Shown here piece after piece: positions 1-39,727 of a DNA stretch of 39,727 nucleotides (positions within the stretch are counted from its first letter, which is position 1; every line of letters starts with the position of its first letter). Origin of the DNA: a virus. Its lineage: Duplodnaviria; Heunggongvirae; Uroviricota; Caudoviricetes. The DNA is taken from the IMG/VR virus record IMGVR_UViG_2778261268_000004. The stretch is one strand, 5' to 3'. Made by a program: the position numbers and the translations under genes. Under the pieces are notes generated by a model that saw nothing but the letters and a program-made list of their open reading frames with translations, did no database searches and was not told the DNA's origin.

Positions 1-1257
1 GTGCTTACCGATACAAAATTAAAAAACCTCAAGCCGCAGGACAAACTGTACAAGGTCTCCGATCGTGACGGGCTGTATGTAGCTGTGCTTACGTCAGGCA
101 CGGTCTCGTTTCGCTATGACTACCGTATCAACGGTCGCCGCGAAACACTGGTAATCGGGCAGTATGGGCGTGACGGTATCAGCCTGGCAGAAGCGCGAGA
201 AGAACTGATTGCTGCAAAGAAGCTGCTTAAAGCAGGCCAGTCACCGGCTGCGGCTAAACGTGACGGTATCAAAAAGATTCGTGGTGCCGAGACGTTTGCG
301 GTACATACCGACAGTTATATGAAACACGTCATCCTGGCTGACAGTACCCGCGCAATGAAGCAGGCGGTGATCGACCGTGACATACTTCCAGTTCTTGGCA
401 ACAAAATGATGACTGAAATTACCACATCGATGGTTCGTGATTTGTGTGACCGGATTGTCGAACGCGGTGGTCGGGCAACAGCAGTACAGGCAAGGGAGAT
501 CATCAGCAGCGTATACCGTCACGCCAATGACCGTGGTCATGGTTTGTTTAATCCTGCGGCTGACATTAAACCTTCGTCTATCGCCATATTTAAACCACGA
601 GAGCGAACACTGACACCAGAAGAAATTGGCCTGTTCTTCCGCACGCTGGATGCCATTGGTGCTATGGGCACTATGAAAATGGCTTTAAAGCTGGTGCTTA
701 TCACTATGGTTCGTAAAGGCGAGTTCACCAATGCAACGTGGGATGAAATAGATTTTAAAAAATGGACATGGACAATTCCTTCAGACCGCATGAAGGGAAG
801 CCGGGCGCACGTTATTTACCTGCCTAAACAGGCACAGGATATATTGGTCGGGTTACAGATGTGCGCTGGTGGAAGTGAATATCTGGCTCCTGGTCGTTAC
901 AATTTCCGGAAGCCATTATCTAATGCCGCGCTGAACTCTCTGATCGACAGAACGGTGAAAATAATAAATGAAGATGGTGAGCATATTCAGGATTTCACCG
1001 TACACGATATGCGCCGTACAGCCAGTACGTTGTTGCATGAGGCTGGTTATCCTTCAGACTGGATTGAAAAGGCTCTGGCACATGAGCAGAAAGGTGTGCG
1101 CGCCGTATATAACAAAGCGGAATACGCAAGACAGCGCGCCTACATGTTGCAGCAGTGGGCCGATATGATTGATTCCTGGATTGACGGGGAGCATACGGAT
1201 CTGATTCCGTTCTCCCCGTCGAAGTTTGAGAAGTGGATGGAAGACAGTAATAAATAA
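1..1257 (+). CDS. int: Tyrosine integrase, P4/CP4-57 type (5' end cut by window edge)
   Basis: ORF runs from window edge; N-terminus LTDTKLKNLKP resembles P4-family integrases a few residues in; C-terminal catalytic region HDMRRTAST...VYNKAEY. Confidence 0.9.
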   Translation: MLTDTKLKNLKPQDKLYKVSDRDGLYVAVLTSGTVSFRYDYRINGRRETLVIGQYGRDGISLAEAREELIAAKKLLKAGQSPAAAKRDGIKKIRGAETFAVHTDSYMKHVILADSTRAMKQAVIDRDILPVLGNKMMTEITTSMVRDLCDRIVERGGRATAVQAREIISSVYRHANDRGHGLFNPAADIKPSSIAIFKPRERTLTPEEIGLFFRTLDAIGAMGTMKMALKLVLITMVRKGEFTNATWDEIDFKKWTWTIPSDRMKGSRAHVIYLPKQAQDILVGLQMCAGGSEYLAPGRYNFRKPLSNAALNSLIDRTVKIINEDGEHIQDFTVHDMRRTASTLLHEAGYPSDWIEKALAHEQKGVRAVYNKAEYARQRAYMLQQWADMIDSWIDGEHTDLIPFSPSKFEKWMEDSNK

Positions 1258-1259
1258 TT

Positions 1260-1919
1260 CTATCCTTCCTGGACTTTGGTAAGCGTCAGATTTCCGCAGA
1301 ACACTGCGCCGGTGTCGATGTACATCTGGTTTGCATACACCAGTGGGTGATGTGCTGGCGTATGACCGAAGATGAACAAATCGGCACCGGTTATCTCCGA
1401 GACAATACCGTCCTGCGCGTCGCTAACCCGCTCACGATTCCATATCACCATTTCTTCTGGTACTGGCTTATCGAATGCGTATTCGTTGTGCGGGTAGTCT
1501 GCGTGACAGATGACGACCTTCTTATTGCCGGTAACCAGTTCGATAATCATCGGGAGGTTGGTAATCTTTGGCAGAAGGTATTTGAGTTGCACATCCTGCT
1601 CAGAATCAAGTTGGTGCCACCATCCACCGCCGTTTGACATCCAATGTCCGAAACTTCCGCCGTTGACCAGTGCATCCAGCATCATCTGCTCATGGTTGCC
1701 ACGAACAGCTCGGAACCACGGCATAGTAATCAAATCCAGGCATTCGACGTTTTCAGCGCCGCGGTCAACAAGGTCACCAACGGAAATAAGTAAATCGCGC
1801 GCCGGGTCGAATGAAACTTTGTCGAGTTCGTTCATCAGCAGCGTGTAGCACCCATGCAGATCGCCGACGACGAAGATATTGCACCAGTCAGCGCCATTGA
1901 TGCGTTGATATAGGTTCAT
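1260..1919 (-). CDS. Ser/Thr protein phosphatase, lambda-PPase-like metallophosphoesterase
   Basis: Motifs GDLHG, GDLVDRG, GNHE in MNLYQRING... protein; start at internal ATG 1919 chosen because the track ORF start lies inside the upstream gene. Confidence 0.85.
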
Positions 1920-2566
1920 GCTGCACGCTCCCGCCCCTGGTTGTCTATTGGTGACACCGGAGCATTGCTGAATGCATTTGTTAATCCGCCAATATCCAAC
2001 GCGTATCCAGGGTGTAGTTGCACTGCCGGGTCTTCGCACTGATTACCCCAAACATCGAAGCCATGAGACGACTGGCGGGCGAACAGTTCAATGCGAGAAA
2101 CATCGCCTAACAATTGCACAAGTTTTTCACGAACGACATCTGGTTTTCTTGAATGCTCAAGCCGCGGTGCGGTAAATGACTGAACGATCCCTGCATTAAT
2201 GCGCGTAGGTAGTTTTCCCTTAACTGCAAACAGGCAATCTTCACTATTGGCGCGAGTCATGTGCCCCATACCCATAACCAGTTTATCTGGTTGTCGACTA
2301 CCACATTTTATCCACGTGAAGCCCTTCATGGTCATCAGACGGAATCCCCAGGCTTCAACAACTTTTAGTGCTTCGAGTGGTTGTGTTGGCACCCACCACA
2401 TGGCCAACAGACAGTTTTCACCGGCCAAATCCCACACAGGAAGGCGGCAGATATCCAGCACACTCATAACAGGATATTTAAAGCCGGCACCGCGATTACC
2501 ATCTGCGGCTTTGTCCCGGTATACCCAGGGTGGATCTGCATAGATTAGTGTGTATTTCTTAGTCAT
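1916..2566 (-). CDS. MT-A70 family N6-adenine DNA methyltransferase (orphan)
   Basis: DPPW catalytic motif ([14 protein letters not shown]); stop overlaps phosphatase start by 4 nt; no restriction partner nearby. Confidence 0.8.
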
Positions 2567-2810
2567 AAACCACCCCACAACATCCTATGCCGCTATAGTC
2601 GCCACGGCGAAGGCCGTTACCTTTTGTGATACATTGGTCCCTGCGAACCGCGATCCTTGCACGCTCAACATCACCAGAAGCAACATCCATACACTGAAGC
2701 CAAAGGTGGGCGGCAATGCGGAACTGCCCTTTTTTCTCTCTTTCAATCGCGCGTTTTTCGATCTCTATCGCCGCAGGAGTAACGGCAACAACCTTTGAAT
2801 GGCTGCGCAT
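2559..2810 (-). CDS. Hypothetical small protein (start uncertain)
   Basis: Open frame in operon context between AlpA-like gene and methyltransferase; weak AAGG before ATG 2810; no recognisable motif. Confidence 0.3.
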   Translation of the reverse strand: MRSHSKVVAVTPAAIEIEKRAIEREKKGQFRIAAHLWLQCMDVASGDVERARIAVRRDQCITKGNGLRRGDYSGIGCCGVVYD

Positions 2811-2967
2811 TGAAACCTTGTTCATGTGATATTTTTCAAGTCGGCTTAACTTTCTCACTTAATCCAACCCTCTCTGAAAATTAATGCCAGCAGATAAAGC
2901 CATGCTGAAACAGAGGCCAGGAATAAGTACCATCCTGACCATTTGCTCCAGTGCCTTAGCAGCGCAC

Positions 2968-3216
2968 TCATGCAGCGTTGCTCACAGGACGATATACACG
3001 TTGCTGAACAGGAGGCTTTTTACCCTGGAACTCTGCCGGGCTTGCTGCCTGACGTTCATCAAGCCAACGCTCAACTTCATCACGGTTCCATGCGCAGCGT
3101 TTATCGGTGATATACCAGCGTTTAGGAAATTCCCCTGCGCGCTCCATACGGTCGATAGTGCTCCATGACAGTGGCACCACCGCCAGGAGTTCCTTCTTAC
3201 CTAATGCACCTTTCAT
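2968..3216 (-). CDS. AlpA-family DNA-binding protein (probable excisionase/regulator)
   Basis: LSWSTIDRMERAGEFPKRWYITDKRCAWNRDEVERWL matches the AlpA/Vis-type HTH pattern; GAGAGG RBS. Confidence 0.7.
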   Translation of the reverse strand: MKGALGKKELLAVVPLSWSTIDRMERAGEFPKRWYITDKRCAWNRDEVERWLDERQAASPAEFQGKKPPVQQRVYRPVSNAA

Positions 3217-3265
3217 AAATACCTCTCTTGGTTGCAGTGCGGCGCGCGTGGCGCCGCGGTGGTGG

Positions 3266-4147
3266 TTACATAGATGTTTCGTTTAATTCTTCCCGACGAA
3301 CGCTGTAAACGTCGGTGGCTTTTGCCAGCAGTTCGTCATCATCTGAAAGTTTTTGTGCAATGTATTTGTAAGCCTTATCCAGTTCGGAGACAGTGATGTA
3401 ATTCATCGCTGCGCTGGTAAAGGCCATCAGCATTTCTTCTGGATCACGGCTATCCGCTTTACGCGTTTGCTCATCAGGCTTTTTCGCTGGTTTAGCGTTG
3501 ATCAGACTGTTCATTCCCGCAGCAGTGGTCGTTTGCGGAGTAATGTCTCGCTCAACGCGCGGTGCCGTTTCCTGTAATTCGTCAGGGGTGTAAACACCGA
3601 GAAGTACATCAGGAGCGTGCAGGCGAGCCCATCGTTTCGTGCAAAGATAGGCAAGCTGCTGGCGCGGATCCTGTTCCCACAATGGAGAGTTACGCACTCC
3701 GGCTTGCGCCATACTGATGGTAAGCTCACGGGGTTCTGCTTCTCCTTTAAGAACTGCTGACACAGTTACCGTCAGATTCGGTGATTTATCTGTTTTGCCG
3801 TTAACATTCGACCAGTCACCGCTCCAGCGATAATTCAGGCGTGTCGCTAGCAGGCTGGAAGAGGATACGACCGCGTTTACCAACTGTGCTTCGTAGCCTA
3901 ACGTTCCGTTTACCACATGCGTTTTCTGCGCCACGGCGAAAGGATTCATTCCCCACTGTGCCGCCTGCATGGTCACCGCCAGACAATCGGCAGGTTCGCC
4001 TTTAAGATGTTTCGGTACAGTCGCTTTGCTTTGTGACATCAACTCCGCGAAACGCACCAGTTGATTCATGCCCTCCGGGCTGAAGATTGCCGCAGCAGTA
4101 CCTACAGTTGCGCCTGGTTGTGATGTGATTGCGATATCATTGCTCAT
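3266..4147 (-). CDS. Single-strand annealing protein, Red-beta/Bet-like
   Basis: C-terminal LCTKRWARLHAPDVLLGVYTPDE...ERDITP resembles lambda Bet; paired with an upstream exonuclease. Confidence 0.8.
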   Translation of the reverse strand: MSNDIAITSQPGATVGTAAAIFSPEGMNQLVRFAELMSQSKATVPKHLKGEPADCLAVTMQAAQWGMNPFAVAQKTHVVNGTLGYEAQLVNAVVSSSSLLATRLNYRWSGDWSNVNGKTDKSPNLTVTVSAVLKGEAEPRELTISMAQAGVRNSPLWEQDPRQQLAYLCTKRWARLHAPDVLLGVYTPDELQETAPRVERDITPQTTTAAGMNSLINAKPAKKPDEQTRKADSRDPEEMLMAFTSAAMNYITVSELDKAYKYIAQKLSDDDELLAKATDVYSVRREELNETSM

Positions 4148-4965
4148 ACGTACATATCCTGTTTACGTGCCCAGTCAGGGCGTTTAATAATTTCCACTCC
4201 GCCCCACTCATCGTTGATGCGGCATTCGTGATAGGTATTCAGATCCCGGTGGAACAGAGCGTGCCCGGCATCGACATCCGGCGCATCCAGCTCGAACACG
4301 CGTACCGGATACCGACCACAATCAATGCTTTCGCTCACGGCAAGAAAGAAAAAACCATGCGGCTGACCAGTAACCCTCATTGCGCCTTCGCGGTACATTG
4401 CGTCCTGCACGTGGTAGCGGAATTCCTCGATGTGGCGTGCAAAACGGTCCATATCTGCAACCTTTTTCACGTCGACGATCACGTTGTGCTCGTTCAGCCA
4501 TTTGTCTGGACGAATTCGGCACAACTCACCCGTATCTTCATCGTTCCAGTACATTGATGCTTCGCAGTAACCAGGTGCTTCCAACATCCAGCGTGCCGCC
4601 GGGTGAGCCATTGCGCTAGCACGCATCAGCTCCAGTTTTCGCCACTGCTCTGCATCAAGTACCGAAATCCCCATATCCGCTACATCACGAATAAATGCCT
4701 CTTCGTCAGCTTTACCTTGTTTTGTCCGACGATCGAATTTCGGTGAAACGATGAAGCGTTTGTCAAACTCTCCAGGTTCCAGAAGCAGACAGTGCAGAGC
4801 AGTACCCATGTCCAGTGCAGACTTCTTCTCTTCGTCTTCCGGAGCAGCCTTCACCCATTTCAGAAGGGCAGGGTTCTTAGCCACCATATCTAGCTGCGAC
4901 TTACTCACGCCGTCACCGGCGTGGTAGTCCTCGTTGCTGATATCGAAATAAATTCCCGGATTCAT
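4144..4965 (-). CDS. PD-(D/E)XK 5'-3' exonuclease (RecE/exonuclease VIII-like)
   Basis: N-terminal GIYFDISNEDYH and D...E.K (DVKKV) nuclease signature; translationally coupled to the Bet-like gene. Confidence 0.75.
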   Translation of the reverse strand: MNPGIYFDISNEDYHAGDGVSKSQLDMVAKNPALLKWVKAAPEDEEKKSALDMGTALHCLLLEPGEFDKRFIVSPKFDRRTKQGKADEEAFIRDVADMGISVLDAEQWRKLELMRASAMAHPAARWMLEAPGYCEASMYWNDEDTGELCRIRPDKWLNEHNVIVDVKKVADMDRFARHIEEFRYHVQDAMYREGAMRVTGQPHGFFFLAVSESIDCGRYPVRVFELDAPDVDAGHALFHRDLNTYHECRINDEWGGVEIIKRPDWARKQDMYV

Positions 4966-5261
4966 GCCGCGTCCCTCTGCCCATCAATCTGATCAGCCAG
5001 ATCCCAGCGGGCGATAATTGCCATTGCCTCGCGCCGGTAGGCATCCATTAGTTCTTCGAACTCAGGGCTGTCTTTAGCGGCCTCTAGTACTTCCTGGCGA
5101 ACGCCTTTAACTGTTACAACGTCGAAAGTTGATGCCAGTTGATGAAGCCGGATACTCTCAATCAGTTCAACTTGTCGGTCATATAGCTGTTCTGACAGGC
5201 GGTAGTCCTTGTCGAATGCCAGCATGATTTTTTGAAGATTTTTCTGCTGATTAACGTTCAT
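4962..5261 (-). CDS. Hypothetical phage protein
   Basis: ATG 5261 preceded by GAGGTGG; overlaps neighbours in operon fashion. Confidence 0.5.
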   Translation of the reverse strand: MNVNQQKNLQKIMLAFDKDYRLSEQLYDRQVELIESIRLHQLASTFDVVTVKGVRQEVLEAAKDSPEFEELMDAYRREAMAIIARWDLADQIDGQRDAA

Positions 5262-5268
5262 ACCCACC

Positions 5269-6303
5269 TCAATATTTGATATACGCGTCCTGCACTTTGC
5301 CGCCAGCGATAGCCAACATTGCTTTCTGCGCGAATTCTTCGGGAATGCCTTGGGCTATCAGATCTGCGATTACTCTGCGGTTAACGGTACGGCGATGCTC
5401 TTTATCTGCAGCTCGGCGCGCTTCTTCGTCGGCGATACGCTTCTGTTCGTCAAGGCGGGCTTTTTCTGCCGCCTCTTGGCGTCGGCGTTCCTCGGCAACG
5501 GCTTCTTCTTTTTCGCGTCGTGCACGCTGCTCTGCTTCAATTCGCTGACGTTCTGCTACTTCAGCACGTGCTTTTTCTTCCACCGCCAGGCGTGCCGCAG
5601 CCTCAATTTCAGCTTTCGCTTTTTGTTCAGCTTCGAGCCTGGCCTGTTCAGCAGCTTCCCGGCGGATATTCTCTTCTCGCTCAATGCGCGCTTTTTCCTC
5701 CGCTTCTTTGCGAAGTCGCTCCAGCTCAGCGGCTTCATGCTCGCGTTTTTGAGCTACTGCGAGTGATTCTTCCAGTTTCTGGATGGTTGAATCCTTGGCT
5801 ACTCCAGCTTCTGCTGCGTACTCCTGCCAACTTTCATCAAGTGCTACTGATTTAGCCTCTTGAATTCGTTCCTGAATATCAGATGATGGCAAGTAGTTTC
5901 CGGAGAGATCGATCACGTCAGCTAGTGCTCGCAAATTTGTCAGGCGTTGTTGCAGTGCTTCAGTGCGTAATTTCTCAGCATTTTCCCACTCGGTGAGTGG
6001 GCGGCGTACTTCATCACGAAGCCGATCGCATTCGGTTACGAAGCGTCGTAACTCTGCTTCAACTACTTTCGGCTGTTCTTTCAGGCGTTTCAGATAATCA
6101 CGTCCTGGTTTTTCTACCGCTGTTTTACTTCTTGAAACCTTCGCAGCCAGAGATGCAATGCGCTTTCTGCCTTTGTCTGTGCTAATGTCAGGCACTTCAT
6201 TAACACCTTCACGGATCTGCTCGAGAAACTTTTCCAGCCCTTTTTCAACGTAAATTCTTGGTGCCATGTCTGGTGTGATTTCGATGATTGATAATTCACT
6301 CAT
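5269..6303 (-). CDS. Hypothetical protein with Ala/Glu/Arg-rich coiled-coil repeat region
   Basis: 344-aa ORF with GGAGTAGG RBS; central EAAEQARLEAEQKAKAE-type low-complexity tract. Confidence 0.6.
   Translation of the reverse strand: MSELSIIEITPDMAPRIYVEKGLEKFLEQIREGVNEVPDISTDKGRKRIASLAAKVSRSKTAVEKPGRDYLKRLKEQPKVVEAELRRFVTECDRLRDEVRRPLTEWENAEKLRTEALQQRLTNLRALADVIDLSGNYLPSSDIQERIQEAKSVALDESWQEYAAEAGVAKDSTIQKLEESLAVAQKREHEAAELERLRKEAEEKARIEREENIRREAAEQARLEAEQKAKAEIEAAARLAVEEKARAEVAERQRIEAEQRARREKEEAVAEERRRQEAAEKARLDEQKRIADEEARRAADKEHRRTVNRRVIADLIAQGIPEEFAQKAMLAIAGGKVQDAYIKY
5400..5800 (-). repeat. Low-complexity coding repeat (Ala/Glu/Arg/Lys heptad-like tract)
   Basis: Compositionally biased GC-rich tract within the 5269-6303 gene; produces spurious antisense ORFs. 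Confidence 0.6.
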
Positions 6304-6311
6304 TTGCTAAC

Positions 6312-6461
6312 CTACTCCCATATCTCGTTATCGTTTGCCACATCGCGAGCTTCTTTGCTGACGAAAGCCCACTTAATGCCTTCCTGTAAGGTGCGGAACT
6401 TCCAGCTCATGAATCCGCATGCAGTAACGCAGTACCAACCGTTGATGATTTTCCACTGCAT
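6312..6461 (-). CDS. Small hypothetical protein (49 aa, Trp/Cys-rich), first gene of leftward early operon
   Basis: Not in ORF track (<60 aa); ATG 6461 preceded by GAGGTAA SD; stop 8 nt before the next gene start; downstream of a TTGACA promoter. Confidence 0.35.
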   Translation of the reverse strand: MQWKIINGWYCVTACGFMSWKFRTLQEGIKWAFVSKEARDVANDNEIWE

Positions 6462-6480
6462 AATTTGTTACCTCGGTCTG

Positions 6481-6495
6481 TTACCGTTGAGGTAA
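6481..6495. promoter_or_regulatory. Operator-like palindrome TTACC-gttga-GGTAA (OL-like, site 1)
   Basis: Perfect 5-bp inverted half-sites; between leftward promoter and first leftward gene. Confidence 0.6.
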
Positions 6496-6523
6496 TGATT
6501 ATGCGTATCTGGTTTGATGTCAA
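6494..6523 (-). promoter_or_regulatory. Candidate leftward early promoter (PL-like)
   Basis: TTGACA (revcomp at 6518-6523) with CATAAT/ATAATC-like -10 about 14-16 bp downstream; flanked by the two operators. Confidence 0.45.
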
Positions 6524-6542
6524 TAGATATGAGTTAAAAAAA

Positions 6543-6557
6543 TTACCCATAAGGTAA
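6543..6557. promoter_or_regulatory. Operator-like palindrome TTACC-cataa-GGTAA (OL-like, site 2)
   Basis: Perfect half-sites, just upstream of the leftward promoter. Confidence 0.6.
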
Positions 6558-6570
6558 TCCTGCTGGCAAT

Positions 6571-6593
6571 AAAAAAGCCGCCATGAGGCGGCT
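6571..6593 (-). terminator. Rho-independent terminator after the repressor gene
   Basis: Stem AGCCGCC/GGCGGCT with T-run on the minus strand. Confidence 0.7.
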
Positions 6594-6614
6594 TACTTAC
6601 TGAAAAATATGATT

Positions 6615-7199
6615 TTATTGTTTGTTTTTTTCGTTCTGGCTGATGACAAATTCAATGTAACTTTCGATCTTTGCCTTCTCTGTTTCGGGTAACAATGCGT
6701 AGCGCGAGCGGTCATAGTTGATAGTCGCAGGGTCGTGCGGGTGAATCAGTAATTCATAGCCGTGACGCCCGAATGCGGATGCAACATTCTCCAGGGTGGA
6801 AATGGAAACGCTGACCTCATTGTTTAACAGGCGGCTGATTGTCACCTGGGCGACGCCGGATGCGCGGTGAAGTTTTCCCTGTGTTGAAAGGTCGCGGCTT
6901 TCGCTCATCCAGCGTTCCAGGTTGTGAGCCGCCAGCTGACCAATGTCGCTTGGGCCGACAGGCTGAAAACCTTCCTGAGAAAGCGAGCGATCGATATCAA
7001 GCCAGTTACGGGGTTTATTGGCGGCAGCTTCAATTTTTCGCGCAACCTGGTCGCCGATAACCTTCTTGCCAAGAGCCCAGCGGTTTACCAGATTTGCCTG
7101 AGTTCCAAGTTTTTCTGCCATCCGCGTCTGAACACCATTGAATTCACGGTCGATCAAGTCGTTGAGATTTTGCCTGCGGACGTCCTGGATACTTTTCAT
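6615..7199 (-). CDS. CI-like prophage repressor with two HTH (XRE-type) domains, no S24 peptidase domain
   Basis: Two HTH-like segments (QTRMAEKLGTQANLVNRW and GVAQVTISRLLNNEVSVS); divergent from a Cro-like gene; flanked by palindromic operators; terminator downstream. Confidence 0.7.
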   Translation of the reverse strand: MKSIQDVRRQNLNDLIDREFNGVQTRMAEKLGTQANLVNRWALGKKVIGDQVARKIEAAANKPRNWLDIDRSLSQEGFQPVGPSDIGQLAAHNLERWMSESRDLSTQGKLHRASGVAQVTISRLLNNEVSVSISTLENVASAFGRHGYELLIHPHDPATINYDRSRYALLPETEKAKIESYIEFVISQNEKNKQ

Positions 7200-7254
7200 T
7201 TTCTGGAAAATCGCCTCATATATGAATCAGTAGATGATTCAATTTAAAGCAATA

Positions 7255-7269
7255 TTACCCAACAGGTAA
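7255..7269. promoter_or_regulatory. Operator-like palindrome TTACC-caaca-GGTAA (OR-like)
   Basis: In the 154-bp divergent region between repressor and Cro-like genes. Confidence 0.6.
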
Positions 7270-7302
7270 ATGCACCCCATAGGTAACTATCCTTGATTTT
7301 TG

Positions 7303-7317
7303 TTACCTTATGGGTGA
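7303..7317. promoter_or_regulatory. Operator-like imperfect palindrome TTACC-ttatg-GGTGA (OR-like)
   Basis: Same divergent region; an isolated GGTAA half-site lies at 7282-7286. Confidence 0.5.
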
Positions 7318-7353
7318 ATATTTATTATCTGAAATAAATATCAGGCAATAGCT

Positions 7354-7584
7354 ATGAGCGATAACGGACATTTCGATTTCAAAAAGCACTGGCTTGCACT
7401 TACTCCGGATGAGCGTGAAGCCTTCGCACAGGAAGCCGGAACGACGAGTCACTATATCCAGACTCACTTAACAGGTAAGCGCAAAATGCCAGGTAAGGTA
7501 TTGATGAATGGGCTTTTTAAAGCCTGTAAAACAAGACAATGGCTGCGCTCAAAAGCAGAACTGGCATACTTCTTCTACTCATGA
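7354..7584 (+). CDS. Cro/YdaS-like small DNA-binding regulator
   Basis: 76-aa protein divergent from the repressor; HTH-like QEAGTTSHYIQTHLTGKRKM; terminator follows. Confidence 0.7.
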   Translation: MSDNGHFDFKKHWLALTPDEREAFAQEAGTTSHYIQTHLTGKRKMPGKVLMNGLFKACKTRQWLRSKAELAYFFYS

Positions 7585-7606
7585 TATCCAGCCACAACCC
7601 TCTGTA

Positions 7607-7628
7607 GACCGCCATCCGGCGGTCTTTT
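7607..7628 (+). terminator. Rho-independent terminator after the Cro-like gene
   Basis: GACCGCC-atcc-GGCGGTC followed by TTTT. Confidence 0.7.
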
Positions 7629-7734
7629 CATATCTATTCGCACCTCAAAGGTAATAAAAAACCAAATGTGGTTGATCTTTTTTTTGTGTCAGCACAAAAT
7701 GACCGTAATCCCAATACTAATAACAGGGCTTACC

Positions 7735-7935
7735 ATGGAAATCATTACACGTATTGATGCCGCAAAGCGCGGACTTAAACGCTATTACACCGGAAAACAA
7801 TGTAAGCACGGACATGACAGTGAACGCTGGGTTTACAACGGACACTGTGTTGAGTGCACCATGGAATCAAACCGTCGCATCAGGGCAGAGATTAAGCAGA
7901 TCATGATTAATTCCTCCCCACAACACTCAAGCTGA
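7735..7935 (+). CDS. Hypothetical small zinc-finger-like protein (start uncertain)
   Basis: CKHGH...CVEC pattern; track start ATG 7666 is part of the ATGTGGTT motif and lacks an RBS, so an internal ATG is preferred. Confidence 0.4.
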   Translation: MEIITRIDAAKRGLKRYYTGKQCKHGHDSERWVYNGHCVECTMESNRRIRAEIKQIMINSSPQHSS

Positions 7936-7950
7936 TAGCGGAGATTAATC

Positions 7951-8766
7951 ATGAGCAGACATGCAACAGATTGGGCCTGGGAGACAGATCCAGGCAGCTC
8001 ATCATTAAAGCTCATACTGCTCTCGATGGCTGACAGAGCCGATGAATATAACCTCTGCTACCCCAGCATAGAACGCCTAGTTAAAGACACTTGCCTGAAT
8101 AAAAAAACCGTGCAGGCCGGACTTATATCGCTCATGAAAATGGGGCTTATTTCAGATACCGGAGAGAGAAAGGGAGCGACGAAAAGAGTGCGGGTTTTCT
8201 CTCTTAATATAACCAAAAACGGGAACATTAAAGGCAACCGGGAAGGGGGTAATGAACCCAAAAACGGTAATGTTACCGAAAACGGGAATATACCCAAAAA
8301 CGGGATGTTGAATGATCCCAAAAACGGGATGTTGAATGATCCCAAAAACGGGATCCAGAACCAGTCATATAACCAGTCATTTAACCAAGAGAGGGAGAGC
8401 AGGACAAAAACCGGGGATTCTGTGCCTCATGACCCCGGCGCAAACAACGCTGTGATGAATAACTTTGTTCCTCCAGGTGGGCCAGGGCAATTAGGCAAAT
8501 TTGTCATGCATGAACAATGGCAGCCATCAGATGACTTTCTTCGGAAAAGCTCATTGCAGGGGATCTACCTGGACAGTCTGCCAACGGCACAGGAACTTGC
8601 AGAGTTCAGAATTTACTGGATGGCTGAGGGTAAGGCATACCATCAGGCACAGTGGGAGCAGAAGCTGGCAAGGCGGCTGCAGATTAGCAGACAGAAGCAA
8701 TCAACATTACCTGATAACAACGTTCCGCACTGGAACAGCCCTGAAGCGTGGGAGGATTTCTTGTGA
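7951..8766 (+). CDS. Replication initiator (O-like; N-terminal HTH, DnaT-like C-terminus) containing iterons
   Basis: N-terminal DWAWETDPGSSSLKLILLSMADRADEYNLCYPSIERL HTH pattern; internal direct repeats; followed by a P-like gene. Confidence 0.75.
   Translation: MSRHATDWAWETDPGSSSLKLILLSMADRADEYNLCYPSIERLVKDTCLNKKTVQAGLISLMKMGLISDTGERKGATKRVRVFSLNITKNGNIKGNREGGNEPKNGNVTENGNIPKNGMLNDPKNGMLNDPKNGIQNQSYNQSFNQERESRTKTGDSVPHDPGANNAVMNNFVPPGGPGQLGKFVMHEQWQPSDDFLRKSSLQGIYLDSLPTAQELAEFRIYWMAEGKAYHQAQWEQKLARRLQISRQKQSTLPDNNVPHWNSPEAWEDFL
8213..8382 (+). repeat. Iteron-like direct repeats inside the replication-initiator gene (candidate origin)
   Basis: CCAAAAACGG(G/T)A at 8213, 8258, 8294, 8318, 8342 including two exact 24-bp tandem units (8293-8316, 8317-8340); AACCAGTCAT x2 at 8361-8382. 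Confidence 0.6.
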
Positions 8767-9548
8767 ACAACGTTTTTACCGCGATACAAAACCGTGACGG
8801 AGAAGCCCTTTCTCGCATGTCAGGTTATGAGCATCAGTACGTCAACAATGACAATGTGGTGAACATGTCAGCAGAGAGGCTTGTTGATGCCCTTTTCAAA
8901 CAGCTGAAACAACTGTTTCCGGCGGCAGTGGTAACCAACCTGAAGACGCCAGAGCAGGAAGTTGCTGCAAAACAGCAGTGGATTGCTGCGTTTGCCGAAG
9001 GGGGGATCCGAACCCGTGAACAGGTTTCTGCTGGTATGCGCCACGCCCGCGCCAGTGAATCTCCGTTCTGGCCGTCGCCAGGGCAATTTATCAAGTGGTG
9101 CAAAGACAGCAAGATGGTTCTTGGCGTCACCATTGACGATGTGATGGCGGAGTTTCACCGGTACAGCAAGGAAAAAAGTTTATATCCTGGTGGTCCCGAA
9201 AGATTCCCGTGGCGGCATCCGGTTATGTACTGGGTCGTATGTGATACCCGCCGTGCAATGTATCAGCGCCAGCTTAGCGAGATTGAGGTTGAGAAACACG
9301 CGCGCCGGCTGCTCGATGATTGGGCGAAAAAGGTGGCTTCCGGACAGCAGATACCCGATCCGGTGATCAGCATACAGGCAAAGTCAGAGCCCATGAGTAC
9401 ACCTCCGGACACAGGGAGAGACGTTTACCATCCACCGGGGCGAAGTTTCGGGTGCATGCCTAACGCCGCCACCCTTGGGGGAATAACACCGGCGCAGTGG
9501 CTGATGGAGGAATACAGGCGGGGAAAGGCGGCAGGATTTATCAAGTAA
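8763..9548 (+). CDS. Replication protein P-like (helicase loader)
   Basis: QQWIAAFAEGGIRTREQVSAGMRHARASESPFWPSPGQFIKWC resembles lambda P; GTG start with GGAGG RBS overlapping the upstream stop. Confidence 0.7.
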   Translation: MNNVFTAIQNRDGEALSRMSGYEHQYVNNDNVVNMSAERLVDALFKQLKQLFPAAVVTNLKTPEQEVAAKQQWIAAFAEGGIRTREQVSAGMRHARASESPFWPSPGQFIKWCKDSKMVLGVTIDDVMAEFHRYSKEKSLYPGGPERFPWRHPVMYWVVCDTRRAMYQRQLSEIEVEKHARRLLDDWAKKVASGQQIPDPVISIQAKSEPMSTPPDTGRDVYHPPGRSFGCMPNAATLGGITPAQWLMEEYRRGKAAGFIK

Positions 9549-9585
9549 TACCAGCGCGATAGCGCATTTTTTTACGCCTCAACAA

Positions 9586-9600
9586 TTACCTATGAGGTAA
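9586..9600. promoter_or_regulatory. Operator-like palindrome TTACC-tatga-GGTAA
   Basis: Upstream of DUF1064-like gene. Confidence 0.5.
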
Positions 9601-9620
9601 CAAAATATTCTAAACTCTAT

Positions 9621-9662
9621 TGATTTCGTGTCTTATGTGGTTTTTAATTACCTTAGAGGTAA
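9621..9662 (+). promoter_or_regulatory. Candidate promoter (TTGATT-17 bp-TTTAAT) with ATGTGGTT in the spacer, overlapping operator TTACC-ttaga-GGTAA (9648-9662)
   Basis: -35/-10-like hexamers at 17-bp spacing; operator overlaps the -10/+1 region; ATG at 9666. Confidence 0.5.
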
Positions 9663-9665
9663 ATC

Positions 9666-10010
9666 ATGAGAAAACAGATACAGGCTCTTGGTCGACTCAA
9701 AACAGGCCAGATGAACAAAACAGAATCTGCGTATTGCCAGCACCTTGAGCTGCGTAAACGTGCAGGGGAAATCGCCTGGTATCGATTCGAGGGTATCAAG
9801 CTGCGGTTAGCTGACAACACGTTCTATACGCCAGATTTCGCTGTGATGCTCGCCACCGGAGAGATGGAACTGCACGAAGTGAAAGGTTTCTGGACCGACG
9901 ACGCCAGGGTGAAAACCAAAGTCGCCGCAGATCAGTATCCGTTCCGAATCATCGGGGTAACGGTTAAGCCAAAGAAAGCAGGTGGTGGCTGGAACATCGA
10001 AGAGTTCTGA
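9666..10010 (+). CDS. DUF1064-like protein (putative PD-(D/E)XK nuclease)
   Basis: YTPDFAV...ELHEVKG nuclease-like motif; promoter plus two operators upstream. Confidence 0.6.
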   Translation: MRKQIQALGRLKTGQMNKTESAYCQHLELRKRAGEIAWYRFEGIKLRLADNTFYTPDFAVMLATGEMELHEVKGFWTDDARVKTKVAADQYPFRIIGVTVKPKKAGGGWNIEEF

Positions 10011-10071
10011 ATCGACGATCTTTTTAGTTATCAATGTAATCAATAAGTTATGTGGATAAGCGAGGGTAAAG

Positions 10072-10533
10072 ATGGAAAGTAATATCAAAGGGTTAGTTGC
10101 CGCCGGGCATGAGATGGCTTCGGAACTGAAAGCAGAATGTGGTGCCGTTGATATGCGTAGTGTGGCAAAGCTGATCAGCGATTTGGCAACGCAACTGGAA
10201 GTGCAACTGGTGCGTGCTAATGCGCTGGCGGCGGAGAATGCAAAGCTGAAGAAGTTCTGCAAAGACGCTGCATTCGATGCCGATTACGAAGCAGAGCTAG
10301 GTATGGAGCGTGGTGGATTCAGTGATGCGCTTAACGAAATCAAAACCCCAGCCACCGATGCTTTTCTGGCTGAAGTACGGGCGCAGGGGGTGGAGATGTA
10401 CGCAGATAACCTCGACAACGGAGCAGACGACGCAGAACGAGGTGGTTTTGATTATGCCGTTAAGTTTCTACGCAGTGAAGCGTCTAGTGTACGTTTGTTC
10501 TCCGACCAGCTTCGCAAAGGAGGCAACCAGTGA
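10072..10533 (+). CDS. Ea22-like protein
   Basis: N-terminal ...ELKAECGAVDMRSVAKLI pattern typical of lambdoid Ea22-like proteins. Confidence 0.5.
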   Translation: MESNIKGLVAAGHEMASELKAECGAVDMRSVAKLISDLATQLEVQLVRANALAAENAKLKKFCKDAAFDADYEAELGMERGGFSDALNEIKTPATDAFLAEVRAQGVEMYADNLDNGADDAERGGFDYAVKFLRSEASSVRLFSDQLRKGGNQ

Positions 10534-10784
10534 GTAATTCAGCACGACTACAGCTTGGTTTTTCACCGCTATCAAAAACTATCATGCTGGCAAAAATGCG
10601 CGATGTTGAAGGTGGACGTATGCGCGTTGGCAATGATCCAGGTCGTGATGTTACCAATGAGGCTGCTCAATTGGTGTGGCGACTGGTCATGGCTGAAGGT
10701 GGTGAGATCGCGTGGGAGCTGGATGATGGTTCTCGCATGGTGTTGAAGGCAGAAAAACAGGAGGCAACCAGTGAGCAAGATTGA
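10530..10784 (+). CDS. Hypothetical phage protein
   Basis: Coupled ORF in nin-like block. Confidence 0.4.
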   Translation: MSNSARLQLGFSPLSKTIMLAKMRDVEGGRMRVGNDPGRDVTNEAAQLVWRLVMAEGGEIAWELDDGSRMVLKAEKQEATSEQD

Positions 10785-11301
10785 CTATCAGGTACTGCGT
10801 GAGGCAGCAGTAGCAATTGAAACAGTAGCAACGCCTCAAAAATTGCTGGCATTTCGTATGAAAGTCACACCTCAGGTTGTGCTGGCTCTACTGGATGAAC
10901 TGGAAGCCAAAGACAAAGCATGGTCCGCACAGGACAACCATATCAACCAGCAGGCTTACCGAATTGAATCGCTGGAAAAGAAGAATGGCGAGCTGGGAAG
11001 ATCGCTGGAAGCCGCAGAGAAGCGCATAGCAGAACTGGAAGCCGAACCTGTAAGCCAAACTTGCAAGTTGAACGAGCCATCGGGCAACTCTCCGGTAACT
11101 CCGGGTGGTTGGATAAGCTGTAGTGATCGAATGCCGAAAGGGTATGCTGATGTGTTAGTGACCGACGGCGAGCATGTCGAGGTTAAATGGTGGGATGAAT
11201 CTGGGTATTGGAATAGTTGGACGGAACTTAGCTCAGATATCCTTGCCCATGAAATAACTCACTGGATGCCGCTACCGGAGCCGCCGCAGGAGGCAAAATG
11301 A
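10771..11301 (+). CDS. DUF551-like protein with coiled-coil N-terminus
   Basis: C-terminal ...THWMPLPEPP signature. Confidence 0.55.
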   Translation: MSKIDYQVLREAAVAIETVATPQKLLAFRMKVTPQVVLALLDELEAKDKAWSAQDNHINQQAYRIESLEKKNGELGRSLEAAEKRIAELEAEPVSQTCKLNEPSGNSPVTPGGWISCSDRMPKGYADVLVTDGEHVEVKWWDESGYWNSWTELSSDILAHEITHWMPLPEPPQEAK

Positions 11302-11651
11302 TGGACTATTCACAGTTAAGTGATTTTGAAATTAACAGAATGGTAGGAGACATAATTTTTAAAGGCCTTTGGGCGTGTAAACCGGAAACATCAGGGAATA
11401 ACACCAACAAATGGTATTACGGAAATACTGATACAACTTTTGAGCCATTAAACCCTTTACCTGACTACTGCAATAATCCATCGGATGCATGGCCTATTAT
11501 TGTTGATAATAAAATCAGTCTAACCTGCCACCAATCTCGCGGTGAGTGGTCAGCTGTTTTTAATGCCGAGAACATTTGCTTTCATGCGAATAATCCACTC
11601 CGAGCCGCCATGATTGTATTTCTCATGATGCAGGAAAATCAGAATGGCTAA
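11298..11651 (+). CDS. NinX/DUF2591-like protein
   Basis: MDYSQLSDFEIN N-terminus typical of NinX-like proteins. Confidence 0.5.
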   Translation: MMDYSQLSDFEINRMVGDIIFKGLWACKPETSGNNTNKWYYGNTDTTFEPLNPLPDYCNNPSDAWPIIVDNKISLTCHQSRGEWSAVFNAENICFHANNPLRAAMIVFLMMQENQNG

Positions 11652-11982
11652 ATCAGCAGCAGAGCGCAAAGCCGCTCAGAGAGCCAGACAAGCTGCATCT
11701 GGTGTGCGTAAGCTGGAAATTGTGCTTGATGCTCAGGAAATTGAAATGCTGGAGCGTAACTGTGCCGCGCGTCGCCCAGGGCGTGCGCCTTACGAATTTG
11801 GTGAGTATATAGCGTTACTGATCCGCCAGGATGATGCACGCGTGCGCGGGCGTATAAAATCGATCAGTAGAAAACGTTGCGGTAAGTGCGGCGAGAGAGT
11901 TCCAGTTAATTCATGTCCGTGTAATGGTGACTCACAATGCTGGGTGACTAAAGGCTGGCATGAAACGAAATTAATAGTGTGA
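11644..11982 (+). CDS. Hypothetical protein with C-terminal zinc ribbon (possible regulator)
   Basis: CGKCG...CPC cysteine cluster; last gene before the terminase; stop lies inside a GTGACATGTCAC palindrome. Confidence 0.5.
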   Translation: MAKSAAERKAAQRARQAASGVRKLEIVLDAQEIEMLERNCAARRPGRAPYEFGEYIALLIRQDDARVRGRIKSISRKRCGKCGERVPVNSCPCNGDSQCWVTKGWHETKLIV

Positions 11983-11990
11983 CATGTCAC
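11979..11990. repeat. Perfect 12-bp palindrome GTGACATGTCAC (copy 1)
   Basis: Exact string; overlaps stop codon of the 11644-11982 gene; terminator 40 bp downstream. Confidence 0.9.
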
Positions 11991-12031
11991 GAGTAGATTA
12001 TGCATGATGAATTTGACGGGTTTTGAATACT

Positions 12032-12058
12032 GCCGCCAACTATGGCGGCTTTATTTTG
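12032..12058 (+). terminator. Rho-independent terminator before the terminase genes
   Basis: GCCGCC-aacta-tGGCGGC followed by TTTATTTT. Confidence 0.65.
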
Positions 12059-12068
12059 CATGGTACTA

Positions 12069-12101
12069 TTACCACAACGGTAACTATTACCACGGTGGTT
12101 A
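12069..12101. promoter_or_regulatory. Tandem operator-like sites TTACC-acaac-GGTAA and TTACC-acggt-GGTTA upstream of terminase small subunit
   Basis: Direct repeat CTATTACCAC x2 forming one perfect and one imperfect palindrome. Confidence 0.45.
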
Positions 12102-12103
12102 TG

Positions 12104-12697
12104 ATGTCTGCTGAACCTAAAACCTATAAACGCAAATCAACGCAATTTAAGCCACTAACAGCAATGCAGGAGGCTTATTGCCAGTCATACATCAAAACGC
12201 CTGAAAACCAGACTCAGGCAGCGATTAACGCAGGATTCTCCCCAAATACAGCGGCAGTTAAAGCCAGTGTCATGATGCGCGATGAACGCATTCAAAAACG
12301 GATTGCCGAGTTGATGGAGGAGCGCAACAAACGAATGCGCGTCAGTGCTGATTACGTTCTCATGCGCCTGGTGGAGATCGACCAGATGGACGTGATCGAC
12401 ATCCTCAACGACGATGGGAGCCTTAAACCAATCCGTGAGTGGCCGAAAATCTGGCGCACTACGCTTAGTGGCTTTGATCTGTCATCGACCATCATGAACA
12501 TGAACGAGGATTCGATAGAGACAATCCTCAAAAAAATTAAATGGCCTGACAAGGTGAAGAACCTTGAGCTGATTGGTAAGCATGTTGATGTCAACGCGTT
12601 CAAAGAACGTCTGGATGTTAATGTGAATGTGACAATTGCTGATCGCATAGCAGCAGCCAGGAAGAGACTGAAAGAACGTCAGGATGGCAATCAGTGA
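12104..12697 (+). CDS. Terminase small subunit
   Basis: SPNTAAVKASVMMRDERIQKRIAELMEE pattern; ATG 12104 after GGTGG RBS; overlaps large subunit. Confidence 0.7.
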   Translation: MSAEPKTYKRKSTQFKPLTAMQEAYCQSYIKTPENQTQAAINAGFSPNTAAVKASVMMRDERIQKRIAELMEERNKRMRVSADYVLMRLVEIDQMDVIDILNDDGSLKPIREWPKIWRTTLSGFDLSSTIMNMNEDSIETILKKIKWPDKVKNLELIGKHVDVNAFKERLDVNVNVTIADRIAAARKRLKERQDGNQ

Positions 12698-14169
12698 CAG
12701 ATACAGCGTTATCTCCTGAAGAGCAGTTAATCGAGGATATTGCAGGGTTCACTCACGATCCGCTTGGCTATGCCCTCTATGCGTTCCCGTGGGGGGAAGA
12801 GGGTACTGAACTGGCACATGCCACCGGTCCACGTCAGTGGCAGGCCGATGCGTTCCGAGAGATACGTGATCACCTGCAGAATCCAGAGACGCGCTATCAG
12901 CCGCTTATGCTGGCACGCGCTTCTGGTCACGGTATTGGTAAATCCGCATTCATCTCAATGCTGATCAACTGGGGCATGTCCACTTGCGAGGATTGTAAGG
13001 TCGTGGTGACCGCCAACACCGACAACCAGCTACGAACGAAGACCTGGCCGGAAATTATCAAGTGGTCGAACCTTGCTATCACGAAAGAGTGGTTTACCTG
13101 TACCGCTACCGCGATGTACAGCAATGACCCTGGGCACGACAAGCGGTGGCGAGCTGACGCAATCCCCTGGTCTGAGCACAACACTGAGGCATTCGCCGGA
13201 CTACACAACGAGCGAAAACGCATCATCGTGGTATTCGATGAAGCGTCGAACATTGCGGATCTGGTGTGGGAAGTTGCTGAGGGTGCGCTTACGGACGAAG
13301 ACACTGAGATTATCTGGGTGGCGTTCGGAAACCCTACACGTAACACCGGACGTTTCCGCGAATGTTTCCGCAAATATAAACACCGCTGGAAAACTGCGCA
13401 GATTGACAGCCGAACGGTGGAAGGCACTAACAAACAGCAGTTGCAGAAATGGGTTGATGACTACGGGGAAGACAGCGACTTCGTTAAAATCCGTGTGCGC
13501 GGCATATTCCCTGATGCATCTGAATTGCAGTTTATCCCTACCGGTCTTACTGATGAGGCAATGAAACGGGTGGTAACCGCTGCGCAGGTGGCGCATGCTC
13601 CGGTGATAATCGGTGTTGACCCGGCATATTCAGGCGTTGATGACGCGGTGATATACCTGCGGCAGGGGCTACACAGTAAGGTGCTGTGGACTGGCAACAA
13701 GACTACCGACGATCTGATTATGGCGAAGCGTATCGCTGACTTTGAAGACCAGTATCAGGCTGACGCGGTGTTCATCGACTTCGGTTACGGAACCGGTCTG
13801 AAGTCAATCGGTGACGGATGGGGTCGTACATGGCAACTTGTTCCGTTCGGTGGCGCGTCTACTGACCCGCAGATGCTCAACAAGCGTGGGGAGATGTTCA
13901 ATTCATGCAAGACATGGCTGAGGCTGGGCGGCATGCTGGATGACCAGGAAACAGCAGACGACCTGTCGGCGGCAGAGTACAAAGTTCGAGTGGATGGTAA
14001 AATCGTTATCGAACCGAAGGAAGATATCAAGGAGCGGCTTGGGCGTTCGCCGGGTAAAGGCGATGCGCTACTGCTGACGTTTGCGTTCCCTGTGTCTAAG
14101 CGTCTGCGAATTCCCGGGCAGCAGAACCAGCAAGGCAAGGCCATCACAGATTACGATCCCTATGCTTAA
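12694..14169 (+). CDS. Terminase large subunit
   Basis: Walker A-like GHGIGKS, ATPase and nuclease regions (VFDEASN, GVDPA); 491 aa. Confidence 0.9.
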   Translation: MTDTALSPEEQLIEDIAGFTHDPLGYALYAFPWGEEGTELAHATGPRQWQADAFREIRDHLQNPETRYQPLMLARASGHGIGKSAFISMLINWGMSTCEDCKVVVTANTDNQLRTKTWPEIIKWSNLAITKEWFTCTATAMYSNDPGHDKRWRADAIPWSEHNTEAFAGLHNERKRIIVVFDEASNIADLVWEVAEGALTDEDTEIIWVAFGNPTRNTGRFRECFRKYKHRWKTAQIDSRTVEGTNKQQLQKWVDDYGEDSDFVKIRVRGIFPDASELQFIPTGLTDEAMKRVVTAAQVAHAPVIIGVDPAYSGVDDAVIYLRQGLHSKVLWTGNKTTDDLIMAKRIADFEDQYQADAVFIDFGYGTGLKSIGDGWGRTWQLVPFGGASTDPQMLNKRGEMFNSCKTWLRLGGMLDDQETADDLSAAEYKVRVDGKIVIEPKEDIKERLGRSPGKGDALLLTFAFPVSKRLRIPGQQNQQGKAITDYDPYA

Positions 14170-14199
14170 TCCGCTGGTTGGGATAATGTCGTTGATATC

Positions 14200-14243
14200 C
14201 TCTGATGAGGATAAAACAAAGCCAGCTCATCGGCTGGCTGTTT
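14200..14243 (-). terminator. Terminator hairpin after gp49-like gene
   Basis: GCCAGC-tcatcg-GCTGGC with T-rich run on the minus strand. Confidence 0.5.
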
Positions 14244-14255
14244 GTGACATGTCAC
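14244..14255. repeat. Perfect 12-bp palindrome GTGACATGTCAC (copy 2)
   Basis: Exact string; adjacent to hairpin 14221-14238. Confidence 0.9.
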
Positions 14256-14259
14256 GGTG

Positions 14260-14631
14260 TTATTGCTCGCTTAGCTTCTGCTTCAGCAAGTAACCTTCGA
14301 GCATCCAGATTTTGTTTACAGCATTCTGCCGGGCAATCTTCCGACCAATTTCTGCATCAAAGTTTTCCGGGCTTGCACAGGCGCTCTCTCCGGTGACGGT
14401 GAAGCCGTTGCGCAGCACCAGGACGCAGAACGTCAGCAGAGAAAGTGATTCGTGCGGCTGGTAGTTTACCTCTCCGCCAGTATGTTTCGCTTTTATGGCT
14501 TTGCCAAAGGCACCATCTTCTGCTGTGAAATATGCCTCCTGAGCAATAATGCCTTCGATATGGTCTGGCGTAACGCGCGGTGCCGTTTTGCCTTTCTCAA
14601 CGATTTCTTTTTCGATTTGCTGGTCGTTCAT
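14260..14631 (-). CDS. N4 gp49/Sf6 gp66-family protein (moron)
   Basis: 123-aa minus-strand ORF downstream of the tRNA with its own terminator; family call from remembered pattern. Confidence 0.6.
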   Translation of the reverse strand: MNDQQIEKEIVEKGKTAPRVTPDHIEGIIAQEAYFTAEDGAFGKAIKAKHTGGEVNYQPHESLSLLTFCVLVLRNGFTVTGESACASPENFDAEIGRKIARQNAVNKIWMLEGYLLKQKLSEQ

Positions 14632-14830
14632 AATCTCACCTTAAAAAAAATGCCCGGCGAACCAGGCGAACTGGAAGCAATGAGTTATGCCTTCCGTGGC
14701 TGTACTGGTTTACAGCATGAAGTCATCGCAATGGCGTCCTGCTGTAAAAAGGGCGGTGGTAGTCCTTCAAGGGAAACCATCACCGCCAAGCCTCTGGAAC
14801 TTCTGGCATCACGGTCCTTAGGCGTGATTC

Positions 14831-14907
14831 TGGCGTGGCATGCAGGATTCGAACCTGCGACCAACCGCTTAGAAGGCGGTTGCTCTGTCCAACTGAGCTA
14901 ATGCCAC
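14831..14907 (-). tRNA. tRNA-Arg (anticodon UCU)
   Basis: Cloverleaf folds by hand: acceptor GTGGCAT/ATGCCAC, D-stem GCTC/GAGC, anticodon stem ACCGC/GCGGT with loop CTTCTAA, T-arm GCAGG-TTCGAAT-CCTGC, discriminator G, encoded CCA. Confidence 0.85.
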
Positions 14908-15229
14908 AACGCTGAGAGCACTTAGCCTGTTAAGGCGCCACACTTTGTCGCGGCTCCATAAATGCTCTCATCGTTGTACCCTCGTCTCTTCCGAGGCGTC
15001 ACACCGAATCGCCGGGATGGTGAATCCCCGTGCGCGGAATAAAACCGCTCGACTTGCACATTCCGGCTACCTGGTTCGTTTGCCCGAGCAAGGGAGGGTG
15101 CCCCTTAAACGTATCCAGACCGCTATCGGCGCATGTGCCATACGCCGTACTGCTCAAAATAAAAGCTCACTCCACCTGTTCAATTTAACGACAAGCCAGT
15201 CAGGTTAATAACCGGAATGAACTCTTTGG

Positions 15230-15244
15230 TTACCTGAAAGGTAA
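15230..15244. promoter_or_regulatory. Operator-like palindrome TTACC-tgaaa-GGTAA upstream of the virion module
   Basis: Perfect half-sites; ATGTGGTT at 15289-15296 and GGTAAT at 15302-15307 nearby. Confidence 0.5.
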
Positions 15245-15334
15245 TAATTCGTGCGTTAAATGTCAACTATCTACGATAAATAAATCATATGTGGTTAAAT
15301 TGGTAATAATTTAATTGCGTACGGAGTCATTGAT

Positions 15335-15541
15335 ATGTGCATGGGTAGCTCACCGTCAGTGCCTGCAACACCAGAAGTTCAGGCAGCACCACAGGAGCAG
15401 GATGCCGCCGTTGTTGATGCCCGCGACGAAGAAACTCGTCGCCGTCGCGCTGCTGCTGGTCGTAGTTCTACGCTGCTTACCGGTTCTCAGGGTGACACAT
15501 CAACCGCTAATACCAGCGGTAAAACGCTGCTTGGTCAGTAA
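15335..15541 (+). CDS. Small virion-associated protein (T7 gp7.3-like composition)
   Basis: GGAG RBS 8 nt upstream; Ala/Arg/Gly-rich 68 aa; directly precedes portal. Confidence 0.45.
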   Translation: MCMGSSPSVPATPEVQAAPQEQDAAVVDARDEETRRRRAAAGRSSTLLTGSQGDTSTANTSGKTLLGQ

Positions 15542-15555
15542 CCGGAGTCATTGAA

Positions 15556-17235
15556 ATGGCGGAAACAACTAAAGAGCGATTGAACAAACAGTTCGCACAA
15601 CTTGAAAGCGAGCGTCAGTCGTTCGAGCCGCACTGGCGCGAGTTGAGTGATTACATCAACCCGCGTGGTTCCCGCTTTCTGACTTCTGAGGTCAACCGTA
15701 ACGATCGACGCAATACACGAATTATTGATTCGACCGGGACTATGGCAGCGCGCACTCTCGCCAGCGGCATGATGTCAGGCATCACAAGCCCCGCGCGTCC
15801 GTGGTTTCGCCTGGCTACGCCAGATCCTGAAATGATGGATTATGGCCCTGTTAAGTTGTGGCTTGAGGCGGTGCAGAACCGCATGAACGATATGTTCAAT
15901 AAGTCGAATCTCTATCAGTCGCTGCCGCAGTTATACGGAAGCCTCGGCACATACAGCACTGGTGCAATGGCAGTGCTGGAAGATGACGAGGACATTATTC
16001 GCACAATGCCATTCCCGATAGGCAGTTACTACCTGGCTAACTCACCTCGTGGAAGTGTGGACACCTGTTTTCGCAAGTTCTCTATGACTGTTCGTCAGCT
16101 TGTTCAGGAGTTCGGGCTAAATAACGTCAGCGAATCCGTAAAAAGCATGTGGGAAAGCGGCACCTACGAGAAGTGGATCGAAGTGATGCATTCGGTTTAC
16201 CCGAACATTGACCGCGATACATCGAAGCTGGATAGCAAGAACAAGCCATTCAAATCGGTTTATTACGAGGTTGGTGGCGATAACGACAAGTTGTTGCGTG
16301 AGTCCGGATTCGATGAGTTTCCAATTATGGCTCCGCGCTGGGAAGTTAACGGCGAAGATGTTTATGGATCATCATGCCCGGGTATGCTGGCGCTTGGACC
16401 TGTTAAGGCATTGCAGCTTCTCCAGAAGCGCAAGTCGCAGTTGATTGATAAAGCCACCAATCCGCCGATGGTTGCTCCGACTTCCCTCAAGAATCAGCGC
16501 GCCTCCCTTCTTCCTGGCGACATCACGTATATCGATCAGATTACTGGTCAGGATGGCTTCAGGCCTGCTTATCTGGTTAACCCCAGTACAGCAGATTTGG
16601 TGGCAGATATTCAGGACACTCGTCAAATCATTAACAGCGCCTACTTTGTCGATCTGTTCATGATGTTGCAGAACATCAATACCCGCTCGATGCCTGTTGA
16701 AGCGGTGATCGAAATGAAAGAAGAAAAACTTCTGATGTTGGGGCCGGTTCTGGAGCGTCTGAACGACGAATGTCTTAATCCTCTCATTGACCGCGCTTTC
16801 TCGATGATGGTGCGTAAAAACATGTTGCCGCCACCGCCTGACGCGATGGAAGGCATGCCCCTGAAGGTCGAATACATTTCCGTCATGGCTCAGGCGCAGA
16901 AGTCTATCGGCCTGTCCAGTCTGGCGTCCACGGTTAACTTCATTGGTCAACTTGCGCAAGCGAAACCAGAAGCTCTCGACAAACTCAACGTTGATCAGGC
17001 GATCGATGCATTCGCTGATATGTCTGGAGTGTCTCCAACCGTCATTGTTCCGCAGGAACAGGTTGAGCAGGCTCGCCAGCAACGGGCACAGCAGCAACAG
17101 CAGCAACAAATGATGGCGATGGGGATGGCGGCGGCACAGGGTGCCAAGACGCTAAGCGAAGCTAAAACTTCGGATCCGAGTGTTTTGTCAGCTATGGCGA
17201 ATGCAGTTAGTGGTCAGGGTGGGCAATCACAATGA
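15556..17235 (+). CDS. Portal / head-tail connector protein, T7 gp8-like
   Basis: 559 aa with C-terminal QQQQQMMAMGMAAAQG tail reminiscent of T7 gp8; position after terminase. Confidence 0.85.
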   Translation: MAETTKERLNKQFAQLESERQSFEPHWRELSDYINPRGSRFLTSEVNRNDRRNTRIIDSTGTMAARTLASGMMSGITSPARPWFRLATPDPEMMDYGPVKLWLEAVQNRMNDMFNKSNLYQSLPQLYGSLGTYSTGAMAVLEDDEDIIRTMPFPIGSYYLANSPRGSVDTCFRKFSMTVRQLVQEFGLNNVSESVKSMWESGTYEKWIEVMHSVYPNIDRDTSKLDSKNKPFKSVYYEVGGDNDKLLRESGFDEFPIMAPRWEVNGEDVYGSSCPGMLALGPVKALQLLQKRKSQLIDKATNPPMVAPTSLKNQRASLLPGDITYIDQITGQDGFRPAYLVNPSTADLVADIQDTRQIINSAYFVDLFMMLQNINTRSMPVEAVIEMKEEKLLMLGPVLERLNDECLNPLIDRAFSMMVRKNMLPPPPDAMEGMPLKVEYISVMAQAQKSIGLSSLASTVNFIGQLAQAKPEALDKLNVDQAIDAFADMSGVSPTVIVPQEQVEQARQQRAQQQQQQQMMAMGMAAAQGAKTLSEAKTSDPSVLSAMANAVSGQGGQSQ

Positions 17236-17528
17236 CAGATTACGAAGACGATCAACTGAAAGAAGAAAACGCCCGTAAGCAACGTGACATGGCGCAGCGT
17301 GAAATTGATGACATTCGCTTTGTCATGAGCAGTGAACAGGGGCGTCGCGTTGTCTGGTCGGTGCTGGAGAAAGGCCGTGTGTTTTCCGCTATCTCACCGA
17401 TGGACGCTATGGCAATGGCATTTAATGAGGGGCAACGCAATCTGGCGCTGGAACTGTTTCAGCGCGTTATGTCGCATTGCCCTGAACAGTATTTGAAGAT
17501 GGCCAAAGAGGCCAGTGAACAGGAGTGA
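17232..17528 (+). CDS. Hypothetical protein
   Basis: Coupled ORF between portal and scaffold. Confidence 0.5.
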   Translation: MTDYEDDQLKEENARKQRDMAQREIDDIRFVMSSEQGRRVVWSVLEKGRVFSAISPMDAMAMAFNEGQRNLALELFQRVMSHCPEQYLKMAKEASEQE

Positions 17529-17530
17529 TC

Positions 17531-18226
17531 ATGAATTTATTTGAGCGTTTGCTGTATCGCTGTCTTTGCAATGAGCAACCAGTCGATGGTGGAGCAGCTC
17601 CGGCTGCGTCAGAACCGTCAGCGCCTGCAGGTGATAACCCTGCTCCAGTTGGTGATCCATCACAACAGGAAGGTGATAAGCCACAACCTGTTGCTGATGG
17701 CGATAAACCTGCTGATGACAAAAAGCCTGAAAACGATAAGCAGGATGAAAAAAAGGACGGCGATAAACCAGAGGGGGCGCCTGAGAAGTACGAGTTTCAG
17801 GCTGCCGAAGGCGTAGAGCTGGATACAGAAGCGTTGAAGGAATTCGAGCCGGTGGCGCGAGAACTTAACCTGACCAACGAACAAGCGCAAAAGCTGGTTG
17901 ATGCTTATCCGAAGATTCTGGCAGGTGTTCAGCAGCGCCAGGCAGAAGCCTGGCAGAAAACAACAGAGCAGTGGGCTGCGGATGTAAAAGCTGACAAAGA
18001 AATCGGTGGCGACAAGTTGATTTCTAACCTTAGCGCCGCACAGCGTGCGCTTGACCAGTTCGGGACACCCGAGCTCAAAGAATATCTGAACACCACCGGA
18101 CTGGGTAATCACCCTGATCTGGTCAAAACGTTCGTGAAAATCGGAAAGGCGATGTCTGAAGATGGCATGGTCACCGGTGGTAATGAAGGCCAGCGTAGTG
18201 CGGCCGAAGTGCTCTATGGCAAATAA
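17531..18226 (+). CDS. Scaffolding protein (acidic)
   Basis: AGGAG RBS; acidic Pro/Asp/Lys-rich N-terminal half; precedes capsid gene. Confidence 0.55.
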   Translation: MNLFERLLYRCLCNEQPVDGGAAPAASEPSAPAGDNPAPVGDPSQQEGDKPQPVADGDKPADDKKPENDKQDEKKDGDKPEGAPEKYEFQAAEGVELDTEALKEFEPVARELNLTNEQAQKLVDAYPKILAGVQQRQAEAWQKTTEQWAADVKADKEIGGDKLISNLSAAQRALDQFGTPELKEYLNTTGLGNHPDLVKTFVKIGKAMSEDGMVTGGNEGQRSAAEVLYGK

Positions 18227-18240
18227 GAGAGGAAATAACA

Positions 18241-19227
18241 ATGGCTGTTAAAGGCTTAACTGCGCTAACGCTGGCTGACTGGGGTAAGCGCGTCGATCCA
18301 AACGGGAAAGTCGATAAGATTATCGAGCTTCTCGGTCAAACTAACCCGATCCTTCAGGATATGCCTTTTGTCGAAGGGAACCTTCCTACCGGACACCGAA
18401 CCACCATTCGTTCTGGTTTACCTTCAGCTACCTGGCGTTTGCTGAACTATGGCGTACAGCCAAGCAAATCAACCACAGTGCAGGTAACCGATTCCGTGGG
18501 CATGCTGGAAACCTATGCTGAAGTCGATAAGTCACTGGCTGATCTGAACGGCAATACCGCCGAATTCCGCCTGTCTGAAGACCGCGCATTTATTGAAGCG
18601 ATGAATCAGCAGATGGCGCAGACGCTGTTTTATGGTGATTCCAGCGTTAACCCTCAGCAGTTTATGGGACTTTCCTCCCGCTATTCCAGCCTGTCTGCGG
18701 GTAATGCTCAGAACATCATTGATGCTGGTGGCACGGGTACAGATAACACCTCAATCTGGTTAGTGGTGTGGGGCGAAAACACCGTGCATGGCATCTTCCC
18801 GAAAGGGCAGAAGGCTGGCATCCAGATGGAAGATAAAGGCCAGGTGACACTGGAAGATGCTAATGGCGGCAAGTACGAAGGCTATCGCACCCATTACAAA
18901 TGGGATAACGGACTTGCTCTGCGTGACTGGCGTTATGTTGTTCGCATTGCAAACATCGATGTCAGCAATCTTTCAGAACCTTCCTCTGCCGCAAATATTG
19001 CGAAGTTGATGGTTAAAGCACTGCATCGCATTCCAAACCGTGGCATGGGTCGCCCGGTGTTCTACATGAACCGCACTGTAGGCCAGGCTCTTGATCTGCA
19101 ATCTCTGGAGAAAACATCTCTGGCGATCAGCGTAAAAGAGACAGAAGGCGAGTGGTGGACGTCATTCCGTGGTGTACCAATCCGTGAAACTGATGCGCTT
19201 CTGGAAACAGAAGCCCGCGTGGTGTAA
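18241..19227 (+). CDS. Major capsid protein
   Basis: 328 aa at the canonical position; followed by a stem-loop. Confidence 0.7.
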   Translation: MAVKGLTALTLADWGKRVDPNGKVDKIIELLGQTNPILQDMPFVEGNLPTGHRTTIRSGLPSATWRLLNYGVQPSKSTTVQVTDSVGMLETYAEVDKSLADLNGNTAEFRLSEDRAFIEAMNQQMAQTLFYGDSSVNPQQFMGLSSRYSSLSAGNAQNIIDAGGTGTDNTSIWLVVWGENTVHGIFPKGQKAGIQMEDKGQVTLEDANGGKYEGYRTHYKWDNGLALRDWRYVVRIANIDVSNLSEPSSAANIAKLMVKALHRIPNRGMGRPVFYMNRTVGQALDLQSLEKTSLAISVKETEGEWWTSFRGVPIRETDALLETEARVV

Positions 19228-19243
19228 CGCCTGTTATTAACCT

Positions 19244-19263
19244 GTGGGTCGTAACAGACCCAC
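19244..19263 (+). other. Stem-loop without U-tract after the capsid gene (possible processing/stability element)
   Basis: GTGGGTC-gtaaca-GACCCAC. Confidence 0.35.
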
Positions 19264-19278
19264 TAATGGAGAAAGAAG

Positions 19279-19716
19279 ATGATCACCGACAAACTGTTGA
19301 TGTTCTCCGAAGCTCAGGCGGTTACGAATACCGCGGCTTCTACTGACGTAATCGATCTCGGTCCAATTGACGGAAAACGTCGTGATATCGGCGTGGGTTA
19401 CCCGCTTGAGTTTTGGGCGCTGGTTAACACAGCCGCCGCAGCAAGCGGTGATGCAACTGTAAACATCCAGTTGCAGACGAGTGAGGATAACAGCTCATGG
19501 ACCACTATTTATGATAGTGGTGCACTGGCAAAGACCGCCCTGACAGCAGGTAAACGAGTTGTTTCTGCAAAGGTGCCTGCCGGTGTTCAGCGATATCTGC
19601 GTGTTAACTACTCCGTCGCAACTGGCCCACTAACGGCTGGCGAATTCACTGCTGGTATCAGTCTTGATGTTGATGCCAATACGCCGTATCCGATCCGCTC
19701 AAAAGTAACTGGTTAA
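19279..19716 (+). CDS. Putative capsid decoration/structural protein
   Basis: 145-aa ORF immediately after the capsid gene. Confidence 0.5.
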   Translation: MITDKLLMFSEAQAVTNTAASTDVIDLGPIDGKRRDIGVGYPLEFWALVNTAAAASGDATVNIQLQTSEDNSSWTTIYDSGALAKTALTAGKRVVSAKVPAGVQRYLRVNYSVATGPLTAGEFTAGISLDVDANTPYPIRSKVTG

Positions 19717-19726
19717 GGTGATATCG

Positions 19727-20062
19727 ATGTCAGGTGAGAAACCAAGATACCGCGTTCTGCGCCTCTCTCATATCCATAACACACTGTGGCCGGAGGGGGC
19801 AGAAATCGAATACGAAGGTGAGCCTGGTAGCGCACTGGAACCTGTTAACGATGCAGCCAGACAGGCAAAAGCAAAAGTTGCAGGAAAGGTGTCAATGGCA
19901 GCAACCAGCACCAAAATCATCAACGATGTGTCAGATGATGGTGAACTGGATAAGCTCCGTGAAGAGTACGAATTGCTCTTTAACGAGAAGCCACACCATA
20001 ACGCTAAAGCCGAAACGCTCCGCGAGAAGATCGCAGATAAGCGTAAAGAACTGGGCGTGTAA
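19727..20062 (+). CDS. Hypothetical structural-module protein
   Basis: ATG after GGTG; followed by strong terminator. Confidence 0.45.
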   Translation: MSGEKPRYRVLRLSHIHNTLWPEGAEIEYEGEPGSALEPVNDAARQAKAKVAGKVSMAATSTKIINDVSDDGELDKLREEYELLFNEKPHHNAKAETLREKIADKRKELGV

Positions 20063-20079
20063 GCCTCGCGAATCCGACA

Positions 20080-20100
20080 AGGGGCTTCGGCCCCTTTATT
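20080..20100 (+). terminator. Rho-independent terminator after the capsid-proximal block
   Basis: AGGGGC-ttcg-GCCCCT followed by TTATT. Confidence 0.7.
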
Positions 20101-20112
20101 ACAGGAGTGTAT

Positions 20113-20436
20113 ATGGAACTCGTAAACCTCAAAACCGGCACTGACAGCTACCAGGATGAGAGCGGAGAAACCAGAACTCGCGATGAATACCCGTGGGGGC
20201 TGTGCATCACTCTTAATAACGACACATTGAATAAGCTGAAGGCGCAACCTCAGGGCGTCGGAGCAGAAGTGATGATAACTGCAAAGGCTGTTATTCGAGG
20301 CCTGTCTGCCAGAGAAACTGACGATGGTGTTAATCGCATCGCCGATCTGCAGATCACTGATATGGCGATCGCTCCTGTTTCCGGGGATGTAGAAAAATCA
20401 GCGGCTGAAACCCTGTACGGCAATGGGGGTGAGTAA
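20113..20436 (+). CDS. Hypothetical structural-module protein
   Basis: AGGAG RBS 5 nt upstream of ATG 20113. Confidence 0.5.
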   Translation: MELVNLKTGTDSYQDESGETRTRDEYPWGLCITLNNDTLNKLKAQPQGVGAEVMITAKAVIRGLSARETDDGVNRIADLQITDMAIAPVSGDVEKSAAETLYGNGGE

Positions 20437-21041
20437 TGGCCTCTGTGGTAGAGATCTGCAATCGTGCGCTGTCCAATATTGGCAACAGCCGCAGCATTAA
20501 CAGCCTGACGGAAGCCAGCAAGGAAGCGGGGGAATGTTCGCTGCACTTTGAGGCCTGCCGTGATGCTGTGCTTTCTGATTTTGACTGGAACTTTGCTACC
20601 AAACGCGTGGCGCTTGCAGATACGAGCAATCCACCGCCTGACTGGGAATATGCGTACCAGTACCCGTCCGATTGTCTGCGCATTACTGAAATTATGCTTC
20701 CTGGTGTACGCAATCCAACAGCAGCAATGCGCGTTCAGCACGAAGTTGGTGCAGACACCAACGGAACAGGAAAGTTGATCTACACAGACCAGCCTCAGGC
20801 ATGGCTCAAGTATGTCTCTCGCGTTACAGATGTGAACATGTTTGATGCCATTTTTATGGAGGCGTTGGCCTGGCGTCTTGCGGCAGCTATTAACATGGCG
20901 CTGACTGGGAATGCAGACCTCGGTACGTTTGCCCTCAATATGTACAATCGCGTGATTCTTAGTGCTGGCTCGCATAGCCAGAATGAATCACAGGAACCAC
21001 AGCCACCGGTTGACGAGTTTACCATTGCGAGGTTGTCCTGA
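20436..21041 (+). CDS. Tail tubular protein A / adaptor, T7 gp11-like
   Basis: N-terminus ICNRALSNIG...DFDWNF parallels T7 gp11; precedes gp12-like gene. Confidence 0.6.
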   Translation: MASVVEICNRALSNIGNSRSINSLTEASKEAGECSLHFEACRDAVLSDFDWNFATKRVALADTSNPPPDWEYAYQYPSDCLRITEIMLPGVRNPTAAMRVQHEVGADTNGTGKLIYTDQPQAWLKYVSRVTDVNMFDAIFMEALAWRLAAAINMALTGNADLGTFALNMYNRVILSAGSHSQNESQEPQPPVDEFTIARLS

Positions 21042-23494
21042 TGGCTATCAGTTGGATCCAGCCAAGCTTTGCTGGTGGTGAGATTGGACCGTCGTTGTAC
21101 GGGCGTATCGACATGGCGAAGTACCAGGTGGCATTGCGCAAGTGCGATAACTTTATCGTGCGGCAGTATGGCGGCGTTGAGAATCGACCTGGTACGCGTT
21201 TTGTCGGTGCCGCCAAATACCCAAATCGGAAATGCCGCCTGATCCCGTTCCAGTTCTCGACGGTTCAGACTTATGCTCTGGAGTTCGGACACCAGTACAT
21301 GCGCGTTATCAAAGATGGTGCGTTGGTGCTGAACAGCAGCAATGTTATTTATGAAATTGCCACGCCATATACTGAAGCCGATCTGTTCAGAATTAAATTC
21401 ACGCAAAGCGCAGACGTGCTTACGCTGGTTCATCCGGCATACCCGCCGAAAGAGTTGCGCCGCTATGCGCATGACAACTGGCAACTGGTTGATGTGGTAA
21501 CGAAGAACGGGCCATTTGAAGATATCAATATTGACGAGTCAGTGACGGTTTATGCCAGCGCCAGCACCGGGACAATTACGTTAACGGCAAGCGCCTCTAT
21601 TTTTGGCGCGGAGCAGGTAGGCAAATTGTTCTATCTGGAACAGCCAGCAGTGGATTCAGTACCGGTATGGGAAACCAGTAAGAGTACGTCGATTGGCGAT
21701 ATTCGCCGTGCAGACAGTAACTACTATCGCGCCGTTACAGCAGGCAAAACAGGCACTTTGCGCCCTTCGCATACAGAAGGCACATCATGGGATGGCTGGG
21801 GCGGCTCCGGTGATGATGATACTGGCATTGAGTGGGAGTATCTGCACAGTGGTTTTGGCATTGCCCGTATAACTGCTGTAAATGGCACTACTGCAACTGC
21901 TGAGGTGATTTCCTATATCCCTTCGCAGGTAGTTGGCGAGGATAATGCCAGCTATAAATGGGCTAAATATGCCTGGAACAGTGTTAATGGTTATCCTGGC
22001 ACTGTTGTTTATTATCAACAACGTCTTTACTTCGCCGCATCGACTGCGTTCCCTCAGACTATCTGGGCCAGCCGTACCGGGGATTATAAGGATTTTGGCA
22101 AAAGCAATCCTACGCAGGATGACGACAGAATTATCTACACCTATGCCGGGCGTCAGGTTAATGAGATCCGCCACCTGATTGATGTCGGTTCGCTGGTGGC
22201 ACTGACTTCTGGAGGTGAGTACGTCATCACCGGCGACCAGAACAAAGTGTTAACCCCATCATCATTTGCATTCAGCTCTCAGGGATCAAATGGCTCGAGC
22301 AATGTCCCACCAATTGCCGTGGCGAATATTGCTCTGTTCGTCCAGGAGAAAGGCAGTGTTGTACGCGATCTGGCCTACTCATTCGATGTTGACGGATATC
22401 AGGGGAACGACCTTACTATCCTTGCCAATCATCTTTTTCAGAAGCACAGCATTGTTGACTGGTGCTTCTCGATTGTCCCTTACTCCAGCGCCTTCTGCAT
22501 TCGTGATGATGGTAAATTACTGGTGATGACCTACTTGCGTGATCAGCAGGTTTTTGCATGGGCACCACAATCCAGTACCGGAAAATATGAAAGCACATGC
22601 AGTATCAGCGAAGGCAATGAAGATGCGGTGTATTTCGTCGTTAACCGAACCGTTAACGGGCAAACAGTGAGATACATCGAGAGACTGTCCAGCCGTTTAT
22701 TTACCAGCGATGAAGATGCTTTCTTTGTTGATTCTGGCCTTAGCTATGATGGAAGAAATACGTCTGACAGAACGATGACAATCACTGGTGGTTCTGGCGA
22801 ATGGGATTACCGCGCGGAATATACAATCAGTGTTTCTGGTGGTGCGTACTTCACCAGTAGTGATGTTGGTGCGCAACTACAGTTCCCTTATACCGGCGAT
22901 GAAGTGTCAAAAAAATTACGTTGCGACATTATTTCTGTAACCAGCACTACTGCTGTAGTGGTTCGTGCTAACAGGAACGTCCCGACATCCCTCAGGGATG
23001 TGGGCACCACGAACTGGCAAATGGCGCGCCGGACATTTGGAGGCCTGTCTCATCTTGAAGGACAGACCGTAAACATTCTCTCTGATGCTAATGTGGAGCC
23101 ACAGAAAGTGGTTTCCGGAGGTGCCGTCACGCTGGAATCACCTGGGGCTGTAGTGCACATCGGCCTGCCAATAACTGCTGAATTCGAAACACTGGATATC
23201 AACATTAACGGACAGGAAACGCTGCTGGACAAAAAACAGGTGATCCCGTCCGTTACTCTGGTTGTGAATGCCAGCCGCGGCATCTGGGCGACTACGCCAG
23301 GCGGTAAATGGTACGAATATCCACAGCGTGAATTCGAGTTCTACGATGATCCTGTTGATGACGCTACCGGAAAAGTAGAAGTGAAACTGGACAGTAACTG
23401 GGGCAAAAACGGACGTGTAAGAATCCGTCAGCTTGACCCGTTGCCGCTGTCTGTTCTTGCCGTTATTCCTCGCCTTACTGTTGGGGGATTCTGA
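21041..23494 (+). CDS. Tail tubular protein B / nozzle, T7 gp12-like
   Basis: 817 aa following the gp11-like gene. Confidence 0.7.
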   Translation: MAISWIQPSFAGGEIGPSLYGRIDMAKYQVALRKCDNFIVRQYGGVENRPGTRFVGAAKYPNRKCRLIPFQFSTVQTYALEFGHQYMRVIKDGALVLNSSNVIYEIATPYTEADLFRIKFTQSADVLTLVHPAYPPKELRRYAHDNWQLVDVVTKNGPFEDINIDESVTVYASASTGTITLTASASIFGAEQVGKLFYLEQPAVDSVPVWETSKSTSIGDIRRADSNYYRAVTAGKTGTLRPSHTEGTSWDGWGGSGDDDTGIEWEYLHSGFGIARITAVNGTTATAEVISYIPSQVVGEDNASYKWAKYAWNSVNGYPGTVVYYQQRLYFAASTAFPQTIWASRTGDYKDFGKSNPTQDDDRIIYTYAGRQVNEIRHLIDVGSLVALTSGGEYVITGDQNKVLTPSSFAFSSQGSNGSSNVPPIAVANIALFVQEKGSVVRDLAYSFDVDGYQGNDLTILANHLFQKHSIVDWCFSIVPYSSAFCIRDDGKLLVMTYLRDQQVFAWAPQSSTGKYESTCSISEGNEDAVYFVVNRTVNGQTVRYIERLSSRLFTSDEDAFFVDSGLSYDGRNTSDRTMTITGGSGEWDYRAEYTISVSGGAYFTSSDVGAQLQFPYTGDEVSKKLRCDIISVTSTTAVVVRANRNVPTSLRDVGTTNWQMARRTFGGLSHLEGQTVNILSDANVEPQKVVSGGAVTLESPGAVVHIGLPITAEFETLDININGQETLLDKKQVIPSVTLVVNASRGIWATTPGGKWYEYPQREFEFYDDPVDDATGKVEVKLDSNWGKNGRVRIRQLDPLPLSVLAVIPRLTVGGF

Positions 23495-23958
23495 TGATCG
23501 ATGTTCGAATTATTCCCGCTACCGAAGAGCATCTTCAGATGATTTTGCCGGATGTTCGTCAGGCTGATATTGACGAACTGTATGCGGTATCACTGATGAC
23601 TACCGAAGATGCGCTGCGTGTTGGTCTGCGTACTGCGACTATGGCCTGGTCAGGATTTGCGAACGGAGAACCGGTAACCATGTTTGGCGTATCTCCGGCG
23701 TCAATGATCGGTGGCAATGGTACGCCCTGGCTGGTCGGAACCAGCCGTATCGAAAAATATCAGAAGACATTTCTTCGCCACTGCCGCCTTGTATTGCAGC
23801 AGATGCTGGCAGTTTATCCGCGCCTGGAAAACTATGTCGACGAGCGAAACCATGTTGCCAAAGCATGGCTGCACTGGCTTGGATTCAGGCTTGAAGAAGC
23901 CGCGCCTTATGGTGCTCTTGGTCTTAATTTCCACAGATTTCACATGGAGAGAAAATAA
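23494..23958 (+). CDS. Virion assembly/internal protein (gp13-like position)
   Basis: 154 aa, translationally coupled. Confidence 0.45.
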   Translation: MIDVRIIPATEEHLQMILPDVRQADIDELYAVSLMTTEDALRVGLRTATMAWSGFANGEPVTMFGVSPASMIGGNGTPWLVGTSRIEKYQKTFLRHCRLVLQQMLAVYPRLENYVDERNHVAKAWLHWLGFRLEEAAPYGALGLNFHRFHMERK

Positions 23959-24503
23959 TGTGCGATCCGGTTATTGCTGGTGGCGCAATGCTCGCCATGA
24001 GTGGCATTCAGGCATACACCCAGTACCAACAGGGAAAGTATGCCTCGAAGGTTGCAGAAGCGAACGCAGATATAGCCACAGCTCAGGCAAATGATGCAAT
24101 AAACAGAGGTAACGCTGAAGCTGAGCAACGGCGCAGAGAGACCCGACAGCGGCTTGGTACACAGGCGGCGACAATGGGGGCTACCGGCGCTGATTTATCT
24201 ACAGGTAACGCGCTGGATATATTTGGCGACACTGCCCAGTTTGGCGCTCTTGATTCTCTGACGACGGTGAATAACGCGCAACGCGAGGCTTACGGTTATC
24301 AGGTTCAGGCTGCCAACTATAAAGCAGAAGCCAGTTCAGCCCGTAAACAGGGGAATGTGGGAGCAGCAACAACATTGCTCACTGCGCCTCTGAAGGCATA
24401 CGGTGCGTACCAGATGTTTGGTGGGACGTGGAGTCCGTTTACTCAAAGCACTCCTGCACCAATCGGGGCAGCAGCAGGAACCAGATTACCCGGAGGATTA
24501 TAA
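23958..24503 (+). CDS. Internal virion protein, gp14-like
   Basis: 181 aa Ala/Gln-rich. Confidence 0.5.
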   Translation: MCDPVIAGGAMLAMSGIQAYTQYQQGKYASKVAEANADIATAQANDAINRGNAEAEQRRRETRQRLGTQAATMGATGADLSTGNALDIFGDTAQFGALDSLTTVNNAQREAYGYQVQAANYKAEASSARKQGNVGAATTLLTAPLKAYGAYQMFGGTWSPFTQSTPAPIGAAAGTRLPGGL

Positions 24504-27016
24504 TGCCAGTCGTACCAACAGTATCCGGACGTCAGGTTGAGAGCCGTGGAGTTCAGTCAGCAGGCTTGCAGACGTTTTCTCAGCCAGGTATTGGTGATGC
24601 TTTTGTTCGGGCAGGGGCAGAGGCAATTGATGTTTTTGGTCAGGCAAAACAGCGTGCCAATATCGCTCTGGCTCAGGAGGCATCTCTTAACCTCAGTCAG
24701 ATAAGCAGCGATCTGTTGAATAACCCTGAAACAGGTTTGCTTAACCTGAAAGGGAAAAATGCTATTGGAAAAGGTCAGGAGTATACGCAGCAGTTTGATG
24801 CTCAGATCGAACAACTGGCTATGTCGCTGCCGGATGAACAGGCTCGTAATGCTTTCATGCAGCAGGCGCAGCAGCAGCGTATTCAGTTCACTACGCAGGC
24901 TGGGCGGCACGAGATAGGGCAAATAAATGCCTACGAAGAAGGCCAGTTTCAGGCGACGCTGCTGAACAATGGTAAAAATGCCGCAGCATTGTATGGCGAC
25001 AACGCCGCATACGTATTGGCTAATAAGCAAACTTTCCAGCAAATTGAGGATTACGGCATTGCGCATGGCTGGAGCGACGAGCAAATACAGGCCAAGAAAA
25101 TCGAGTTTAAAGAGAAGGTTGCTGATGCCGCATTGTCCCAGTGGTCGGCAAACAATGCGACCGCATTCATCCAAAGTAATGGCGAGTTAAGTGATACTGC
25201 TGCTGGAGCTCGCCGTGCTGTAGCAGATAGTGACTCTTCCGAGCGTGCCCGTGGCATACGCAACAATAACCCAGGAAATCTCGAATACAGCAAAACTAAT
25301 CCGTGGGTAGGCCAGACCGGTGATGATGGTCGATTTGCGAAATTCGAAACACCTGAACACGGGATTCGTGCATTAGGGCGGAACCTGATGTCGTATCAGA
25401 GGCAGGGTATTGATACCGTCAGTGAGATAATTAATCGCTGGGCACCGCCTACTGATAAAAATGACACTATGTCGTATATCAAAGCAGTGTGCGAACAACT
25501 TGGCGTTTCTGCTGATGAGCCTCTCGATGCATCTAATCCTGATACCCTGAAGGCGCTTTGTGCAGCCATTATCCATCATGAGAACGGTAGCCAGCCATAC
25601 AGTGATCAGCAGTTAACTGCTGGTGTCAGTGCAGCACTTGGTTTATCAACAATTCCAACCAACACCAAACGCTATACCGGTAATGCAGCATTCGATGCGG
25701 CATCTCCTGAGGCGCAGGCAAGTTTTATGCGACAGGCGGATCAACTGCGTCGGCAGCAGCAGGCTGAATATAAAACGATGATTGACAGCCAGGTTCGCGA
25801 TGCGACAGCTGCGTATATGCGTGGCGTTGAATTTCCTAACCCACCTGGTGAGGATGATTTTATTGCAGCTTATGGTGTCAGAGAAGGAAACCTGCGATAT
25901 ACCGAGTTTAAGAATACGCAGATCGCCGGACAGTATATAGGTTCTTTCCGCAACATGCCGACAAGCAGCATTACAGCATATGTTGAGCAATTACGCCCGG
26001 ATACTGGTGAGACAGGGGAGGGGTATGCGGCACGCGCAGCTCTTTATGACAACGTTGTTTCGGCTGCAAATCAGGTGATAAAGCAGCGGCAATCGGATCC
26101 TGTGCAGTTCTCTCTTGCCGCCGGACAGGCTAAGCCTATCGACATGAGCAATAAGGATAACTTTGGACAGAGCGTTGCCTTGCGTGCCGCTCAGGTCAGT
26201 GACCTTGCCAAGTCATATGGCACTCCACTGACGTTCTTTTCCAAAGACGAGGCCAATCAGATCGGTGTTTTCTTTCGTGATGCGCCCGTTTCCCAACAGG
26301 CAGCATATCTCGATACCATCAGGCAAAGCACTGGCGGTGGGCAGGTGTATATGTCAGCACTACAGCAGATCAGTGCCAACGCTCCATCTGCTGCCGTTGC
26401 CGGGATACTGATGGATAAGCCTGGTGTTATTTTGGCAGAAAAAAACTGGTTTAATCCGGATGTTTCCGTGTCTCCTGAAACCGCTGCGCAGACAATTCTT
26501 GCTGGCGCGGCGGCTCGTAAAGGTACTGATGATTCGAAAGGTATTCCGATGCCTAAAGATGCTGATCTTCGCCTTGAGTTTTCTGACATGGTGAAGGATG
26601 CATTTGCTGGTGATGCTCAGGGGGCATCAATGGCATACGAGATCGCAAAGGACTATTACGCTGGTGTGATGGCGAAAAAAGGCGTGGTATCAGGCGAAAT
26701 TGACAATGATATCTGGAAACAGGCTGTTAACGTAGCTACAGGTGGCGTGCATGACTATAACGGAATGGGGAATGTTCTTTTGCCGTGGGGAATGTCTGCA
26801 GAGCAATTCGATAAGCAGGTTAATCAGGCTTGGAATGAACAAGTTGTCGGCACAGGGATAAAAACACCGCCTGGTCAGTATGGTTTGCAAAGTTACGGCG
26901 ATAGTCAGTACCTAGTAAAACTTGGGACTGGATATCTGCTGAAGGATGATGGTTCTCCTGTTGTTCTTGATCTGACACAGAAGCGTCAGAGATTCTCCGG
27001 AGATATTCCGCAATGA
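24503..27016 (+). CDS. Internal virion protein, gp15-like, with NNPGN-motif domain (possible peptidoglycan hydrolase)
   Basis: ATG 24503 after GGAGG; conserved-looking segment GIRNNNPGNLEY...GRFAKF. Confidence 0.6.
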   Translation: MPVVPTVSGRQVESRGVQSAGLQTFSQPGIGDAFVRAGAEAIDVFGQAKQRANIALAQEASLNLSQISSDLLNNPETGLLNLKGKNAIGKGQEYTQQFDAQIEQLAMSLPDEQARNAFMQQAQQQRIQFTTQAGRHEIGQINAYEEGQFQATLLNNGKNAAALYGDNAAYVLANKQTFQQIEDYGIAHGWSDEQIQAKKIEFKEKVADAALSQWSANNATAFIQSNGELSDTAAGARRAVADSDSSERARGIRNNNPGNLEYSKTNPWVGQTGDDGRFAKFETPEHGIRALGRNLMSYQRQGIDTVSEIINRWAPPTDKNDTMSYIKAVCEQLGVSADEPLDASNPDTLKALCAAIIHHENGSQPYSDQQLTAGVSAALGLSTIPTNTKRYTGNAAFDAASPEAQASFMRQADQLRRQQQAEYKTMIDSQVRDATAAYMRGVEFPNPPGEDDFIAAYGVREGNLRYTEFKNTQIAGQYIGSFRNMPTSSITAYVEQLRPDTGETGEGYAARAALYDNVVSAANQVIKQRQSDPVQFSLAAGQAKPIDMSNKDNFGQSVALRAAQVSDLAKSYGTPLTFFSKDEANQIGVFFRDAPVSQQAAYLDTIRQSTGGGQVYMSALQQISANAPSAAVAGILMDKPGVILAEKNWFNPDVSVSPETAAQTILAGAAARKGTDDSKGIPMPKDADLRLEFSDMVKDAFAGDAQGASMAYEIAKDYYAGVMAKKGVVSGEIDNDIWKQAVNVATGGVHDYNGMGNVLLPWGMSAEQFDKQVNQAWNEQVVGTGIKTPPGQYGLQSYGDSQYLVKLGTGYLLKDDGSPVVLDLTQKRQRFSGDIPQ

Positions 27017-28815
27017 GTTACTTTGGCCTTAATCCAGTAAACCAGAATCAGCAGCTTGACGAAGCAGCATCAAATCCAGCTGGCTTTAACAGCGATGTTG
27101 GTTTTTTCGACAATGCTGTAGGAGCGGCATTGTCTGGTTTGTACTCCGGGCTGGTGGCAAAGCCAGATCAGTTGCTATGGGCAGGGATGGATAAAATCGT
27201 ATCCCCGATTGCTCAGTTTGTTAACGAAAACACCTCGCTCAATGACACTTCAGTTTCATACATTGCCGAGCAGAGAAAACTAGCAGAGCAGCAGGTTAAG
27301 CGGCTGACGCCTGATGCCGCGACAACCGGAACCGCCGGGCAGGTTCTTTATGGGTTGTTCGATATGGGCGGGCAGGCTGTTGTCGGTACAACGCTCGGTG
27401 GTCCGGTCGGAGGTGCTGCGGCGGTAACTTCGCTACAGGGTTTTTCTGAGTTTGAACGACTGACAGCGCAGGGGGTTGATTTCAGGACGGCGCAGGAAGC
27501 GGGATTAGTGCAGGGTATTACTGCTGGTGCCGGAACACTGATCCCTATGAGTCTCGGGTTACGTGCTGGTGGTGCGCTAGCGGAAGGTGTGGCGGCTCAG
27601 CTTGCGCGGACGGGTGAAAGTTCAGTGCGACGCGCCGCGGCAACAGCAGTACGTGCAACGCCAGATATTGCCTATGCCGCAGGTACAAATATTGCGTTCG
27701 GTATGGCACAGCGCGGGCTTACTGCAAAAACGCTTCGTGATGGTGGCTATAGCGAAATGGCTAACCAGTATGATGTGTTGGATCGACAGGCAATTGCTAT
27801 TGATGCTGTTCTTGGGGTGGCTTTTGGTGGTGTCGGCAGATTTATTAACTCTCGCGGCGAGTCTACAAACGCACCAAACTTTTCACCAGTTGATATCGAT
27901 GCTGCACTGGCGGCGAATGCCGCTCATCATGCTGAAATTGATATTGCTCCCGGCGTGCCGATCAATGTGCTTTCGCGCAATTCTCACATTCAGGCTCTGC
28001 GAAAAGCTATGTCTGATGTTAGCCAAGGGAGACCTGTAGACGTTGCCAGCATTGTTGAGTCTGCATCTTTCAGTGAAATTCCTGGGCGCAAGAATCTGCT
28101 GTCTCAGGCAGTTAATGAGGCTCTGTCATCTGTAGATGATGGAGTAACGGCGCGCGCTATCGAAAATCGGTTGCTTGAAGAACAGGCTGCGCAGCTTTTG
28201 CCGCGTGGCGATAGACAGGTTTACCAGTCTGAAATCGCTAATAGCCAACGAATTATCGACAATCTCACTGAACAGCGCGCACAAATTCTTGCAGAAGAGC
28301 CAACTGGTAGCGGTAAAGCTTTGTCTCGTGCTCGATCAGATAAACAGGCCAGAATTCGCGATATTGACCAACGAATCCGGCAGGCACAAGAACGCCTGGA
28401 ATTTTCCCGTAACGCGTTGGCGCCGCACGAGCCTGGAGGTCAGTTTTTTGAAGCTCGAGCAGAACTGGCACGGCGACAGCAGGCAGAAAGTGAACTTAAT
28501 GCTCAGGCTGTTTCATTCTATAAAACAGCAGAGGTCAGGACGCCAGACGAAGTAGCTCCTTTTGAGCCCGGTAAGATATTGCAACAGACAGAACAAAAAA
28601 TGATGGCAGATCCGGCAGGAGATATTGATCTGCGTATAGCTGAAGACTCGCTGCTTGAATCTCCGGACATGATAATCACCGTGCTGGATGATGATGGTAA
28701 TCCACAATCGCGCAGTGCGCGTGAAGTACTGGATGAAGCGAACAGGGAAAGTGAGCAGGCAATACAGGATTCCAGCCTGTTTGATGTTGCTGTGGCGTGT
28801 TTCTTGAGAGGTTAA
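27013..28815 (+). CDS. Internal virion protein
   Basis: 600 aa Gly/Ala-rich, coupled to neighbours. Confidence 0.55.
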   Translation: MSYFGLNPVNQNQQLDEAASNPAGFNSDVGFFDNAVGAALSGLYSGLVAKPDQLLWAGMDKIVSPIAQFVNENTSLNDTSVSYIAEQRKLAEQQVKRLTPDAATTGTAGQVLYGLFDMGGQAVVGTTLGGPVGGAAAVTSLQGFSEFERLTAQGVDFRTAQEAGLVQGITAGAGTLIPMSLGLRAGGALAEGVAAQLARTGESSVRRAAATAVRATPDIAYAAGTNIAFGMAQRGLTAKTLRDGGYSEMANQYDVLDRQAIAIDAVLGVAFGGVGRFINSRGESTNAPNFSPVDIDAALAANAAHHAEIDIAPGVPINVLSRNSHIQALRKAMSDVSQGRPVDVASIVESASFSEIPGRKNLLSQAVNEALSSVDDGVTARAIENRLLEEQAAQLLPRGDRQVYQSEIANSQRIIDNLTEQRAQILAEEPTGSGKALSRARSDKQARIRDIDQRIRQAQERLEFSRNALAPHEPGGQFFEARAELARRQQAESELNAQAVSFYKTAEVRTPDEVAPFEPGKILQQTEQKMMADPAGDIDLRIAEDSLLESPDMIITVLDDDGNPQSRSAREVLDEANRESEQAIQDSSLFDVAVACFLRG

Positions 28816-28820
28816 ATTAA

Positions 28821-31295
28821 ATGAGACAGGAATGTATACAAGCGGTCCAGCAGGTGGCGCAGCGCGCGTTAACGGCGCGAGAAATACAGAACATTGAAGA
28901 CCGCATTTATCGAAATATGCGCTCCATTGCTCGTGATGACCCGATGTCGTGGCGACAACTTTCCGAATCAGAACGGTTGTATCGTGCAGCACAATTGGCA
29001 TCTGAAGAATTACAGCGAGAAGCGGCATTAAAGAAACGTCGTGTGGCCCTCGCTATAGCCGCACGTCAGAGATTGGATAAATTTATCAATAGCTATCAAG
29101 GGGCTGATGGGAAACTTGGCGCTCTTAACCGTACTATTGCTTTTAATGCAGACGGTAAATCGAATTTCCTCTCTGTTGAATCCAGAACAAAAGCCACTCG
29201 TGATTATGCATTGAGTCAATTGCAGGAGGCATTTGAAGCAGTTGATCCTCGCTTTTTTGGCCTGTTTGAAGATGAAGCGGGCGTGCGTGACCTGGTATAT
29301 GAAATGCGAGGGCAAAATACTGGCAATGCTAAAGCAAGAAAAGGTGCTAAGGCGTGGAGAGAAGTGACAGATCTACTTCGCCGCCGGTTTAATGATGCTG
29401 GTGGGGACATTGGCTATCTCGAAAACTGGGGGATCCCTCAACATCATTCTATGGAAAAGGTTGGGGCGGTATCAAAGGATAAGTGGGTTAGCGATGTTAT
29501 AGGTAAGCTGGATCGCAAATATTATACCCGAGCCGATGGACAACTGATGAACGATGCCGAGTTGTCTGCATTTCTTGGAGAGGCTTATAACACGATCGCT
29601 ACTGGTGGGCTGAATAAGCTTACTGATACCGGAATGCGAATTTCCGGCGCACGTGCTAACCGTGGTAATGCATCACGACAGATACATTTCAAAGATGCAG
29701 ATTCCTATCTCCAATATCAACAACTTTATGGCGATCGCTCTCTATGGGAAATCATGGTCGGTCACCTGGAAGGTATCAGTAAAGATATTGCTCTGGTGGA
29801 AACATATGGTCCAAACCCCGATCATGTTTTCCGCTCTCTTCTTGATCAGGTGAAGGCAGAAACGGCAACAGCTAACCCGAGTAAAACCGGTAAAGTCGAG
29901 CGGCTGGCGAACAACACAGAGAATCTGTACAACTTTATTTCCGGAAAGACACAGCCTGTAGCGAATCCGCACATCGCGCGATGGTCTGACAATATCCGCA
30001 ACTGGCTGGTTGCCAGCAGACTCGGTTCCGCGTTGCTGTCATCGTTCTCTGATCTTGGGACCATGTATCTGTCTGCGAAGGTGACCAACCTTCCAATGAA
30101 CCAGTTATTCCGCAACCAGCTTGAAGCTATGGACCCAACGAACCGTACAGAACTTGCGCGGGCGCGCCGCGCTGGTCTGGCGATGGAATCTCTACTTGGC
30201 AGCGTTAACCGCTGGGCGATGGATAATATGGGGCCGTCAGTGTCTCGTTGGGCGGCAACGGCGGTAATGCGTGCCAGTGGGCTTACAGCATGGTCAGATG
30301 CGCACAAGCGCGCCTATGGCGTAACCATGATGGGAAGCCTGGGAGAAGTAGTGTCACGGACACCAGACCTTCGTAGCCTCGATGATTCTGATTTTCGCAT
30401 CCTGAAAAGCAAAGGGATTACTGACACAGACTGGAGCGTATGGAAGCTGGCGCAACAGGAGGACTGGGGGAACGGCAATAATACGATGCTGACACCGGAA
30501 AGCATTATGCGTATCCCTGATTCAGCAGTTAAACATCTTGGTGAGCCTGAACGCGTGAAATTTGAGGCAATGCGTAAACTGCTCGGTGCCGTAACTGAAG
30601 AAGTTGATATGGCTGTTATTACACCTGGAGCACGTGAGCAGCTGATAACCGGTTCTGGTATTCAGCGTGGAACATGGAAAGGTGAATTAACGAGAAGTGT
30701 TTTCCTGTTTAAATCGTTCCCTATCTCGGTTGTTATGCGTCACTGGTCACGCGCTATGGGTATGCCGTCTGCTGGTGGTCGTGCGGCATATATTGCGACG
30801 TTTATTGTCAGTACGACCATTCTTGGCGCTTTGTCGCAGCAACTTAACGACCTTGCGTCTGGTCGTAATCCTCGAGAGATGACAGGAGAAGATGCCGCAA
30901 AATTCTGGCTTGGTGCTCTACTGAAAGGTGGTGGTCTTGGCCTTTACGGTGACTTTTTATTGTCAGATCACACTAGGTACGGAAGCGGCGCGCTGGCGTC
31001 GATGCTTGGCCCGGTAGCTGGTCTGGTTGATGACGTAGTGAAGATTGCTCAGGGCATACCGTTAAATGCTGTGGAAGGGAAGAGTGAGCAGACTGGTGGT
31101 GATCTGGTGAAGCTGGGGAAAGGTTTGATGCCAGGTGCGAATCTCTGGTACTTAAAGGCGGCTCTCGATCATATGATCTTTAACCAGATGCAGGAGTATT
31201 TTTCACCAGGCTATTTGCGTAAAATGGAGCAACGTTCGAAGAAAGAGTTTAATCAGACATACTGGTGGCGACCTCAGGATGTCACTCCGCAATAA
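28821..31295 (+). CDS. Internal virion / ejection protein, gp16-like
   Basis: 824 aa, last large gene of the core block. Confidence 0.6.
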   Translation: MRQECIQAVQQVAQRALTAREIQNIEDRIYRNMRSIARDDPMSWRQLSESERLYRAAQLASEELQREAALKKRRVALAIAARQRLDKFINSYQGADGKLGALNRTIAFNADGKSNFLSVESRTKATRDYALSQLQEAFEAVDPRFFGLFEDEAGVRDLVYEMRGQNTGNAKARKGAKAWREVTDLLRRRFNDAGGDIGYLENWGIPQHHSMEKVGAVSKDKWVSDVIGKLDRKYYTRADGQLMNDAELSAFLGEAYNTIATGGLNKLTDTGMRISGARANRGNASRQIHFKDADSYLQYQQLYGDRSLWEIMVGHLEGISKDIALVETYGPNPDHVFRSLLDQVKAETATANPSKTGKVERLANNTENLYNFISGKTQPVANPHIARWSDNIRNWLVASRLGSALLSSFSDLGTMYLSAKVTNLPMNQLFRNQLEAMDPTNRTELARARRAGLAMESLLGSVNRWAMDNMGPSVSRWAATAVMRASGLTAWSDAHKRAYGVTMMGSLGEVVSRTPDLRSLDDSDFRILKSKGITDTDWSVWKLAQQEDWGNGNNTMLTPESIMRIPDSAVKHLGEPERVKFEAMRKLLGAVTEEVDMAVITPGAREQLITGSGIQRGTWKGELTRSVFLFKSFPISVVMRHWSRAMGMPSAGGRAAYIATFIVSTTILGALSQQLNDLASGRNPREMTGEDAAKFWLGALLKGGGLGLYGDFLLSDHTRYGSGALASMLGPVAGLVDDVVKIAQGIPLNAVEGKSEQTGGDLVKLGKGLMPGANLWYLKAALDHMIFNQMQEYFSPGYLRKMEQRSKKEFNQTYWWRPQDVTPQ

Positions 31296-31304
31296 GGATG
31301 AGAA

Positions 31305-31406
31305 ATGATTGCTTTTATTCTTGTTGTGTTTGCGCTTGTTGCACTTGGCGTTATGAACCGTAATGTATCATTGACGATGGCGAATTTGCTGTTGCAGTTA
31401 TTTTGA
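31305..31406 (+). CDS. Small hydrophobic peptide (33 aa)
   Basis: AAGGATGAG RBS; MIAFILVVFALVALGV hydrophobic N-terminus; not in ORF track (<60 aa). Confidence 0.3.
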   Translation: MIAFILVVFALVALGVMNRNVSLTMANLLLQLF

Positions 31407-31451
31407 TATTATCTGGTGTAGCAGGGTACATAGGCTTGTCATAACGTGAGC

Positions 31452-31463
31452 GTGACATGTCAC
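31452..31463. repeat. Perfect 12-bp palindrome GTGACATGTCAC (copy 3)
   Basis: Exact string; immediately upstream of terminator hairpin 31464-31482. Confidence 0.9.
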
Positions 31464-31488
31464 AGGCCGCTTTCGCGGCCTTGTTTTT
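31464..31488 (+). terminator. Rho-independent terminator ending the internal-virion-protein operon
   Basis: AGGCCGC-tttc-GCGGCCT followed by TGTTTTT. Confidence 0.75.
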
Positions 31489-31648
31489 AACGAATACCAC
31501 CGCCGCCAGGGCGGGAATCCGCAGAACGCCCACCGCAGCGGGAGCCGTCAGCGGCAGTATCGCTGTCGTGCTGACAACGACCGGCAAAGGCCTGAGTTGA
31601 AGCTACCAGAGACAACAAAACGAACAGTGCAGCAAATGCTTTTTTCAT
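31487..31648 (-). CDS. Small secreted peptide (signal peptide plus about 31-aa Gly/Arg-rich mature part with 2 Cys)
   Basis: MKKAFAALFVLLSLVASTQAFA signal-like N-terminus; weak RBS. Confidence 0.35.
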   Translation of the reverse strand: MKKAFAALFVLLSLVASTQAFAGRCQHDSDTAADGSRCGGRSADSRPGGGGIR

Positions 31649-31720
31649 TGTGAAATTTCCATCTATAAGCCACCTCAATGTGGCGTCAATGAGTGTAGCA
31701 CTGACTTTTGTTTCGTCCAC

Positions 31721-31746
31721 AAAAAAGCCCGCGCTGCGGGCTTCTA
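31721..31746 (-). terminator. Rho-independent terminator after the unknown 210-aa gene
   Basis: GAAGCCCGC-agc-GCGGGCTTC followed by TTTTTT on the minus strand. Confidence 0.75.
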
Positions 31747-32379
31747 TTAATGCAGTTTATCTTTGCTTATAACCAGTAGTCTGTGGGTATGCACATCTTT
31801 ATCACTGCCCCAACAGAAATCAGCCCACTGGCTATAGAAATCATCCCATGATGTCATGAAGCTAAGAGGTCTATCTTCTTCAGAGCCATCTGAAACGTAT
31901 ACATTATATCCCGGGGTGTTTATAGCCCAAGAAATCATTCTTTCCCAGAATCTTCTCCCATCGATTGTTTGTTGCTCATCAGATACAACAATCGCATATT
32001 GCTCTAGGAAGAACTGAAAAAAAATCTGAGGCAAACCATGAACAGCACGGTCATGAATAACATTAGGCGTACGCCATACCATGATCTGCGTACATGTTCT
32101 TTTGGCTTCGACGATATCTTCCCGAAAGATTAACTTAACCGCATACACCGTTTCTGGAGTATCGCTGGTAGTAATCATTCTGTAATGATCGCCATTACAA
32201 GATTTTACAAGGCGATAACCATAAGGTGTTGTGAATCCCGGAAGAACGAAATCAACCACACCTTTCGCTAAGTAGCTTTCGGTGTGACTAGTGTTCTTCT
32301 CAGACATGTTCAGTTTTCTATCGAAATCTGCTTCTGGGATAATGTATGGCATCGCTTTTCTTGTTGTATTTGTTCTCAT
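31747..32379 (-). CDS. Unknown 210-aa accessory protein (moron)
   Basis: Strong GGGAGGA RBS 5 nt from ATG; own terminator (31721-31746); TTACC-N5-GGTAA operator upstream; no recognisable motif. Confidence 0.6.
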   Translation of the reverse strand: MRTNTTRKAMPYIIPEADFDRKLNMSEKNTSHTESYLAKGVVDFVLPGFTTPYGYRLVKSCNGDHYRMITTSDTPETVYAVKLIFREDIVEAKRTCTQIMVWRTPNVIHDRAVHGLPQIFFQFFLEQYAIVVSDEQQTIDGRRFWERMISWAINTPGYNVYVSDGSEEDRPLSFMTSWDDFYSQWADFCWGSDKDVHTHRLLVISKDKLH

Positions 32380-32438
32380 TTCGTCCTCCCATGTTTGGCT
32401 ACAGGACGCGTTTTGAAGGGAAGATTAAAAATGCTTTC

Positions 32439-32453
32439 TTACCCTTGAGGTAA
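32439..32453. promoter_or_regulatory. Operator-like palindrome TTACC-cttga-GGTAA upstream of the unknown 210-aa gene
   Basis: Perfect half-sites about 60 bp upstream of ATG 32379 (minus strand). Confidence 0.5.
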
Positions 32454-32525
32454 TAGTACGCTATTCACCCCCAGTCTGCAATCTGTACAGAATTATTTAA
32501 AGGCACATCCCTGTGCCGCCGCCCG

Positions 32526-33236
32526 TCAGAAGAACCCTGCCTTGTCGTTGATGTACTCCGCGTGCGTCTGGATATCACGCAGGCATTTGCTCACACCGAC
32601 GATGTAGCAGAACATGGTGGTCAGTTCCGCCGCCGCGCCCGATACGTCGTGCCCGTCTTCCTGTAACTGGTTTAGCAGATTCATCAGCAGTGAGCTCTCC
32701 GTCAGGCCGAGAACACCAGACGGCGAATGAATCAGGCTACGGTAGCCTGGCTTCAGTGGGGCACTGTAGGTTTTGTTCTCTATCTTCATTGCCTGCATCA
32801 CTGCTGATGCTGTGGCGTTGGCTACCTGGTCGGCAACCATCTTTATGCGTTCTTCCTGCGGGAGCGAGTTTTTAATGTAACTTCCGGTGCGGCGGATCTG
32901 AGGAAGAACCTCACCTGTAACCCATTTACGAAAGCGGTAGGGGATAGTGCCTGGTGTCACCGCATCGCGGCAGCGGAGGATCAGTGTGTAGAGGCCTGAC
33001 TCGGAGATGATGTTGATCTCTTTTACTCGGCTATCAAAAATTGCACGATGTTCATGCCCTATGTTGAACATAGACCTTTCATCATCATCCAGTTTTTCAA
33101 GTGATTGGGTGACGTTTTGGATACGCAGCGCACTACAAACGTCTTGGGCTACAAACCATGGTTGGCCATCGATAATGATGGAACGGATAGGGTTAACAGA
33201 TTCAAATTTGAAGATGGCAGTTTGAGCATTAGCCAT
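32526..33236 (-). CDS. Bro-N domain antirepressor-like protein
   Basis: N-terminal FKFESVNPIRSIIIDGQPWFVAQDVCSAL...ESGLYTLILR Bro-N pattern; GGAGAT RBS. Confidence 0.75.
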   Translation of the reverse strand: MANAQTAIFKFESVNPIRSIIIDGQPWFVAQDVCSALRIQNVTQSLEKLDDDERSMFNIGHEHRAIFDSRVKEINIISESGLYTLILRCRDAVTPGTIPYRFRKWVTGEVLPQIRRTGSYIKNSLPQEERIKMVADQVANATASAVMQAMKIENKTYSAPLKPGYRSLIHSPSGVLGLTESSLLMNLLNQLQEDGHDVSGAAAELTTMFCYIVGVSKCLRDIQTHAEYINDKAGFF

Positions 33237-33253
33237 GGTGGTTATCTCCACTT

Positions 33254-33268
33254 AGTGATTTTAATCAC
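33254..33268. promoter_or_regulatory. Palindrome GTGATT-TTA-ATCAC immediately upstream of the Bro-N gene RBS
   Basis: Inverted repeat located -15 to -35 from ATG 33236 on the minus strand. Confidence 0.35.
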
Positions 33269-33391
33269 CACCGCAACGCCAATTACTGGTGGTGAACTGG
33301 ACAAGGTTGGCGTACCGGCCTAAGTGGTACCGGCGTCCTTTCGGACCCCTGCCCAGCCCACCATAATTCGGATATGGCTGTGCTTAACGCA

Positions 33392-33414
33392 TAAAAAAAC
33401 CACGTCTGGCGTGG
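33392..33414 (-). terminator. Rho-independent terminator inside the antirepressor intergenic region
   Basis: CCACG-ccaga-CGTGG followed by TTTTTTT on the minus strand. Confidence 0.65.
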
Positions 33415-33505
33415 TATGCGCCACTTAGTAACTCGGGACGCCAATCCCGGCACTGGATTTTGCCAGTGCCCGATTACTATGGCACAAGAGGAGTGCGATG
33501 TAAAT

Positions 33506-33520
33506 TTACCGCAAAGGTAA
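33506..33520. promoter_or_regulatory. Operator-like palindrome TTACC-gcaaa-GGTAA
   Basis: Perfect half-sites in the antirepressor intergenic region. Confidence 0.45.
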
Positions 33521-33551
33521 ATATAAGCACTCATCTTGGTAATTTCAAATC

Positions 33552-33809
33552 TTATCTGGTTTGTTTTCGTAATTGTTCGGCACAATAGTCGAGATGTGTT
33601 TGCAGATCCCGCATAGACATCTGTGAGCTGGTGACGTAGTTAATCAGTGCAGTCAGTTCGGCAAGTGGGCCATCGACATTAAATCCATCCTTATCGAGAT
33701 CCCGGAGTAATTTCATCAAGTGCGATCCCTCCACCAGTGATCTGACGCCTCCCGGCGTGTGAATCCTTTCGGTAAATCCGTCTTCCAGTGGATAGTGATA
33801 CTGCTGCAT
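33552..33809 (-). CDS. Small protein paralogous to the C-terminal domain of the Bro-N protein
   Basis: RSLVEGSHLMKLLRDLDKDGFNVDGPLAELTALINYVTSSQMSMRDLQTHLDYC aligns with the C-terminus of the 32526-33236 product; GGAGAAG RBS. Confidence 0.55.
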   Translation of the reverse strand: MQQYHYPLEDGFTERIHTPGGVRSLVEGSHLMKLLRDLDKDGFNVDGPLAELTALINYVTSSQMSMRDLQTHLDYCAEQLRKQTR

Positions 33810-33885
33810 CTTATCTTCTCCATGCAATAACTGTATATTTATACAGTATCAAATAATTTGTTTGCTATCCAGCACGTTTTGTAAA

Positions 33886-33900
33886 TTACCCGAAAGGTAA
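33886..33900. promoter_or_regulatory. Operator-like palindrome TTACC-cgaaa-GGTAA
   Basis: Perfect half-sites in the divergent region between the antirepressor-like gene and the tailspike; ATGTGGTT at 33933-33940 and GGTAAT at 33946-33951. Confidence 0.5.
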
Positions 33901-34004
33901 TATCTATTCGTATTTACAGTCTTTCTATCCATATGTGGTTTTTCAGGTAATAGAATAACCAGATATGCGGCGCAACGGGTGCTGCGACTATCTGGAGATT
34001 TAAC

Positions 34005-36296
34005 ATGACGGTCTCAACCGAAGTTGACCACAACGAATACACAGGCAATGGCGTTACGACATCGTTTCCGTATACCTTCCGCATTTTCAAAAAATCCGAC
34101 CTGGTTGTTCAGGTGGTTGACCTTGATGAAAATATCGCTGTGCTGGCTCTTGATACTGATTACACTGTCACTGGGGCTGGTGGATACAACGGTGGCAATG
34201 TAATTTTGTCGAAGGCATTGGCCAGCGGTCATCATATTTCTATATCTCGAGAGCTACCAGTTACGCAGGAAACCGATCTGCGCAATCAAGGTAAGTTCTT
34301 TGCTGAAGTGCATGAGGATGCTTTTGATAAGCTCACTATGCTTATACAGCGGGCATATAGCGTTTTTCGCTTAGCTCTGCGTAAACCATCAAGCATTGCG
34401 AACTGGTACGACGCGCTGAACAACTGCATCCGCAATTTGCGCGATCCCTGCAACCCGCAGGATGCCGCCACCAAAAATTATGTCGATACGCTCGCAAACA
34501 GCAACTTAATCCGCACGCTGCGAGTTCCAGAAGTTATTATATCCTTGCCTGATGCTGAAACCAGAGCTAATAAGATGGTTGCATTTGATAGTATCGGCAA
34601 TCCTTTAGTGGTTTTGCCTCCTTCAGGTTCTGCTTCTGATGTTCTTATTCAGTTGGCTGCCTCAGATGGAGCAAAATTATCGTTAAGTCAAGTAGCCACC
34701 GCATATGGCCTTGATTTCTCGTTAGGCGGTGTATGGCGGGAGGGGGCGTTATCTAATGTTGATAACTGGTGGTGGTATAATAATAAAATCTACACTGGTG
34801 GTAGTGGCACTCTTCCGTCATCTCCTGCTTTGCCATGGTACGAAGTGACGGTAGCAGATTATATTTCTGTTGCTCAATTTTTCCCCATTACTGGTGATCC
34901 AGCGGCAGATAACTCAGCTAGCTTTAATGCTGCTGCAGCAGTTGCTTTATCGGCAGGAAAGAGGCTGTTTGTCCCTGCAGGAACTTACTATGTTAAGTCA
35001 CCAGTTGATTTAACAATAGGCACTGTTGACCTATTCGGGGATGGCGTTGAGAAGTCATTCATTATTGCGGGGAGTGGGTTCACTGGAGAGGCAGTTGTCA
35101 ACATGTACTACGAAACTGACTCTATAAGACGTAGCACATCTATCTATCACGTTACAGTTGATGGGAACAACATCGCCAACTATCCTTGCCGAATTCAATA
35201 TGTTCACCTAGGAAGAACCCATAATTGTCGTTTCATCAATGGCGCGGTGGCGAACTTATATACTATAAACGACTGGCTTAATACCTATGATTGCTGTTCT
35301 TTTGTTCCTGCGCCAAATCGCGGAGTTCACCTTGCTGGGGCTAACAACCGCGTAACGTTCAATAACTGTGGATTTGCATCAAATAAGGTCGGTGAATATG
35401 CCTTTTATGCTTCTGGTACTTCCCCTATTGAAGGTTTAAGCTTAATTGGATGTGACCTTGAGTTCGGCATTGGGCATGGCATGTACTTAAATACCCGAGT
35501 GACCAATATTGTTGGCGGGTACTATGGCGAAGCGATACAAGGCGATATTTTTACGGTTCCAGATGGAGTAGTAAAAATAAGCGGTGTAAATGCTTTTGTA
35601 GGATATTACAATGAGGGAGGAAGGTTTGTTGTTCTTGACAATGATGCTGTAGTTAAGGTTGATAGTTGCTGGATTGCAGATCAGGGCAACTTTAAACTTT
35701 CATTACTTGCATCAAGCGCTAACAACATGGCTCATGCTGTATTTACTAAATGTTATATTGGTGCAACTGTGTCTGGCCCACAAGTTATGGAAGGAGATTG
35801 TTTAGGCAAGATCAATATGAGGACGTTTGCAGAAAGCAGGGCAATCCTTTATACAATGAACAATACTGGTAATACAGTAACCAGAAGCAGATACAACTCA
35901 ATAGGAGCAAAAATAACCATTAATACCGTAACGAGCCCTAGTTCTAACAAGCTATCACTTAATACTAAGATAAAAGACAGAGGGTGGAAGGTTAACGACC
36001 GGGTGTACTTAATTGTTACTTATGAGAGTAATGTTGATATAAATATTTATTTAAGCAGTTCGATATATGCTGCATCGGATGCAACGCTATTTGGAACTTT
36101 ACCATCAACAAATGGTTCTTTATCTACGTGTTATATTGCTAATAATATTATTCCGGAAAATACATCTGAGATATTCGAGTTTTATGTAAATGGCGCTGGT
36201 GTTGGCGATTACTTTGCTATTCAGGATGTTACTCTTACAGACAGGTCATTCACTTTCAGTGGAACAACTATGACCACTTTTGCTAAGGCTGAATAA
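34005..36296 (+). CDS. Tail fibre/tailspike: T7 gp17-like N-terminal anchor plus beta-helix-like C-terminal domain (probable depolymerase)
   Basis: N-terminal pattern ending NKNYVDTL as in T7-type fibres; C-terminal repetitive Asn/Gly-rich region suggestive of a right-handed beta-helix. Confidence 0.85.
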   Translation: MTVSTEVDHNEYTGNGVTTSFPYTFRIFKKSDLVVQVVDLDENIAVLALDTDYTVTGAGGYNGGNVILSKALASGHHISISRELPVTQETDLRNQGKFFAEVHEDAFDKLTMLIQRAYSVFRLALRKPSSIANWYDALNNCIRNLRDPCNPQDAATKNYVDTLANSNLIRTLRVPEVIISLPDAETRANKMVAFDSIGNPLVVLPPSGSASDVLIQLAASDGAKLSLSQVATAYGLDFSLGGVWREGALSNVDNWWWYNNKIYTGGSGTLPSSPALPWYEVTVADYISVAQFFPITGDPAADNSASFNAAAAVALSAGKRLFVPAGTYYVKSPVDLTIGTVDLFGDGVEKSFIIAGSGFTGEAVVNMYYETDSIRRSTSIYHVTVDGNNIANYPCRIQYVHLGRTHNCRFINGAVANLYTINDWLNTYDCCSFVPAPNRGVHLAGANNRVTFNNCGFASNKVGEYAFYASGTSPIEGLSLIGCDLEFGIGHGMYLNTRVTNIVGGYYGEAIQGDIFTVPDGVVKISGVNAFVGYYNEGGRFVVLDNDAVVKVDSCWIADQGNFKLSLLASSANNMAHAVFTKCYIGATVSGPQVMEGDCLGKINMRTFAESRAILYTMNNTGNTVTRSRYNSIGAKITINTVTSPSSNKLSLNTKIKDRGWKVNDRVYLIVTYESNVDINIYLSSSIYAASDATLFGTLPSTNGSLSTCYIANNIIPENTSEIFEFYVNGAGVGDYFAIQDVTLTDRSFTFSGTTMTTFAKAE

Positions 36297-36302
36297 TTAA
36301 CA

Positions 36303-36328
36303 GAAAAGGTGGATCACTCCACCTTTTC
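36303..36328. terminator. Bidirectional terminator after the tailspike
   Basis: AAAAGGTGGA-tcac-TCCACCTTTT, A-run and T-run on both sides. Confidence 0.75.
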
Positions 36329-36475
36329 ATCAAGCCAGTCCGCCCACCACTGCATCATTTCTCTGCGCTTATCGAGATACTGAGCATGGTTGTAAATCCC
36401 GCGCATAGATCCTCCGTTAGCATGTGTCAGTTGCACCGCATTGACATCCTCCACGCCCTGAAGTACTGGGTTTTA
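36314..36475 (-). pseudogene. 3'-terminal remnant of a second P4-type integrase gene
   Basis: Open frame PVLQGVEDVNAVQLTHANGGSMRGIYNHAQYLDKRREMMQWWADWLDEKVE aligns with the C-terminus of the intact integrase (KALAHEQKGVRAVYNKAEYARQRAYMLQQWADMID) but is divergent; no upstream gene body. Confidence 0.6.
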
Positions 36476-36530
36476 CGGCGCACTGGATAAATTTACGATC
36501 TCATCCGTAAAATACAAAAAAACCACTTTA

Positions 36531-36580
36531 TTACCTTTATGGTGATTTATGTAAGGTGTTTTATTTAACCATATATGGTT
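36531..36580. promoter_or_regulatory. Operator-like imperfect palindrome TTACC-tttat-GGTGA plus palindrome AACCATATATGGTT upstream of the lysis cassette
   Basis: Same half-site variant as 7303-7317; AACCATATATGGTT at 36567-36580. Confidence 0.4.
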
Positions 36581-36641
36581 TATTATGTATGATGAACTCA
36601 CCAACTAAGGGGGACTTTATGCATATTAAACGGTGGTCACT

Positions 36642-37046
36642 ATGTCAACCACGCTGACAACGGACTCACTTAATCAGGGGCTTAGCCTTGGCGCGCTGGC
36701 TTCAGTTGTTGTCGGTGTCCCTCCCGAGGTGGCGTTAGGTGCGCTGGCCGGTGCGGTAATTTTTGTTACCTCGGCTGTAGAGTATCCGATCAAGCGTCGG
36801 TTATTACTTGCGTTTCTCAGCTACCTATGCGGAGTTCTCTTCTATAAAGCAACAGCAACACTGCTTATCGGAATAGCGAGCTGGATACCGAAAATCACAC
36901 CTGACTCATTCGAGAATGGGGTTGCGTTCTCTGCCGGGGCATTCGTGTCAGCTATCGTCGCTGTCCGCATTGGCATATGGCTGTATCACCGTTCTGAAAA
37001 TCCGCGCGACTTGATCCCGGGGAGAAAAGACGATGGTAACGCATGA
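36642..37046 (+). CDS. Membrane protein, putative holin/antiholin
   Basis: Several hydrophobic segments; GGTGG RBS; first gene of the lysis cassette. Confidence 0.5.
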   Translation: MSTTLTTDSLNQGLSLGALASVVVGVPPEVALGALAGAVIFVTSAVEYPIKRRLLLAFLSYLCGVLFYKATATLLIGIASWIPKITPDSFENGVAFSAGAFVSAIVAVRIGIWLYHRSENPRDLIPGRKDDGNA

Positions 37047-37341
37047 GCTTTTTTTACTTATCACCAATGCAGTTATTTGTACTGGCATAGCAATTCGCGT
37101 TGTTACATTCCAGCGTAACGGATCTCAACACCGAAGATGGGGTGGGTGGATTGCTTATTTCCTGATTGTTGCTGCTGCCAGTATTCCAGTTCGTGTCGCT
37201 TATGCAATCTGGTTACATACGCCAATGGCTGTGGATTTATCTGAGGTCATTATCAACGCTGTCATGCTTGCTGCGGTTATTAAAACTCGCGGTAACGTCG
37301 TTCAGATTTTCAAAATAACGAGGTCTAAACATGGAGATTAA
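37033..37341 (+). CDS. Putative holin (3 predicted TM segments)
   Basis: 102-aa hydrophobic protein directly upstream of the endolysin. Confidence 0.5.
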
Positions 37342-37960
37342 ACAATTCCAGCGAGCTGCTGGTATCAGCGAGGCGCTGGCCGCACGCTGGTTCTTGCATA
37401 TAACTTCTGCGATGAAAGAGTTTGGTATCAGTAAACCCGAAGATCAGGCAATGTTTATTGCTCAGGTCGGGCATGAGTCTGGTGGCCTCACCCGGTTACA
37501 GGAAAATTTCAATTACAGCGTCACCGGACTGGCTAACTTTGTTCGGGCTGGGCGTCTCACCCAGGGACAGGCTAATGCACTGGGGCGCCGTGCTGGTGAA
37601 CCACCATTGCCACTTGAGCGCCAGCGCGCGATCGCAAATCTGGTATACAGCAAACGCATGGGTAACAATGCTCCCGGCGATGGCTGGAATTACCGTGGGC
37701 GCGGGCTTATCCAGATTACCGGCTTGAATAACTATCGTGACTGCGGAAACGGTCTGAAAGTTGACCTGCTGGAGAATCCTGAACTGCTGGCACAGGACGA
37801 ATACGCGGCTCGTAGCGCGGCCTGGTTCTTCTCCAGTAAAGGCTGCATGAAGTATACCGGAGATATTGTACGTGTAACTCTGATTATCAATGGTGGCAGG
37901 AACGGCATCGACGACCGGCGCGCGCGGTACATTACTGCCAGTAAGGTGCTGGTGGTATGA
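37331..37960 (+). CDS. Endolysin, glycoside hydrolase family 19-like
   Basis: AQVGHESGG ... GRGLIQITG ... NY motif series characteristic of GH19-type phage lysins. Confidence 0.85.
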
Positions 37961-38439
37961 TCTGGGCATTCGTCAAAGCGTACTGGAAACAGTTACTTAT
38001 CGTGGCGATGCTTGCTGCTCTGGTAATCGGCGGCAGGGTTGCCTGGAATGTACACGGCAGCCACCAGTACGATGCCGGGTATGCGCAGGCAAAGGCAGAT
38101 CAGAAACAGGCTGATGATAAAGCTCGTCAGCATGACGAACAGGAAAAAGCGACCAATGAACGTGAAGCGCAGCAGAGGATCGACCAGGCGCGCAATGATG
38201 CTCTTGATGCTGCCGCTCGCGCTGGCCGGTTGCAGCAACAGCTCGTTGCCATCCGTGAGCAGCTCAGGCAGTATAACGCCACTATCGGCACTGGGGCGTC
38301 AGCCGCAGACACCGGAGTTTTGCTTGCCGACGTGCTCAGCAAATCTCTCGAGCGAAACCGACAACTGGCAGAGTACGCTGACCGGGCCGCCGAAGCCGGA
38401 CGAGTCTGTGAAAAGCAGTACGATTCGCTGACACGGTGA
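37957..38439 (+). CDS. i-spanin (Rz-like)
   Basis: N-terminal TM ([14 protein letters not shown]) followed by charged coiled-coil; after the endolysin. Confidence 0.65.
38156..38431 (+). CDS. o-spanin (Rz1-like lipoprotein) embedded in +1 frame of the i-spanin gene
   Basis: Lipobox LALAGC after a basic n-region, Pro-rich mature part; AGGAAAAAG RBS. Confidence 0.55.
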   Translation: MNVKRSRGSTRRAMMLLMLPLALAGCSNSSLPSVSSSGSITPLSALGRQPQTPEFCLPTCSANLSSETDNWQSTLTGPPKPDESVKSSTIR

Positions 38440-38592
38440 CATGGCATTTTTCATGGCACTGATTTCCGGTGACGGTATATAAAACGGTACGGTGAAAATC
38501 AGATTGCATAAAATTGTTACCAGTCAATTGGTTATGTGTGTCGTAAATAATTGAGTGGGAATGATTTGACCCTGCACTATGAATGAACAAAA

Positions 38593-38618
38593 CCCTCTGT
38601 TACTACAGAGGGTTTTTT
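38593..38618. terminator. Bidirectional terminator at the probable prophage right boundary
   Basis: CCCTCTG-ttacta-CAGAGGG followed by TTTTTT. Confidence 0.75.
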
Positions 38619-38656
38619 ATCTTCAAGAATTATAGGATTGAAGTTACTAACATCGA

Positions 38657-39196
38657 TTAATTAAACCAGCTGTCCGATTTGTTCTCTTCTGCTTTGCCCA
38701 CGCTTTTCATCAGATCGCGACCGCCTTCAGTCATATTTCTGTTGGCGTCAGCTTCAGATTGCACCACATCGGTTTGCGCAGCTTTGTGCTTCAGTTCCTG
38801 ATCGATAAATTCGTTTTCTCGCTTAACGCGGGCTTCTTCTTTCGCCAGCGCCAGTTTTTGTTTCTGAATCTCTAAGCTGCGTAGCTCATCTTCATAACTT
38901 TGATCGCGTTTTTTGTCCGCAGAGGCTTCGGCGTCCAGTTTATCCTGACGAGCTTTCTTATTTGCCGCTGCCGTTGCCGCTCTTTTGTTAGCGGCGGCCT
39001 GGGCATTTGCGCGACGTTGCTTCTCTTGCTGGATTTCCCTGTTGCGCTCCGCGACCCATTCGTCATGCTGCCTTTGCTCTTCATTTTTACCTTGCTGTTC
39101 CGCTTCTGCGACAGCAGAGAGTTGATCCTGCAATGATGAGGCGATAGCCGGATAGCTTAAGGAGGCTAAGATGGCGCAAAGAAAAACTTTCTTCAT
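38657..39196 (-). CDS. Periplasmic coiled-coil protein with signal peptide (probably host or cargo)
   Basis: MKKVFLCAILASLSYPAIASS signal; Lys/Glu/Ala-rich body. Confidence 0.55.
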   Translation of the reverse strand: MKKVFLCAILASLSYPAIASSLQDQLSAVAEAEQQGKNEEQRQHDEWVAERNREIQQEKQRRANAQAAANKRAATAAANKKARQDKLDAEASADKKRDQSYEDELRSLEIQKQKLALAKEEARVKRENEFIDQELKHKAAQTDVVQSEADANRNMTEGGRDLMKSVGKAEENKSDSWFN

Positions 39197-39211
39197 GACT
39201 CCTCCTGATTA

Positions 39212-39727
39212 TTAGCTCTTTTCAGGACATTTGGTATTTGGCTGAATACGCGTTTCGTTATACGTCGTGGTAATAACAACGGCTAAACCTGTCGTAAACT
39301 GGCACTCTTTACCCACCTGGGTAGAGGTATACACTTTGGTGCCTTCCTTATAGGTTAAAGAAACACCTTCCACTAAGGTTTTATCATTCACCATAGAACC
39401 CGCTGCCGCGCCTACAGCTCCGCCGCCAACTGCACCTGCCGTCGTTCCGGAATTGCTGCCAGACCCGACGTTGTGGCCGATAACACCGCCAGCGACTGCG
39501 CCAATAAGCGCGCCGAAGGCTTGTGCGTTCCGTTTATTTTGGGAGTTGTCTACGGCAACTTTTGCGGGAAGAATGGAAATAATATTAACGGTTTTAGTTT
39601 CTTGTTTGGTATTCAGTTGATCGGTTTGATAAACATCGGCAGCATGATCGTCAGCATTTGACTGGCATCCTGCCAGAGTGAATGACGCTAACATTGCCAC
39701 AGGCAGAAGACATTTTTTAAATTTCAT
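39212..39727 (-). CDS. Glycine-zipper outer-membrane lipoprotein, YcfJ/SlyB-like (probably host)
   Basis: Lipobox LAGC; GALIGAVAGGVIGHNVGSG glycine-zipper; start codon at the window edge. Confidence 0.65.
   Translation of the reverse strand: MKFKKCLLPVAMLASFTLAGCQSNADDHAADVYQTDQLNTKQETKTVNIISILPAKVAVDNSQNKRNAQAFGALIGAVAGGVIGHNVGSGSNSGTTAGAVGGGAVGAAAGSMVNDKTLVEGVSLTYKEGTKVYTSTQVGKECQFTTGLAVVITTTYNETRIQPNTKCPEKS

Follow-up and report, generated by a model that had tools for sequence, protein, structure and literature searches.

An earlier note on this DNA described a temperate phage in which lambdoid regulatory, recombination and replication modules are joined to a T7-like virion module, and it suggested a comparatively uncommon, perhaps poorly characterised lineage, which raises the question of what kind of element the locus holds and how closely it is related to T7. 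We identify the whole stretch analysed (39,727 nucleotides, hereafter the window), with very little doubt, as a prophage, to all appearance intact, from the genus Uetakevirus (epsilon15/phiV10-like temperate podoviruses), with a P4-type tyrosine integrase, in the 3' end of guaA of Escherichia coli. The Escherichia phages phiv142-3 (MN187550), vB_EcoP_PAS61 (OQ921333), vB_EcoP_ZX5, HEMP4, TL-2011b and phiV10 (NC_007804) match the first 20 kb at 97-98% DNA identity (79-88% coverage) and the remainder at 94-96% (71-77% coverage). Within the structural block at 11644-31507, identity to phiV10 is 97.6%. Both PAS61 and phiV10 have been assigned to Uetakevirus. The mosaic character of the phage stands, as a podovirus-type genome whose early region has modules common to lambdoid phages. 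The lineage is not uncommon, since the genus sits in roughly one in ten complete E. coli genomes (prophage tail genes in 536 of 5,426). Nor is it poorly characterised: cryo-EM structures of relatives are in the PDB (Carin-1, 8CJZ/8CK0/8CK1; BPP-1, 3J4U; epsilon15, 3J40), the T7 homology has been published (PMC4819975), and the epsilon15 lineage is among the structurally best characterised.

The prophage spans positions 1 (integrase start) to 38566 (end of the attR core), so that the previously proposed extent of 1-38620 ran about 55 bases too far.

1-1257, plus strand: P4-type tyrosine integrase with arm-DNA-binding domain (Pfam PF13356, PF00589, PF22022)
38550-38566, plus strand: attR core ATTGAGTGGGAATGATT, the prophage right end
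38657-39196, minus strand: yfgI as annotated, a non-phage host gene
39212-39727, minus strand: yfgH as annotated, a non-phage host gene

The core occurs once in the window and duplicates the last codons and stop of guaA; homology to the phiV10 attP ends there, and the integrase region is 98% identical in DNA to that of phiV10. Insertion into the 3' end of guaA follows from the identity of the att core with that end and from the flanking host genes, yfgI and yfgH being found in 5,422 of 5,426 E. coli genomes. As attL lies upstream of position 1, beyond the window, the left end is judged complete by comparison with a relative, strain VG48B2, which is 100% identical to positions 1-8063 and in which a 17-nt direct repeat flanks the prophage at both ends.

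A reading as the defective remnant of a prophage, or as two elements joined artificially in assembly, is the alternative that survives best, and we consider it unlikely. The related element at the guaA site of VG48B2 has large deletions and pseudogenes, a fragment of an integrase gene separates the tailspike from the lysis genes, and attL is outside the window; however, the prophage is collinear from end to end with the plaque-forming isolates phiV10, PAS61, ZX5 and phiv142-3, the expected ORFs are all open and full-length relative to epsilon15 and phiV10, and neither GC content nor strand skew shows a break.

The early region of the Uetakevirus prophage, together with a second immunity module further right, comprises the following features.

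1260-2039, minus strand: NinI-like metallophosphatase
1916-2578, minus strand: MT-A70 adenine methyltransferase (Pfam; PADLOC MTase_II)
2559-2858, minus strand: PerC-like protein
2968-3216, minus strand: AlpA/excisionase-like regulator
3266-4147, minus strand: RecT-family annealing protein (PF03837)
4144-4965, minus strand: RecE-like PD-(D/E)XK exonuclease (PF12684)
5269-6303, minus strand: 344-aa E/R/A/K-rich coiled-coil protein, a variable insert
6615-7199, minus strand: dual-HTH repressor (Pfam HTH_3; ortholog of the epsilon15 gp38 repressor)
7257-7269, 7274-7286, 7303-7315: three operator-like 13-mers, repeated between repressor and cro-like gene
7354-7584, plus strand: cro-like gene (76 aa), divergent from the repressor
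7951-8766, plus strand: initiator with HTH and DnaT domain (PF17948, PF13730)
8748-9548, plus strand: lambda-P-type helicase loader (PF06992, 191 bits)
9666-11982, plus strand: accessory nin-like block with DUF1064, a 153-aa ORF, DUF7446, Ea22/DUF551, NinX and a 112-aa regulator-like ORF (Pfam)
32526-33251, minus strand: Bro-N antirepressor gene of the second immunity module (PF02498; PHROG Ant families)
33285-33368, minus strand: C4 antisense RNA preceding the antirepressor
33393-33469, minus strand: isrK-like RNA upstream of the antirepressor gene

The leftward accessory genes (1260-3216; Pfam PF00149/PF05063/PF06069/PF05930) are collinear with the PAS61 and phiV10 annotation. The 344-aa ORF has no match in Pfam or PADLOC; it is missing from phiV10 and PAS61 and present in VG48B2. 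The RNA pair scores 66 and 67 bits (Rfam RF01695 and RF01394), both above the gathering scores, and promoter-like and terminator-like sites accompany the second module (32526-33469). Like lambda, P22 and Stx phages, the window has a left arm of integrase, xis and recombination genes, a divergent switch in which the repressor opposes the small cro-like gene across the 13-mers, as had been proposed, a lambda-P loader, Ea22/DUF551 and a small accessory block with NinX that agrees with the nin-like label; its early half gives hundreds of DNA matches to Stx and lambdoid phages. Nevertheless, the left half is lambdoid only loosely. In the replication pair previously described as O/P-like, the initiator is DnaT-type instead of O; the proposed Bet/exonuclease has functional equivalents of RecT/RecE-like families, as their epsilon15 orthologs are annotated; Pfam-based annotation of the window detected no N or Q homolog; and the lysis genes follow the tailspike and do not precede the terminase.

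The packaging and head genes are arranged as follows.

12023-12697, plus strand: TerS
12694-14169, plus strand: TerL (95% identity to epsilon15 gp2)
14260-14631, minus strand: Gp49/Sf6-gene-66 family gene (PF13876)
14831-14907, minus strand: tRNA-Arg(UCU) (ARAGORN; Rfam tRNA, 73 bits)
15335-15541, plus strand: gp3-like, 68 aa (epsilon15 orthology)
15556-17235, plus strand: portal (PF12236, 624 bits)
17232-17528, plus strand: Bbp19-like (Pfam Bbp19 family)
17525-18226, plus strand: 233-aa protein in scaffold position, 'protease' in database annotation
18241-19227, plus strand: major capsid protein (Pfam epsilon15 GP7 capsid)
19279-19716, plus strand: Bbp16-like cement protein (Pfam Bbp16 family)
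19718-20062, plus strand: gp9-like (epsilon15 orthology)
20107-20436, plus strand: gp10 capsid staple (Pfam Gp10-like staple)

Both terminase genes (PF03592, PHROG 51/2) lie upstream of the portal, in the lambdoid position previously ascribed to them. Each virion protein has its ortholog in epsilon15, among gp1-gp17 or in the N-terminus of gp20, with the order kept. The head genes at 15335-20436 (Pfam PF12236, PF25181, PF20911, PF21190, PF21628; PDB matches 8CK0, 3J4U, 3J40, 8CJZ) share 36-88% identity with epsilon15, and the capsid protein is nearer that of BPP-1 (62%) than that of epsilon15 (43%). The capsid is of epsilon15/BPP-1 type with extra cement proteins (Bbp16-like, gp10 staple). The scaffold label is positional and compositional only, and no similarity to T7 gp7.3 could be detected for the 68-aa ORF once given the label gp7.3-like.

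The tail and ejection genes, on which the proposed kinship with T7 turns, follow directly.

20436-21041, plus strand: adaptor, 201 aa, T7 gp11 homolog (PDB 8CK1 'Connector Protein')
21041-23494, plus strand: nozzle, 817 aa, T7 gp12 homolog (PDB 8CK1 'Tail Nozzle')
23494-23958, plus strand: gp13-like (PHROG 308, common to T7 gp13)
23958-24503, plus strand: gp14-like (Pfam T7_gp14 PF24072, 31.2 bits, cutoff 27)
24503-27016, plus strand: 837-aa internal protein with lytic transglycosylase region (PHROG transglycosylase matches)
27013-28815, plus strand: 600-aa internal protein (epsilon15 orthology)
28821-31295, plus strand: 824-aa internal protein (epsilon15 orthology)
31747-32379, minus strand: 210-aa soluble protein in a variable 'moron' slot (PHROG 1349)

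The five internal proteins at 23494-31295 are orthologs of epsilon15 gp13-gp17; the 210-aa protein has no match in Pfam or PADLOC and is not common to phiV10. Gene sizes and order parallel T7 gp8-gp17, as had been stated. The portal belongs to the T7 gp8 Pfam family, with reciprocal PHROG 332/449 matches, and hhalign aligned the nozzle with the T7 gp12 group (E 1.7e-13 over 502 columns) and the adaptor with the gp11 group (E 4.2e-7 over 176 columns), mismatched controls giving E 0.07-0.69. The adaptor AlphaFold model (pLDDT 87.7) also matches T7 gp11 in Foldseek (E 1.8e-6). The nozzle model reached pLDDT 40.9, and its T7 link therefore rests on profile comparison and the literature. These comparisons, which agree for portal, adaptor, nozzle, gp13-like and gp14-like proteins and the fibre anchor, support a portal, tail-tube and injection module that is distantly homologous and syntenic to that of T7 and not P22-like, and they uphold the tubular A/B assignments. 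Since direct pairwise searches matched no virion protein to any T7 or P22 protein, a 'T7-like module' is nonetheless an overstatement: the structural proteins are remote homologs of T7 that cluster with the epsilon15/BPP-1/Carin-1 group.

That a true T7-supergroup (Autographiviridae-like) member turned temperate, with its virion module newly joined to a lambdoid genome, is very improbable despite these homologous parts of similar size and order. The absence of a phage RNA polymerase gene, noted earlier, was confirmed by the lack of any such family match among ORFs above 300 aa, all assigned by family or epsilon15 orthology except the 344-aa ORF, and neither a DNA polymerase nor a primase of T7 type is present. 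At sequence level, T7 has no relatives of the capsid protein, the scaffold-position protein or the terminase, and there are extra capsid cement proteins. Among 221 phage records found by nozzle tblastn, none of 60 sampled across the ranking was a classical T7-like phage. An old and broad clade, with epsilon15, BPP-1, Carin-1, Ab31, pelagiphages and Liberibacter SC1/SC2 among its members, has kept the T7-related module, a distribution that argues for ancient divergence and against a recent graft. A 2016 paper already described, for the epsilon15 group, syntenic homologs of T7 tubular A/B and of internal virion proteins A, B and D, placed epsilon15 gp17 with T7 gp16, and grouped the terminase and capsid with siphoviruses (PMC4819975). 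The tail and DNA-injection proteins are indeed distant kin of those of T7, but this is in the literature already, and the finding is consequently ordinary.

The one unusual feature of this Uetakevirus prophage lies in the tailspike, which precedes the lysis cassette, as the earlier note placed it.

34005-36296, plus strand: tailspike with Uetakevirus N-terminal anchor and T7 gp17-type domain (aa 1-225) and beta-helix receptor-binding domain (aa 226-763)
36326-36430, minus strand: C-terminal remnant of a second integrase gene
36633-37046, plus strand: membrane protein/holin
37033-37341, plus strand: holin
37331-37960, plus strand: GH19 endolysin
37957-38439, plus strand: Rz-like spanin

The lysis genes (36633-38439) are covered by Pfam PF16931/PF05449/PF00182/PF10721. 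The T7-type N-terminus of the fibre is borne out by PHROGs 1640, 8460 and 27277, common to T7 gp17, and weakly by Pfam (PF03906 at 18.9 bits, below cutoff; PF12708 also matches). The anchor shares 73-82% identity with Uetakevirus spikes and the receptor-binding domain 97% with spikes that bear the P22 head-binding domain; the protein is a rare chimera of a Uetakevirus anchor and a receptor-binding domain otherwise carried on P22-type spikes. The remnant (found by tblastn with the window integrase as query, E 9e-7, 35 aa aligned at 43% identity; annotated as partial integrase in VG48B2) stands where epsilon15, phiV10 and PAS61 have an O-antigen-modifying gene, which shows that rearrangement took place here in the past. 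A P22-like (Lederbergvirus) prophage, a temperate lambdoid podovirus whose portal is P22-type and which has a gp4/gp10/gp26 tail and a head-binding tailspike, would fit this domain, the antirepressor module between ejection-protein genes and tailspike, the integrase adjoining the late-region end and the NinX and Ea22-type genes, but has practically no chance of being correct and is refuted at sequence and fold level, as the window proteins match none of the P22 portal, gp4, gp10 and gp7 families (PF16510, PF11650, PF11134, PF25688), hhalign against the P22 gp10 and gp4 groups gave E 0.23 and 0.002 over 35 columns, P22 gp4 is not in the Foldseek list of the adaptor model, and a scan of the whole tailspike found no PF09008 head-binding domain.

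Gene content and studied relatives suggest how the Uetakevirus prophage would live, including its virion morphology, inducibility and ejection mechanism. In lysogeny, the repressor would act on the three operators, and the P1-immI-like second module (C4 RNA and Bro-N antirepressor) might override it. During lytic growth, initiator and loader would bring in the host replisome, and a pac-type terminase would fill a T=7 epsilon15/BPP-1-type capsid strengthened by the Bbp16-like and staple proteins. The T7 gp8-family portal would bear the gp11-type adaptor and then the gp12-type nozzle, to which six tailspikes would attach through their T7 gp17-type anchors. The gp13-like, gp14-like, transglycosylase-bearing and two further large internal proteins would be packaged as a core and ejected to form a channel across the envelope, as happens in T7 and epsilon15, and holins, endolysin and spanin would lyse the cell.

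Compared with known systems, the prophage resembles T7 in its series of portal, adaptor, nozzle, gp13, gp14, large internal proteins and fibre, and differs in the upstream terminase, the temperate lifestyle and the transglycosylase, which lies in the first large internal protein instead of a gp16-like one. With BPP-1 (Bordetella, Rauchvirus) and Carin-1 (Cobetia) it shares the head-to-tail gene order and homologous portal, capsid (3J4U, E 1e-128), Bbp16, Bbp19, adaptor and nozzle (44% identity to Carin-1); it differs from them in host, in replication modules and in receptor-binding proteins, and BPP-1 encodes a DNA polymerase of its own as well as a diversity-generating retroelement. For gp1-gp17, the gp20 anchor, the lysis cassette, the integrase and the repressor of epsilon15 (NC_004775), the type member from Salmonella, the window has one-to-one orthologs. 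At DNA level it covers only 45% of epsilon15 (76% identity), and portal (81%), adaptor (85%) and nozzle (87%) are far closer than the strongly diverged head-shell and late ejection proteins (gp8 36%, gp10 43%, gp16 32%, gp17 28%); replication and accessory genes differ, and epsilon15 carries the serotype-conversion genes 21/22. Relative to the phiV10/PAS61 group, the window has its own segments at 5262-6314 (the 344-aa ORF), 10252-11643 (accessory genes), 31508-32514 (the 210-aa ORF) and 34661-36563 (the receptor-binding domain), lacks the O-antigen acetyltransferase gene, and keeps separate the RecT and RecE-like genes that are fused in phiV10. It agrees with phiv142-3, PAS61, ZX5, HEMP4, TL-2011b and phiV10 in gene order, integrase and attP region, and virion, lysis, repressor and replication genes.

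The window holds one collinear phage genome, whose first gene in the ORF map encodes an integrase and starts at base 1 and whose last genes form a lysis cassette ending at 38439. GC content is even across the window (0.42-0.54). Where the early genes point leftward (~2-8 kb), GC skew takes negative values; beyond ~8 kb, most values are positive. Megablast against 50,697 phage records matched the first 20 kb to Escherichia phages phiv142-3, PAS61, ZX5, HEMP4, and TL-2011b (97-98% identity over 79-88%) and the second half to phiV10, the O157 typing phages 9 and 10, phiv142-3, and PAS61 (94-96% identity over 71-77%). Over the whole window, phiV10 is 95.5% identical across 81% and PAS61 97.1% identical across 79%; both are classified as Uetakevirus, whose type member, Salmonella phage epsilon15, reaches only 76% identity over 45% at the DNA level. 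Direct blastn gave 97.6% identity to phiV10 for the structural block (11644-31507) and left four window-specific segments (5262-6314, 10252-11643, 31508-32514, and 34661-36563). Furthermore, the orthologs of epsilon15 gp1-gp17 (gp numbers without another label are epsilon15 gene products), the gp20 anchor, and the lysis cassette are collinear, at 28-95% BLASTP identity. The capsid protein (PF20911, 497 bits) and gp10 staple (PF21628, 170 bits) are of the epsilon15 type (PDB 3J40, 3J4U), and the temperate gene set is present, with an integrase, a repressor, an antirepressor, and an attP common to genus members. The element is of an already known kind, a common and well-described E. coli prophage type. 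By analogy with isolates at 94-98% DNA identity and with the cryo-EM structures of epsilon15 and Cobetia phage Carin-1, its virion would be short tailed with six tailspikes.

The right end of the prophage is followed by host sequence.

38550-38566: attR core, 17 nt, ATTGAGTGGGAATGATT
Last 1.1 kb of the window: host genes yfgI and yfgH, found in 5,422 of 5,426 complete E. coli genomes

The core ATTGAGTGGGAATGATT matches the final four codons of guaA with the stop codon (IEWE*), and integration therefore regenerates the guaA 3' end. The same core stands at both prophage ends in E. coli strain VG48B2, which carries a related prophage at the same site, and the alignment with the phiV10 attP region ends there as well. 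Consequently, the prophage ends at 38566 and not at 38620, the boundary proposed in an earlier note made from the sequence alone, which had rightly seen a single phage genome from base 1. The attL site lies just upstream of the window, outside it. A guaA terminator hairpin follows the att core at ~38591-38617. The VG48B2 relative (NZ_CP128584.1, 3265500-3310500) lies between guaA and yfgI and is partly deleted: its chromosome is 100% identical to window positions 1-8063 and 36313-39727, most of the head and tail genes and a large part of the replication and nin block are gone, and pseudogenes are present. This is the same type of prophage in a state of decay.

The early half comprises the following genes, assigned by Pfam.

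1-1257: P4-type tyrosine integrase
Within 1260-3216: NinI-like metallophosphatase, MT-A70 methyltransferase, PerC-like and AlpA/excisionase-like proteins
3266-4147: RecT-family annealing protein
4144-4965: RecE-like PD-(D/E)XK exonuclease
6615-7199, minus strand: dual-HTH repressor
7354-7584, plus strand: small divergent cro-like ORF, 76 aa
7951-8766: initiator with HTH and DnaT domains (DnaT/HTH_36 type)
8748-9548: lambda-P homolog (PF06992, 191 bits)
Within 9666-11651: DUF1064, DUF7446, Ea22/DUF551, NinX

Three predicted operator-like 13-mers lie between the repressor and cro-like genes, an arrangement that would correspond to a lambdoid-type divergent cI/cro switch with multiple putative operators. 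The early half has DNA in common with hundreds of Stx and lambdoid phages (megablast). The functions that the earlier note had assigned to this half as lambdoid modules were right, but the recombination proteins are RecT/RecE-like rather than Bet/Exo, and the O/P replication pair consists of a P homolog with an initiator of the DnaT/HTH_36 type instead of lambda O. No homolog of the N or Q antiterminators was found, the ORFs at those positions having no Pfam match. Additionally, the lysis cassette (36633-38439; two holin-family proteins, a GH19 endolysin, and a DUF2514 spanin) comes after the tailspike, as that note had placed it, whereas lambdoid phages carry their lysis genes between Q and the terminase. 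For these reasons, the term lambdoid fits the window only loosely.

Between the recombination genes and the repressor lies a gene for a 344-aa protein (5269-6303, minus strand). The coiled-coil segment of this protein is long and rich in Glu, Arg, Ala, and Lys; the gene is present in VG48B2 and missing from phiV10 and PAS61, and neither Pfam nor PADLOC gave a match. No function could be assigned by the searches to a 210-aa ORF (31747-32379) either. PADLOC, run on the accessory and unassigned ORFs, returned the methyltransferase only and identified no defence system.

The best BLASTP match of each virion protein is to an epsilon15 protein, with gene order preserved: gp1-gp17 and, for the tailspike, residues 1-225 of gp20. 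Identity to the epsilon15 ortholog is high for TerL (95%), the nozzle (87%), the adaptor (85%), the portal (81%), and the gp14-like protein (78%), and lower for the gp13-like (62%), gp15-like (59%), capsid (43%), gp10-like (43%), gp9-like (40%), gp8-like (36%), gp16-like (32%), and gp17-like (28%) proteins. The head proteins belong to the Pfam families of epsilon15 GP7 capsid, Gp10-like staple, Bbp16, and Bbp19, and the capsid protein shows a higher identity to its counterpart in Bordetella phage BPP-1 (62%) than to the epsilon15 one. Within-genus mosaicism is visible here: the head-shell genes (18241-20436; capsid, Bbp16-like, gp9-like, and gp10 staple) are 36-43% identical to epsilon15, and the flanking portal (15556-17235) and adaptor and nozzle (20436-23494) are 81-87% identical. 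Structures have been solved for the capsids of BPP-1 (3J4U) and epsilon15 (3J40), for the full portal-adaptor-nozzle-capsid set of Carin-1 (8CJZ, 8CK0, 8CK1; the 8CK1/8CJZ entry was identified as Carin-1 via the fold search and GenBank annotation), and for the tail of Legionella phage LME-1 (9EFK). Between the portal and the capsid protein, a 233-aa protein (17525-18226) is named a protease in PHROG 458 and GenBank, but no protease domain was matched. Its N-terminal part is Pro/Asp/Lys rich and its C-terminal part charged and helical looking; from this composition, it may be a scaffolding protein, and the database label is doubtful.

Pairwise BLASTP and phmmer comparisons of all window proteins with the virion proteins of T7 and P22 yielded no match at E<0.01; the analysis therefore turned from direct similarity to profile and fold methods. 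The portal scores 624 bits with PF12236, against 379 bits for T7 gp8, and its PHROG 332/449 cross-matches with T7 gp8 are reciprocal; the P22 portal belongs to a different family (PF16510). PHROG 308 is the top match of both the gp13-like protein and T7 gp13, and the gp14-like protein matches Pfam T7_gp14 with 31.2 bits (cutoff, 27). As to the T7-type N-terminus proposed for the fibre, the tailspike anchor has PHROG 1640, 8460, and 27277 in common with T7 gp17; its PF03906 score (18.9 bits) falls under the 25.2 cutoff, but with an alignment spanning the full profile.

The adaptor and nozzle have no matches to Pfam PF17212 or PF25675. The AlphaFold model of the adaptor (pLDDT 87.7) matched Carin-1 (E 1.6e-16), LME-1, PhiM1, T7 gp11 (E 1.8e-6, TM about 0.6), KP32 tubular protein A, and further adaptors of T7-like phages in Foldseek; P22 gp4 was not found. 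The nozzle model (817 aa, from a shallow alignment) reached a pLDDT of 40.9 and was left out of the fold search. For hhalign, 19 fetched loci supplied the group alignments (epsilon15 group, 8-9 sequences; Autographiviridae, 7; P22 group, 4-5). The epsilon15-group nozzle aligned with the T7 group over 502 columns (E 1.7e-13, probability 98%) and with the P22 gp10 group over 18 columns (E 0.23); the adaptor aligned with the T7 group over 176 columns (E 4.2e-7) and with the P22 gp4 group over 35 columns (E 0.002), while mismatched controls gave E values of 0.07-0.69 over 25-36 columns. The hhalign signal of the adaptor appeared only with these diverse group alignments: when a shallow alignment of 34-35 enterobacterial sequences (Neff 2) was compared with one sequence each of T7 gp11 and P22 gp4, nothing was found. 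Small profiles against PDB sequences found Carin-1 and LME-1 only, not T7. Homology of the gp11 adaptor and gp12 nozzle to T7 is present, at a remote level only.

The kinship with T7 does not extend to the whole virion. No T7 link was found at sequence or profile level for the capsid protein, the scaffold-position protein, the three large internal proteins, or the terminase; for capsid and terminase, the earlier interpretation is not supported. The PHROGs of the capsid (212 vs 267) and of the scaffold-position protein (458 vs 1052) differ from those of T7, and the capsid profile found only BPP-1, epsilon15, and Carin-1 in the PDB. The large internal proteins do not match T7 gp15 or gp16; the lytic transglycosylase region lies in the first of them, not in a gp16-like one as in T7, and the Bbp16-like and gp10 capsid accessory proteins have no equivalents in T7. 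A 68-aa ORF that had been called gp7.3-like has no detectable similarity to T7 gp7.3, and its PHROG (831) is a family of unknown function; the label was therefore rejected. No RNA polymerase family was matched among the window ORFs, and all ORFs of >300 aa were assigned by family or epsilon15 orthology except the 344-aa one, in agreement with the statement that the phage lacks this gene. A recent graft from T7 was also considered and rejected. A P22-like (Lederbergvirus) reading was rejected, as neither BLASTP nor the P22 families PF16510, PF11650, PF11134, and PF25688 (portal, gp4, gp10, and gp7) and the head-binding tailspike domain PF09008 gave matches in window proteins and the hhalign values with the P22 groups were those mentioned. 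The portal, adaptor, and nozzle are T7 related and not P22-like, and the capsid is of the epsilon15/BPP-1 type. The initial observation, a mosaic temperate phage with T7-type portal, tail, and injection homology (PF12236, PHROG 308, T7_gp14, hhalign, and Foldseek), stands with small corrections, and its interpretation is partly supported.

A second immunity module and a tRNA gene were also located.

33285-33368, minus strand: C4 antisense RNA (Rfam, 66 bits)
33393-33469, minus strand: isrK-like Hfq-binding RNA (Rfam, 67 bits)
14831-14907, minus strand: tRNA-Arg, anticodon UCU (rare AGA codon), between the terminase and portal genes

Both RNAs lie directly upstream of the Bro-N antirepressor gene (32526-33251) and are accompanied by promoter-like and terminator-like sites. 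Together, they form an RNA-controlled module like immI of P1/P7, in the slot that immI occupies in P22. The listed ORFs 33283-33585 and 33552-33827, which overlap the RNAs, are probably non-coding. The RNAs are unannotated in the phiV10 and PAS61 records. The tRNA gene, which adjoins a Gp49/Sf6-gene-66 family gene, is likewise missing from the phiV10 and PAS61 annotation tables and is annotated in the VG48B2 chromosome.

The tailspike (34005-36296; WP_244565267.1, 763 aa) is a chimera. Residues 1-225 form a Uetakevirus anchor, 73-82% identical to those of epsilon15, phiV10, and TL-2011b, and residues 226-763 share 97% identity with E. coli spikes of 664-665 aa that bear the P22 head-binding domain PF09008, one of them named from an O141:H4 strain. 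This receptor-binding domain has no counterpart in the phage collection, the exact chimera occurs on only two contigs, and the 5.4-kb region 31300-36700 is covered to at least 80% by a single complete E. coli genome, ETEC1716; no phage record covers it. The window has no O-antigen-modifying gene beside the tailspike (36297-36632), where phiV10 carries oac, PAS61 an acetylase, and epsilon15 genes 21/22; the slot holds an integrase C-terminus remnant of ~105 nt (36326-36430, minus strand; 43% identical to the prophage integrase, E 9e-7). It is conceivable, although we consider it unlikely, that the phage targets an O-antigen that no characterised Uetakevirus phage targets and does so with no O-antigen-modifying gene adjacent, so that superinfection immunity must come from another gene; if so, the 344-aa and 210-aa proteins would be candidates. 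The tailspike cleanly illustrates how Uetakevirus-type and P22-type spikes exchange receptor-binding domains and is of use in serogroup prediction or in the engineering of phage host range.

The homologies, synteny, and integration site of this Uetakevirus prophage are established in this analysis. By comparison with studied relatives, a repressor/cro-type switch plus the second immunity module would govern lysogeny, the P protein would recruit the host helicase for replication, and DNA would be packaged by the headful into a T=7 cemented capsid. The portal-adaptor-nozzle tail of T7 type would carry six O-antigen-degrading tailspikes, the internal proteins would be ejected to form a trans-envelope conduit, and lysis would proceed by holin, endolysin, and spanin.

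These results have little discovery value, as the prophage type is common and the literature already records how its tail and injection machinery are related to those of T7. Their value lies in annotation: the adaptor, nozzle, and internal proteins, mostly "hypothetical" in databases, can now be named, and the C4/isrK RNA-controlled antirepressor module can be annotated. Adaptor-nozzle DNA is found in 536 of 5,426 complete E. coli genomes, mostly at 95-99% identity, Uetakevirus prophages of E. coli are routine in tailspike and serogroup work (PMC10408124), and structures of relatives are solved; therefore, the lineage is neither rare nor poorly characterised, contrary to what had been suggested.

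The RefSeq epsilon15 record already cites T7 gp11 for gp11, and a 2022 review (PMC8954989) places epsilon15 with the podoviruses whose ejection proteins are of the T7 type. Hardies et al. 2016 (PMC4819975) described, in syntenic positions in the epsilon15 group, homologs of T7 tubular tail proteins A and B and of internal virion proteins A, B, and D. In that work, strong matches (E<1e-10) were obtained only between the epsilon15 and T7 nozzle models, a gp15 homolog could not be confirmed in the epsilon15 group, epsilon15 gp17 was linked to T7 gp16, and the epsilon15 terminase and capsid grouped with siphoviruses. Our tests independently reproduce these points except for two, the grouping with siphoviruses and the link to protein D.

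Follow-up and report, generated by a model that had tools for sequence, protein, structure and literature searches.

Probable accessory end of a leftward early operon

We conclude that the minus-strand genes lying next to the integrase gene in the DNA analyzed here (39,727 nucleotides, hereafter the window) probably form the accessory tail of a leftward early operon that is under repressor control and belongs to a temperate podovirus of the phiV10/epsilon15 type, integrated beside guaA. The transcript would first carry the recombination genes (exonuclease and RecT), followed by an AlpA-type excisionase gene, and then four overlapping genes which, in order, would encode a 38-aa membrane peptide, a PerC-family protein, an MT-A70 methyltransferase, and a lambda-type phosphatase. 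The methyltransferase would most likely methylate GATC in phage DNA, duplicating the host Dam in rapid lytic replication. The last place in the operon, at the integrase, would be a variable cargo slot, in which the small DUF1382 gene of phiV10 would have been precisely replaced by a phosphatase gene, acquired most likely from the nin region of a lambdoid phage. Sequence-level support covers the gene identities, their overlaps, the gene swap and its frequency, and the layout of the operon.

Judged by its closest relatives, the source of the window (1..39,727) is a phiV10/epsilon15-type (Uetakevirus) prophage adjoining guaA. In a nucleotide comparison, PAS61 was 98.4% identical to window positions 1-4200, the prophage of E. 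coli VG48B2, which adjoins guaA, was 100% identical to positions 1200-1960, and the flanks of the accessory region shared 96.6-98.4% identity with phiV10 and PAS61 DNA. The P4-type tyrosine integrase gene (1..1257, plus strand; from the ORF call) is convergent with the operon; it is annotated as integrase in PAS61, phiV10, and VG48B2, where the gene adjoins guaA. RefSeq product names for the phosphatase, the methyltransferase, and the PerC gene, including those in PAS61 and VG48B2, are already the names that we arrived at. On these matches, the three genes belong to known, annotated families, the element that carries them is an E. coli prophage of a common kind (phiV10-type), and the genes are largely ordinary. 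The papers describing PAS61 and ZX5 contain no discussion of these accessory genes, and an Rfam scan of the entire window gave no match within the region of the three genes.

Gene overlaps and operon control

The sequence-only reading had described the last three genes as translationally coupled, with a gap of 2 bp to the integrase stop codon, and both statements hold. The minus-strand neighbors at 2559..2858, 1916..2566, and 1260..1919 overlap one another, and positions 1258-1259 separate the convergent stops, which are TAA at 1255-1257 for the integrase and TAG at 1262-1260 for the phosphatase. The stop of the methyltransferase gene shares ATGA (1919-1916) with the start of the phosphatase gene, whilst an 8-nt overlap (ATGACTAA, 2566-2559) joins the stop of the PerC gene to the ATG of the methyltransferase gene. 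The chain is not limited to these three genes, since a 38-aa ORF and an AlpA/Xis-like gene also overlap upstream: the GTG start of the PerC gene overlaps the stop of the 38-aa ORF as GTGA, and the start of the 38-aa ORF overlaps the stop of the AlpA gene by 4 nt. The 38-aa ORF (2855..2971, minus strand), which had previously been missed, is coupled on either side and, by its translation, encodes a single-helix membrane protein; equivalents are annotated in phiV10 (p35), epsilon15 (gp32), Tyrion, and PAS61. At the head of the overlapping chain is the gene for an 82-aa AlpA-family excisionase/regulator (2968..3216, minus strand), which scored 24.2 bits against Pfam Phage_AlpA and matches phrog_66, “excisionase and transcriptional regulator.” The curated Pfam thresholds used throughout were 21.5 bits for Metallophos, 23.9 for MT-A70, 22.6 for PerC, and 21 for Phage_AlpA. 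Such tight gene packing is usual for phage operons and is nothing particular to these three genes.

That the genes occupy the distal end of a leftward early operon, as had been proposed, is borne out by a PL-like promoter, operator-like repeats, and a scan that found no strong internal terminator. The promoter (TTGACA-17-AATCAT; 6523..6495, minus strand) has 10/12 matches in a promoter scan, which is a simple consensus match and returned 4 sites against a mean of 8.6, that is, fewer than in shuffled sequence. It adjoins an operator-like palindrome, TTACCCATAAGGTAA, at 6543-6557, and we treat promoter and palindrome as a single feature (6495..6557, minus strand), at which the operon ending at 1260 likely starts. 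Operator-like repeats of the form TTACC-N5-GGTAA are located on both sides of the repressor gene, with more copies at 7251-7269 and 7303-7323, beyond the repressor gene from the PL-like promoter. No strong minus-strand terminator was found in the scan from this promoter to the phosphatase stop. From this layout, we infer that the operon is silent in the lysogen and is expressed only upon induction or infection. Internal promoters may fire in lysogens, and one has been reported for the methyltransferase homologue of Stx phages.

Family and likely substrate of the methyltransferase

The product of 1916..2566 (minus strand) is a 216-aa MT-A70 (beta-class) N6-adenine methyltransferase with DPPW at residues 11-14 and a score of 77.5 bits against Pfam MT-A70. 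Its assignment by the sequence-only reading to this family, like that of the phosphatase to the PPP type, agrees with the Pfam results, in which both proteins are above threshold. The description as an orphan enzyme also stands: there is no neighboring nuclease, the adjacent genes being those for the PerC-family protein and the phosphatase, and the whole-phage annotation of PAS61 lists no nuclease partner. When seven window proteins were scanned with PADLOC, the only matches were to generic type II methyltransferase models, with 258 bits for the methyltransferase. The protein is 83% identical (155/187) to gp5 of phage PA8 (M.EcoPA8orf6770P) and 82.4% identical to the enzyme of the O104:H4 Stx phage, and its tail (residues 188-216) shows no relation to that of the Stx-phage enzyme. 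Among solved structures, the nearest are those of MT-A70 enzymes, METTL3 included.

By analogy with its relatives, the window's methyltransferase is most likely GATC-specific. M.EcoGV is entered as GATC-specific in one source (PMC6602927), and another reports that over-produced M.EcoGV methylates GATC in vivo (PMC10810198). The GATC specificity of PhiBZS1_p32 has been shown experimentally (PMC7556043). These two enzymes and M.EfaBMDam served as the reference group of Dam-like phage methyltransferases specific for GATC. The enzyme of HK639 is 75% identical to PhiBZS1_p32 and 45% identical to the window's methyltransferase. The window itself contains 157 GATC sites (about 4 per kb), with an observed/expected ratio of 0.75, which amounts to a mild depletion of no decisive weight.

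We also considered that the protein is mainly an RNA enzyme, with 16S rRNA as its methylation substrate and a tuning effect on prophage induction, rather than a Dam-like DNA enzyme, and regard this as unlikely. The idea derives from the closest studied homologue, M.EcoPA8orf6770P, which was nearly inactive on DNA in vitro without its partner PNB-2, encoded upstream, and preferred 16S rRNA in 30S subunits when combined with PNB-2 (1:1); together the two proteins increase spontaneous induction (PMC10810198). The catalytic core shared with that enzyme, as well as the nearest solved structures, are consistent with such an activity. However, PNB-2 is without a counterpart here, as comparison of PA8 PNB-2 with the window proteins gave no similarity and the protein encoded upstream is unrelated (BLASTP E=37). 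Furthermore, the C-terminal tail, which the authors tied to PNB-2 binding, is replaced in the window's enzyme, and the modified base was left unmapped (PMC10810198). Lastly, three members of the prokaryotic subgroup that were tested in cells acted on GATC in DNA. Phage PA8 was found via the terminator sequence printed in PMC10810198; PA28 was tried as a substitute and rejected, its gp06 being a different 62-aa ORF with only the last residues in common.

A PerC-family protein upstream of the methyltransferase

The small ORF upstream of the methyltransferase gene had been described as an uncharacterized protein of 84 aa. Its end coordinate, 2858, corresponds to a GTG start and gives 99 aa (2559..2858, minus strand), and it is PerC-family by Pfam (PF06069; 30.2 bits across residues 35-80, the central helices) and so named in RefSeq, where the PGAP label is PerC family regulator. 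The GTG is served by a Shine-Dalgarno-like sequence, GAGAGGG, and the 11 N-terminal residues (consensus M.KLTRLEKYH) are kept across genera, which the internal Met12 is not. The protein scored below the cut-off for the AraC negative regulator (ANR) model NF033650 of NCBIfam (23.6 vs. 32 bits). A structural model of moderate confidence (pLDDT 73) has a TPR-like helical fold with a conserved disordered tail and suggests that the protein may act by binding another protein, not DNA; TPR-like fold matches are generic for helical hairpins, and a PDB sequence search with the protein gave only an insignificant TPR match.

Members of the PerC family can be activators, neutral, or repressors at LEE1 (PMC11773190), and we asked how probable it is that the window's protein is a lysogenic-conversion regulator of virulence genes (LEE1/ler), as are EPEC PerC and EHEC PchABC. 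The protein passes the Pfam PerC threshold, the cassette is found in O26 and other STEC genomes, and some mobile elements carry PerC-family genes that are capable of either activating or silencing LEE1. We nevertheless give this explanation little credence. In phages from several genera of enterobacteria, the 99-aa subfamily occurs in the equivalent operon, with 64-79% identity at the equivalent position in phages and prophages of Salmonella, Enterobacter, Klebsiella, and Citrobacter, and this conservation across genera speaks for a function within the phage cycle. In addition, the gene sits in a repressed lytic operon, some PerC-like genes are without effect on LEE1 (PMC11773190), and divergence from PerC is too great for a link by BLAST; a search of plasmids with the window's protein did not reach EPEC perC.

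It is very improbable indeed that the PerC-family protein is instead a subunit that targets or activates the methyltransferase, taking the part played by PNB-2 in Stx phages. MT-A70 enzymes often need partners, the two genes share the 8-nt overlap, the prediction for the PerC-family protein is a TPR-like, protein-binding scaffold whose disordered tail is conserved, and both the methyltransferase tail and the upstream gene differ from those of Stx phages. Yet DUF1317, DGQHR, or other small genes intervene between the two in Tyrion, SPN1S, epsilon15, and a Klebsiella prophage, and Tyrion retains the window-type methyltransferase tail. Moreover, no PerC gene adjoins the methyltransferase homologues of Stx phages, HK639, and Hafnia phages. 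An obligate partnership was therefore rejected, given that adjacency varies (Tyrion, SPN1S, epsilon15, and Hafnia, HK639, and Klebsiella phages), and the partner idea as a whole was downgraded because adjacency is not conserved.

The phosphatase and the cargo slot

The distal gene (1260..1919, minus strand) encodes a 219-aa protein of the lambda-PP/NinI type, a putative Mn-dependent Ser/Thr(/Tyr) protein phosphatase, as identified by 1G5B, phrog_246, and Pfam. Residues 1-217 align free of gaps with the structure of lambda phosphatase (1G5B; E=9e-100; 66.8% identity), and the catalytic and metal residues D20, H22, D49, R53, N75, H76, H139, R162, and H186 are all kept. The signature motifs GDLHG (GDxHG), GDLVDRG (GDxVDRG), and GNHE are also present, and the protein belongs to phrog_246 (NinI-like; E=9e-108) and scores 58.7 bits against Pfam Metallophos. 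It falls below the cut-offs of the equivalogs for host PrpA/PrpB (NCBIfam NF008516 and NF007425; 266 vs. 326 and 221.6 vs. 332 bits, respectively). At the nucleotide level, the gene is about 79% identical to lambdoid ninI genes adjoining ninE. With this complement of residues, it is very probably a catalytically active lambda-type Mn-dependent phosphatase.

Homology to phiV10 covers window positions 1-1240 and picks up again at 1914. The swapped cassette (1241..1913; strand not applicable) thus comprises the phosphatase gene and the final 17 nt of int, and replaces a 203-bp DUF1382 segment of phiV10; the right breakpoint is just past the common ATGAAC start and the left breakpoint lies within the final six codons of int. 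The full phosphatase cassette is present in about 143/620 related E. coli prophages, where 620 is the number of genomes with any match, and among the matches listed most of the genomes that lack the phosphatase have DUF1382 in the slot. Other phages carry different small genes in the equivalent slot. A phosphatase at least 99% identical to that of the window was found among 50,697 phage records only in PAS61 and BP9, both of which have the int-phosphatase-methyltransferase arrangement.

In line with the sequence-only reading, which held counter-defence functions to be plausible, the methyltransferase and phosphatase might make up a counter-defence cassette, in which the former would shield DNA from restriction and the latter would reverse kinase or phosphorelay immunity or oppose the kinases of rival phages. 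Both genes lie in an operon predicted to be early and expressed during infection, and in a variable cargo region. NinI-like phosphatases are widespread (1456 phage records, virulent and temperate), and phosphorylation matters in conflicts between phage and host, an example being the T7 kinase which disarms defences (PMC13645617). The ninI gene of lambda is non-essential, and its dispensability in the laboratory fits a conditional function. We nonetheless find the proposal doubtful. Literature searches on NinI-type/lambda-PP phosphatases returned no reported biological or anti-defence role, about three quarters of the related prophages are without the phosphatase, and the PADLOC matches were limited to the generic methyltransferase models. 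A GATC enzyme would add little in Dam+ hosts, save against enzymes that cut unmethylated GATC; any anti-restriction benefit would be narrow, because the relatives tested in cells methylate GATC, which is already covered by the host Dam. The methylome of a lysogen would be uninformative in this respect, because the operon should be repressed there and Dam masks GATC methylation. The more specific proposal that the integrase-proximal slot is a counter-defence cargo site, with the phosphatase kept to erase phosphorylation needed by immunity or by a rival kinase, strikes us as quite improbable.

Little changes if these are ordinary accessory genes in a prophage of a common kind, with names that are already public. 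GATC specificity, phosphatase activity, and any gain for the phage are what we infer from the sequence. Near-identical phages that differ by exactly the phosphatase gene would provide a clean test bed for the role of the widely used lambda phosphatase; should the slot indeed be a site for counter-defence cargo, natural pairs with and without the gene (PAS61 vs. phiV10/ZX5, otherwise ~98% identical there) would give the lambda phosphatase family its first role. The methyltransferase is a useful comparison enzyme for the disputed substrate of its group (GATC in DNA vs. 16S rRNA), because this natural variant differs in its tail and does without the partner reported to target RNA. For annotation, we recommend the 99-aa GTG start for the PerC gene and the addition of the 38-aa membrane ORF.

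Comparison with known systems

The closest known arrangement is the early-left accessory region of the Uetakeviruses (phiV10 p31-p36; epsilon15 gp29-gp33; PAS61), which share with the window an AlpA/Xis gene, the 38-aa membrane ORF, a PerC gene, an MT-A70 methyltransferase gene, one cargo gene, and a convergent integrase gene. The operator-like repeats of the window are at a position equivalent to that of the annotated repressor sites of epsilon15. The phosphatase of PAS61 is identical to that of the window, whereas the last slot holds DUF1382 in phiV10 and most E. coli relatives and a 60-aa gene in epsilon15.

Compared with M.EcoPA8orf6770P/M.EcoGV of Stx2 phages, the methyltransferase is alike in its 83% identity over residues 1-187, its DPPW motif, its location near the integrase end, and its upstream overlap, but its last 29 residues are unrelated to their tail; in addition, the Stx2-phage genes are flanked by PNB-2 upstream and DUF1382 downstream, rather than by the PerC and phosphatase genes, respectively. 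The PerC-family protein resembles the PerC/Pch/ANR family in being small, helical, borne on a mobile element, and above the Pfam PerC threshold, but forms a distinct 99-aa subfamily (phrog_868) marked by a GVVYD tail and a conserved LEKYH segment at the N-terminal end. Finally, the phosphatase equals lambda phosphatase in length, is 66.8% identical to it without gaps, has every metal-binding and catalytic residue, and, like it, would be expressed from a delayed-early operon, as predicted here; the lambda gene is located in the nin region, between ninH and Q, whereas that of the window lies in the leftward operon, at int.

Phage background and operon layout

Positions 1-4200 of the window share 98.4% identity with Escherichia phage vB_EcoP_PAS61. 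The flanking DNA shares 96.6-98.4% identity with phiV10, ZX5, TL-2011b and further phages of Uetakevirus, a genus of temperate podoviruses of the epsilon15/phiV10 type. An E. coli VG48B2 prophage situated directly downstream of guaA matches window 1200-1960 at 100% identity, and a guaA-adjoining site is the integration site reported for ZX5.

We established the gene layout from an ORF listing and by directly reading the window sequence. The integrase gene, int (1..1257, plus strand), ends in a TAA that lies 2 bp from the TAG of the convergent phosphatase gene (219 aa; 1260..1919, minus strand). The stop of the methyltransferase gene (216 aa; 1916..2566, minus strand) overlaps the phosphatase start as ATGA, and its ATG lies in an 8-nt overlap with the GTG-initiated PerC-family gene (99 aa; 2559..2858, minus strand). 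This confirmed the three-gene layout ending 2 bp from the integrase stop that had been proposed from sequence alone. The proposed translational coupling of the trio was upheld in that the overlaps are real, but the chain extends upstream by two more coupled genes: a 38-aa membrane ORF (2855..2971, minus strand), whose stop overlaps the PerC-family start as GTGA, and an AlpA-type excisionase gene (2968..3216, minus strand), whose stop is overlapped by that ORF. RecT, exonuclease and further genes upstream are packed equally tightly. Such overlaps are the usual style of the whole operon, and nothing peculiar to the three genes.

A GC-rich hairpin (3239..3257; GCGGCGC, 5-nt loop, GCGCCGC) with no T-run lies in the 49 bp from the RecT stop to the AlpA start; a stem-loop at the matching place in epsilon15 is annotated as a transcriptional pause. 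A database protein, P0088, fuses the 38-aa membrane ORF to the C-terminal two thirds of the PerC-like protein, which probably reflects a deletion or frameshift within its source contig.

Placing the genes at the distal end of an early-left operon appears fair, since a PL-like promoter (6523..6495) follows the repressor gene (6615..7199, flanked by TTACC-N5-GGTAA operator-like repeats) and a terminator-like hairpin (6594..6575), our scan found no strong minus-strand terminator between that promoter and position 1260, and epsilon15 has annotated repressor sites at the corresponding position. The convergent phosphatase and integrase genes, 2 bp apart, have no terminator between them, so leftward early transcripts should read antisense into int; the sole terminator-like site on the leftward strand within 1..1262 is weak (235..223). 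In epsilon15, an RNase III site is annotated between the cargo gene and int. The operon also contains a 344-aa ORF (5269..6303, minus strand), very rich in Glu, Arg and Ala and coiled-coil-like by eye, which had no Pfam match; PAS61 lacks it and has just a 50-aa gene there.

Elsewhere, gathering-level Rfam matches to C4 antisense RNA (33285..33368, minus strand) and the Hfq-binding RNA isrK (33393..33469, minus strand) together resemble an antisense control element of the P1/P7 immI style; the adjoining ORFs (32526..33251 and 31747..32379) may include an antirepressor. A tRNA gene (14834..14907, minus strand) lies just after the terminase genes. At the opposite prophage end, two genes after the lysis cassette (38657..39727, minus strand) look like lysogenic-conversion cargo: a DUF5384 protein (179 aa) and a glycine-zipper 2TM, TraT-like protein (171 aa), whose start codon falls at the window's last base.

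The phosphatase gene

The assignment to the PPP-type phosphatases was borne out by a gapless alignment to the lambda phosphatase structure 1G5B (E=9e-100, 66.8% identity) that retains D20, H22, D49, R53, N75, H76, H139, R162 and H186. Judging from these residues, the protein is very probably an active Mn-dependent enzyme. It did not qualify as an equivalog of host PrpA or PrpB.

Homology to phiV10 extends to window 1240, within the final six codons of int, and restarts at 1914. The breakpoint falls directly after ATGAAC, the common start of the phosphatase gene and the phiV10 DUF1382 gene, so that the ATGA coupling signal was kept. By alignment, the exchange of DUF1382 for the phosphatase is a precise one-gene swap relative to phiV10. 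The region was matched in 620 of 5,426 complete E. coli genomes, and the whole cassette in 143; among the matches listed, most phosphatase-less genomes have DUF1382 in its place. The integrase-proximal slot holds different small genes in other phages of the group, in the manner of a cargo position.

Within the phage collection, PAS61 and BP9 alone carry the phosphatase at ≥99% identity. Among the next relatives, at 60-80% protein identity, are nin-region genes of lambdoid phages; the two listed were those of 2B8 and Nil2, each adjoining ninG. Some E. coli ninI genes adjoining ninE have ~79% DNA identity to the phosphatase gene, which points to a likely capture from a lambdoid phage.

The sequence-only reading considered anti-kinase counter-defence plausible. 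Lambda ninI is non-essential (PMC10695390) and its product is counted among lambda's poorly understood proteins (PMC3224144); we found no literature report of an anti-defence role for the lambda-type (NinI) family. The T7 kinase disarms host defences through mass phosphorylation (PMC13645617). Phosphorylation thus matters in phage-host conflict, and a phage or prophage phosphatase with an opposing role is conceivable, though speculative. PADLOC models gave only generic methyltransferase matches.

The PerC-family gene

The small ORF had been described as 84 aa and uncharacterised, and neither description held. It matches Pfam PerC (30.2 bits; cut-off 22.6) and, over its full length (1-99/99), PHROG 868. 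Database searching gave 137 relatives, the majority 97-99 aa long, spread over Escherichia, Salmonella, Citrobacter, Enterobacter, Klebsiella, Raoultella, Kosakonia and others. Aligning 24 of the 137 showed that the first 11 residues are conserved (consensus M.KLTRLEKYH, H11 nearly invariant), while the internal Met12 is not. Taken with the GTGA overlap and a Shine-Dalgarno-like GAGAGGG, this conserved N-terminus establishes GTG as the start codon and 99 aa as the length.

An AlphaFold model (39 input sequences; pLDDT 73) has four helices and a disordered tail (residues 83-99) that is nonetheless strongly conserved (Y88, G95, V96, Y98). From this moderately confident model, we infer that the protein may be a small protein-binding adaptor rather than a DNA-binding regulator. 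PerC-family genes on other mobile elements have variously been reported to activate, ignore or silence the virulence promoter LEE1 (PMC11773190). The present subfamily occupies the same operon position in Salmonella, Enterobacter and Klebsiella phages, which makes a primary role in the phage cycle more likely than LEE control.

The methyltransferase gene

The methyltransferase passes the Pfam MT-A70 threshold, has a DPPW motif and has no nuclease gene beside it, in agreement with its description as an orphan MT-A70 enzyme. It is 83% identical (155/187 residues) to gp5 of Stx phage PA8 (M.EcoPA8orf6770P) and 82.4% identical to an O104:H4 Stx-phage enzyme; homology to the Stx-phage enzymes stops at residue 187.

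The substrate of this M.EcoPA8orf6770P/M.EcoGV family is disputed between GATC DNA and 16S rRNA. M.EcoGV is regarded as a GATC-specific Dam homologue (PMC6602927), and over-produced M.EcoGV methylates GATC in vivo (PMC10810198). Within the same prokaryotic MT-A70 subgroup, digestion with MboI and DpnI, using a Dam- host, showed a Serratia phage enzyme to be GATC-specific; the Tn1549 enzyme M.EfaBMDam also has this specificity (PMC7556043). The Serratia enzyme is 75% identical to that of HK639, itself 45% identical to ours. With 157 GATC sites in the phage, substrate would be plentiful. The rival reading, an rRNA enzyme, draws on Gong et al. (PMC10810198), in which the purified PA8 enzyme was nearly inactive on DNA, preferred 16S rRNA in 30S subunits when in a 1:1 complex with PNB-2, the partner encoded upstream, and with PNB-2 raised spontaneous prophage induction; the modified rRNA base was, however, not mapped. 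Unlike PA8, the window has no PNB-2 counterpart (the protein encoded upstream is unrelated, E=37), and the C-terminal tail differs from the PA8 tail that Gong et al. tie to PNB-2 binding. Both differences count against rRNA and favor a Dam-like GATC DNA enzyme, which we consider the probable identity.

We used gene neighborhoods in related phages and prophages to ask whether the PerC-like protein could stand in for PNB-2 as partner. This is unlikely: Tyrion has two small genes between PerC and methyltransferase yet keeps the identical type of tail, SPN1S has a DUF1317 and a DGQHR gene between them, epsilon15 and one Klebsiella prophage have a small gene there, and Stx phages, HK639 and a Hafnia phage have other upstream genes and no PerC. 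In Salmonella phage SPN1S (5017..6012) and SPC32H, the DGQHR-domain (DndB-like) gene immediately upstream overlaps the methyltransferase gene; this accessory-region variant may be a modification-related pair.

An anti-restriction role of the methyltransferase becomes less convincing given its likely GATC specificity. The sequence-only reading had also counted a lysogen methylome with no new motif towards refutation, but none is expected whether the enzyme is active or inactive, since the operon should be off and Dam covers GATC; such a result would refute nothing.

Comparison with known systems

The families and operon position proposed earlier stand; the "uncharacterised" label does not, as the names "serine/threonine protein phosphatase", "MT-A70 family methyltransferase" and "PerC family transcriptional regulator" are already in use in RefSeq. 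Each of the three genes adds a new member to a familiar family, within an equally familiar phage type. What modest value they have comes from a natural pair of phages with and without the phosphatase, and from a variant, lacking PNB-2, of a methyltransferase with a contested substrate.

Follow-up and report, generated by a model that had tools for sequence, protein, structure and literature searches.

A 15-bp palindromic operator dispersed among the transcription units of a phiV10/epsilon15-type prophage

Dispersed operators in described phages

The GenBank record of Salmonella phage epsilon15 (AY150271.2) annotates the sequence ATTACC-N5-GGTAAT as "protein_bind: repressor / lysogeny" at seven positions equivalent to those described here, and the operator set is therefore a rediscovery of low novelty. 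The motif is also present, although without annotation in that record, at the epsilon15 OR sites, the lysis site and the proximal 35969 site. The Rep of Salmonella phage SPC32H is described as tetrameric; its tetramerisation domain is of the looping type, and its DNA-binding pairs lie about 100 Å from one another (PMC9986798; PMC9638917). The window (the whole 39,727-nucleotide stretch analysed) represents a prophage of the phiV10/epsilon15 type (Uetakevirus) and has about 98% identity to phiv142-3. It shares with epsilon15 and SPC32H (PDB 5D50, 5D4Z) the same operator, homologous Rep and Ant, a LexA box at ant, sites paired 62 bp apart, and operator positions before terS, before gp3/portal, between ant and the tailspike, at PL and after the replication genes. 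Overall, its Rep has only about 42% identity with those of epsilon15 and SPC32H, but the N-terminal DNA-binding segments match. The window differs in having two PL sites rather than three, a degenerate OR2 and two further Rep-controlled accessory units, namely a C4-RNA/Bro-N antirepressor module (33506) and the gene at 32439.

Other systems resemble the window in part. The C1 repressor of phage P1 has 22 dispersed operators (PMC8546580), and in both cases one repressor holds many units, including an antirepressor operon with C4 antisense RNA, and is inactivated by protein antirepressors rather than cleavage. However, P1 operators are asymmetric 17-mers, C1 is unrelated to Rep in sequence, and P1 late promoters are controlled indirectly via the C1-repressed activator Lpa, whereas the window has operators beside its late units too. 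The gp71 repressor of mycobacteriophage L5 also has tens of sites genome-wide, a few of them at promoters while others stop elongating polymerase, and the terS sites of the window resemble the latter. The 20-30 L5 sites are asymmetric 13-mers that follow the direction of transcription and are mostly off promoters (PMC6550527), whereas the 13-15 sites of the window are palindromes found only between units, several of them exactly on promoter cores. The published structural analogue of SPC32H Rep is Rco of the Bacillus plasmid pLS20 (PMC9986798), which combines an N-terminal helix-turn-helix, a p53-like tetramerisation domain, two operator regions about 75 bp apart and DNA looping, but which recognises direct-repeat arrays at a single locus instead of single palindromes at many loci.

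As in lambda, three operators separate the divergent repressor and cro genes, the leftward promoter has more than one operator, and operators overlap promoter cores. The window differs in that Rep lacks an S24 autocleavage domain, the scanned genes yielded no homologue of N or Q, and the operators extend outside the immunity region. Cooperativity also differs, probably acting across 62 bp within one tetramer in the window, while lambda relies on adjacent dimers and 2.4-kb OL-OR looping.

The operator set and its repressor

The original prediction of at least nine perfect TTACC-N5-GGTAA sites held at all ten of its coordinates (6481, 6543, 7255, 9586, 9648, 12069, 15230, 32439, 33506 and 33886), ten being the correct count for the whole window. 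The imperfect variants at 7303, 12087 and 36531 are likewise its only one-mismatch matches, and two-mismatch copies beyond these occur at 7272 (the OR2 position) and 7640 (after the cro terminator). An independent-base model gives 0.039 exact copies per window, and none of 100 dinucleotide-preserving shuffles yielded a match. A half-site gap of 5 bp is the sole gap with matches in the window; gaps of 2-4 and 6-9 bp gave none there and two singletons over seven genomes.

Seven of the ten exact sites are intergenic (P = 1.6e-7) under ORF calls made over-long on purpose, which leave 5.5% of the window intergenic. The ORFs hosting the other three are the spurious 6304-6495 (+), a TTG-extended terS start and an ORF overlapping two Rfam RNA genes, and all exact and one-mismatch copies lie outside plausible genes, confined to gaps between transcription units. 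In deposited CDS annotation, 11/11 sites of epsilon15 and 10/10 of SPC32H are intergenic. Seven genomes of E. coli, Salmonella, Enterobacter and Klebsiella phages carry 8-11 exact copies each at equivalent positions, with invariant half-sites and variable central 5 bp and flanks, bearing out the expectation of conservation in relatives. The degraded and distant Sodalis phage phiSG1, used as a control, has a related portal, no Rep and no copy of the motif.

The motif could in principle have arisen by chance, serve as a target for restriction-modification or a methylase, form short terminator hairpins or mark module boundaries for recombination, since its bipartite form is like that of Type I restriction targets, the phage carries methylase genes and the sites do fall at module boundaries. 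Restriction targets are usually depleted in phage genomes rather than enriched in promoters. A terminator would need a stem longer than 5 bp, and real terminators adjoin the sites without falling on them; for homologous exchange, 15 bp with a variable centre would not be enough. Together with ten copies against 0.04 expected, their strictly intergenic placement in exact register with -10 hexamers and the fixed 62-bp pairing, the statistics and promoter register effectively refute a non-regulatory origin. The palindrome is almost certainly, from its placement and relatives, the binding site of the main repressor of the prophage, heading nearly every transcription unit. The regulatory genes are as follows.

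6615..7199, - strand: rep, SPC32H-type prophage repressor (full-length match to PDB 5D50 chain A, E = 4e-42)
7354..7584, + strand: small Cro-like repressor opening the rightward operon (phrog_35 'transcriptional repressor', E = 6e-13)
11644..11982, + strand: last rightward early gene, 112 aa (phrog_536 'transcriptional regulator', E = 1e-54)
33552..33809, - strand: ant, small antirepressor (PDB 5D50 chain E, E = 2e-46; start codon read from sequence)
33831-33846: LexA box CTGTATATTTATACAG over the ant promoter

Rep comprises an N-terminal helix-turn-helix (Pfam HTH_3), a middle dimerisation domain and a C-terminal domain for tetramerisation and Ant binding, and a Pfam scan of the 6615-7199 product found no peptidase S24 domain. 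Rep does not resemble lambda cI: by homology it is a non-cleavable tetramer of the SPC32H type, inactivated by a LexA-controlled antirepressor. The Reps of the seven motif-keeping genomes are 42-78% identical to that of the window, and N36-L-V-N-R-W41 in the N-terminal helix-turn-helix is invariant among them. In the Pseudomonas siphovirus PseuP_224, which has a Q gene and a cI with a homologous N-terminal domain, TTACC-N4-GGTAA is found only beside cI, tying the half-site to the repressor family of Rep.

The motif was attributed to one repressor, and it is almost certainly the operator of the phage repressor; the Cro-like protein, however, is also conserved and may share these sites, which would make the one repressor really two proteins. 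Covariation does not separate the two, because the Cro-like protein is conserved even more than Rep.

Early and accessory promoters

The predicted lambda-like layout was recovered, the leftward promoter having two sites and the divergent region between rep and cro three, and the remaining copies head replication-distal, packaging, virion, accessory and lysis units, with positions kept throughout the genus. The features of the early and accessory units are listed below, operators without strand.

6481..6495: OL proximal operator (exact), spanning about -7 to +8 of the leftward early promoter PL
TTGACA(6523-6518)-17-AATCAT(6500-6495), - strand: PL, 10/12 matches, -10 ending on the first base of the operator
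6543..6557: OL distal operator (exact), located shortly after the rep terminator (6594-6575) and before the PL -35
7255..7269: OR3-position operator (exact), overlapping the likely -35 of the rep maintenance promoter
7272..7286: OR2-position operator GCACCCCATAGGTAA, two mismatches here, exact in epsilon15, SPC32H and BUCT711
7303..7317: OR1-position operator, one mismatch, in the spacer of the rightward promoter PR
7640..7654: degenerate operator, two mismatches, after the cro terminator (7606-7625)
9586..9600: distal operator (exact) of the 9.6-kb promoter, which follows the replication-gene terminator
9648..9662: proximal operator (exact) of the 9.6-kb promoter, -10 ending on its first base, conserved in seven genomes
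32439..32453: operator (exact) before the accessory gene 31747-32379 (- strand), a TACTAT -10 ending on its first base
33506..33520: operator (exact) covering the start of the leftward promoter TTGAAA(33548-33543)-17-TATATT(33525-33520), score 10/12
33393-33469: isrK (Rfam)
33285-33368: C4 antisense RNA (Rfam)
32526-33251: Bro-N antirepressor with an Ant-like C-terminus

The overlap of PL with its operator is kept in seven genomes, and the OL pair is spaced 62 bp apart in six of them and 63 bp in one. The rep maintenance promoter is likely TTTACC-17-TTAAAT on the - strand. PR has a conserved -35 (TTGATT, 7293-7298) and a -10 around 7317-7328, with the OR1-position operator between, and the degenerate 7272 copy completes a three-site OR. 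The 7640 copy conserves only its right half GGTAAT, invariant in five genomes.

The 9.6-kb promoter, TTGATT(9620-9625)-17-TTTAAT(9643-9648), scores 9/12 (background frequency 8e-4), and the right half of the 9648 operator contributes to the GAGGT ribosome-binding site that serves the following gene (ATG at 9666). Its operator pair is exactly 62 bp apart, the same as the PL pair, and is kept in seven genomes; at both promoters the second operator lies 62 bp upstream on the same helix face. The promoter at 33506 drives the isrK-like RNA, the C4 antisense RNA and the Bro-N antirepressor, while that at 32439 has a weak -35. At PL, 9648 and 33506, where promoter scores are 9-10/12 (background frequency 8e-4 or lower), the last base of the -10 hexamer is the first base of the operator in every genome. 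Direct repression of multiple promoters in the early and accessory units is thus well supported.

Late units and the lysogenic switch

Direct silencing of many promoters was also predicted for the late units. Operators overlap promoter cores at PL, PR, 9648, 33506 and weakly 32439, but those of the portal, tailspike, lysis and terS units do not.

12069..12101: two adjoining operators at terS (12069 exact, 12087 one mismatch), 3' of a terminator (12032-12049)
15230..15244: operator (exact) upstream of the gp3/portal/head operon, annotated in epsilon15 as site 2931-2947
15286..15309, + strand: late-promoter-like block CATATGTGGTTAAATTGGTAATAA of the head operon, 56 bp from the operator start, fixed in six genomes
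33886..33900: operator (exact) between the divergent ant and tailspike units, annotated in epsilon15 as site 19895-19911
33930..33953, + strand: conserved late-promoter-like block CATATGTGGTTTTTCAGGTAATAG of the tailspike, a fixed 44 bp from the operator start
36531..36545: imperfect operator (one mismatch) upstream of the lysis cassette, exact or one-mismatch at the same place in relatives
36570..36593, + strand: conserved late-promoter-like block CATATATGGTTTATTATGTATGAT of the lysis genes

The terS operators extend over the ribosome-binding site and start codon of terS (about 12100-12103), and the equivalent epsilon15 site (12-27) is annotated as repressor-binding. Promoter-core scoring found no convincing promoter between the terminator and these sites. 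Because they lie behind a terminator and cover the ribosome-binding site, Rep bound there would stop read-through transcription. The operator overlaps no recognisable promoter core in the three late units or at ant. The portal, tailspike and lysis operators lie about 60-80 bp upstream of the likely promoters. The one at 33886 precedes the ant start by about 57 bp and the tailspike start by about 68 bp. Operator-to-block distances differ by unit (56, 44 and 47/39 bp), and the late units therefore share no helical phase. The conserved blocks have poor -35 elements and look like activator-dependent promoters.

It has also to be considered that the distal copies act as stoperator-type roadblocks against polymerases leaking through terminators or from lysogenic genes, with late promoters under an activator cascade only. 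This agrees with terS sites directly behind a terminator and lacking a convincing promoter between, with late-unit sites upstream of conserved promoter-like blocks, with the lack of a terminator between ant and the next promoter, the site of operator 33506, and with the precedent of L5 (PMC6550527). Stoperators are, however, oriented with transcription and mostly away from promoters (PMC6550527), whereas the sites here are palindromic and strictly intergenic, and several distal ones (9648, 33506) clearly overlap good sigma-70 promoter cores, so that roadblocks are not the whole story and this account, as a complete one, is unlikely.

It is more doubtful still that Rep acts only at OL and OR, with the distal copies serving mainly the Cro-like or another conserved phage protein in lytic growth, where they would shut early and accessory promoters or time late units and have no role in lysogenic silencing. 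In lambda, cI and Cro use common operators. The Cro-like protein shows 58-84% conservation and has an invariant putative recognition segment (AGTTSHYIQTHLTG), so that it fits the invariant operator as well as Rep does, and late-unit sites lie 57-80 bp upstream of likely starts, where activators or modulators are more usual than occluding repressors. Against this, the curators of the epsilon15 record attribute the distal sites to the repressor, 9648 and 33506 share the core-overlapping geometry of the PL operator exactly, the 9586/9648 spacing equals that of the PL pair, and related half-sites flank cI in PseuP_224.

The absence of a recognisable Q was upheld in that neither a Q nor an N homologue was found among the nine rightward early genes (7666-11982) and two ORFs near 14.3 kb, but the 11644-11982 product is a candidate late regulator at the position of Q in lambda, not homologous to Q. 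Its N-terminus is basic and its C-terminus rich in Cys and His; conservation across Enterobacteriaceae is at least 73%, and the protein gave neither a Pfam family nor a PDB match. In phage ZX5, whose repressor is 99.5% identical to Rep of the window, transcripts of holin and endolysin fell by more than 99.9% when the repressor was overexpressed (PMC9782041), a drop that fits direct repression and a cascade alike and cannot separate them.

Silencing of the units through these sites by an SPC32H-type Rep, with release by Ant, is the probable explanation overall. In the lysogen, the Rep tetramer, with its two DNA-binding units, would occupy sites heading almost every terminator-bounded unit and directly block RNA polymerase at four sigma-70-type promoters (PL, PR, the 9.6-kb promoter and that of the C4-RNA/antirepressor module). 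One tetramer probably binds both 62-bp-spaced operators at PL and at the 9.6-kb promoter, bending the DNA between them. For the head, tailspike and lysis units, we infer direct repression in which Rep is most likely a second lock, blocking upstream read-through, hindering the activator or looping to weak half-sites. Induction would follow the SPC32H route, in which LexA cleavage releases Ant, Ant strips Rep from the DNA and all units are freed together, and the second, Rep-controlled antirepressor (Bro-N) would reinforce the switch.

Copies of the palindrome, their placement and their conservation

The ten exact copies of the palindrome TTACC-N5-GGTAA in the original prediction (6481, 6543, 7255, 9586, 9648, 12069, 15230, 32439, 33506 and 33886) were all recovered at those coordinates, and the three imperfect copies that it added (7303, 12087 and 36531) are the sole one-mismatch matches in the window. 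An independent-base model predicts 0.039 exact copies against the 10 found, and 0 of 100 dinucleotide-preserving shuffles of the window gave any match. The 5-bp gap is specific, with half-sites at gaps of 2-4 or 6-9 bp giving zero matches in the window, and the consensus includes an A before the core and a T after it (ATTACC-N5-GGTAAT), as annotated in epsilon15. The expected intergenic enrichment was also found: with over-long ORF calls used on purpose, which left only 5.5% of the window intergenic, seven of the ten exact operators were intergenic (P = 1.6e-7), and the three called coding lie in a spurious ORF, in a TTG-extended start of terS and in an ORF overlapping two RNA genes. The sites total 13-15 at about ten loci, each heading a terminator-bounded unit, and most are preceded by terminator-like hairpins (after rep, the cro-like gene, the replication genes and the tailspike gene, and before terS); the genome can be read as successive insulated units that each start with one or two operators.

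Comparison of the window with phiV10, epsilon15, SPC32H, the Enterobacter phages Tyrion and BUCT554 and the Klebsiella phage BUCT711 showed 8-11 exact copies per genome at equivalent positions in all seven, namely at the leftward early promoter (PL), between rep and the cro-like gene (OR), after the replication genes, and at terS, gp3, ant/tailspike and lysis, and the sites are therefore conserved in related phages in position as well. When the regulatory regions are aligned, both half-sites prove invariant and variation falls in the central 5 bp and in most of the flanking sequence; the Rep proteins of the compared genomes are 42-78% identical to that of the window. A non-regulatory motif is extremely improbable; as origins of the palindrome, a chance repeat, a restriction target, a terminator hairpin and a recombination linker were each weighed and rejected.

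A search for a relative sharing the virion genes but carrying another repressor turned up only the Sodalis phage phiSG1, which has a related portal gene, no Rep and zero copies of the motif, and whose degraded and distant genome makes it a weak control. In Pseudomonas phage PseuP_224, a lambda-like siphovirus with a Q gene, the N-terminal domain of cI shares 39% identity with its counterpart in Rep, and TTACC-N4-GGTAA occurs only beside cI (10906, 10932, 11768 and 11807), with two sites upstream and one exact and one imperfect site downstream. The half-site thus goes together with this repressor family, which suggests a wider family reading TTACC half-sites at varied spacings; the genome-wide spread of sites is a trait of the epsilon15 group.

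The repressor and the promoters overlapped by its probable sites

The predicted repressor, Rep (6615-7199, minus strand), aligns over residues 1-190 to residues 2-197 of 5D50_A (E = 4e-42) and is a full-length homologue of the SPC32H Rep, with N-terminal DNA-binding, middle dimerisation and C-terminal tetramerisation and Ant-binding domains. The palindromes are in all likelihood operators of Rep, in which the N-terminal segment N36-L-V-N-R-W41 is invariant across the compared proteins. Site statistics, conservation, promoter register and protein homology are shown directly; occupancy by Rep and looping between sites are inferred. The GenBank record of epsilon15 (AY150271.2) ties its repressor to PDB 5D50, the Rep of Salmonella phage SPC32H, and contains seven 'protein_bind, repressor, lysogeny' features with sequences ATTACC-N5-GGTAAT, located before terS, before gp3/portal, in the gp19/tailspike gap, at the leftward early promoter (three) and after the replication genes. 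The predicted layout, with lambda-like left and right operators and dispersed further copies, is thus present but not new, and on every membership feature testable in sequence the window system is the epsilon15/SPC32H system itself.

The Cro-like protein (7354-7584, plus strand) shows 58-84% conservation and has a putative recognition segment that is invariant; it probably uses the same palindromes as operators, and a search of PDB sequences gave no match for it. Mainly serving this protein is a quite improbable role for the distal copies.

Three promoters have a -10 hexamer whose last base is the first T of the operator, which therefore covers roughly -7 to +8:

PL, minus strand: TTGACA-17-AATCAT, -10 ending at 6495
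9.6-kb promoter: TTGATT-17-TTTAAT, -10 ending at 9648
Leftward promoter at operator 33506: TTGAAA-17-TATATT, -10 ending at 33520

These promoters score 9-10 out of 12, against background frequencies in the operator register of 8e-4 for scores of at least 9 and 5e-5 for a score of 10, and the register recurs in every genome possessing the unit. The site at 32439 has a TACTAT -10 in the matching register and a weak -35. As a side observation, the right half of the 9648 operator (GAGGTAA) also serves the gene that follows (ATG at 9666) as its Shine-Dalgarno sequence, which would leave the 9.6-kb transcript a leader of only about 10 nt.

The divergent region between rep and the cro-like gene holds three sites, spaced by 17 and 31 bp:

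7255: OR site, exact
7272: OR site, two mismatches
7303: OR site, one mismatch

Site 7303 lies within the spacer of the rightward promoter PR, behind a conserved TTGATT, and site 7255 overlaps what is likely the -35 of the rep promoter.

A second, upstream operator is present at PL and at the 9.6-kb promoter, with a spacing of 62 bp across the seven genomes (one case of 63). As 62 bp corresponds to 5.9 helical turns, the paired operators lie on the same side of the helix, an arrangement expected if both were bound by one tetramer. The SPC32H Rep is a tetramer in which the paired DNA-binding domains belong to different dimers, and Ant takes this tetramer apart (PMC9638917). Its p53-like 'looping' tetramerisation domain keeps the two DNA-binding ends about 100 Å apart, and the same 2023 structural paper describes its repression mechanism as not 'extensively characterized' (PMC9986798). 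Rep would directly occlude PL, PR, the 9.6-kb promoter and the 33506 promoter, weakly also 32439, and would use 62-bp operator pairs at PL and the 9.6-kb promoter. The prediction that one repressor directly silences many promoters is accordingly well supported at the first four, where the operator overlaps the promoter core, and its extension to the late units is an inference.

Rep has no S24 peptidase (RecA-stimulated autocleavage) domain, Pfam giving only helix-turn-helix families (HTH_3 among them), and the SPC32H Rep to which it aligns in full is non-cleavable. The product of ant (33552-33809, minus strand) is a homologue of the SPC32H antirepressor (E = 2e-46 to Ant, chain E of 5D50), and its promoter region contains the following element, kept in all six aligned genomes:

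33831-33846: canonical LexA box, CTGTATATTTATACAG, overlapping the predicted ant -10 (TACTGT)

Induction would run from LexA through Ant to the release of Rep.

Late units, terS and candidate activators

The operators of the gp3/portal, tailspike and lysis units lie upstream of a block conserved in six genomes:

15286-15309, plus strand: late block of gp3/portal, CATATGTGGTT-N7-TAATAA
33930-33953, plus strand: late block of tailspike, CATATGTGGTT-N7-TAATAG
36570-36593, plus strand: late block of lysis, CATATGTGGTT-N7-TATGAT

The consensus CATAT(G/A)TGGTT-N7-TA(A/T)(T/G)A(A/G/T), with its poor -35, looks like an activator-dependent late promoter. The distance from operator to block is constant for each unit (56 bp at gp3, 44 at tailspike and 47 at lysis, with 39 in the window), so that about 60-80 bp separate the operator centre from the probable start downstream of it; at ant the centre precedes the start by about 57 bp. 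Related ATGTGGTT blocks occur within the spacer of the 9.6-kb promoter (9634) and behind the cro terminator (about 7664). Two TATCTGGTTT copies with one mismatch, at 6506 and 33553, resembled the late motif; the one at 6506 was dropped, since epsilon15, SPC32H and BUCT711 do not conserve it. The late-unit sites follow no general rule of having a weak partner operator at 62 bp on their downstream side: only gp3 fits (15292-15306, right half GGTAA), the tailspike half-site is at 50 bp instead, and the lysis unit lacks one.

The repressor of phage ZX5 is 99.5% identical to Rep of the window, and its overexpression lowered holin and endolysin transcripts by >99.9% (PMC9782041). Direct repression by the late-unit copies is somewhat likely. 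For these three units Rep would probably act as a second lock on promoters that also require an activator. The fuller version of this mechanism, in which the head, tailspike and lysis operators are non-occluding, CATATrTGGTT-N7-TAnnAn is the late promoter of the genus and needs an activator, and the Rep tetramer adds a second, activator-independent lock by looping or anti-activation, is tentative and rather unlikely as a whole.

The terS gene has two adjacent sites directly behind a terminator, overlapping the ribosome-binding site, and no convincing promoter was found between that terminator and the operators. Rep bound there would probably act as a roadblock. Extending this to the distal copies in general, as mainly roadblocks, overlaps with direct repression by Rep and is doubtful; the terS sites, by their place behind a terminator, would be the best candidates for blocking an elongating polymerase. 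In the phiV10 record, terS begins at a TTG (position 41), which puts the operators inside the coding sequence; alignment with epsilon15 and SPC32H, over 12023-12103 of the window and 41-121 of the phiV10 record, favours an ATG about 80 nt downstream (about 12100-12103 in the window), and with that start the operators lie in the leader.

In line with the original prediction, searches of PHROGs, Pfam and NCBIfam with the rightward early genes found no Q-like antiterminator and no member of the N family. Two genes encode candidate regulators of the late block:

11644-11982, plus strand: 112-aa candidate late activator, last rightward early gene, just before terS
2559-2858, minus strand: PerC-family protein (transcriptional activator in PHROGs), in the leftward early operon and conserved across the genus

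The 112-aa protein is basic at its N-terminus and rich in Cys and His towards its C-terminus (conserved C79, C82, C91, C93, C99 and H106), is at least 73% identical across Enterobacteriaceae and belongs to a PHROG annotated as transcriptional regulator; it is a candidate late-gene activator. It has no Pfam family, a profile search against PDB sequences found nothing, and its AlphaFold model (mean pLDDT 59.7) is too poor for use. Were a double lock in place, this protein and the PerC-like protein would be the best activator candidates, and the result would be a Q-free late control unlike that of lambda, P1 and P2.

Accessory operon, related systems and prophage distribution

The operator-covered promoter at 33520 is followed by an accessory module with two RNA genes between it and an antirepressor gene:

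33393-33469, minus strand: isrK-like RNA (Rfam, 67 bits)
33285-33368, minus strand: C4 antisense RNA (Rfam, 66 bits)
32526-33251, minus strand: Bro-N antirepressor with an Ant-like C-terminus

Judged by this arrangement, the module is a repressor-controlled antirepressor operon, and together with ant it would bring the antirepressors of the prophage to two, ant being controlled by LexA and the Bro-N gene by Rep and an antisense RNA. The layout matches that of the P1 immI operon (c4-icd-ant), which is under control of the C1 repressor. Between the terminase and head units lies a tRNA-Arg(tct) gene (14831-14907, minus strand), as in SPC32H, and the ORF that overlaps it (14452-14901) is probably spurious.

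The window shares with lambda cI/Cro a divergent repressor and cro-like gene, a tripartite operator (7255, 7272 and 7303) and operators at PL (6481 and 6543), but lacks both the autocleavage of lambda and, among the rightward early genes scanned, its Q. P1 C1 has 22 dispersed operators (PMC8546580), and the window likewise has many, each for a separate unit; the C1 operator, however, is asymmetric, 17 bp long and read by a C1-family repressor, whereas that of the window is a perfect hyphenated palindrome whose Rep matches HTH_3 and 5D50. The stoperators of mycobacteriophage L5 are asymmetric, oriented with transcription and mostly off promoters, in contrast to the palindromic, intergenic sites of the window, several of which lie on promoter cores (PMC6550527). 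By analogy, the window system would work like P1 C1 and partly like the L5 stoperators; with palindromic sites and an unrelated repressor, it belongs to neither family.

The finding is real, well described and already known at annotation level. With single-repressor operators at many units annotated in epsilon15, and precedents in P1 and L5, it adds little alone. A literature search with the motif string found nothing relevant, prior knowledge resting on the GenBank annotation and secondary descriptions, and no description was found of the two site geometries, the strict 62-bp pairing or the conserved late block. A looping-type tetramer on strictly 62-bp-spaced pairs and late control without Q are still of interest, modest in scope.

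The window is a Uetakevirus prophage from the phiV10/epsilon15 group, with 97.9% identity to Escherichia phage phiv142-3 over 90% of its first 25 kb and with PAS61, ZX5, TL-2011b and phiV10 as other close relatives. Its right end is set by the following element, which leaves the last 1.2 kb (38567-39727) as flank outside the prophage:

38550-38566: attachment core (attR), ATTGAGTGGGAATGATT

Two minus-strand genes in this flank match phage families, one of them phrog_1094 and the other phrog_1277, a DNA methyltransferase. An operator-like site with one mismatch (TTACCTTAAAGGTAT) in the attP arm beside int is conserved in phiV10, epsilon15, SPC32H and Tyrion, and its counterpart in this prophage would lie just left of the window.

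At an identity of 95% or more, 540 of 5,426 complete E. coli genomes carry the immunity region (6440-7600), nearly always as a single chromosomal copy, and related regions occur in Salmonella, Klebsiella and Enterobacter. Because so many E. coli carry this region, its wiring controls a very common O-antigen-changing prophage.

Follow-up and report, generated by a model that had tools for sequence, protein, structure and literature searches.

The word ATGTGGTT is the right, better-conserved half of a separate 14-bp dyad-symmetric site, not a self-standing 8-mer. The site lies at promoters, is conserved in related phages and prophages, and occurs together with their Rep/Cro-like regulatory module. 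The window, the whole stretch of 39,727 nucleotides that was analysed, is a Uetakevirus prophage of the epsilon15/phiV10/SPC32H type. The earlier note had placed ATGTGGTT at 7666, 9635, 15289 and 33933, with a variant at 36567, each within about 5–15 bp of a GGTAAT element, and had proposed a recurrent promoter or regulatory module. There are exactly four copies, all on the + strand, and the fifth-site variant is AACCATATATGGTT at 36567–36580. The module stands insofar as it recurs at operon heads and is conserved orthologously, but its unit is the 14-bp dyad, and GGTAAT belongs to a separate element. GGTAAT is the half-site of a 17-bp dyad, ATTACC-N5-GGTAAT, which is already annotated as "protein_bind repressor" in the epsilon15 GenBank record (NC_004775) and has the TTACC/GGTAA half-sites with five free bases between them that define the Uetakevirus Rep operator. 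The claimed proximity of GGTAAT applies to the first four sites (10, 4, 5 and 5 bp) but not to the fifth, where 31 bp separate ATTACC (36530–36535) from the dyad at 36567. The 10-bp string TATCTATTCG, also remarked on before, is present at 7631–7640 and 33901–33910.

Over 41 instances, the dyad has the consensus AWCCATATATGGTT, in which A1, C4, T8, G11 and T14 are invariant or nearly so. The base frequencies are complementary at positions 1/14, 3/12, 4/11, 5/10, 6/9 and 7/8, so the site is symmetric, and the position-frequency table has the dyad symmetry over 14–18 bp by which Cro/CI-type operators are recognized. The number of ATGTGGTT copies is not significant (four against 1.6 expected, with four or more in 9 of 100 and 26 of 300 shuffles). 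All four are non-coding, in a window of which 7.4% is non-coding, an outcome with a probability of about 3e-5 under random placement. The degenerate pattern C[AT][AT]AT[GA]NGGTT matches six times, always in non-coding DNA, against 0.6 expected, and none of 300 shuffles reaches six. A symmetric weight matrix trained on relatives only was then run over 39,714 window positions; it ranks 36567, 33927, 15283 and 7660 as the top four (scores 18.0–22.4; next best 12.6). Site s2 ranks merely 30th because the right half alone is present. The sites fold as single strands at 0 to −3.4 kcal/mol, no better than shuffles, and no Rfam family overlaps them, so a structured RNA or DNA hairpin was rejected. The features are collected in Table 1.

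Table 1. Dyad copies (with weight-matrix scores), Rep operators and regulatory genes of the window.
Feature	Positions	Strand	Sequence	Score	Context
Dyad s1	7660–7673	+	AACCAAATGTGGTT	18.0	upstream of replication operon (gene start 7735)
Dyad s2	9629–9642	+	TGTCTTATGTGGTT	4.4	right half alone good; upstream of DUF1064 operon (start 9666)
Dyad s3	15283–15296	+	AATCATATGTGGTT	18.6	upstream of gp3-like gene, portal, virion operon (start 15335)
Dyad s4	33927–33940	+	ATCCATATGTGGTT	20.5	upstream of tail-spike gene (start 34005)
Dyad s5	36567–36580	.	AACCATATATGGTT	22.4	perfect palindrome; upstream of lysis cassette (start 36642)
Weak dyad at PL	6501–6514	-	AACCAGATACGCAT	9.1	in PL spacer
Weak dyad	33548–33561	-	AACCAGATAAGATT	11.2	abuts −35 TTGAAA of a 10/12 promoter-like site
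Two Rep operators	6480–6496 and 6542–6558 (span 6480–6558)	.			flanking PL; centres 62 bp apart
Partial Rep operator	7639–7655	.	cgcACC-N5-GGTAAT		ends 4 bp before s1; supplies GGTAAT of site 1
Rep operator	9585–9601	.	ATTACCTATGAGGTAAC		upstream partner at s2
Rep operator	9647–9663	.	ATTACCTTAGAGGTAAA		overlaps −10 and +1 of s2 promoter; begins 4 bp past dyad
Rep operator	15229–15245	.	GTTACCTGAAAGGTAAT		upstream of s3
Rep operator	33885–33901	.	ATTACCCGAAAGGTAAT		perfect copy; between divergent ant and tail-spike promoters
Rep operator	36530–36546	.	ATTACCTTTATGGTGAT		upstream of s5
Rep prophage repressor gene	6615–7199	-			two helix-turn-helix domains; Pfam and PHROG matches
76-aa Cro-like protein gene	7354–7584	+			first gene of rightward early transcript; terminator follows at 7606–7625
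112-aa "transcriptional regulator" gene (epsilon15 gp49/phrog_536)	11644–11982				just before terS

The four strong dyads (7660, 15283, 33927 and 36567) head the replication, virion, tail-spike and lysis operons, respectively, and the weak copies at 6501–6514 and 33548–33561 are both on leftward promoters. With −10 and −35 elements assigned by consensus matches only, five copies of the dyad (PL, s1, s2, s5 and 33548) overlap −35 hexamers or spacers of consensus type. The final two bases of s1 are the first two of a −35-like TTGATC (7672–7677), with a −10-like CAAAAT at 7695–7700. The 33548 promoter-like site, which reads into the isrK/C4 RNAs and the Bro-N antirepressor, has the same geometry. 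At s5, the dyad overlaps the −35-like TTAACC (36565–36570) of a TTAACC-17-TATGAT promoter-like site, whereas at PL it sits in the 17-nt spacer between TTGACA (6523–6518) and AATCAT (6500–6495). Site s2 likewise occupies a 17-nt spacer, between TTGATT (9620–9625) and TTTAAT (9643–9648), as had been proposed with TTGATT set one base off; this region (9621–9662), which had been taken as the model for the module, holds the weakest copy, and that copy is lost in a Cronobacter relative. Five nucleotides downstream of s3 lies GGTAAT (15302–15307), inside GGTAATAATTTAAT; GGTAATAGAAT lies 5 nt downstream of s4, which has a −10-like TAGAAT at 33951–33956. The centre of the dyad is about 7.5 bp from the candidate −10 at PL and s2, 14.5–17.5 bp at s3–s5 and 28.5 bp at s1; with no fixed distance, the dyad is not itself a core promoter element. 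A helical phasing of the centres on one helix face (−19.5, −29.5 and −40.5) was dropped, since it needs TATTAT over the better-conserved TATGAT at s5. Promoters in the ZX5 paper were predicted by software only.

At least 15 relatives, phages and prophages from at least nine genera and all with hosts in the Enterobacterales, retain the dyad at their orthologous promoters. It persists where the flanks have diverged in phiV10, epsilon15, SPC32H, Kp4865-1, BUCT554 and Tyrion, and it is likewise retained by prophages of Cronobacter, Citrobacter, Erwinia, Kluyvera, Pseudescherichia, Buttiauxella, Pseudocitrobacter and Scandinavium. Site s1 is conserved as GGTAAT-N4-A[AT][CT]C[AG]WWT[AG]YGGTTGATC in 15 genomes. 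At s3, six genomes share an almost unchanged block of about 30 nt; across 80 IMG/VR loci, retrieved via the portal protein and so nearly identical that they inform only within-species variation at s3, it is identical in 63, differs by one base in 12 and does not match the search pattern in five. Site s4 is conserved in epsilon15, Kp4865-1, BUCT554, Tyrion, SPC32H and Cronobacter. Tyrion and BUCT554 have a strong PL dyad, which epsilon15, Kp4865-1 and Cronobacter lack, and the 33548 dyad scores higher in relatives (phiV10, 13.2; Tyrion, 17.7) than in the window. At the place of s2, the Cronobacter prophage has no dyad, and Tyrion has a flipped one, AACCGTATATGGAT, with its good and poor halves swapped relative to the window. 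The good half of the PL dyad is on the side away from the −10. These flips of orientation argue against a directional promoter element. The genomes of ZF40 and of Sodalis phage phiSG1 contain no site scoring 15 or more and no Rep operators. ZF40 has its own lambda-type cI/cro module and lacks the Rep/Cro-like one, and phiSG1, with an epsilon15-type portal, is also without the Rep/Cro-like module (no match to p41), the operators and the dyad. As a mosaic test, phiSG1 agrees with this picture, though weakly, given how degenerate the element is.

We put at about even the chance that a second dimeric helix-turn-helix regulator encoded by the phage uses the dyad as its operator, and we infer both the binder, probably the 76-aa product of 7354–7584, and the direction of control. 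This gene is divergent from rep and has a conserved recognition helix, as a small helix-turn-helix gene next to a repressor gene should. Its product is homologous to phiV10p41, epsilon15 gp39 and SPC32H_042, is labelled "hypothetical protein" in the records of those three phages, matches phrog_35 ("transcriptional repressor") and aligns weakly with the helix-turn-helix of the Rep N-terminal domain. AlphaFold2 predicts a five-helix XRE fold (pLDDT 86), whose best matches are YdaS, the 434 and P22 repressor DNA-binding domains and the restriction–modification C-proteins. The top structural match is YdaS of CP-933P (TM 0.64–0.66), an experimentally supported Cro analogue that binds footprinted operators (PMC8630535). 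Sequence searches of solved structures gave no match for either small regulator. Within the genus, the helix-turn-helix of the 76-aa protein and the dyad both hardly vary, and the AGTTSHYIQTHLTG stretch of the protein is nearly invariant. All members of the family (48 clusters with at least 61% identity; 37 phage records) come from this type of prophage; as neither family nor dyad extends beyond a single genus, their joint presence does not tell this protein apart from Rep or any other gene conserved in the genus. From a classical Cro one would expect a good site at the rep/PR switch, where the only candidate dyad is a weak one (7214–7227, score 7.9).

Under this reading, the Cro-like protein would be the first product from the rightward early promoter after removal of Rep, and it would meet dyads placed in or against the −35/spacer region of operon-heading promoters, with a Rep operator near. 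At PL and the 9620 promoter, two apparently strong sigma-70 early promoters, the site fills the spacer and binding is expected to obstruct RNA polymerase. The core appears weak, or the −35 missing, at the replication, virion, tail-spike and lysis promoters; there the site touches or replaces the −35, and binding may help RNA polymerase. For instance, the dyad centre at 7660 and 33548 would lie at about −41, the position of a class II activator. The variable distance from dyad to −10 suits a repressor better than an activator, so the activating half of this model is speculative. It is a bolder and rather unlikely extension that the 76-aa protein is a master timer of Uetakeviruses, shutting strong early promoters through the spacer sites and switching on weak ones through the −35 sites. 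If so, the dyad system would do the job of Q-type antitermination in lambdoid phages, and every operon would also stay directly under Rep.

Rep itself offers another binder. The dyad could be an auxiliary, non-canonical Rep site: of the two pairs of DNA-binding domains in the Rep tetramer, one would grip the canonical 17-bp operator and the other the dyad, forming a small loop across promoters with a single full operator. We regard this as unlikely, although several observations point that way. A Rep operator lies close to every dyad, with a fixed gap of exactly 4 bp at s1, s2 and PL, and the half-sites share ACC/GGT (TTACC-N5-GGTAA vs. AWCC-N6-GGWT). The four strong dyads are at promoters with one full operator, whereas PL and s2 combine weak dyads with two operators 62 bp apart (at s2, the centres of 9647–9663 and 9585–9601). 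The Rep of the window (6615–7199) is homologous to the SPC32H Rep (PDB 5d50, E 4e-42), which has been reported to bind DNA as a tetramer (PMC9638917). Against this reading, the dyad departs from the definition of the Rep operator (17 bp, N5): CC and GG are spaced by 6 nt, not 5, the outer operator bases ATT/AAT are lost, and the central A7/T8 are invariant where the operator N5 is free. Moreover, PL of Tyrion has two full operators plus a strong dyad, the operator–dyad distance varies at s5 through indels, and the recognition helix of the Rep C-terminal helix-turn-helix differs among genomes with the same dyad.

It is quite improbable that the dyad is instead the target of some other activator of delayed operons, whether the 112-aa regulator encoded before terS, another small phage protein or a conserved host factor of enterobacteria. 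Such an activator would account for strong dyads at promoters with poor or missing −35 hexamers; the 112-aa protein, with a ribbon-helix-helix-like N-terminus and a Cys-rich C-terminus, is encoded at the usual position of a late activator, and the restriction of hosts to the Enterobacterales would suit a host factor. The product of 11644–11982 was rejected as binder, however, since Pectobacterium phage ZF40 encodes a close homologue (gp22, 68% identical) in a genome with no dyad scoring above 12.7 and none in intergenic DNA. The consensus sequences of IHF, CRP, LexA, DnaA, PhoP, FadR/GntR-type regulators and MqsA do not fit the invariant dyad positions; MqsA (ACCT-N2-4-AGGT) comes nearest among these host factors but differs in spacing. 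No E. coli or Salmonella factor is known to us that has the dyad consensus, and a full-text literature search for the motif sequence returned unrelated primers only. A LexA box (CTGT-N8-ACAG) does not fit the dyad; the LexA box upstream of ant (CTGTATATTTATACAG, 33831–33846) is separate from the dyads. An IHF site (WATCAANNNNTTR) and a DnaA box (TTATNCACA) were rejected by eye against the aligned sites. Site 3 alone agrees with the DnaA box at 8/9 positions, and the bases concerned vary among genomes. The annotated IHF sites of epsilon15 are located elsewhere than the dyads.

We find it very unlikely that the motif is the core promoter itself, with an unusual −35 or spacer inherited via paralogous promoter modules. 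The modules are clearly paralogous, with ATATCTATT(C/G) common to s1, s4 and PL and TATTGA to PL and s2, and some of the −35-like hexamers share bases with the dyad (TTGATC at s1, TTAACC at s5 and, in relatives, TTCATA at s4). Yet its position relative to the −10 shifts by about 20 bp, its orientation flips between genomes, the invariant C4, T8, G11 and T14 are symmetric and not −35-like, and spacers are not normally conserved across genera. The dyad thus differs from a sigma-70 core element, which is directional, TTGACA- or TGn-like and 16–18 nt from the −10. That a short AT-rich word has recurred by chance in intergenic DNA that is itself AT-rich agrees with the count of ATGTGGTT alone, which is within the shuffle range, and is already refuted by the confinement of every copy to non-coding DNA, the conservation at orthologous places in 15 genomes and the ranking of four sites first by a matrix built from relatives only.

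Uetakeviruses such as epsilon15, phiV10 and SPC32H serve as reporter and typing phages and as a structural model of a repressor/antirepressor switch, and Rep, Ant and LexA alone have been placed in their circuit so far. A second conserved operator heading nearly every operon, together with an uncharacterised Cro-like gene, points to a part of the circuit not yet placed, and the dyad gives defined sites for mutation. The 14-bp dyad is unannotated in the epsilon15, phiV10 and SPC32H records, whose operator annotations cover the 17-bp site only, but it is an ordinary kind of element and challenges nothing known about phage regulation. One annotation is to be corrected: as the earlier note had suspected, the ATG at 7666 is not a start codon. 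The open reading frame 7666–7935 begins there, and the real gene begins at 7735, from where 201 of 201 nt are identical to phiV10p42; the PHROG profile match begins at residue 13 of the reading from 7699.

Known phage switches offer several parallels. The lambdoid Cro/CI operators (434, P22 and lambda) and YdaS/PaaR2 of CP-933P likewise combine a short 14–18-bp dyad overlapping promoters, which in the window are candidate ones, with a small XRE helix-turn-helix gene that comes first and is divergent from the repressor gene, and the predicted fold of the candidate resembles YdaS and the DNA-binding domains of the 434 repressor and P22 c2. There, the same operators, located at one or two switch regions, serve both Cro and the repressor, whereas the window dyad is distinct from the Rep operator, recurs at six or seven promoters genome-wide and has only a weak copy at the rep/PR switch. 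The Rep/Ant/LexA switch of SPC32H and the repressor sites of epsilon15 are from the same genus as the window, with a Rep homologue, matching 17-bp operators and a LexA box before ant.

Activator boxes that replace the −35 hexamer are found in T4 (MotA, at −30), P1 (the Lpa inverted repeat near −22) and lambda (CII repeats at −35). Sites s3 and s4 resemble them in being conserved boxes at delayed promoters that lack a good −35, each shortly before a recognisable −10, but the MotA, Lpa and CII boxes keep a fixed distance from the −10, and that of the window dyad varies. No MotA, AsiA, Lpa or CII homologue was found among the proteins scanned. The restriction–modification C proteins (C.AhdI, C.PvuII), which are among the fold matches, are, much as proposed for the candidate, dimeric XRE proteins of 70–80 aa that bind palindromes at the −35/spacer. 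Their C-boxes have no sequence similarity to the window dyad and consist of two adjacent palindromes at the single promoter of their own operon, whereas the window has single dyads at many promoters. Among the C proteins, one and the same protein activates or represses depending on the position of its site.

The five sites noted for ATGTGGTT, four exact copies and a variant at 36567, are copies of a 14-bp inverted repeat (the dyad), of which ATGTGGTT is the better-conserved half (see the table). By Megablast, the window belongs to the genus Uetakevirus (epsilon15, phiV10, TL-2011b, SPC32H); E. coli members are 88-98% identical to it, with different pieces covered per record, and its gene order is that of phiV10 and epsilon15 in prophage permutation. 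When the orthologous intergenic regions were aligned across phiV10, epsilon15, Klebsiella phage Kp4865-1 and Enterobacter phages BUCT554 and Tyrion, a conserved block amid diverged flanks emerged at all five places, and this block is the dyad. It is likewise conserved in SPC32H, in a Cronobacter prophage and in species-representative genomes from Citrobacter, Erwinia, Kluyvera, Pseudescherichia, Buttiauxella, Pseudocitrobacter and Scandinavium. The frequency table (n = 41 instances) is symmetric: C4, T8, G11 and T14 are invariant, A1 occurs in 39/41, G12 in 38/41 and A7 in 35/41, and variable positions pair too, for example A/G at 5 with T/C at 10. At site 2, Tyrion has AACCGTATATGGAT where the window has TGTCTTATGTGGTT, with the good half on the opposite side, and at the leftward early promoter PL the good half faces away from the -10. 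Such a symmetric, inversion-tolerant site points to a dimeric DNA-binding protein as its reader; a promoter hexamer behaves otherwise. Single-strand folding of the dyad sites gave barely any structure, and no Rfam family overlaps them.

Genes, operons and 14-bp dyads in the window
Feature	Position	Strand	Sequence	Matrix score	Remark
Integrase	1-1257
Leftward early operon	up to about 6460
Weak dyad at PL	6501			9.1
rep	6615-7199	minus
Weak candidate dyad in rep leader	7214			7.9
Cro-like gene, 76 aa	7354-7584				terminator follows
Dyad site 1	7660		AACCAAATGTGGTT	18.0	replication promoter
Replication operon	from 7735
Dyad site 2	9629		TGTCTTATGTGGTT	4.4	right half alone good
Second early operon	from 9666				last gene a 112-aa 'transcriptional regulator' (11644-11982)
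terS, terL	between 112-aa regulator gene and virion operon
Dyad site 3	15283		AATCATATGTGGTT	18.6	virion promoter
Virion operon	from 15335
Weak dyad	33548-33561	minus	AACCAGATAAGATT	11.2	leftward promoter near ant
ant, small antirepressor gene	33552-33827	minus
Dyad site 4	33927		ATCCATATGTGGTT	20.5	tail-spike promoter
Tail spike	from 34005
Dyad site 5	36567		AACCATATATGGTT	22.4	lysis promoter
Lysis cassette	from 36642

The weight matrix was built from the relatives alone and then scored on the window, where the best match after the four strong sites (1, 3, 4 and 5) scores 12.6 and lies in coding DNA. These four are present in all genomes examined; the PL dyad is absent in epsilon15, Kp4865-1 and Cronobacter, and the site-2 dyad in Cronobacter. 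The count of ATGTGGTT in the window is not unusual (4 observed vs 1.6 expected); its placement is, every copy lying in the non-coding 7.4%. The pattern C[AT][AT]AT[GA]NGGTT occurs six times, always in non-coding DNA, against 0.6 expected, and none of 300 shuffles reached six. All coordinates in the earlier note were verified, and its proposed GGTAAT within 5-15 bp of each copy breaks down at the fifth site, where the nearest is 31 bp away. The suspicion of a false start codon at 7666 is borne out: the ORF is an artefact of the motif's ATG, and the gene starts at 7735.

GGTAAT itself is a half-site of a 17-bp dyad, ATTACC-N5-GGTAAT, found with no more than one mismatch at 6480, 6542, 7254, 9585, 9647, 12068, 12086, 15229, 32438, 33885 and 36530. 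Identical dyads are annotated 'protein_bind: repressor (lysogeny)' in the epsilon15 GenBank record, and the prophage repressor, Rep, is clearly homologous to SPC32H Rep, whose crystal structure is 5d50 (E 4e-42), with an N-terminal recognition helix (NLVNRW) invariant across genera; thus, this half of the module is already known. The operator pairs at PL (6480-6558) and at the 9620 promoter (9585-9663) are both spaced exactly 62 bp centre-to-centre, and the pair at site 1 60 bp; this spacing suggests that one Rep tetramer holds the DNA in a small loop. Elsewhere, two Rep operators (12068-12084, 12086-12102) stand back to back downstream of a terminator (12032-12049), and 1 bp separates the second from the likely terS start at 12104; the stretch 12032-12104 has no visible promoter, and a phiV10-style terS start (12023) would put the terminator within the gene.

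Promoters at the dyad sites were assigned by consensus matches alone. PL and site 2 have good sigma-70 matches (TTGACA-17-AATCAT and TTGATT-17-TTTAAT) in the order -35, 3 nt, 14-mer, -10; a Rep operator begins with the last two -10 bases, and a second lies 62 bp upstream. At site 1, TTGATC begins with the dyad's final two bases, and a conserved CAAAAT 17 nt on runs into an operator-like TACC. Sites 3 and 4 lack a good -35 match and have GGTAAT 5 nt after the dyad, inside conserved GGTAATAATTT and GGTAATAGAAT, respectively; TAGAAT is the likely -10 of site 4. Site 5 has the match TTAACC-17-TATGAT, whose TTAACC is overlapped by the dyad. The 33548-33561 dyad shares the site 1 layout, abutting the -35 of a 10/12 match with a Rep-like operator over the -10. 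The dyad always touches the predicted -35/spacer zone, at variable distance. The string TATCTATTCG, noted earlier at 7631-7640 and 33901-33910, recurs at 6524-6534 and belongs to a longer block, ATATCTATT(C/G), which at PL runs into the -35 hexamer (ATATCTATTGACA, minus strand). Its presence in several promoter modules marks these as paralogous duplicates; it is absent from epsilon15 and Kp4865-1.

The 33548 promoter-like site reads into two minus-strand Rfam matches, a C4 antisense RNA (33285-33368) and an isrK Hfq-binding RNA (33393-33469), which are flanked by ant and a Bro-N antirepressor gene (32526-33251), itself also downstream. This region (33285-33469 with the Bro-N gene) resembles a second antirepressor module, of the P1 type and under RNA control, and the 100-aa 'ORF' at 33283-33585 is unlikely to be a gene. 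A LexA box, CTGTATATTTATACAG (33831-33846), lies just upstream of ant; SPC32H reportedly has the same arrangement. Further features of the window are a tRNA-Arg gene (anticodon UCU; 14831-14907, minus strand) between the terminase and virion operons, and six iteron-like repeats (8205-8354, core CCCAAAAACGGGA, spacing 18-45 bp) within the DnaT-like replication gene, probably the origin of replication. A remnant encoding the last ~38 residues of a tyrosine integrase (about 36330-36445, minus strand) lies where relatives have O-antigen modification genes; these residues share 39% identity with the C-terminal end of the integrase encoded at 1-1257.

A real rival is that Rep itself binds the 14-bp dyad: ACC/GGT is common to both half-sites, at three promoters 4 bp separate the dyad from a Rep operator, and Rep forms a tetramer that contains two pairs of DNA-binding domains (PMC9638917). 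However, the dyad differs from the Rep operator in spacing and central bases, Tyrion PL has a strong dyad alongside two full Rep operators, and genomes with the same dyad differ in the recognition helix of Rep's C-terminal helix-turn-helix. The 112-aa regulator upstream of terS is an unlikely binder: ZF40, an unrelated Pectobacterium myophage, encodes a homologue with 68% identity, and no such 14-bp dyad was found with it. A different, perfect dyad, GTGACATGTCAC (11980-11993), directly follows this regulator's stop codon, as it does the ZF40 homologue (TGTGACATGTCACA), and may be the regulator's own site.

The 76-aa Cro-like protein is the better candidate. Its gene is divergent from rep, and it matches a PHROG of transcriptional repressors and shows a weak alignment (27% identity across 41 residues) with the helix-turn-helix in the N-terminal domain of Rep. 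Its AlphaFold2 model (pLDDT 86) is a five-helix domain, whose best structural neighbours (TM 0.5-0.66, with weak Foldseek E-values) are CP-933P YdaS, which has been demonstrated to be a Cro analogue (PMC8630535), the DNA-binding domains of the 434 and P22 repressors, and the C-proteins of restriction-modification systems. The stretch AGTTSHYIQTHLTG is almost invariant in all genomes keeping the dyad, and the family is confined to this prophage type. All of this is consistent with the Cro-like protein as binder, but since every element of the genus occurs together with every other, no part of it settles the matter.

A dyad lying in a strong promoter's spacer (PL, site 2) would repress when bound. 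The strong, universally kept dyads are found where core promoter matches are poorest, and two dyads (7660, 33548) have their centre near -41, where class II activators bind; both features would be more typical of activator-dependent promoters. Together, the spacer dyads and the strong dyads at poor promoters tentatively favour a dual role, in which early promoters would be shut off and delayed promoters switched on.

The dyad was rejected as a Rep operator, core promoter element, LexA box, IHF site or DnaA box. The epsilon15, phiV10 and SPC32H records leave the dyad without annotation and label the Cro-like gene 'hypothetical', and no mention of the dyad was found in the searchable literature, a search that did not take in key papers on the genus. 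The hypothesis is readily testable in the SPC32H system. In its symmetry, length and adjacent candidate helix-turn-helix gene, the dyad has the sequence-level features of an operator, and it overlaps consensus matches to promoter elements; it would work like operators of the Cro or C-protein type.

Follow-up and report, generated by a model that had tools for sequence, protein, structure and literature searches.

The iteron array within the replication-initiator gene of the phage analyzed here is probably the initiator-binding part of the phage replication origin, embedded in the gene of its own initiator as in phage lambda. This assignment is based on the anatomy of the window, i.e., the whole stretch of 39,727 bp under study, and on its comparison with close and distant relatives. 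The location of an origin within an initiator gene is a textbook principle, and the origin proposed here is, as judged from its sequence, most likely an ordinary new example of it. It provides a concrete candidate origin, at about 8150-8450, for phages of the phiV10/epsilon15 type, the replication genes of which at present bear no annotation beyond 'primosomal protein I' or 'helix-turn-helix protein'. It further suggests that the lambda arrangement recurs with an unrelated DNA-binding domain in hundreds of prophage lineages. In the literature covered, which did not extend to older subscription-journal papers, no earlier account of these iterons or of this origin was found; HTH_36 proteins are listed in a survey of the replication units of Stx phages (PMC8951638), but iterons are never mentioned there.

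The initiator gene and its iteron array

At 7300-9600, the window is 98% identical to the Escherichia phages vB_EcoP_PAS61, phiv142-3, and phiV10, which are assigned to the genus Uetakevirus (epsilon15-like podophages). The initiator gene was found as a prophage gene in 424 of 5,426 complete E. coli genomes. The locus comprises a repressor-like gene on the minus strand (6615-7199), a small gene at the cro position (7354-7584), a terminator (7606-7625), a small ORF (7666-7935), a shorter version of which is annotated in phiV10, and the plus-strand replication initiator gene (7951-8766, 271 amino acids), which was identified by its ORF, its Pfam matches, and its phiV10 homologue. The P-like gene expected in the initial annotation is indeed the next one, a plus-strand gene of the lambda-P helicase-loader family (8763-9548; Pfam Phage_lambda_P, E = 1.5e-56), and is followed by a DUF1064 gene. 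It probably starts with the GTG at 8763 and overlaps the stop codon of the initiator gene (GTGA); in the phiV10 annotation, the initiator and P-like genes overlap by 4 nt.

The initiator shows 98% amino acid sequence identity to phiV10 gp43, annotated as 'replication initiation protein'. Two Pfam matches were obtained, to HTH_36 (PF13730) at residues 18-67 (E = 1.8e-10; 40.9 bits at a gathering cut-off of 25) and to the DnaT DNA-binding domain (PF17948) at residues 184-252 (E = 1.1e-15; 57.5 bits at a cut-off of 25), in agreement with the earlier proposal of a two-domain initiator with a helix-turn-helix N-terminus and a DnaT-like C-terminus. The N-terminal DNA-binding domain (residues 1-86), the presumed reader of the iterons, is encoded at 7951-8208, and the DnaT-like C-terminal domain matched by PF17948 at 8500-8706, both on the plus strand. 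Residues 180-265 align to residues 85-170 of E. coli DnaT (E = 6.5e-21 for 9zbt), and all matches to PDB entries (9zbt, 4ou6/4ou7, and 2ru8) fall within these query residues only. The N-terminal half of DnaT (residues 1-84) has no counterpart in the initiator, residues 1-86 of which represent HTH_36. Neither a Rep_3 nor a Phage_rep_O (PF04492) match was found in the initiator, which matched only HTH_36 and DnaT; lambda O itself matches PF04492 at 5.7e-36. When the profiles of the N-terminal domain and of lambda O were aligned with hhalign, the probability was a non-significant 3.3%, and for this reason a likeness in design, not homology, can be claimed for the two origin systems. As the N-terminal domain has no detectable homology to lambda O, its binding to the iterons is deduced from their co-occurrence. 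A structure predicted by AlphaFold2 from the single sequence was unusable (mean pLDDT 37).

The sequence CCAAAAACGGGA, with up to one mismatch allowed, has six matches in the 39,727 bp, all of them on the plus strand and within 8213-8353, at a chance expectation of 0.17 and a maximum of two in 100 shuffles. The copies start at 8213, 8258, 8276, 8294, 8318, and 8342. The initial annotation had placed the array correctly, at 8213-8382; its count of five copies and its spacing of 45/36/24/24 bp did not hold, because a sixth copy, CCGAAAACGGGA at 8276, had been missed, and the actual spacing is 45/18/18/24/24 bp. From distal to proximal, the 16-nt units are iteron 1 (TAACCAAAAACGGGAA, 8210-8225), iteron 2 (AACCCAAAAACGGTAA, 8255-8270), iteron 3 (TTACCGAAAACGGGAA, 8273-8288, the overlooked copy), iteron 4 (TACCCAAAAACGGGAT, 8291-8306), iteron 5 (ATCCCAAAAACGGGAT, 8315-8330), and iteron 6 (ATCCCAAAAACGGGAT, 8339-8354). 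The last two are the best copies, with perfect dyad arms ATCCC/GGGAT flanking AAAAAC. Tandem Repeats Finder reported a repeat at 8293-8354 with a period of 24, 2.6 copies, 100% match, and a score of 124, which confirms the exact 24-bp tandem units described before, together with a second, 12-bp unit at 8359-8387.

All six iterons are read in one frame, every spacing being a multiple of 3, and the repeats encode the linker peptide NIPKNGMLNDPKNGMLNDPKNGIQNQSYNQSFNQ. The array thus lies, as first described, within ORF 7951-8766 and is translated as a PKNG-type linker between the HTH_36 and DnaT domains, directly upstream of the P-type loader gene. No second iteron-like array was found in the window, where the next best cluster of an exact 9-mer has three copies, and DnaA boxes (≤1 mismatch) were absent from 7600-9000. 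On the minus strand, terminator-like matches were observed within 8265-8344; they arise because the arms of neighboring iterons pair beside a T-run, and are regarded as a by-product of the iterons.

A scan of viral contigs retrieved only sequences with at least 99% identity and is informative for copy number only. Among the 80 near-identical contigs, the array comprises four to nine copies (mode six) and AACCAGTCAT one to three copies. The corresponding protein clusters have 271, 279, 287, 291, and 311 amino acids, and the smallest protein has 263 amino acids (792-nt gene). Iteron copy number would explain this length polymorphism of the initiator across E. coli genomes. In 48 near-identical alleles of low diversity, 9.0% of the sites were polymorphic in the iteron cores, 13% in the remaining linker, and 9.8% in the N-terminal domain, so that the iteron cores do not stand out clearly.

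The GAAYC repeats and the candidate opening site

Downstream of the last iteron, three plus-strand 12-mers of the form (G/T)AACCAGTCAT(A/T)n were identified at 8358-8393: GAACCAGTCATA, TAACCAGTCATT, and TAACCAAGAGAG. The two copies of AACCAGTCAT that had been reported to follow the array are present at 8359-8382, and the third, degenerate 12-mer, TAACCAAGAGAG, occupies 8382-8393. The 12-mers run into a strand-asymmetric purine tract on the plus strand (8387-8417, 27 of 31 nucleotides being purines) that ranks among the most extreme 0.02% of all 31-nt windows of the phage. The A+T-rich region of lambda ori is likewise purine-asymmetric (PMC5043065); among the relatives, purine asymmetry is not general. 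A search of the window for a marked A+T-rich or low-stability tract beside the array gave none: the 12-mers have an A+T content of approximately 61%, the segment 8360-8400 reaches only the 88th percentile for instability, and the stability of 8400-8460 is unusually high. Since the window has no clear tract of this kind by the array, the opening site is the least secure part of the model, and the 12-mers together with the purine tract are the best candidates for it.

The 12-mers at 8358-8393 correspond to a repeat, GAAYC, that recurs throughout the family and is a candidate unwinding or helicase-entry element. The relatives sampled were 6 phages and 65 prophage loci, the latter from bacterial contigs with one genome per species. 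All of them encode the N-terminal domain of the initiator (36-87% identity), and they derive from Enterobacterales, Vibrio, Pseudoalteromonas, Marinomonas, Acinetobacter, Desulfovibrionaceae, Sphingomonadales, and others. Of 72 loci, 62 have a GAAYC repeat after the last iteron; elsewhere, its frequency is 0.063 per kb, counted on both strands. The element has the form (C/A)(A/G)GAAYC, followed by two or three 12/13-mers that contain GAAYC. The spacing is often 12 and then 13 nt, so that a single protein contains both translations of one DNA word, as N-L/N-Q in one frame and as E-S/E-P in another. Glu codons inside the repeat were GAA in 27 of 27 cases versus 71% elsewhere. The GAAYC repeat persists alongside quite different iterons in Sphingobium L133, in Desulfovibrionaceae L140 and L150, and in L155. 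For this reason, it may not simply be a region that melts passively but a sequence-specific element in its own right; possible roles are that of a single-strand anchor for the initiator or of a helicase-entry signal. In the relatives, the 30 nt past the GAAYC repeats have a median A+T content of 77%, corresponding to the 94th within-locus percentile. The layout of the family, with iterons, short 12/13-mers, and an A+T-rich tract in this order, is by its sequence features the classical origin plan as summarized for oriC, lambda, and iteron plasmids (PMC5043065).

This layout also bears on an alternative that we consider unlikely, namely that the iterons are true initiator-binding sites serving autoregulation or copy control, whereas the origin lies elsewhere or is recombination-dependent. 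In such a case, the bound initiator could act as a transcriptional roadblock in the operon, or the sites could titrate the initiator. Plasmid iterons do function in copy control too (PMC5043065), and a recombination-dependent origin would be in line with the RecE/RecT-type fusion that is annotated upstream of the repressor gene in phiV10, the phage 98% identical over 7300-9600. The window, moreover, has no convincing A+T-rich unwinding element by the array; in the relatives, however, the array is followed by both GAAYC repeats and an A+T-rich tract, as in a classical origin. Furthermore, neither DnaA boxes nor further repeat arrays were found within the replication module or close to it, and in design and position the array corresponds to the proven origin of lambda.

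The assignment of the array to the origin may be extended from the window to the family of the N-terminal domain, which was collected as 527 representatives of 50%-identity clusters (E ≤ 1e-10) and has this domain at residues 1-86 throughout. It is conceivable, if somewhat doubtful, that an HTH_36 initiator domain combined with a fixed three-part linker cassette defines a large, apparently undescribed family of origins. The cassette proposed consists of dyad iterons, an invariant 'CAGAAYC' junction with three GAAYC 12/13-mers, and an A+T-rich tract, and the proposed family would comprise the 527 cluster representatives from Gamma-, Alpha-, and Deltaproteobacteria, the C-terminal domain being freely swapped. 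If this is true, the three-part cassette, and above all its GAAYC repeats, would mark origins that are widespread and contain a sequence-specific element not known from lambda. The conserved GAAYC repeat itself provides a simple signature by which origins may be predicted in many uncharacterized prophages, including the HTH_36-type replication units of some Stx phages.

DNA-level constraint and association with the N-terminal domain

Because the six copies in the window share one frame, an argument from reading frames required the relatives. In 70 distant loci, the density of the motif CC-N6-GG with an A/T-rich N6 was 9.2 per kb over the 360 nt that follow the HTH-coding part versus 0.56 per kb elsewhere, a 16-fold enrichment just past this part. 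In 30 of the 70 loci, the copies of the motif are distributed over two or three reading frames, and all three frames are used in Burkholderia phage Bcep176. The outer arm bases are complementary in 145/211 and 127/211 cases, with shuffle maxima of 114 and 96, respectively, and the arms differ by lineage (ATCCC/GGGAT, GTACC/GGTAC, GTCCC/GGGAC, and CCCCC/GGGGG). For a codon test, P-x-x-G peptides were located at the protein level first, and the codons were read afterwards. The Pro residues of these peptides are encoded by CCC in 118 of 123 cases versus 147 of 870 (17%) elsewhere in the same ORFs; for Gly, GGC was used once in 123 cases versus 24% elsewhere. The encoded peptides are chemically diverse (PKNG, PEIG, PENG, PNFG, PVFG, and PNIG), with CC-N6-GG being fixed. 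Variation of the middle residues is expected, as only [AG]A[AT][AT][AT][CT] would be required at these positions.

Taken together, the frame, arm, codon, and peptide results show, at the level of sequence comparison, that the constraint on the iterons acts on the DNA and that the sites are dyad-symmetric. Dyad sites are what a dimeric winged-helix protein would be expected to bind, and the PKNG-repeat linker peptide would largely be a by-product of the need to encode the DNA sites. These results leave very little probability for the opposite view, in which the array is a slippage-prone, low-complexity Asn/Gly/Lys/Pro linker and as such a feature of the protein only, the DNA having no role. A fixed synonymous third position of the Pro codons, motifs read in two or three frames, and residues that switch among K/E/N/D/V and N/I/F/S while CC-N6-GG is kept would not be expected for such a linker, and the palindromic co-variation of the arms would be meaningless for a peptide. 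What the linker view does account for is the common frame of the six window copies, with spacings in multiples of three, and the gain or loss of copies in steps of 24 bp (8 amino acids) among E. coli alleles. Linkers of this type also tolerate change, as lambda O with in-frame deletions of part of ori still complements (PMC6022878).

The initial annotation had named the absence of the repeats from homologous, functional initiators as evidence against an origin. With the two domains considered separately, the outcome of this check favors an origin: relatives that share only the DnaT domain lack the repeats, which are present in loci with the N-terminal domain irrespective of the C-terminus. Thus, the Uetakeviruses ZX5, TL-2011b, and HEMP4, Enterobacter phage Tyrion, and Klebsiella phages share with the window the neighboring genes as well as the P-like gene and the DnaT-like C-terminus, and have unrelated N-terminal domains and no such repeats; when the initiators of ZX5 and Tyrion were checked for comparable arrays, only short repeats were found. 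In the reciprocal pattern, the N-terminal domain and the repeats are combined with other C-termini in Edwardsiella, Vibrio, Acinetobacter, and Burkholderia phages and in prophages of more than 60 species. In Edwardsiella phage GF-2, they are joined to a lambda-O-type C-terminus, the Acinetobacter phages have a different C-terminus and a gene that adjoins a DnaB-like helicase gene, and many other relatives have C-terminal regions without a Pfam match. HTH_36 was present in 118 of 118 family representatives, the DnaT domain in 17 of 118. From both swap patterns and this low share of DnaT domains, we conclude that the repeats travel with the DNA-binding N-terminal domain. By analogy, the logic of lambda O would apply here, in which the origin is recognized by the N-terminus, the C-terminus being responsible for the helicase loader.

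The same module swaps could be taken to mean that the array is mainly a recombination junction promoting the exchange of N- and C-terminal initiator modules between phages, which is hardly credible even though module boundaries lie at or just past the array, few family representatives have the DnaT C-terminus, and GF-2 carries the N-terminus, iterons, and GAAYC repeats up to a junction (GAGAATTCTGACGAATCCTCAGAC) resembling lambda (GAGAATTCTGGCGAATCCTCTGAC), because dyad symmetry, arm co-variation, and multiple phased copies would be left unexplained, and a junction role, which can coexist with others, is more likely a consequence of the shared origin sequence than its purpose.

With the array as the initiator-binding part of an origin, initiation may be envisaged in three steps. 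Initiator dimers would bind the six iterons at 8210-8354 (consensus ATCCC-AAAAAC-GGGAT) via HTH_36, as suggested by anatomy and comparison, to give a bent, O-some-like nucleoprotein complex. Strain would then be passed on to the adjacent segment with the three 12-mers and the purine tract (8358-8417), and the duplex would open there; this is the weakest step of the scheme. Finally, the DnaT-like C-terminal domain may hold single-stranded DNA and/or recruit the complex of the P-like loader and host DnaB, so that DnaB would be loaded, as is plausible from the homology to E. coli DnaT and lambda P.

Comparison with lambda and other replication systems

In lambda, the origin likewise lies within the initiator gene, between the parts encoding the DNA-binding N-terminus and the C-terminus. 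According to its record, lambda has four annotated iterons within O (ATCCCTCAAAACGAGGGA, ATCCCCTAAAACGAGGGA, ATCCCTCAAATTGGGGGA, and ATCCCTCAAAACAGGGGG), with a spacing of 20/24/23 bp and codon phases of 0, 2, 2, and 1. The resemblance to lambda ori that was suggested at the outset extends to the individual site: the lambda iteron ATCCCTCAAAACGAGGGA and ATCCCAAAAACGGGAT of the window are both dyads of the type TCCC...A-tract...GGGA, and the unit ATCCC-AAAAAC-GGGAT resembles lambda ATCCCTC-AAAAC-GAGGGA, being two bp shorter per arm. Spacing is alike in both systems (about 18-24 bp), and both have a P-family loader gene immediately downstream that overlaps the initiator stop codon (PMC5043065, PMC6022878). 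In lambda, an O dimer occupies each iteron, the bent O complex opens the adjacent A+T-rich, purine-asymmetric region of 39-40 bp, and P bridges O and DnaB before chaperones free the helicase (PMC6022878, PMC5043065).

The two systems differ in the N-terminal domain (HTH_36 in the window versus Phage_rep_O in lambda, with no detectable homology), in the C-terminal domain (DnaT-like versus O-like), in the repeat unit (14-16 bp versus 18-19 bp), and in the copies (six in one frame versus four in three frames). Where lambda has an A+T-rich tract of 39-40 bp, the window has the three 12-mers and the purine tract. Membership of the initiator in the lambda O family (PF04492) was rejected on the basis of its Pfam matches, only HTH_36 and DnaT, and the profile probability of 3.3%. 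By analogy, the system would thus work like that of lambda, but with a protein from outside the O family.

Iteron number also varies inside the initiator genes of related Stx phages: lambda has four iterons, 933W and P27 have six, and an extra iteron lengthens the linker (PMC7466680). The window resembles 933W and P27 in this variation between relatives; the initiators of these two phages, however, are genuine homologues of lambda O, and their iterons are near-identical, whereas that of the window belongs to a different DNA-binding family. In comparison with E. coli DnaT, the C-terminal 86 residues of the initiator align to DnaT residues 85-170 (PF17948; structures 4OU6/4OU7 and 9ZBT), and in place of the N-terminal half of DnaT there is a predicted origin-binding winged helix. 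Because of this replacement, the database name 'primosomal protein I' is misleading and only partly true.

A plasmid-type iteron origin (Rep_3/RepE/pi, with direct repeats of 17-22 bp) was also considered and rejected, since the units are inverted repeats within the gene and the initiator has no Rep_3 match. The iterons of plasmids are direct repeats in helical phase that usually lie outside the rep gene, whereas the window has inverted-repeat sites inside the gene. There is a likeness to iteron plasmids (RK2, F, P1, and R6K) and to the 13-mers of oriC in that the initiator sites adjoin 12/13-mers, where opening occurs in those systems. In oriC and iteron plasmids, one of the two strands is bound by the initiator as well once the region has opened (PMC5043065), and this single-strand binding may serve as a model for the GAAYC 12-mers.

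Copy number and context of the iterons

Among E. coli alleles, the initiator measures 263 aa (792-nt gene) at its shortest and 311 aa at its longest, and its length changes by increments of eight residues because the 24-bp iteron unit within its gene (7951–8766 in the window) expands and contracts (4–9 iterons); nine copies were found in a single contig, the near-identical viral contig L052. A terminator scan flagged three terminator-like sites on the minus strand at 8265–8344, where a TTTTT run comes after pairing arms of neighboring iterons (GGGAT...ATCCC). These antisense sites are probably a by-product of the dyad iterons, and with such pairing between iteron arms the array would also be able to form cruciforms or hairpins.

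Three GATC (Dam) sites at 8314, 8338, and 8352, clustered within 40 bp, lie within or touch the three proximal iterons (contexts ATGATCCC, ATGATCCC, and GGGATCC); the mean GATC density across the window is 3.95 per kb. The ATGATCCC context is common to the enterobacterial relatives and absent from those of Vibrio and Acinetobacter. Methylation or SeqA control could be connected with this cluster. Besides the iteron array region, the window holds just one further cluster of short repeats, three copies of CTGGAAGCC within 300 nt (10751–11150). It lies inside a gene (10771–11301) whose middle part reads as coiled-coil, and probably reflects a repeat at the protein level.

Initiators of related phages

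The initiator of Edwardsiella phage GF-2 (L005, 1801–2643) is a natural chimera, in which a lambda-O-type C-terminus is joined to the HTH_36 N-terminus, iterons, and GAAYC repeats. Directly after these repeats follows GAGAATTCTGACGAATCCTCAGAC, a near match to the lambda sequence GAGAATTCTGGCGAATCCTCTGAC (L011) to the right of ori-lambda; judged from this match, the crossover appears to be located at the origin. The initiators of phages ZX5 (L002, 1127–1957) and Tyrion (L003, 1146–1913) have the DnaT-like C-terminus of the window initiator and unrelated N-terminal domains, for which Pfam gave no match. In ZX5, the linker has several occurrences of GTAACGC, and a perfect palindrome (GTAACGCTG/CAGCGTTAC) is present; Tyrion has GTACC inverted repeats and three copies of GGATCAG(G). 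Neither has an obvious origin.

Possible control regions upstream of the initiator gene

A perfect 11-nt inverted repeat (TCATGATTAAT/ATTAATCATGA, 7901–7954) contains the initiator start codon (7951) in its right arm. RNA folding of this region gave −15.5 kcal/mol (z −2.8), and the predicted fold would sequester both the start and the ribosome-binding site, which suggests that initiator translation is coupled to, or controlled by, a small conserved ORF just upstream (7666–7935; gp42 of phiV10 corresponds to a shorter form, 7729–7935). This ORF occupies the same position in phiV10, Tyrion, and a Klebsiella phage. Its product had no Pfam match, and its CKHGH...CVEC spacing is suggestive of a zinc ribbon.

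Further upstream, a strong intrinsic terminator (AGACCGCC-ATCC-GGCGGTCT followed by TTTTC, 7606–7634), also annotated in phiV10, separates the gene in the cro position from the replication genes. It occupies the position of tR1 in lambda, an analogy that implies that the replication operon is controlled by antitermination.

Follow-up and report, generated by a model that had tools for sequence, protein, structure and literature searches.

Palindromic sites at the ends of transcription units in Uetakeviruses and their linkage to a gene for an RHH protein

What role could a perfect 12-bp palindrome have that recurs next to terminator hairpins in a phage genome? The window, by which we mean the whole stretch of 39,727 nucleotides that was analysed, is a phiV10/epsilon15-like (Uetakevirus) genome. 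A scan of the whole window located exact copies of the 12-mer, GTGACATGTCAC, at positions 11979-11990, 14244-14255 and 31452-31463, confirming the threefold presence of the palindrome that had been predicted, and two more matches with 2 mismatches at 17284 and 38436. T-run hairpins are located 41 nt, 4 nt and 0 nt away from the three copies, so that a terminator does stand beside each of them, as was also predicted. The Uetakeviruses (epsilon15, phiV10, SPN1S and SPC32H-like phages) include O157 typing phages and serotype-converting phages, and we know of no established mechanism by which their late operon is switched on or insulated. The features of the window to which we refer are listed below.

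11644..11982, plus strand: gene for the candidate binder, a ribbon-helix-helix (RHH) protein of 112 aa in the epsilon15 gp49/phiV10 p55 family (PHROG 536); last gene before the terminase genes
11979..11990, no strand: palindrome copy 1 (tGTGACATGTCACg), overlapping the TGA that ends the RHH gene; terminator t1 follows after 41 nt
12032..12057, plus strand: intrinsic terminator t1, GCCGCCAACTATGGCGGC then TTTATTTT (hairpin 12032-12049), 41 nt downstream of copy 1
12069..12101, no strand: two TTACC-N5-GGTAA copies between t1 and the terS ATG at 12102; a separate motif
12102..14169, plus strand: genes for the small and large terminase subunits, flanked by copies 1 and 2
14210..14239, minus strand: intrinsic terminator t2, AGCCAGCCGATGAGCTGGCT then TTGTTTTATC (hairpin 14239-14220), serving the minus-strand gene, 4 nt from copy 2
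14244..14255, no strand: palindrome copy 2 (tGTGACATGTCACg), between the post-terL terminator hairpin and the stop codon of the minus-strand gene, 4 nt off
14260..14631, minus strand: accessory gene, Pfam Phage_gp49_66 (N4 gp49/Sf6 gp66 family), stop codon 4 nt from copy 2
31452..31463, no strand: palindrome copy 3 (cGTGACATGTCACa), 3' of the last gene of the virion operon and abutting terminator t3
31464..31491, plus strand: intrinsic terminator t3, AGGCCGCTTTCGCGGCCT then TGTTTTTAAC (hairpin 31464-31481), 0 nt downstream of copy 3
31487..31720, minus strand: small-protein gene, N-terminus resembling a signal peptide (lipoprotein-like by eye); runs towards copy 3 and t3
38436..38447, no strand: degenerate copy (GTGACATGGCAT), over the stop codon of an Rz-like spanin gene

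The copies had been described as intergenic throughout, which does not apply to copy 1, where the TGA at 11980-11982 is the stop codon of ORF 11644-11982. Read on the plus strand, t2 has a poor T-run (GTTTGTG). The stems of t3 are kept across the genus, and SPN1S has GTGACATGTCAT at the position equivalent to the copy at 38436. No feature is annotated on the palindrome sites in the GenBank records of epsilon15 and phiV10. The phiV10 record starts inside copy 1; this start was considered as a genome end and rejected, since the first base of the record is the one that follows the stop codon of the last gene, and we judge it to be an annotation convention. The palindrome was also rejected as the operator of the prophage repressor, the epsilon15 repressor site being annotated as TTACC-N5-GGTAA, which is present in 13 copies in the window. 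The boxes of CRP, LexA and SlmA were also rejected, as they mismatch in half-site or spacing. Finally, the gene at 14260..14631 is not the epsilon15 gp49 regulator but a member of the N4 gp49/Sf6 gp66 family.

The number of copies of the 12-mer was matched in 0 of 100 dinucleotide shuffles, and a perfect 12-bp palindrome was present at least twice in 3 of 200. Some 12-mer was present three times or more in 48 of 200 shuffles. As triple occurrence alone is common in shuffled sequences, the significance rests on the palindromic character and on the conservation across genomes. The presence of the 12-mer at equivalent positions in related phages was borne out in the Uetakeviruses. The motif was perfectly kept at two or three of the window's positions in five diverged members, with diverging flanks: epsilon15, Tyrion and SPN1S had the exact 12-mer at all three equivalent positions, Kp4865-1 kept two and had its third copy elsewhere, and BUCT554 had two along with a one-mismatch copy.

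The 12-mer lies at the core of a motif of 14 bp, YGTGAC-NN-GTCACR. We counted 29 occurrences of GTGAC-N2-GTCAC in 10 phage genomes (0.4 expected) and 35 in 27 species loci (0.5 expected), whereas these half-sites in any other spacing or orientation were at chance level. The control phages P22 and BcepC6B had neither the motif nor a homolog of the protein described below. In 132 distinct contexts, the half-sites were invariant and the central dinucleotide was variable. Position -1 of the half-sites was a pyrimidine in 258 of 264 cases, and the choice between T and C was independent on the two sides (71 mixed, 39 C..G and 17 T..A), with no base-pair covariation of the flanking Y/R among the 132 contexts. 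Invariant half-sites, a free centre and independent flanks together point to a site in double-stranded DNA bound by a symmetric dimer, and not to an RNA hairpin. A scan of the collection with TGTGACATGTCACA yielded at least 120 matches, all in parts of contigs for which the presence or absence of the protein is not scorable. A search of the full-text literature with the 12-mer and six variants of its central dinucleotide retrieved nothing relevant; a mention in Kropinski 2007 (epsilon15) or Perry 2009 (phiV10) is possible.

The motif is tightly linked across lineages to the gene family represented by ORF 11644-11982. GTGAC-N2-GTCAC was located near the end of the family gene, at -5 to +30 nt in 75 of 80 close relatives and at 0-14 nt in 20 of 27 species genomes (50-82% identity), two more of which had a copy with one mismatch. 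Of the 51 N15-like loci found with the N15 and K308 proteins, 49 had the site at -15 to +40 nt relative to the end of the gene. The linkage extends to the myovirus ZF40, the lambdoid phage Chlobot and N15, and the site also accompanies the family gene in a Pseudomonas element (P. fluorescens-group), the protein of which is 33% identical. The genes that flank the pair are unrelated among ZF40, Chlobot, N15 and the Pseudomonas element, and the hosts of the family are mostly Enterobacterales, Vibrionales or Aeromonadales. The site and the protein recur together in many unrelated temperate phages, and we found no description of the pair.

The linkage has exceptions in both directions. Family members without an adjacent site were seen in Yersinia YenM_42.18, an Aeromonas phage, K308 and a Serratia element. 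The complete lambdoid phages Fraca and LMessi have the motif at the junction of the cro stop and the start of the next gene and inside Q, and no family member was detectable in them by HMM at E values up to 10. Many lambdoid fragments in IMG/VR contain the motif in the same cro-end context. For the Fraca and LMessi sites, either another binder exists or the sites are used in trans; a search for an alternative binder common to these two phages and those that carry the family identified none. The copy in Q falls at the start of the zinc finger, where it encodes V-T-C-H, and may be a by-product of coding.

The family protein consists of an N-terminal basic helix, an RHH core, a long helix and a Cys-rich C-terminus. 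The core has the strand-helix-helix arrangement and is able to dimerise, the N-terminus is arginine-rich, and the Cys-rich C-terminus is probably zinc-binding. No Pfam match was obtained at E values up to 0.01 and no Q family was detected; PHROG 536 is labelled 'transcriptional regulator' only. The best PDB sequence matches to the C-terminal half (long helix, CxxC..C..C, short helix) were TraR and YbiI, both with weak scores: E = 0.03 over nearly the whole of TraR (hhalign E = 1.6e-4, probability 51%) and E = 0.04 for YbiI. The second CxxC pair is not conserved in the family. The zf-dskA_traR family was absent among the best 25 of the 40 Pfam families matched, and structure searches gave no TraR or DksA, Foldseek against PDB and BFVD being uninformative for the C-terminal module.

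In the annotated genomes examined, the sites were located between co-directional or convergent genes or within genes, and none was in a divergent promoter region. Terminator-like hairpins with a T-run started 0-60 nt downstream of 23 of 64 sites as compared to 3.3% of random positions, a control that includes coding DNA and so overstates the enrichment relative to an intergenic background. Sites at junctions or inside genes without a terminator were seen in ZF40, N15, Chlobot, K308 and many lambdoid contigs. Terminator adjacency is real in the Uetakevirus genus and enriched overall, and it is not a defining property of the site. A sigma-70 promoter conserved alongside the site was not found, and hence a strict Q-like mechanism is not supported; a weak promoter-like match at the site (GTGACA-18-CATGAT, 9/12) is not conserved in epsilon15 or Kp4865-1.

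Among the roles suggested by the original prediction, the evidence supports that of a site bound by a dimeric regulator, with the RHH protein encoded immediately upstream of copy 1 as the candidate. With slightly better than even confidence, we suggest that YGTGAC-NN-GTCACR is a 14-bp operator, most likely bound by a homodimer of the RHH and Cys-rich protein, that controls transcription at operon boundaries. From the association of gene and site, we infer that the protein would bind the site. It would then occupy the end of its own operon ahead of t1 and the terminase genes at copy 1, the convergent junction of terL and the minus-strand accessory gene at copy 2, and the convergent junction of the virion operon and the minus-strand accessory genes at copy 3. 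The three occupied sites would mark the 3' boundaries of transcription units, and the bound protein would govern the crossing of these boundaries by RNA polymerase rather than initiation. Possible outcomes are insulation or a roadblock, or modulation of the adjoining terminators, perhaps with read-through of t1 into the late genes as in a Q-like layout of gene, site, terminator and late genes. Among the points against this proposal are the exceptions to the linkage given above, the order of hairpin and site at copy 2, which differs between the strands, and the location of the operator, as RHH autorepressors do not typically have theirs at the 3' end of the gene that encodes them.

A broader and more doubtful reading is that the gp49-family protein and the YGTGAC-N2-GTCACR sites constitute an unrecognised portable control system of temperate phages and phage-plasmids, acting on DNA where transcription units end and not at promoters. 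The DNA-tethered RHH/TraR-like factor might capture RNA polymerase as it leaves the gene and alter its stopping at the next terminator, which would make it a promoter-independent functional analogue of Q. Alternatively, the pair might be a MatP/matS-like system private to the phage and one base pair off the host register, organising or insulating the phage chromosome. On this reading, the cro-junction copies in lambdoid phages without the protein would serve as targets in trans among phages resident in the same host.

We think it unlikely that a host factor, notably MatP, recognises the site, with the phage engaging or evading the terminus-region organisation of the host and MukBEF. The half-sites do equal those of matS, GTGAC-RNY-GTCAC (PMC6907758, PMC3603311), the host range of the family is compatible with this idea, and Fraca and LMessi contain the motif without the phage protein. 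However, the spacer was 2 nt and not 3 nt in 132 of 132 contexts, the 13-bp form was at chance level in these phages, and the true matS is reported to be missing from 500 prophages (PMC3603311). Recognition by a host factor would also leave unexplained why the site is tied so closely to the 3' end of a single phage gene. The site further accompanies the family gene in the Pseudomonas fluorescens-group element, and this host lineage is not known to have MatP.

Equally improbable in our estimate is that the palindrome serves as a signal or hotspot for module exchange, a recombination linker for which the RHH protein may be an accessory factor. The mosaic patterns are suggestive of such a role. 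Among relatives with RHH genes that are >96% identical, two unrelated alternatives are found to the right of copy 1, switching exactly at the edge of the palindrome. Copy 2 is likewise a mosaic junction, the right flank of which differs among relatives: there are at least 6 alternatives, all ending 4 nt from the palindrome, in at least 3 gene families as judged by C-terminal sequences. Lambdoid contigs join several cro families to several gene families through the same 14-mer. A like pattern is, however, given by any conserved functional site between exchangeable modules. No recombinase or nuclease accompanied the site with any consistency, a stretch of only 12-14 bp offers little length for homologous exchange, and copies are located inside genes in ZF40, N15, Fraca and LMessi, in the last two within Q.

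Still less probable is an RNA hairpin (GUGA-CNNG-UCAC) in 3' UTRs and junctions that acts in nut-like antitermination, processing or translational coupling. The site is transcribed shortly before terminators, its sequence includes TGA and, where the centre is AT, also ATG, which provide upstream stop and downstream start codons in Fraca-type phages, and it follows cro, where lambda has nutR; the arginine-rich N-terminus of the protein would also suit this role. On the other hand, all four combinations of the flanking Y/R are present without pairing covariation, and an invariant 'stem' with a variable 'loop' is the opposite of boxB-type elements and unlike N/nut/put systems. The 4-bp stem is very weak, convergent junctions are used such that either strand could be the transcribed one, and RHH domains bind duplex DNA.

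A packaging signal, which was among the roles first suggested, is very improbable in the form of a pac-related site recognised with terminase. In its favour, terS lies about 110 nt downstream of copy 1, the terminase genes are enclosed by copies 1 and 2, and the site of Vibrio phage K308 is 31 nt upstream of terS. Against it, each genome contains three identical copies, the cos phage N15 has its sites in the early/replication region and its annotated cohesive end in another place, and the sites of ZF40 and Chlobot are far from their terminase genes.

The preferred reading, an operator bound by the RHH protein, nominates one cis element and one protein for the control of the late operon in Uetakeviruses. 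The pair is common to myoviruses, lambdoid phages, N15-like phage-plasmids, Vibrio phages and a Pseudomonas element, so that whatever is learned from one of them would serve to annotate PHROG 536 and the recurrent motif across many genomes. The site coincides with mosaic breakpoints, which makes it relevant to module exchange in phages, and its near-identity to matS at an offset of one base pair raises the question of whether the RHH systems of phage and host are deliberately orthogonal.

The E. coli site of MatP, matS, is the 13-bp GTGACRNYGTCAC (PMC6907758), with which the phage site shares identical 5-bp half-sites in inverted orientation. Both systems have several dispersed sites per replicon and an RHH-fold binder, which for the phage is a candidate. 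In contrast to matS, the phage spacer is always 2 nt, one base shorter, and the site is also present in the Pseudomonas element. The phage protein has neither the four-helix bundle nor the coiled coil of MatP; hhalign gave a probability of 0.3% for homology and the MatP families were absent among the best 25 of the 40 Pfam families matched. The C-terminal half may resemble DksA/TraR C4 zinc-finger proteins, which are ligands of the RNA polymerase secondary channel, with weak scores, in its long helix, CxxC..C..C and short helix. It differs from their CxxC-N17-CxxC after a coiled-coil helix in that the second CxxC pair is not conserved.

As in lambda Q/QBE/tR', a regulator gene, a DNA site, an intrinsic terminator and late (terminase) genes follow each other in this order. 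Unlike in lambda, no conserved promoter overlaps the phage site, two of the three sites in the window are at convergent junctions, and the gp49 family gave no Pfam match to a Q family at E values up to 0.01 and occurs in phages with Q homologs of their own (ZF40, Chlobot and N15). Compared with RHH pairs such as Arc, Mnt, CopG, AmrZ and RHH antitoxins, the phage sites are located at the 3' ends of genes, between convergent genes or inside genes and not at the promoter of the protein's gene, one site keeps its place at the stop codon of that gene from lineage to lineage, and the protein has an additional Cys-rich C-terminal module. What the phage pair has in common with them is the small size of the protein, its dimeric RHH fold and basic N-terminal arm, and a short palindromic DNA target with invariant half-sites and a free centre.

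The window comprises nearly the whole genome of a phiV10/epsilon15-like podovirus of the genus Uetakevirus; positions 11500-15500 are 95-98% identical to vB_EcoP_ZX5, phiV10, the O157 typing phages 9 and 10, TL-2011b and others. Its gene order matches the annotated phiV10 and epsilon15 records and runs from the integrase, leftward early genes, repressor, rightward early/replication genes and nin-like genes to the terminase, portal-to-virion genes, minus-strand accessory genes, tailspike and lysis genes. The palindrome GTGACATGTCAC matches exactly at 11979, 14244 and 31452. Each copy marks the end of one of three consecutive units: first the nin/early-right operon, then the terminase operon, which here faces a minus-strand accessory gene, and last the virion operon, which faces the minus-strand accessory genes. 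Read toward the good T-run, every copy has the order gene stop, palindrome, hairpin, T-run.

Palindrome copies in the window and the adjoining terminator-like hairpins with T-run
11979-11990: copy 1; hairpin 12032-12049, + strand, 41 nt downstream
14244-14255: copy 2; hairpin 14239-14220, - strand, 4 nt off
31452-31463: copy 3; hairpin 31464-31481, + strand, directly abutting the copy

The original prediction held that three copies are far beyond chance and that all are intergenic. A perfect 12-bp palindrome was present at least twice in 3 of 200 dinucleotide shuffles, whereas some 12-mer was present three times in 48 of 200, so that the triple occurrence alone is weaker evidence than had been thought; the palindromic nature and the comparative data carry the weight. 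Copies 2 and 3 are intergenic, but the TGA of copy 1 is the stop codon of ORF 11644-11982. The lysis operon ends with an Rz-like spanin gene whose stop codon is overlapped by a decayed palindrome, GTGACATGGCAT (38436-38447); the SPN1S counterpart, at 26722, is GTGACATGTCAT. This decayed copy may represent a fourth site, either weak or former.

The original prediction would have failed had relatives lacked the 12-mer at matching places, but they keep it: epsilon15, Tyrion and SPN1S each have an exact copy at every one of the three equivalent positions. Two positions are kept in Kp4865-1, which has its third copy elsewhere, and in BUCT554, which has an additional one-mismatch copy; in phiV10 one copy is divided by the record ends and contains one mismatch. 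Alignments of ±70 nt reveal the palindrome and the terminator stems as an island of identity, the remaining flanks being diverged or unalignable. Ten phage genomes together contain 29 instances of the general form GTGAC-N2-GTCAC, where 0.4 would be expected, and 27 species loci contain 35, against an expectation of 0.5; other spacings, swapped orientation and direct repeats of the half-sites are all at chance. The motif is absent from P22 and from BcepC6B, which has the epsilon15-type virion module in common according to annotation notes for epsilon15 and phiV10.

The junctions at the palindromes are mosaic. To the right of copy 1, relatives whose genes for the ribbon-helix-helix (RHH) protein of ORF 11644-11982 are >96% identical switch exactly at the palindrome edge between two unrelated alternatives. 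To the right of copy 2 there are at least six alternatives, representing at least three gene families by reading of the encoded C-termini, and the stop codon is always 4 nt from the palindrome. Among the matches listed in a scan of IMG/VR for TGTGACATGTCACA were many enterobacterial lambdoid fragments, in which the site lies over the stop codons of several cro families and the ATG of several downstream genes. The site could promote module exchange; however, a conserved functional site that persists while its neighbours are swapped explains the mosaic pattern equally well.

A binding site for a dimeric regulator, one of the roles originally proposed, is the best-supported reading, and a candidate protein can be named. 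The 112-aa product of ORF 11644-11982 is phiV10 p55 / epsilon15 gp49, for which the sole label is 'transcriptional regulator' (PHROG 536) and no Pfam family was found. The gene originally called gp49-like (14260-14631) is a different one, Pfam Phage_gp49_66, distinct from the epsilon15 gp49 regulator. The gp49/p55 family is small, with 156 representatives at 50% identity among 1.8 billion proteins. In its alignment, R8 is invariant and R13 at least 90% conserved within a basic N-terminal helix; after a strand-helix-helix core and a long helix comes a Cys-rich end, in which C79 and C82 are invariant and C99 is at least 90% conserved. The best PDB sequence matches of the C-terminal half, to TraR and YbiI of the DksA/TraR zinc-finger family, are weak (E 0.03, hhalign probability 51%), and neither the Pfam families listed nor structure searches confirmed this likeness.

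Of 80 close relatives in IMG/VR, 75 have the site over or just after the family gene's stop codon. The same linkage was found in 20 of 27 GTDB species genomes from Citrobacter, Klebsiella, Pantoea, Erwinia, Xenorhabdus and Serratia (protein identity 50-82%), two more having a one-mismatch copy. Searches with the N15 and K308 proteins gave 51 loci, 49 with GTGACTGGTCAC over the stop codon of the family gene, and all 49 N15-like loci carry the stop-codon site. Gene and site are linked in this way also in Pectobacterium myovirus ZF40, which has three exact copies, in the lambda-like phage Chlobot, in N15 itself and, at a protein identity of only 33%, in a Pseudomonas fluorescens-group element. 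Simple synteny does not account for the linkage, since the neighbouring genes are entirely different from one of these phages to the next. Many distant family members are on contigs of 42-46 kb, approximately the size of a whole phage-plasmid.

There are exceptions. No site was found within the 6-kb loci of Yersinia vB_YenM_42.18 and an Aeromonas phage; in Vibrio K308 the nearest site is 226 nt from the family gene, and another is 31 nt upstream of terS. A Serratia phage-plasmid has two tandem GTGACGCGTCAC sites (12475 and 12498, 23 bp apart) 2.1 kb from its family gene, at the junction where a Bro-N gene and an HTH gene converge. Conversely, the complete lambdoid phages Fraca (copies at 29464 and 33314) and LMessi (7323 and 3472) have the motif at the junction of cro with the next gene and within Q, and a six-frame HMM search (E up to 10) matched no family member in them. 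The Q-internal copy encodes V-T-C-H of the Q zinc finger and may be a coding by-product. The junction copy, in which the TGA is the cro stop codon and the central ATG the next start codon, is harder to dismiss. These sites may have a different binder or may serve a co-resident phage in trans; no alternative small DNA-binding protein common to them and the family-carrying phages was found. This exception lowers confidence in the gp49 family as the sole reader of the site.

The half-sites GTGAC and GTCAC are invariant in all 132 distinct contexts gathered across the analysis, and the central dinucleotide varies (AT, CA/TG, AC/GT, CC/GG, GC, AG/CT). A pyrimidine stands outside the half-site in 258 of 264 cases, giving YGTGAC-NN-GTCACR, and the outer bases are independent (71 mixed, 39 C..G, 17 T..A), with no base-pair covariation. 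Fixed arms, a free centre and symmetric, independent flanks are the pattern that a two-fold symmetric protein would leave on duplex DNA. A functional RNA hairpin would show the opposite, a covarying stem and a conserved loop, and the motif is not a nut or put RNA element.

In the annotated genomes examined, sites lie at co-directional junctions, convergent junctions or within genes, and none in a divergent promoter region. Of 64 sites, 23 have a terminator-like hairpin with T-run starting no more than 60 nt downstream; for random positions, a background that takes in coding DNA, the proportion is 3.3%. Part of this adjacency may be the mere location of non-coding DNA in compact genomes. The terminator originally noted beside each copy is found in Uetakeviruses and in Pantoea and Xenorhabdus prophages, but since sites in ZF40, N15, Chlobot and K308 lack it, often standing directly before a ribosome-binding site and start codon, it is frequent rather than defining. 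From this placement we infer that the gp49-family protein would control the passage of RNA polymerase from one operon into the next, either through roadblock/insulation or through an effect on the adjoining terminator. We rate motif and protein as a probable RHH protein-operator pair with unusual gene-end placement and wide spread over phage lineages. No description of the motif was found in the searchable literature, which did not extend to the two original genome papers.

The palindrome is neither a LexA box nor the operator of the prophage repressor, for which the epsilon15 record annotates a different motif, TTACC-N5-GGTAA. That other repeated motif has 13 copies in the window against 0.7 expected. 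They lie near most operon starts, late operons included, with two more within the minus-strand accessory region, which suggests that many transcription units are under direct repressor control. Two stand between t1, the intrinsic terminator at 12032-12057, and the terS start codon (12102); no conserved sigma-70 promoter was found between copy 1 and terS. In some relatives from Klebsiella, Enterobacter and Citrobacter (Kp4865-1, BUCT554 and two further sequences, L095 and L096), copy 1 is directly followed by a TTGACT..TATACT promoter with a LexA box (TACTGTTTAAATGTACAGTA), and an extra gene comes between this promoter and terS.

Other elements in the window
6481, 6543, 7255, 7303, 9586, 9648, 12069, 12087, 15230, 32439, 33506, 33886, 36531: TTACC-N5-GGTAA
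15287, 33931 (exact); 7664, 9633, 33957, 36567, 36571 (one mismatch): ATATGTGGTT, recurring at operon starts, roughly 30-50 nt downstream from several of the repressor sites; a possible promoter or leader element, only marginally more frequent than by chance (7 matches, 2.5 expected; 7 reached in 4 of 100 shuffles)
8213-8353: CCAAAAACGGGA, six direct repeats spaced by about 18-45 bp, four of them exact and two with a single mismatch, within the replication-initiator gene 7951-8766; similar in appearance to lambda O-type origin iterons
14831-14907, - strand: tRNA-Arg (anticodon TCT), within the variable stretch that separates copy 2 from the portal operon
33831-33846: CTGTATATTTATACAG, perfect LexA-box-like sequence between the minus-strand accessory genes and the tailspike gene

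The arrangement of regulator gene, its DNA site, terminator and late genes resembles the lambda Q module. However, the promoter required by Q is not evident at copy 1, and the gp49 family coexists with separate Q homologs in ZF40, Chlobot and N15. The half-sites equal those of matS, the site of the host RHH protein MatP, but the phage spacer is always 2 nt, compared to 3 nt in matS. Profile comparison gave no MatP homology for the gp49 family, true matS is reported absent from 500 Escherichia and Salmonella prophages (PMC3603311), and the phage site accompanies the gp49 family in the Pseudomonas element. For these reasons we do not file the motif as matS; it may behave like a private, out-of-register counterpart of it.
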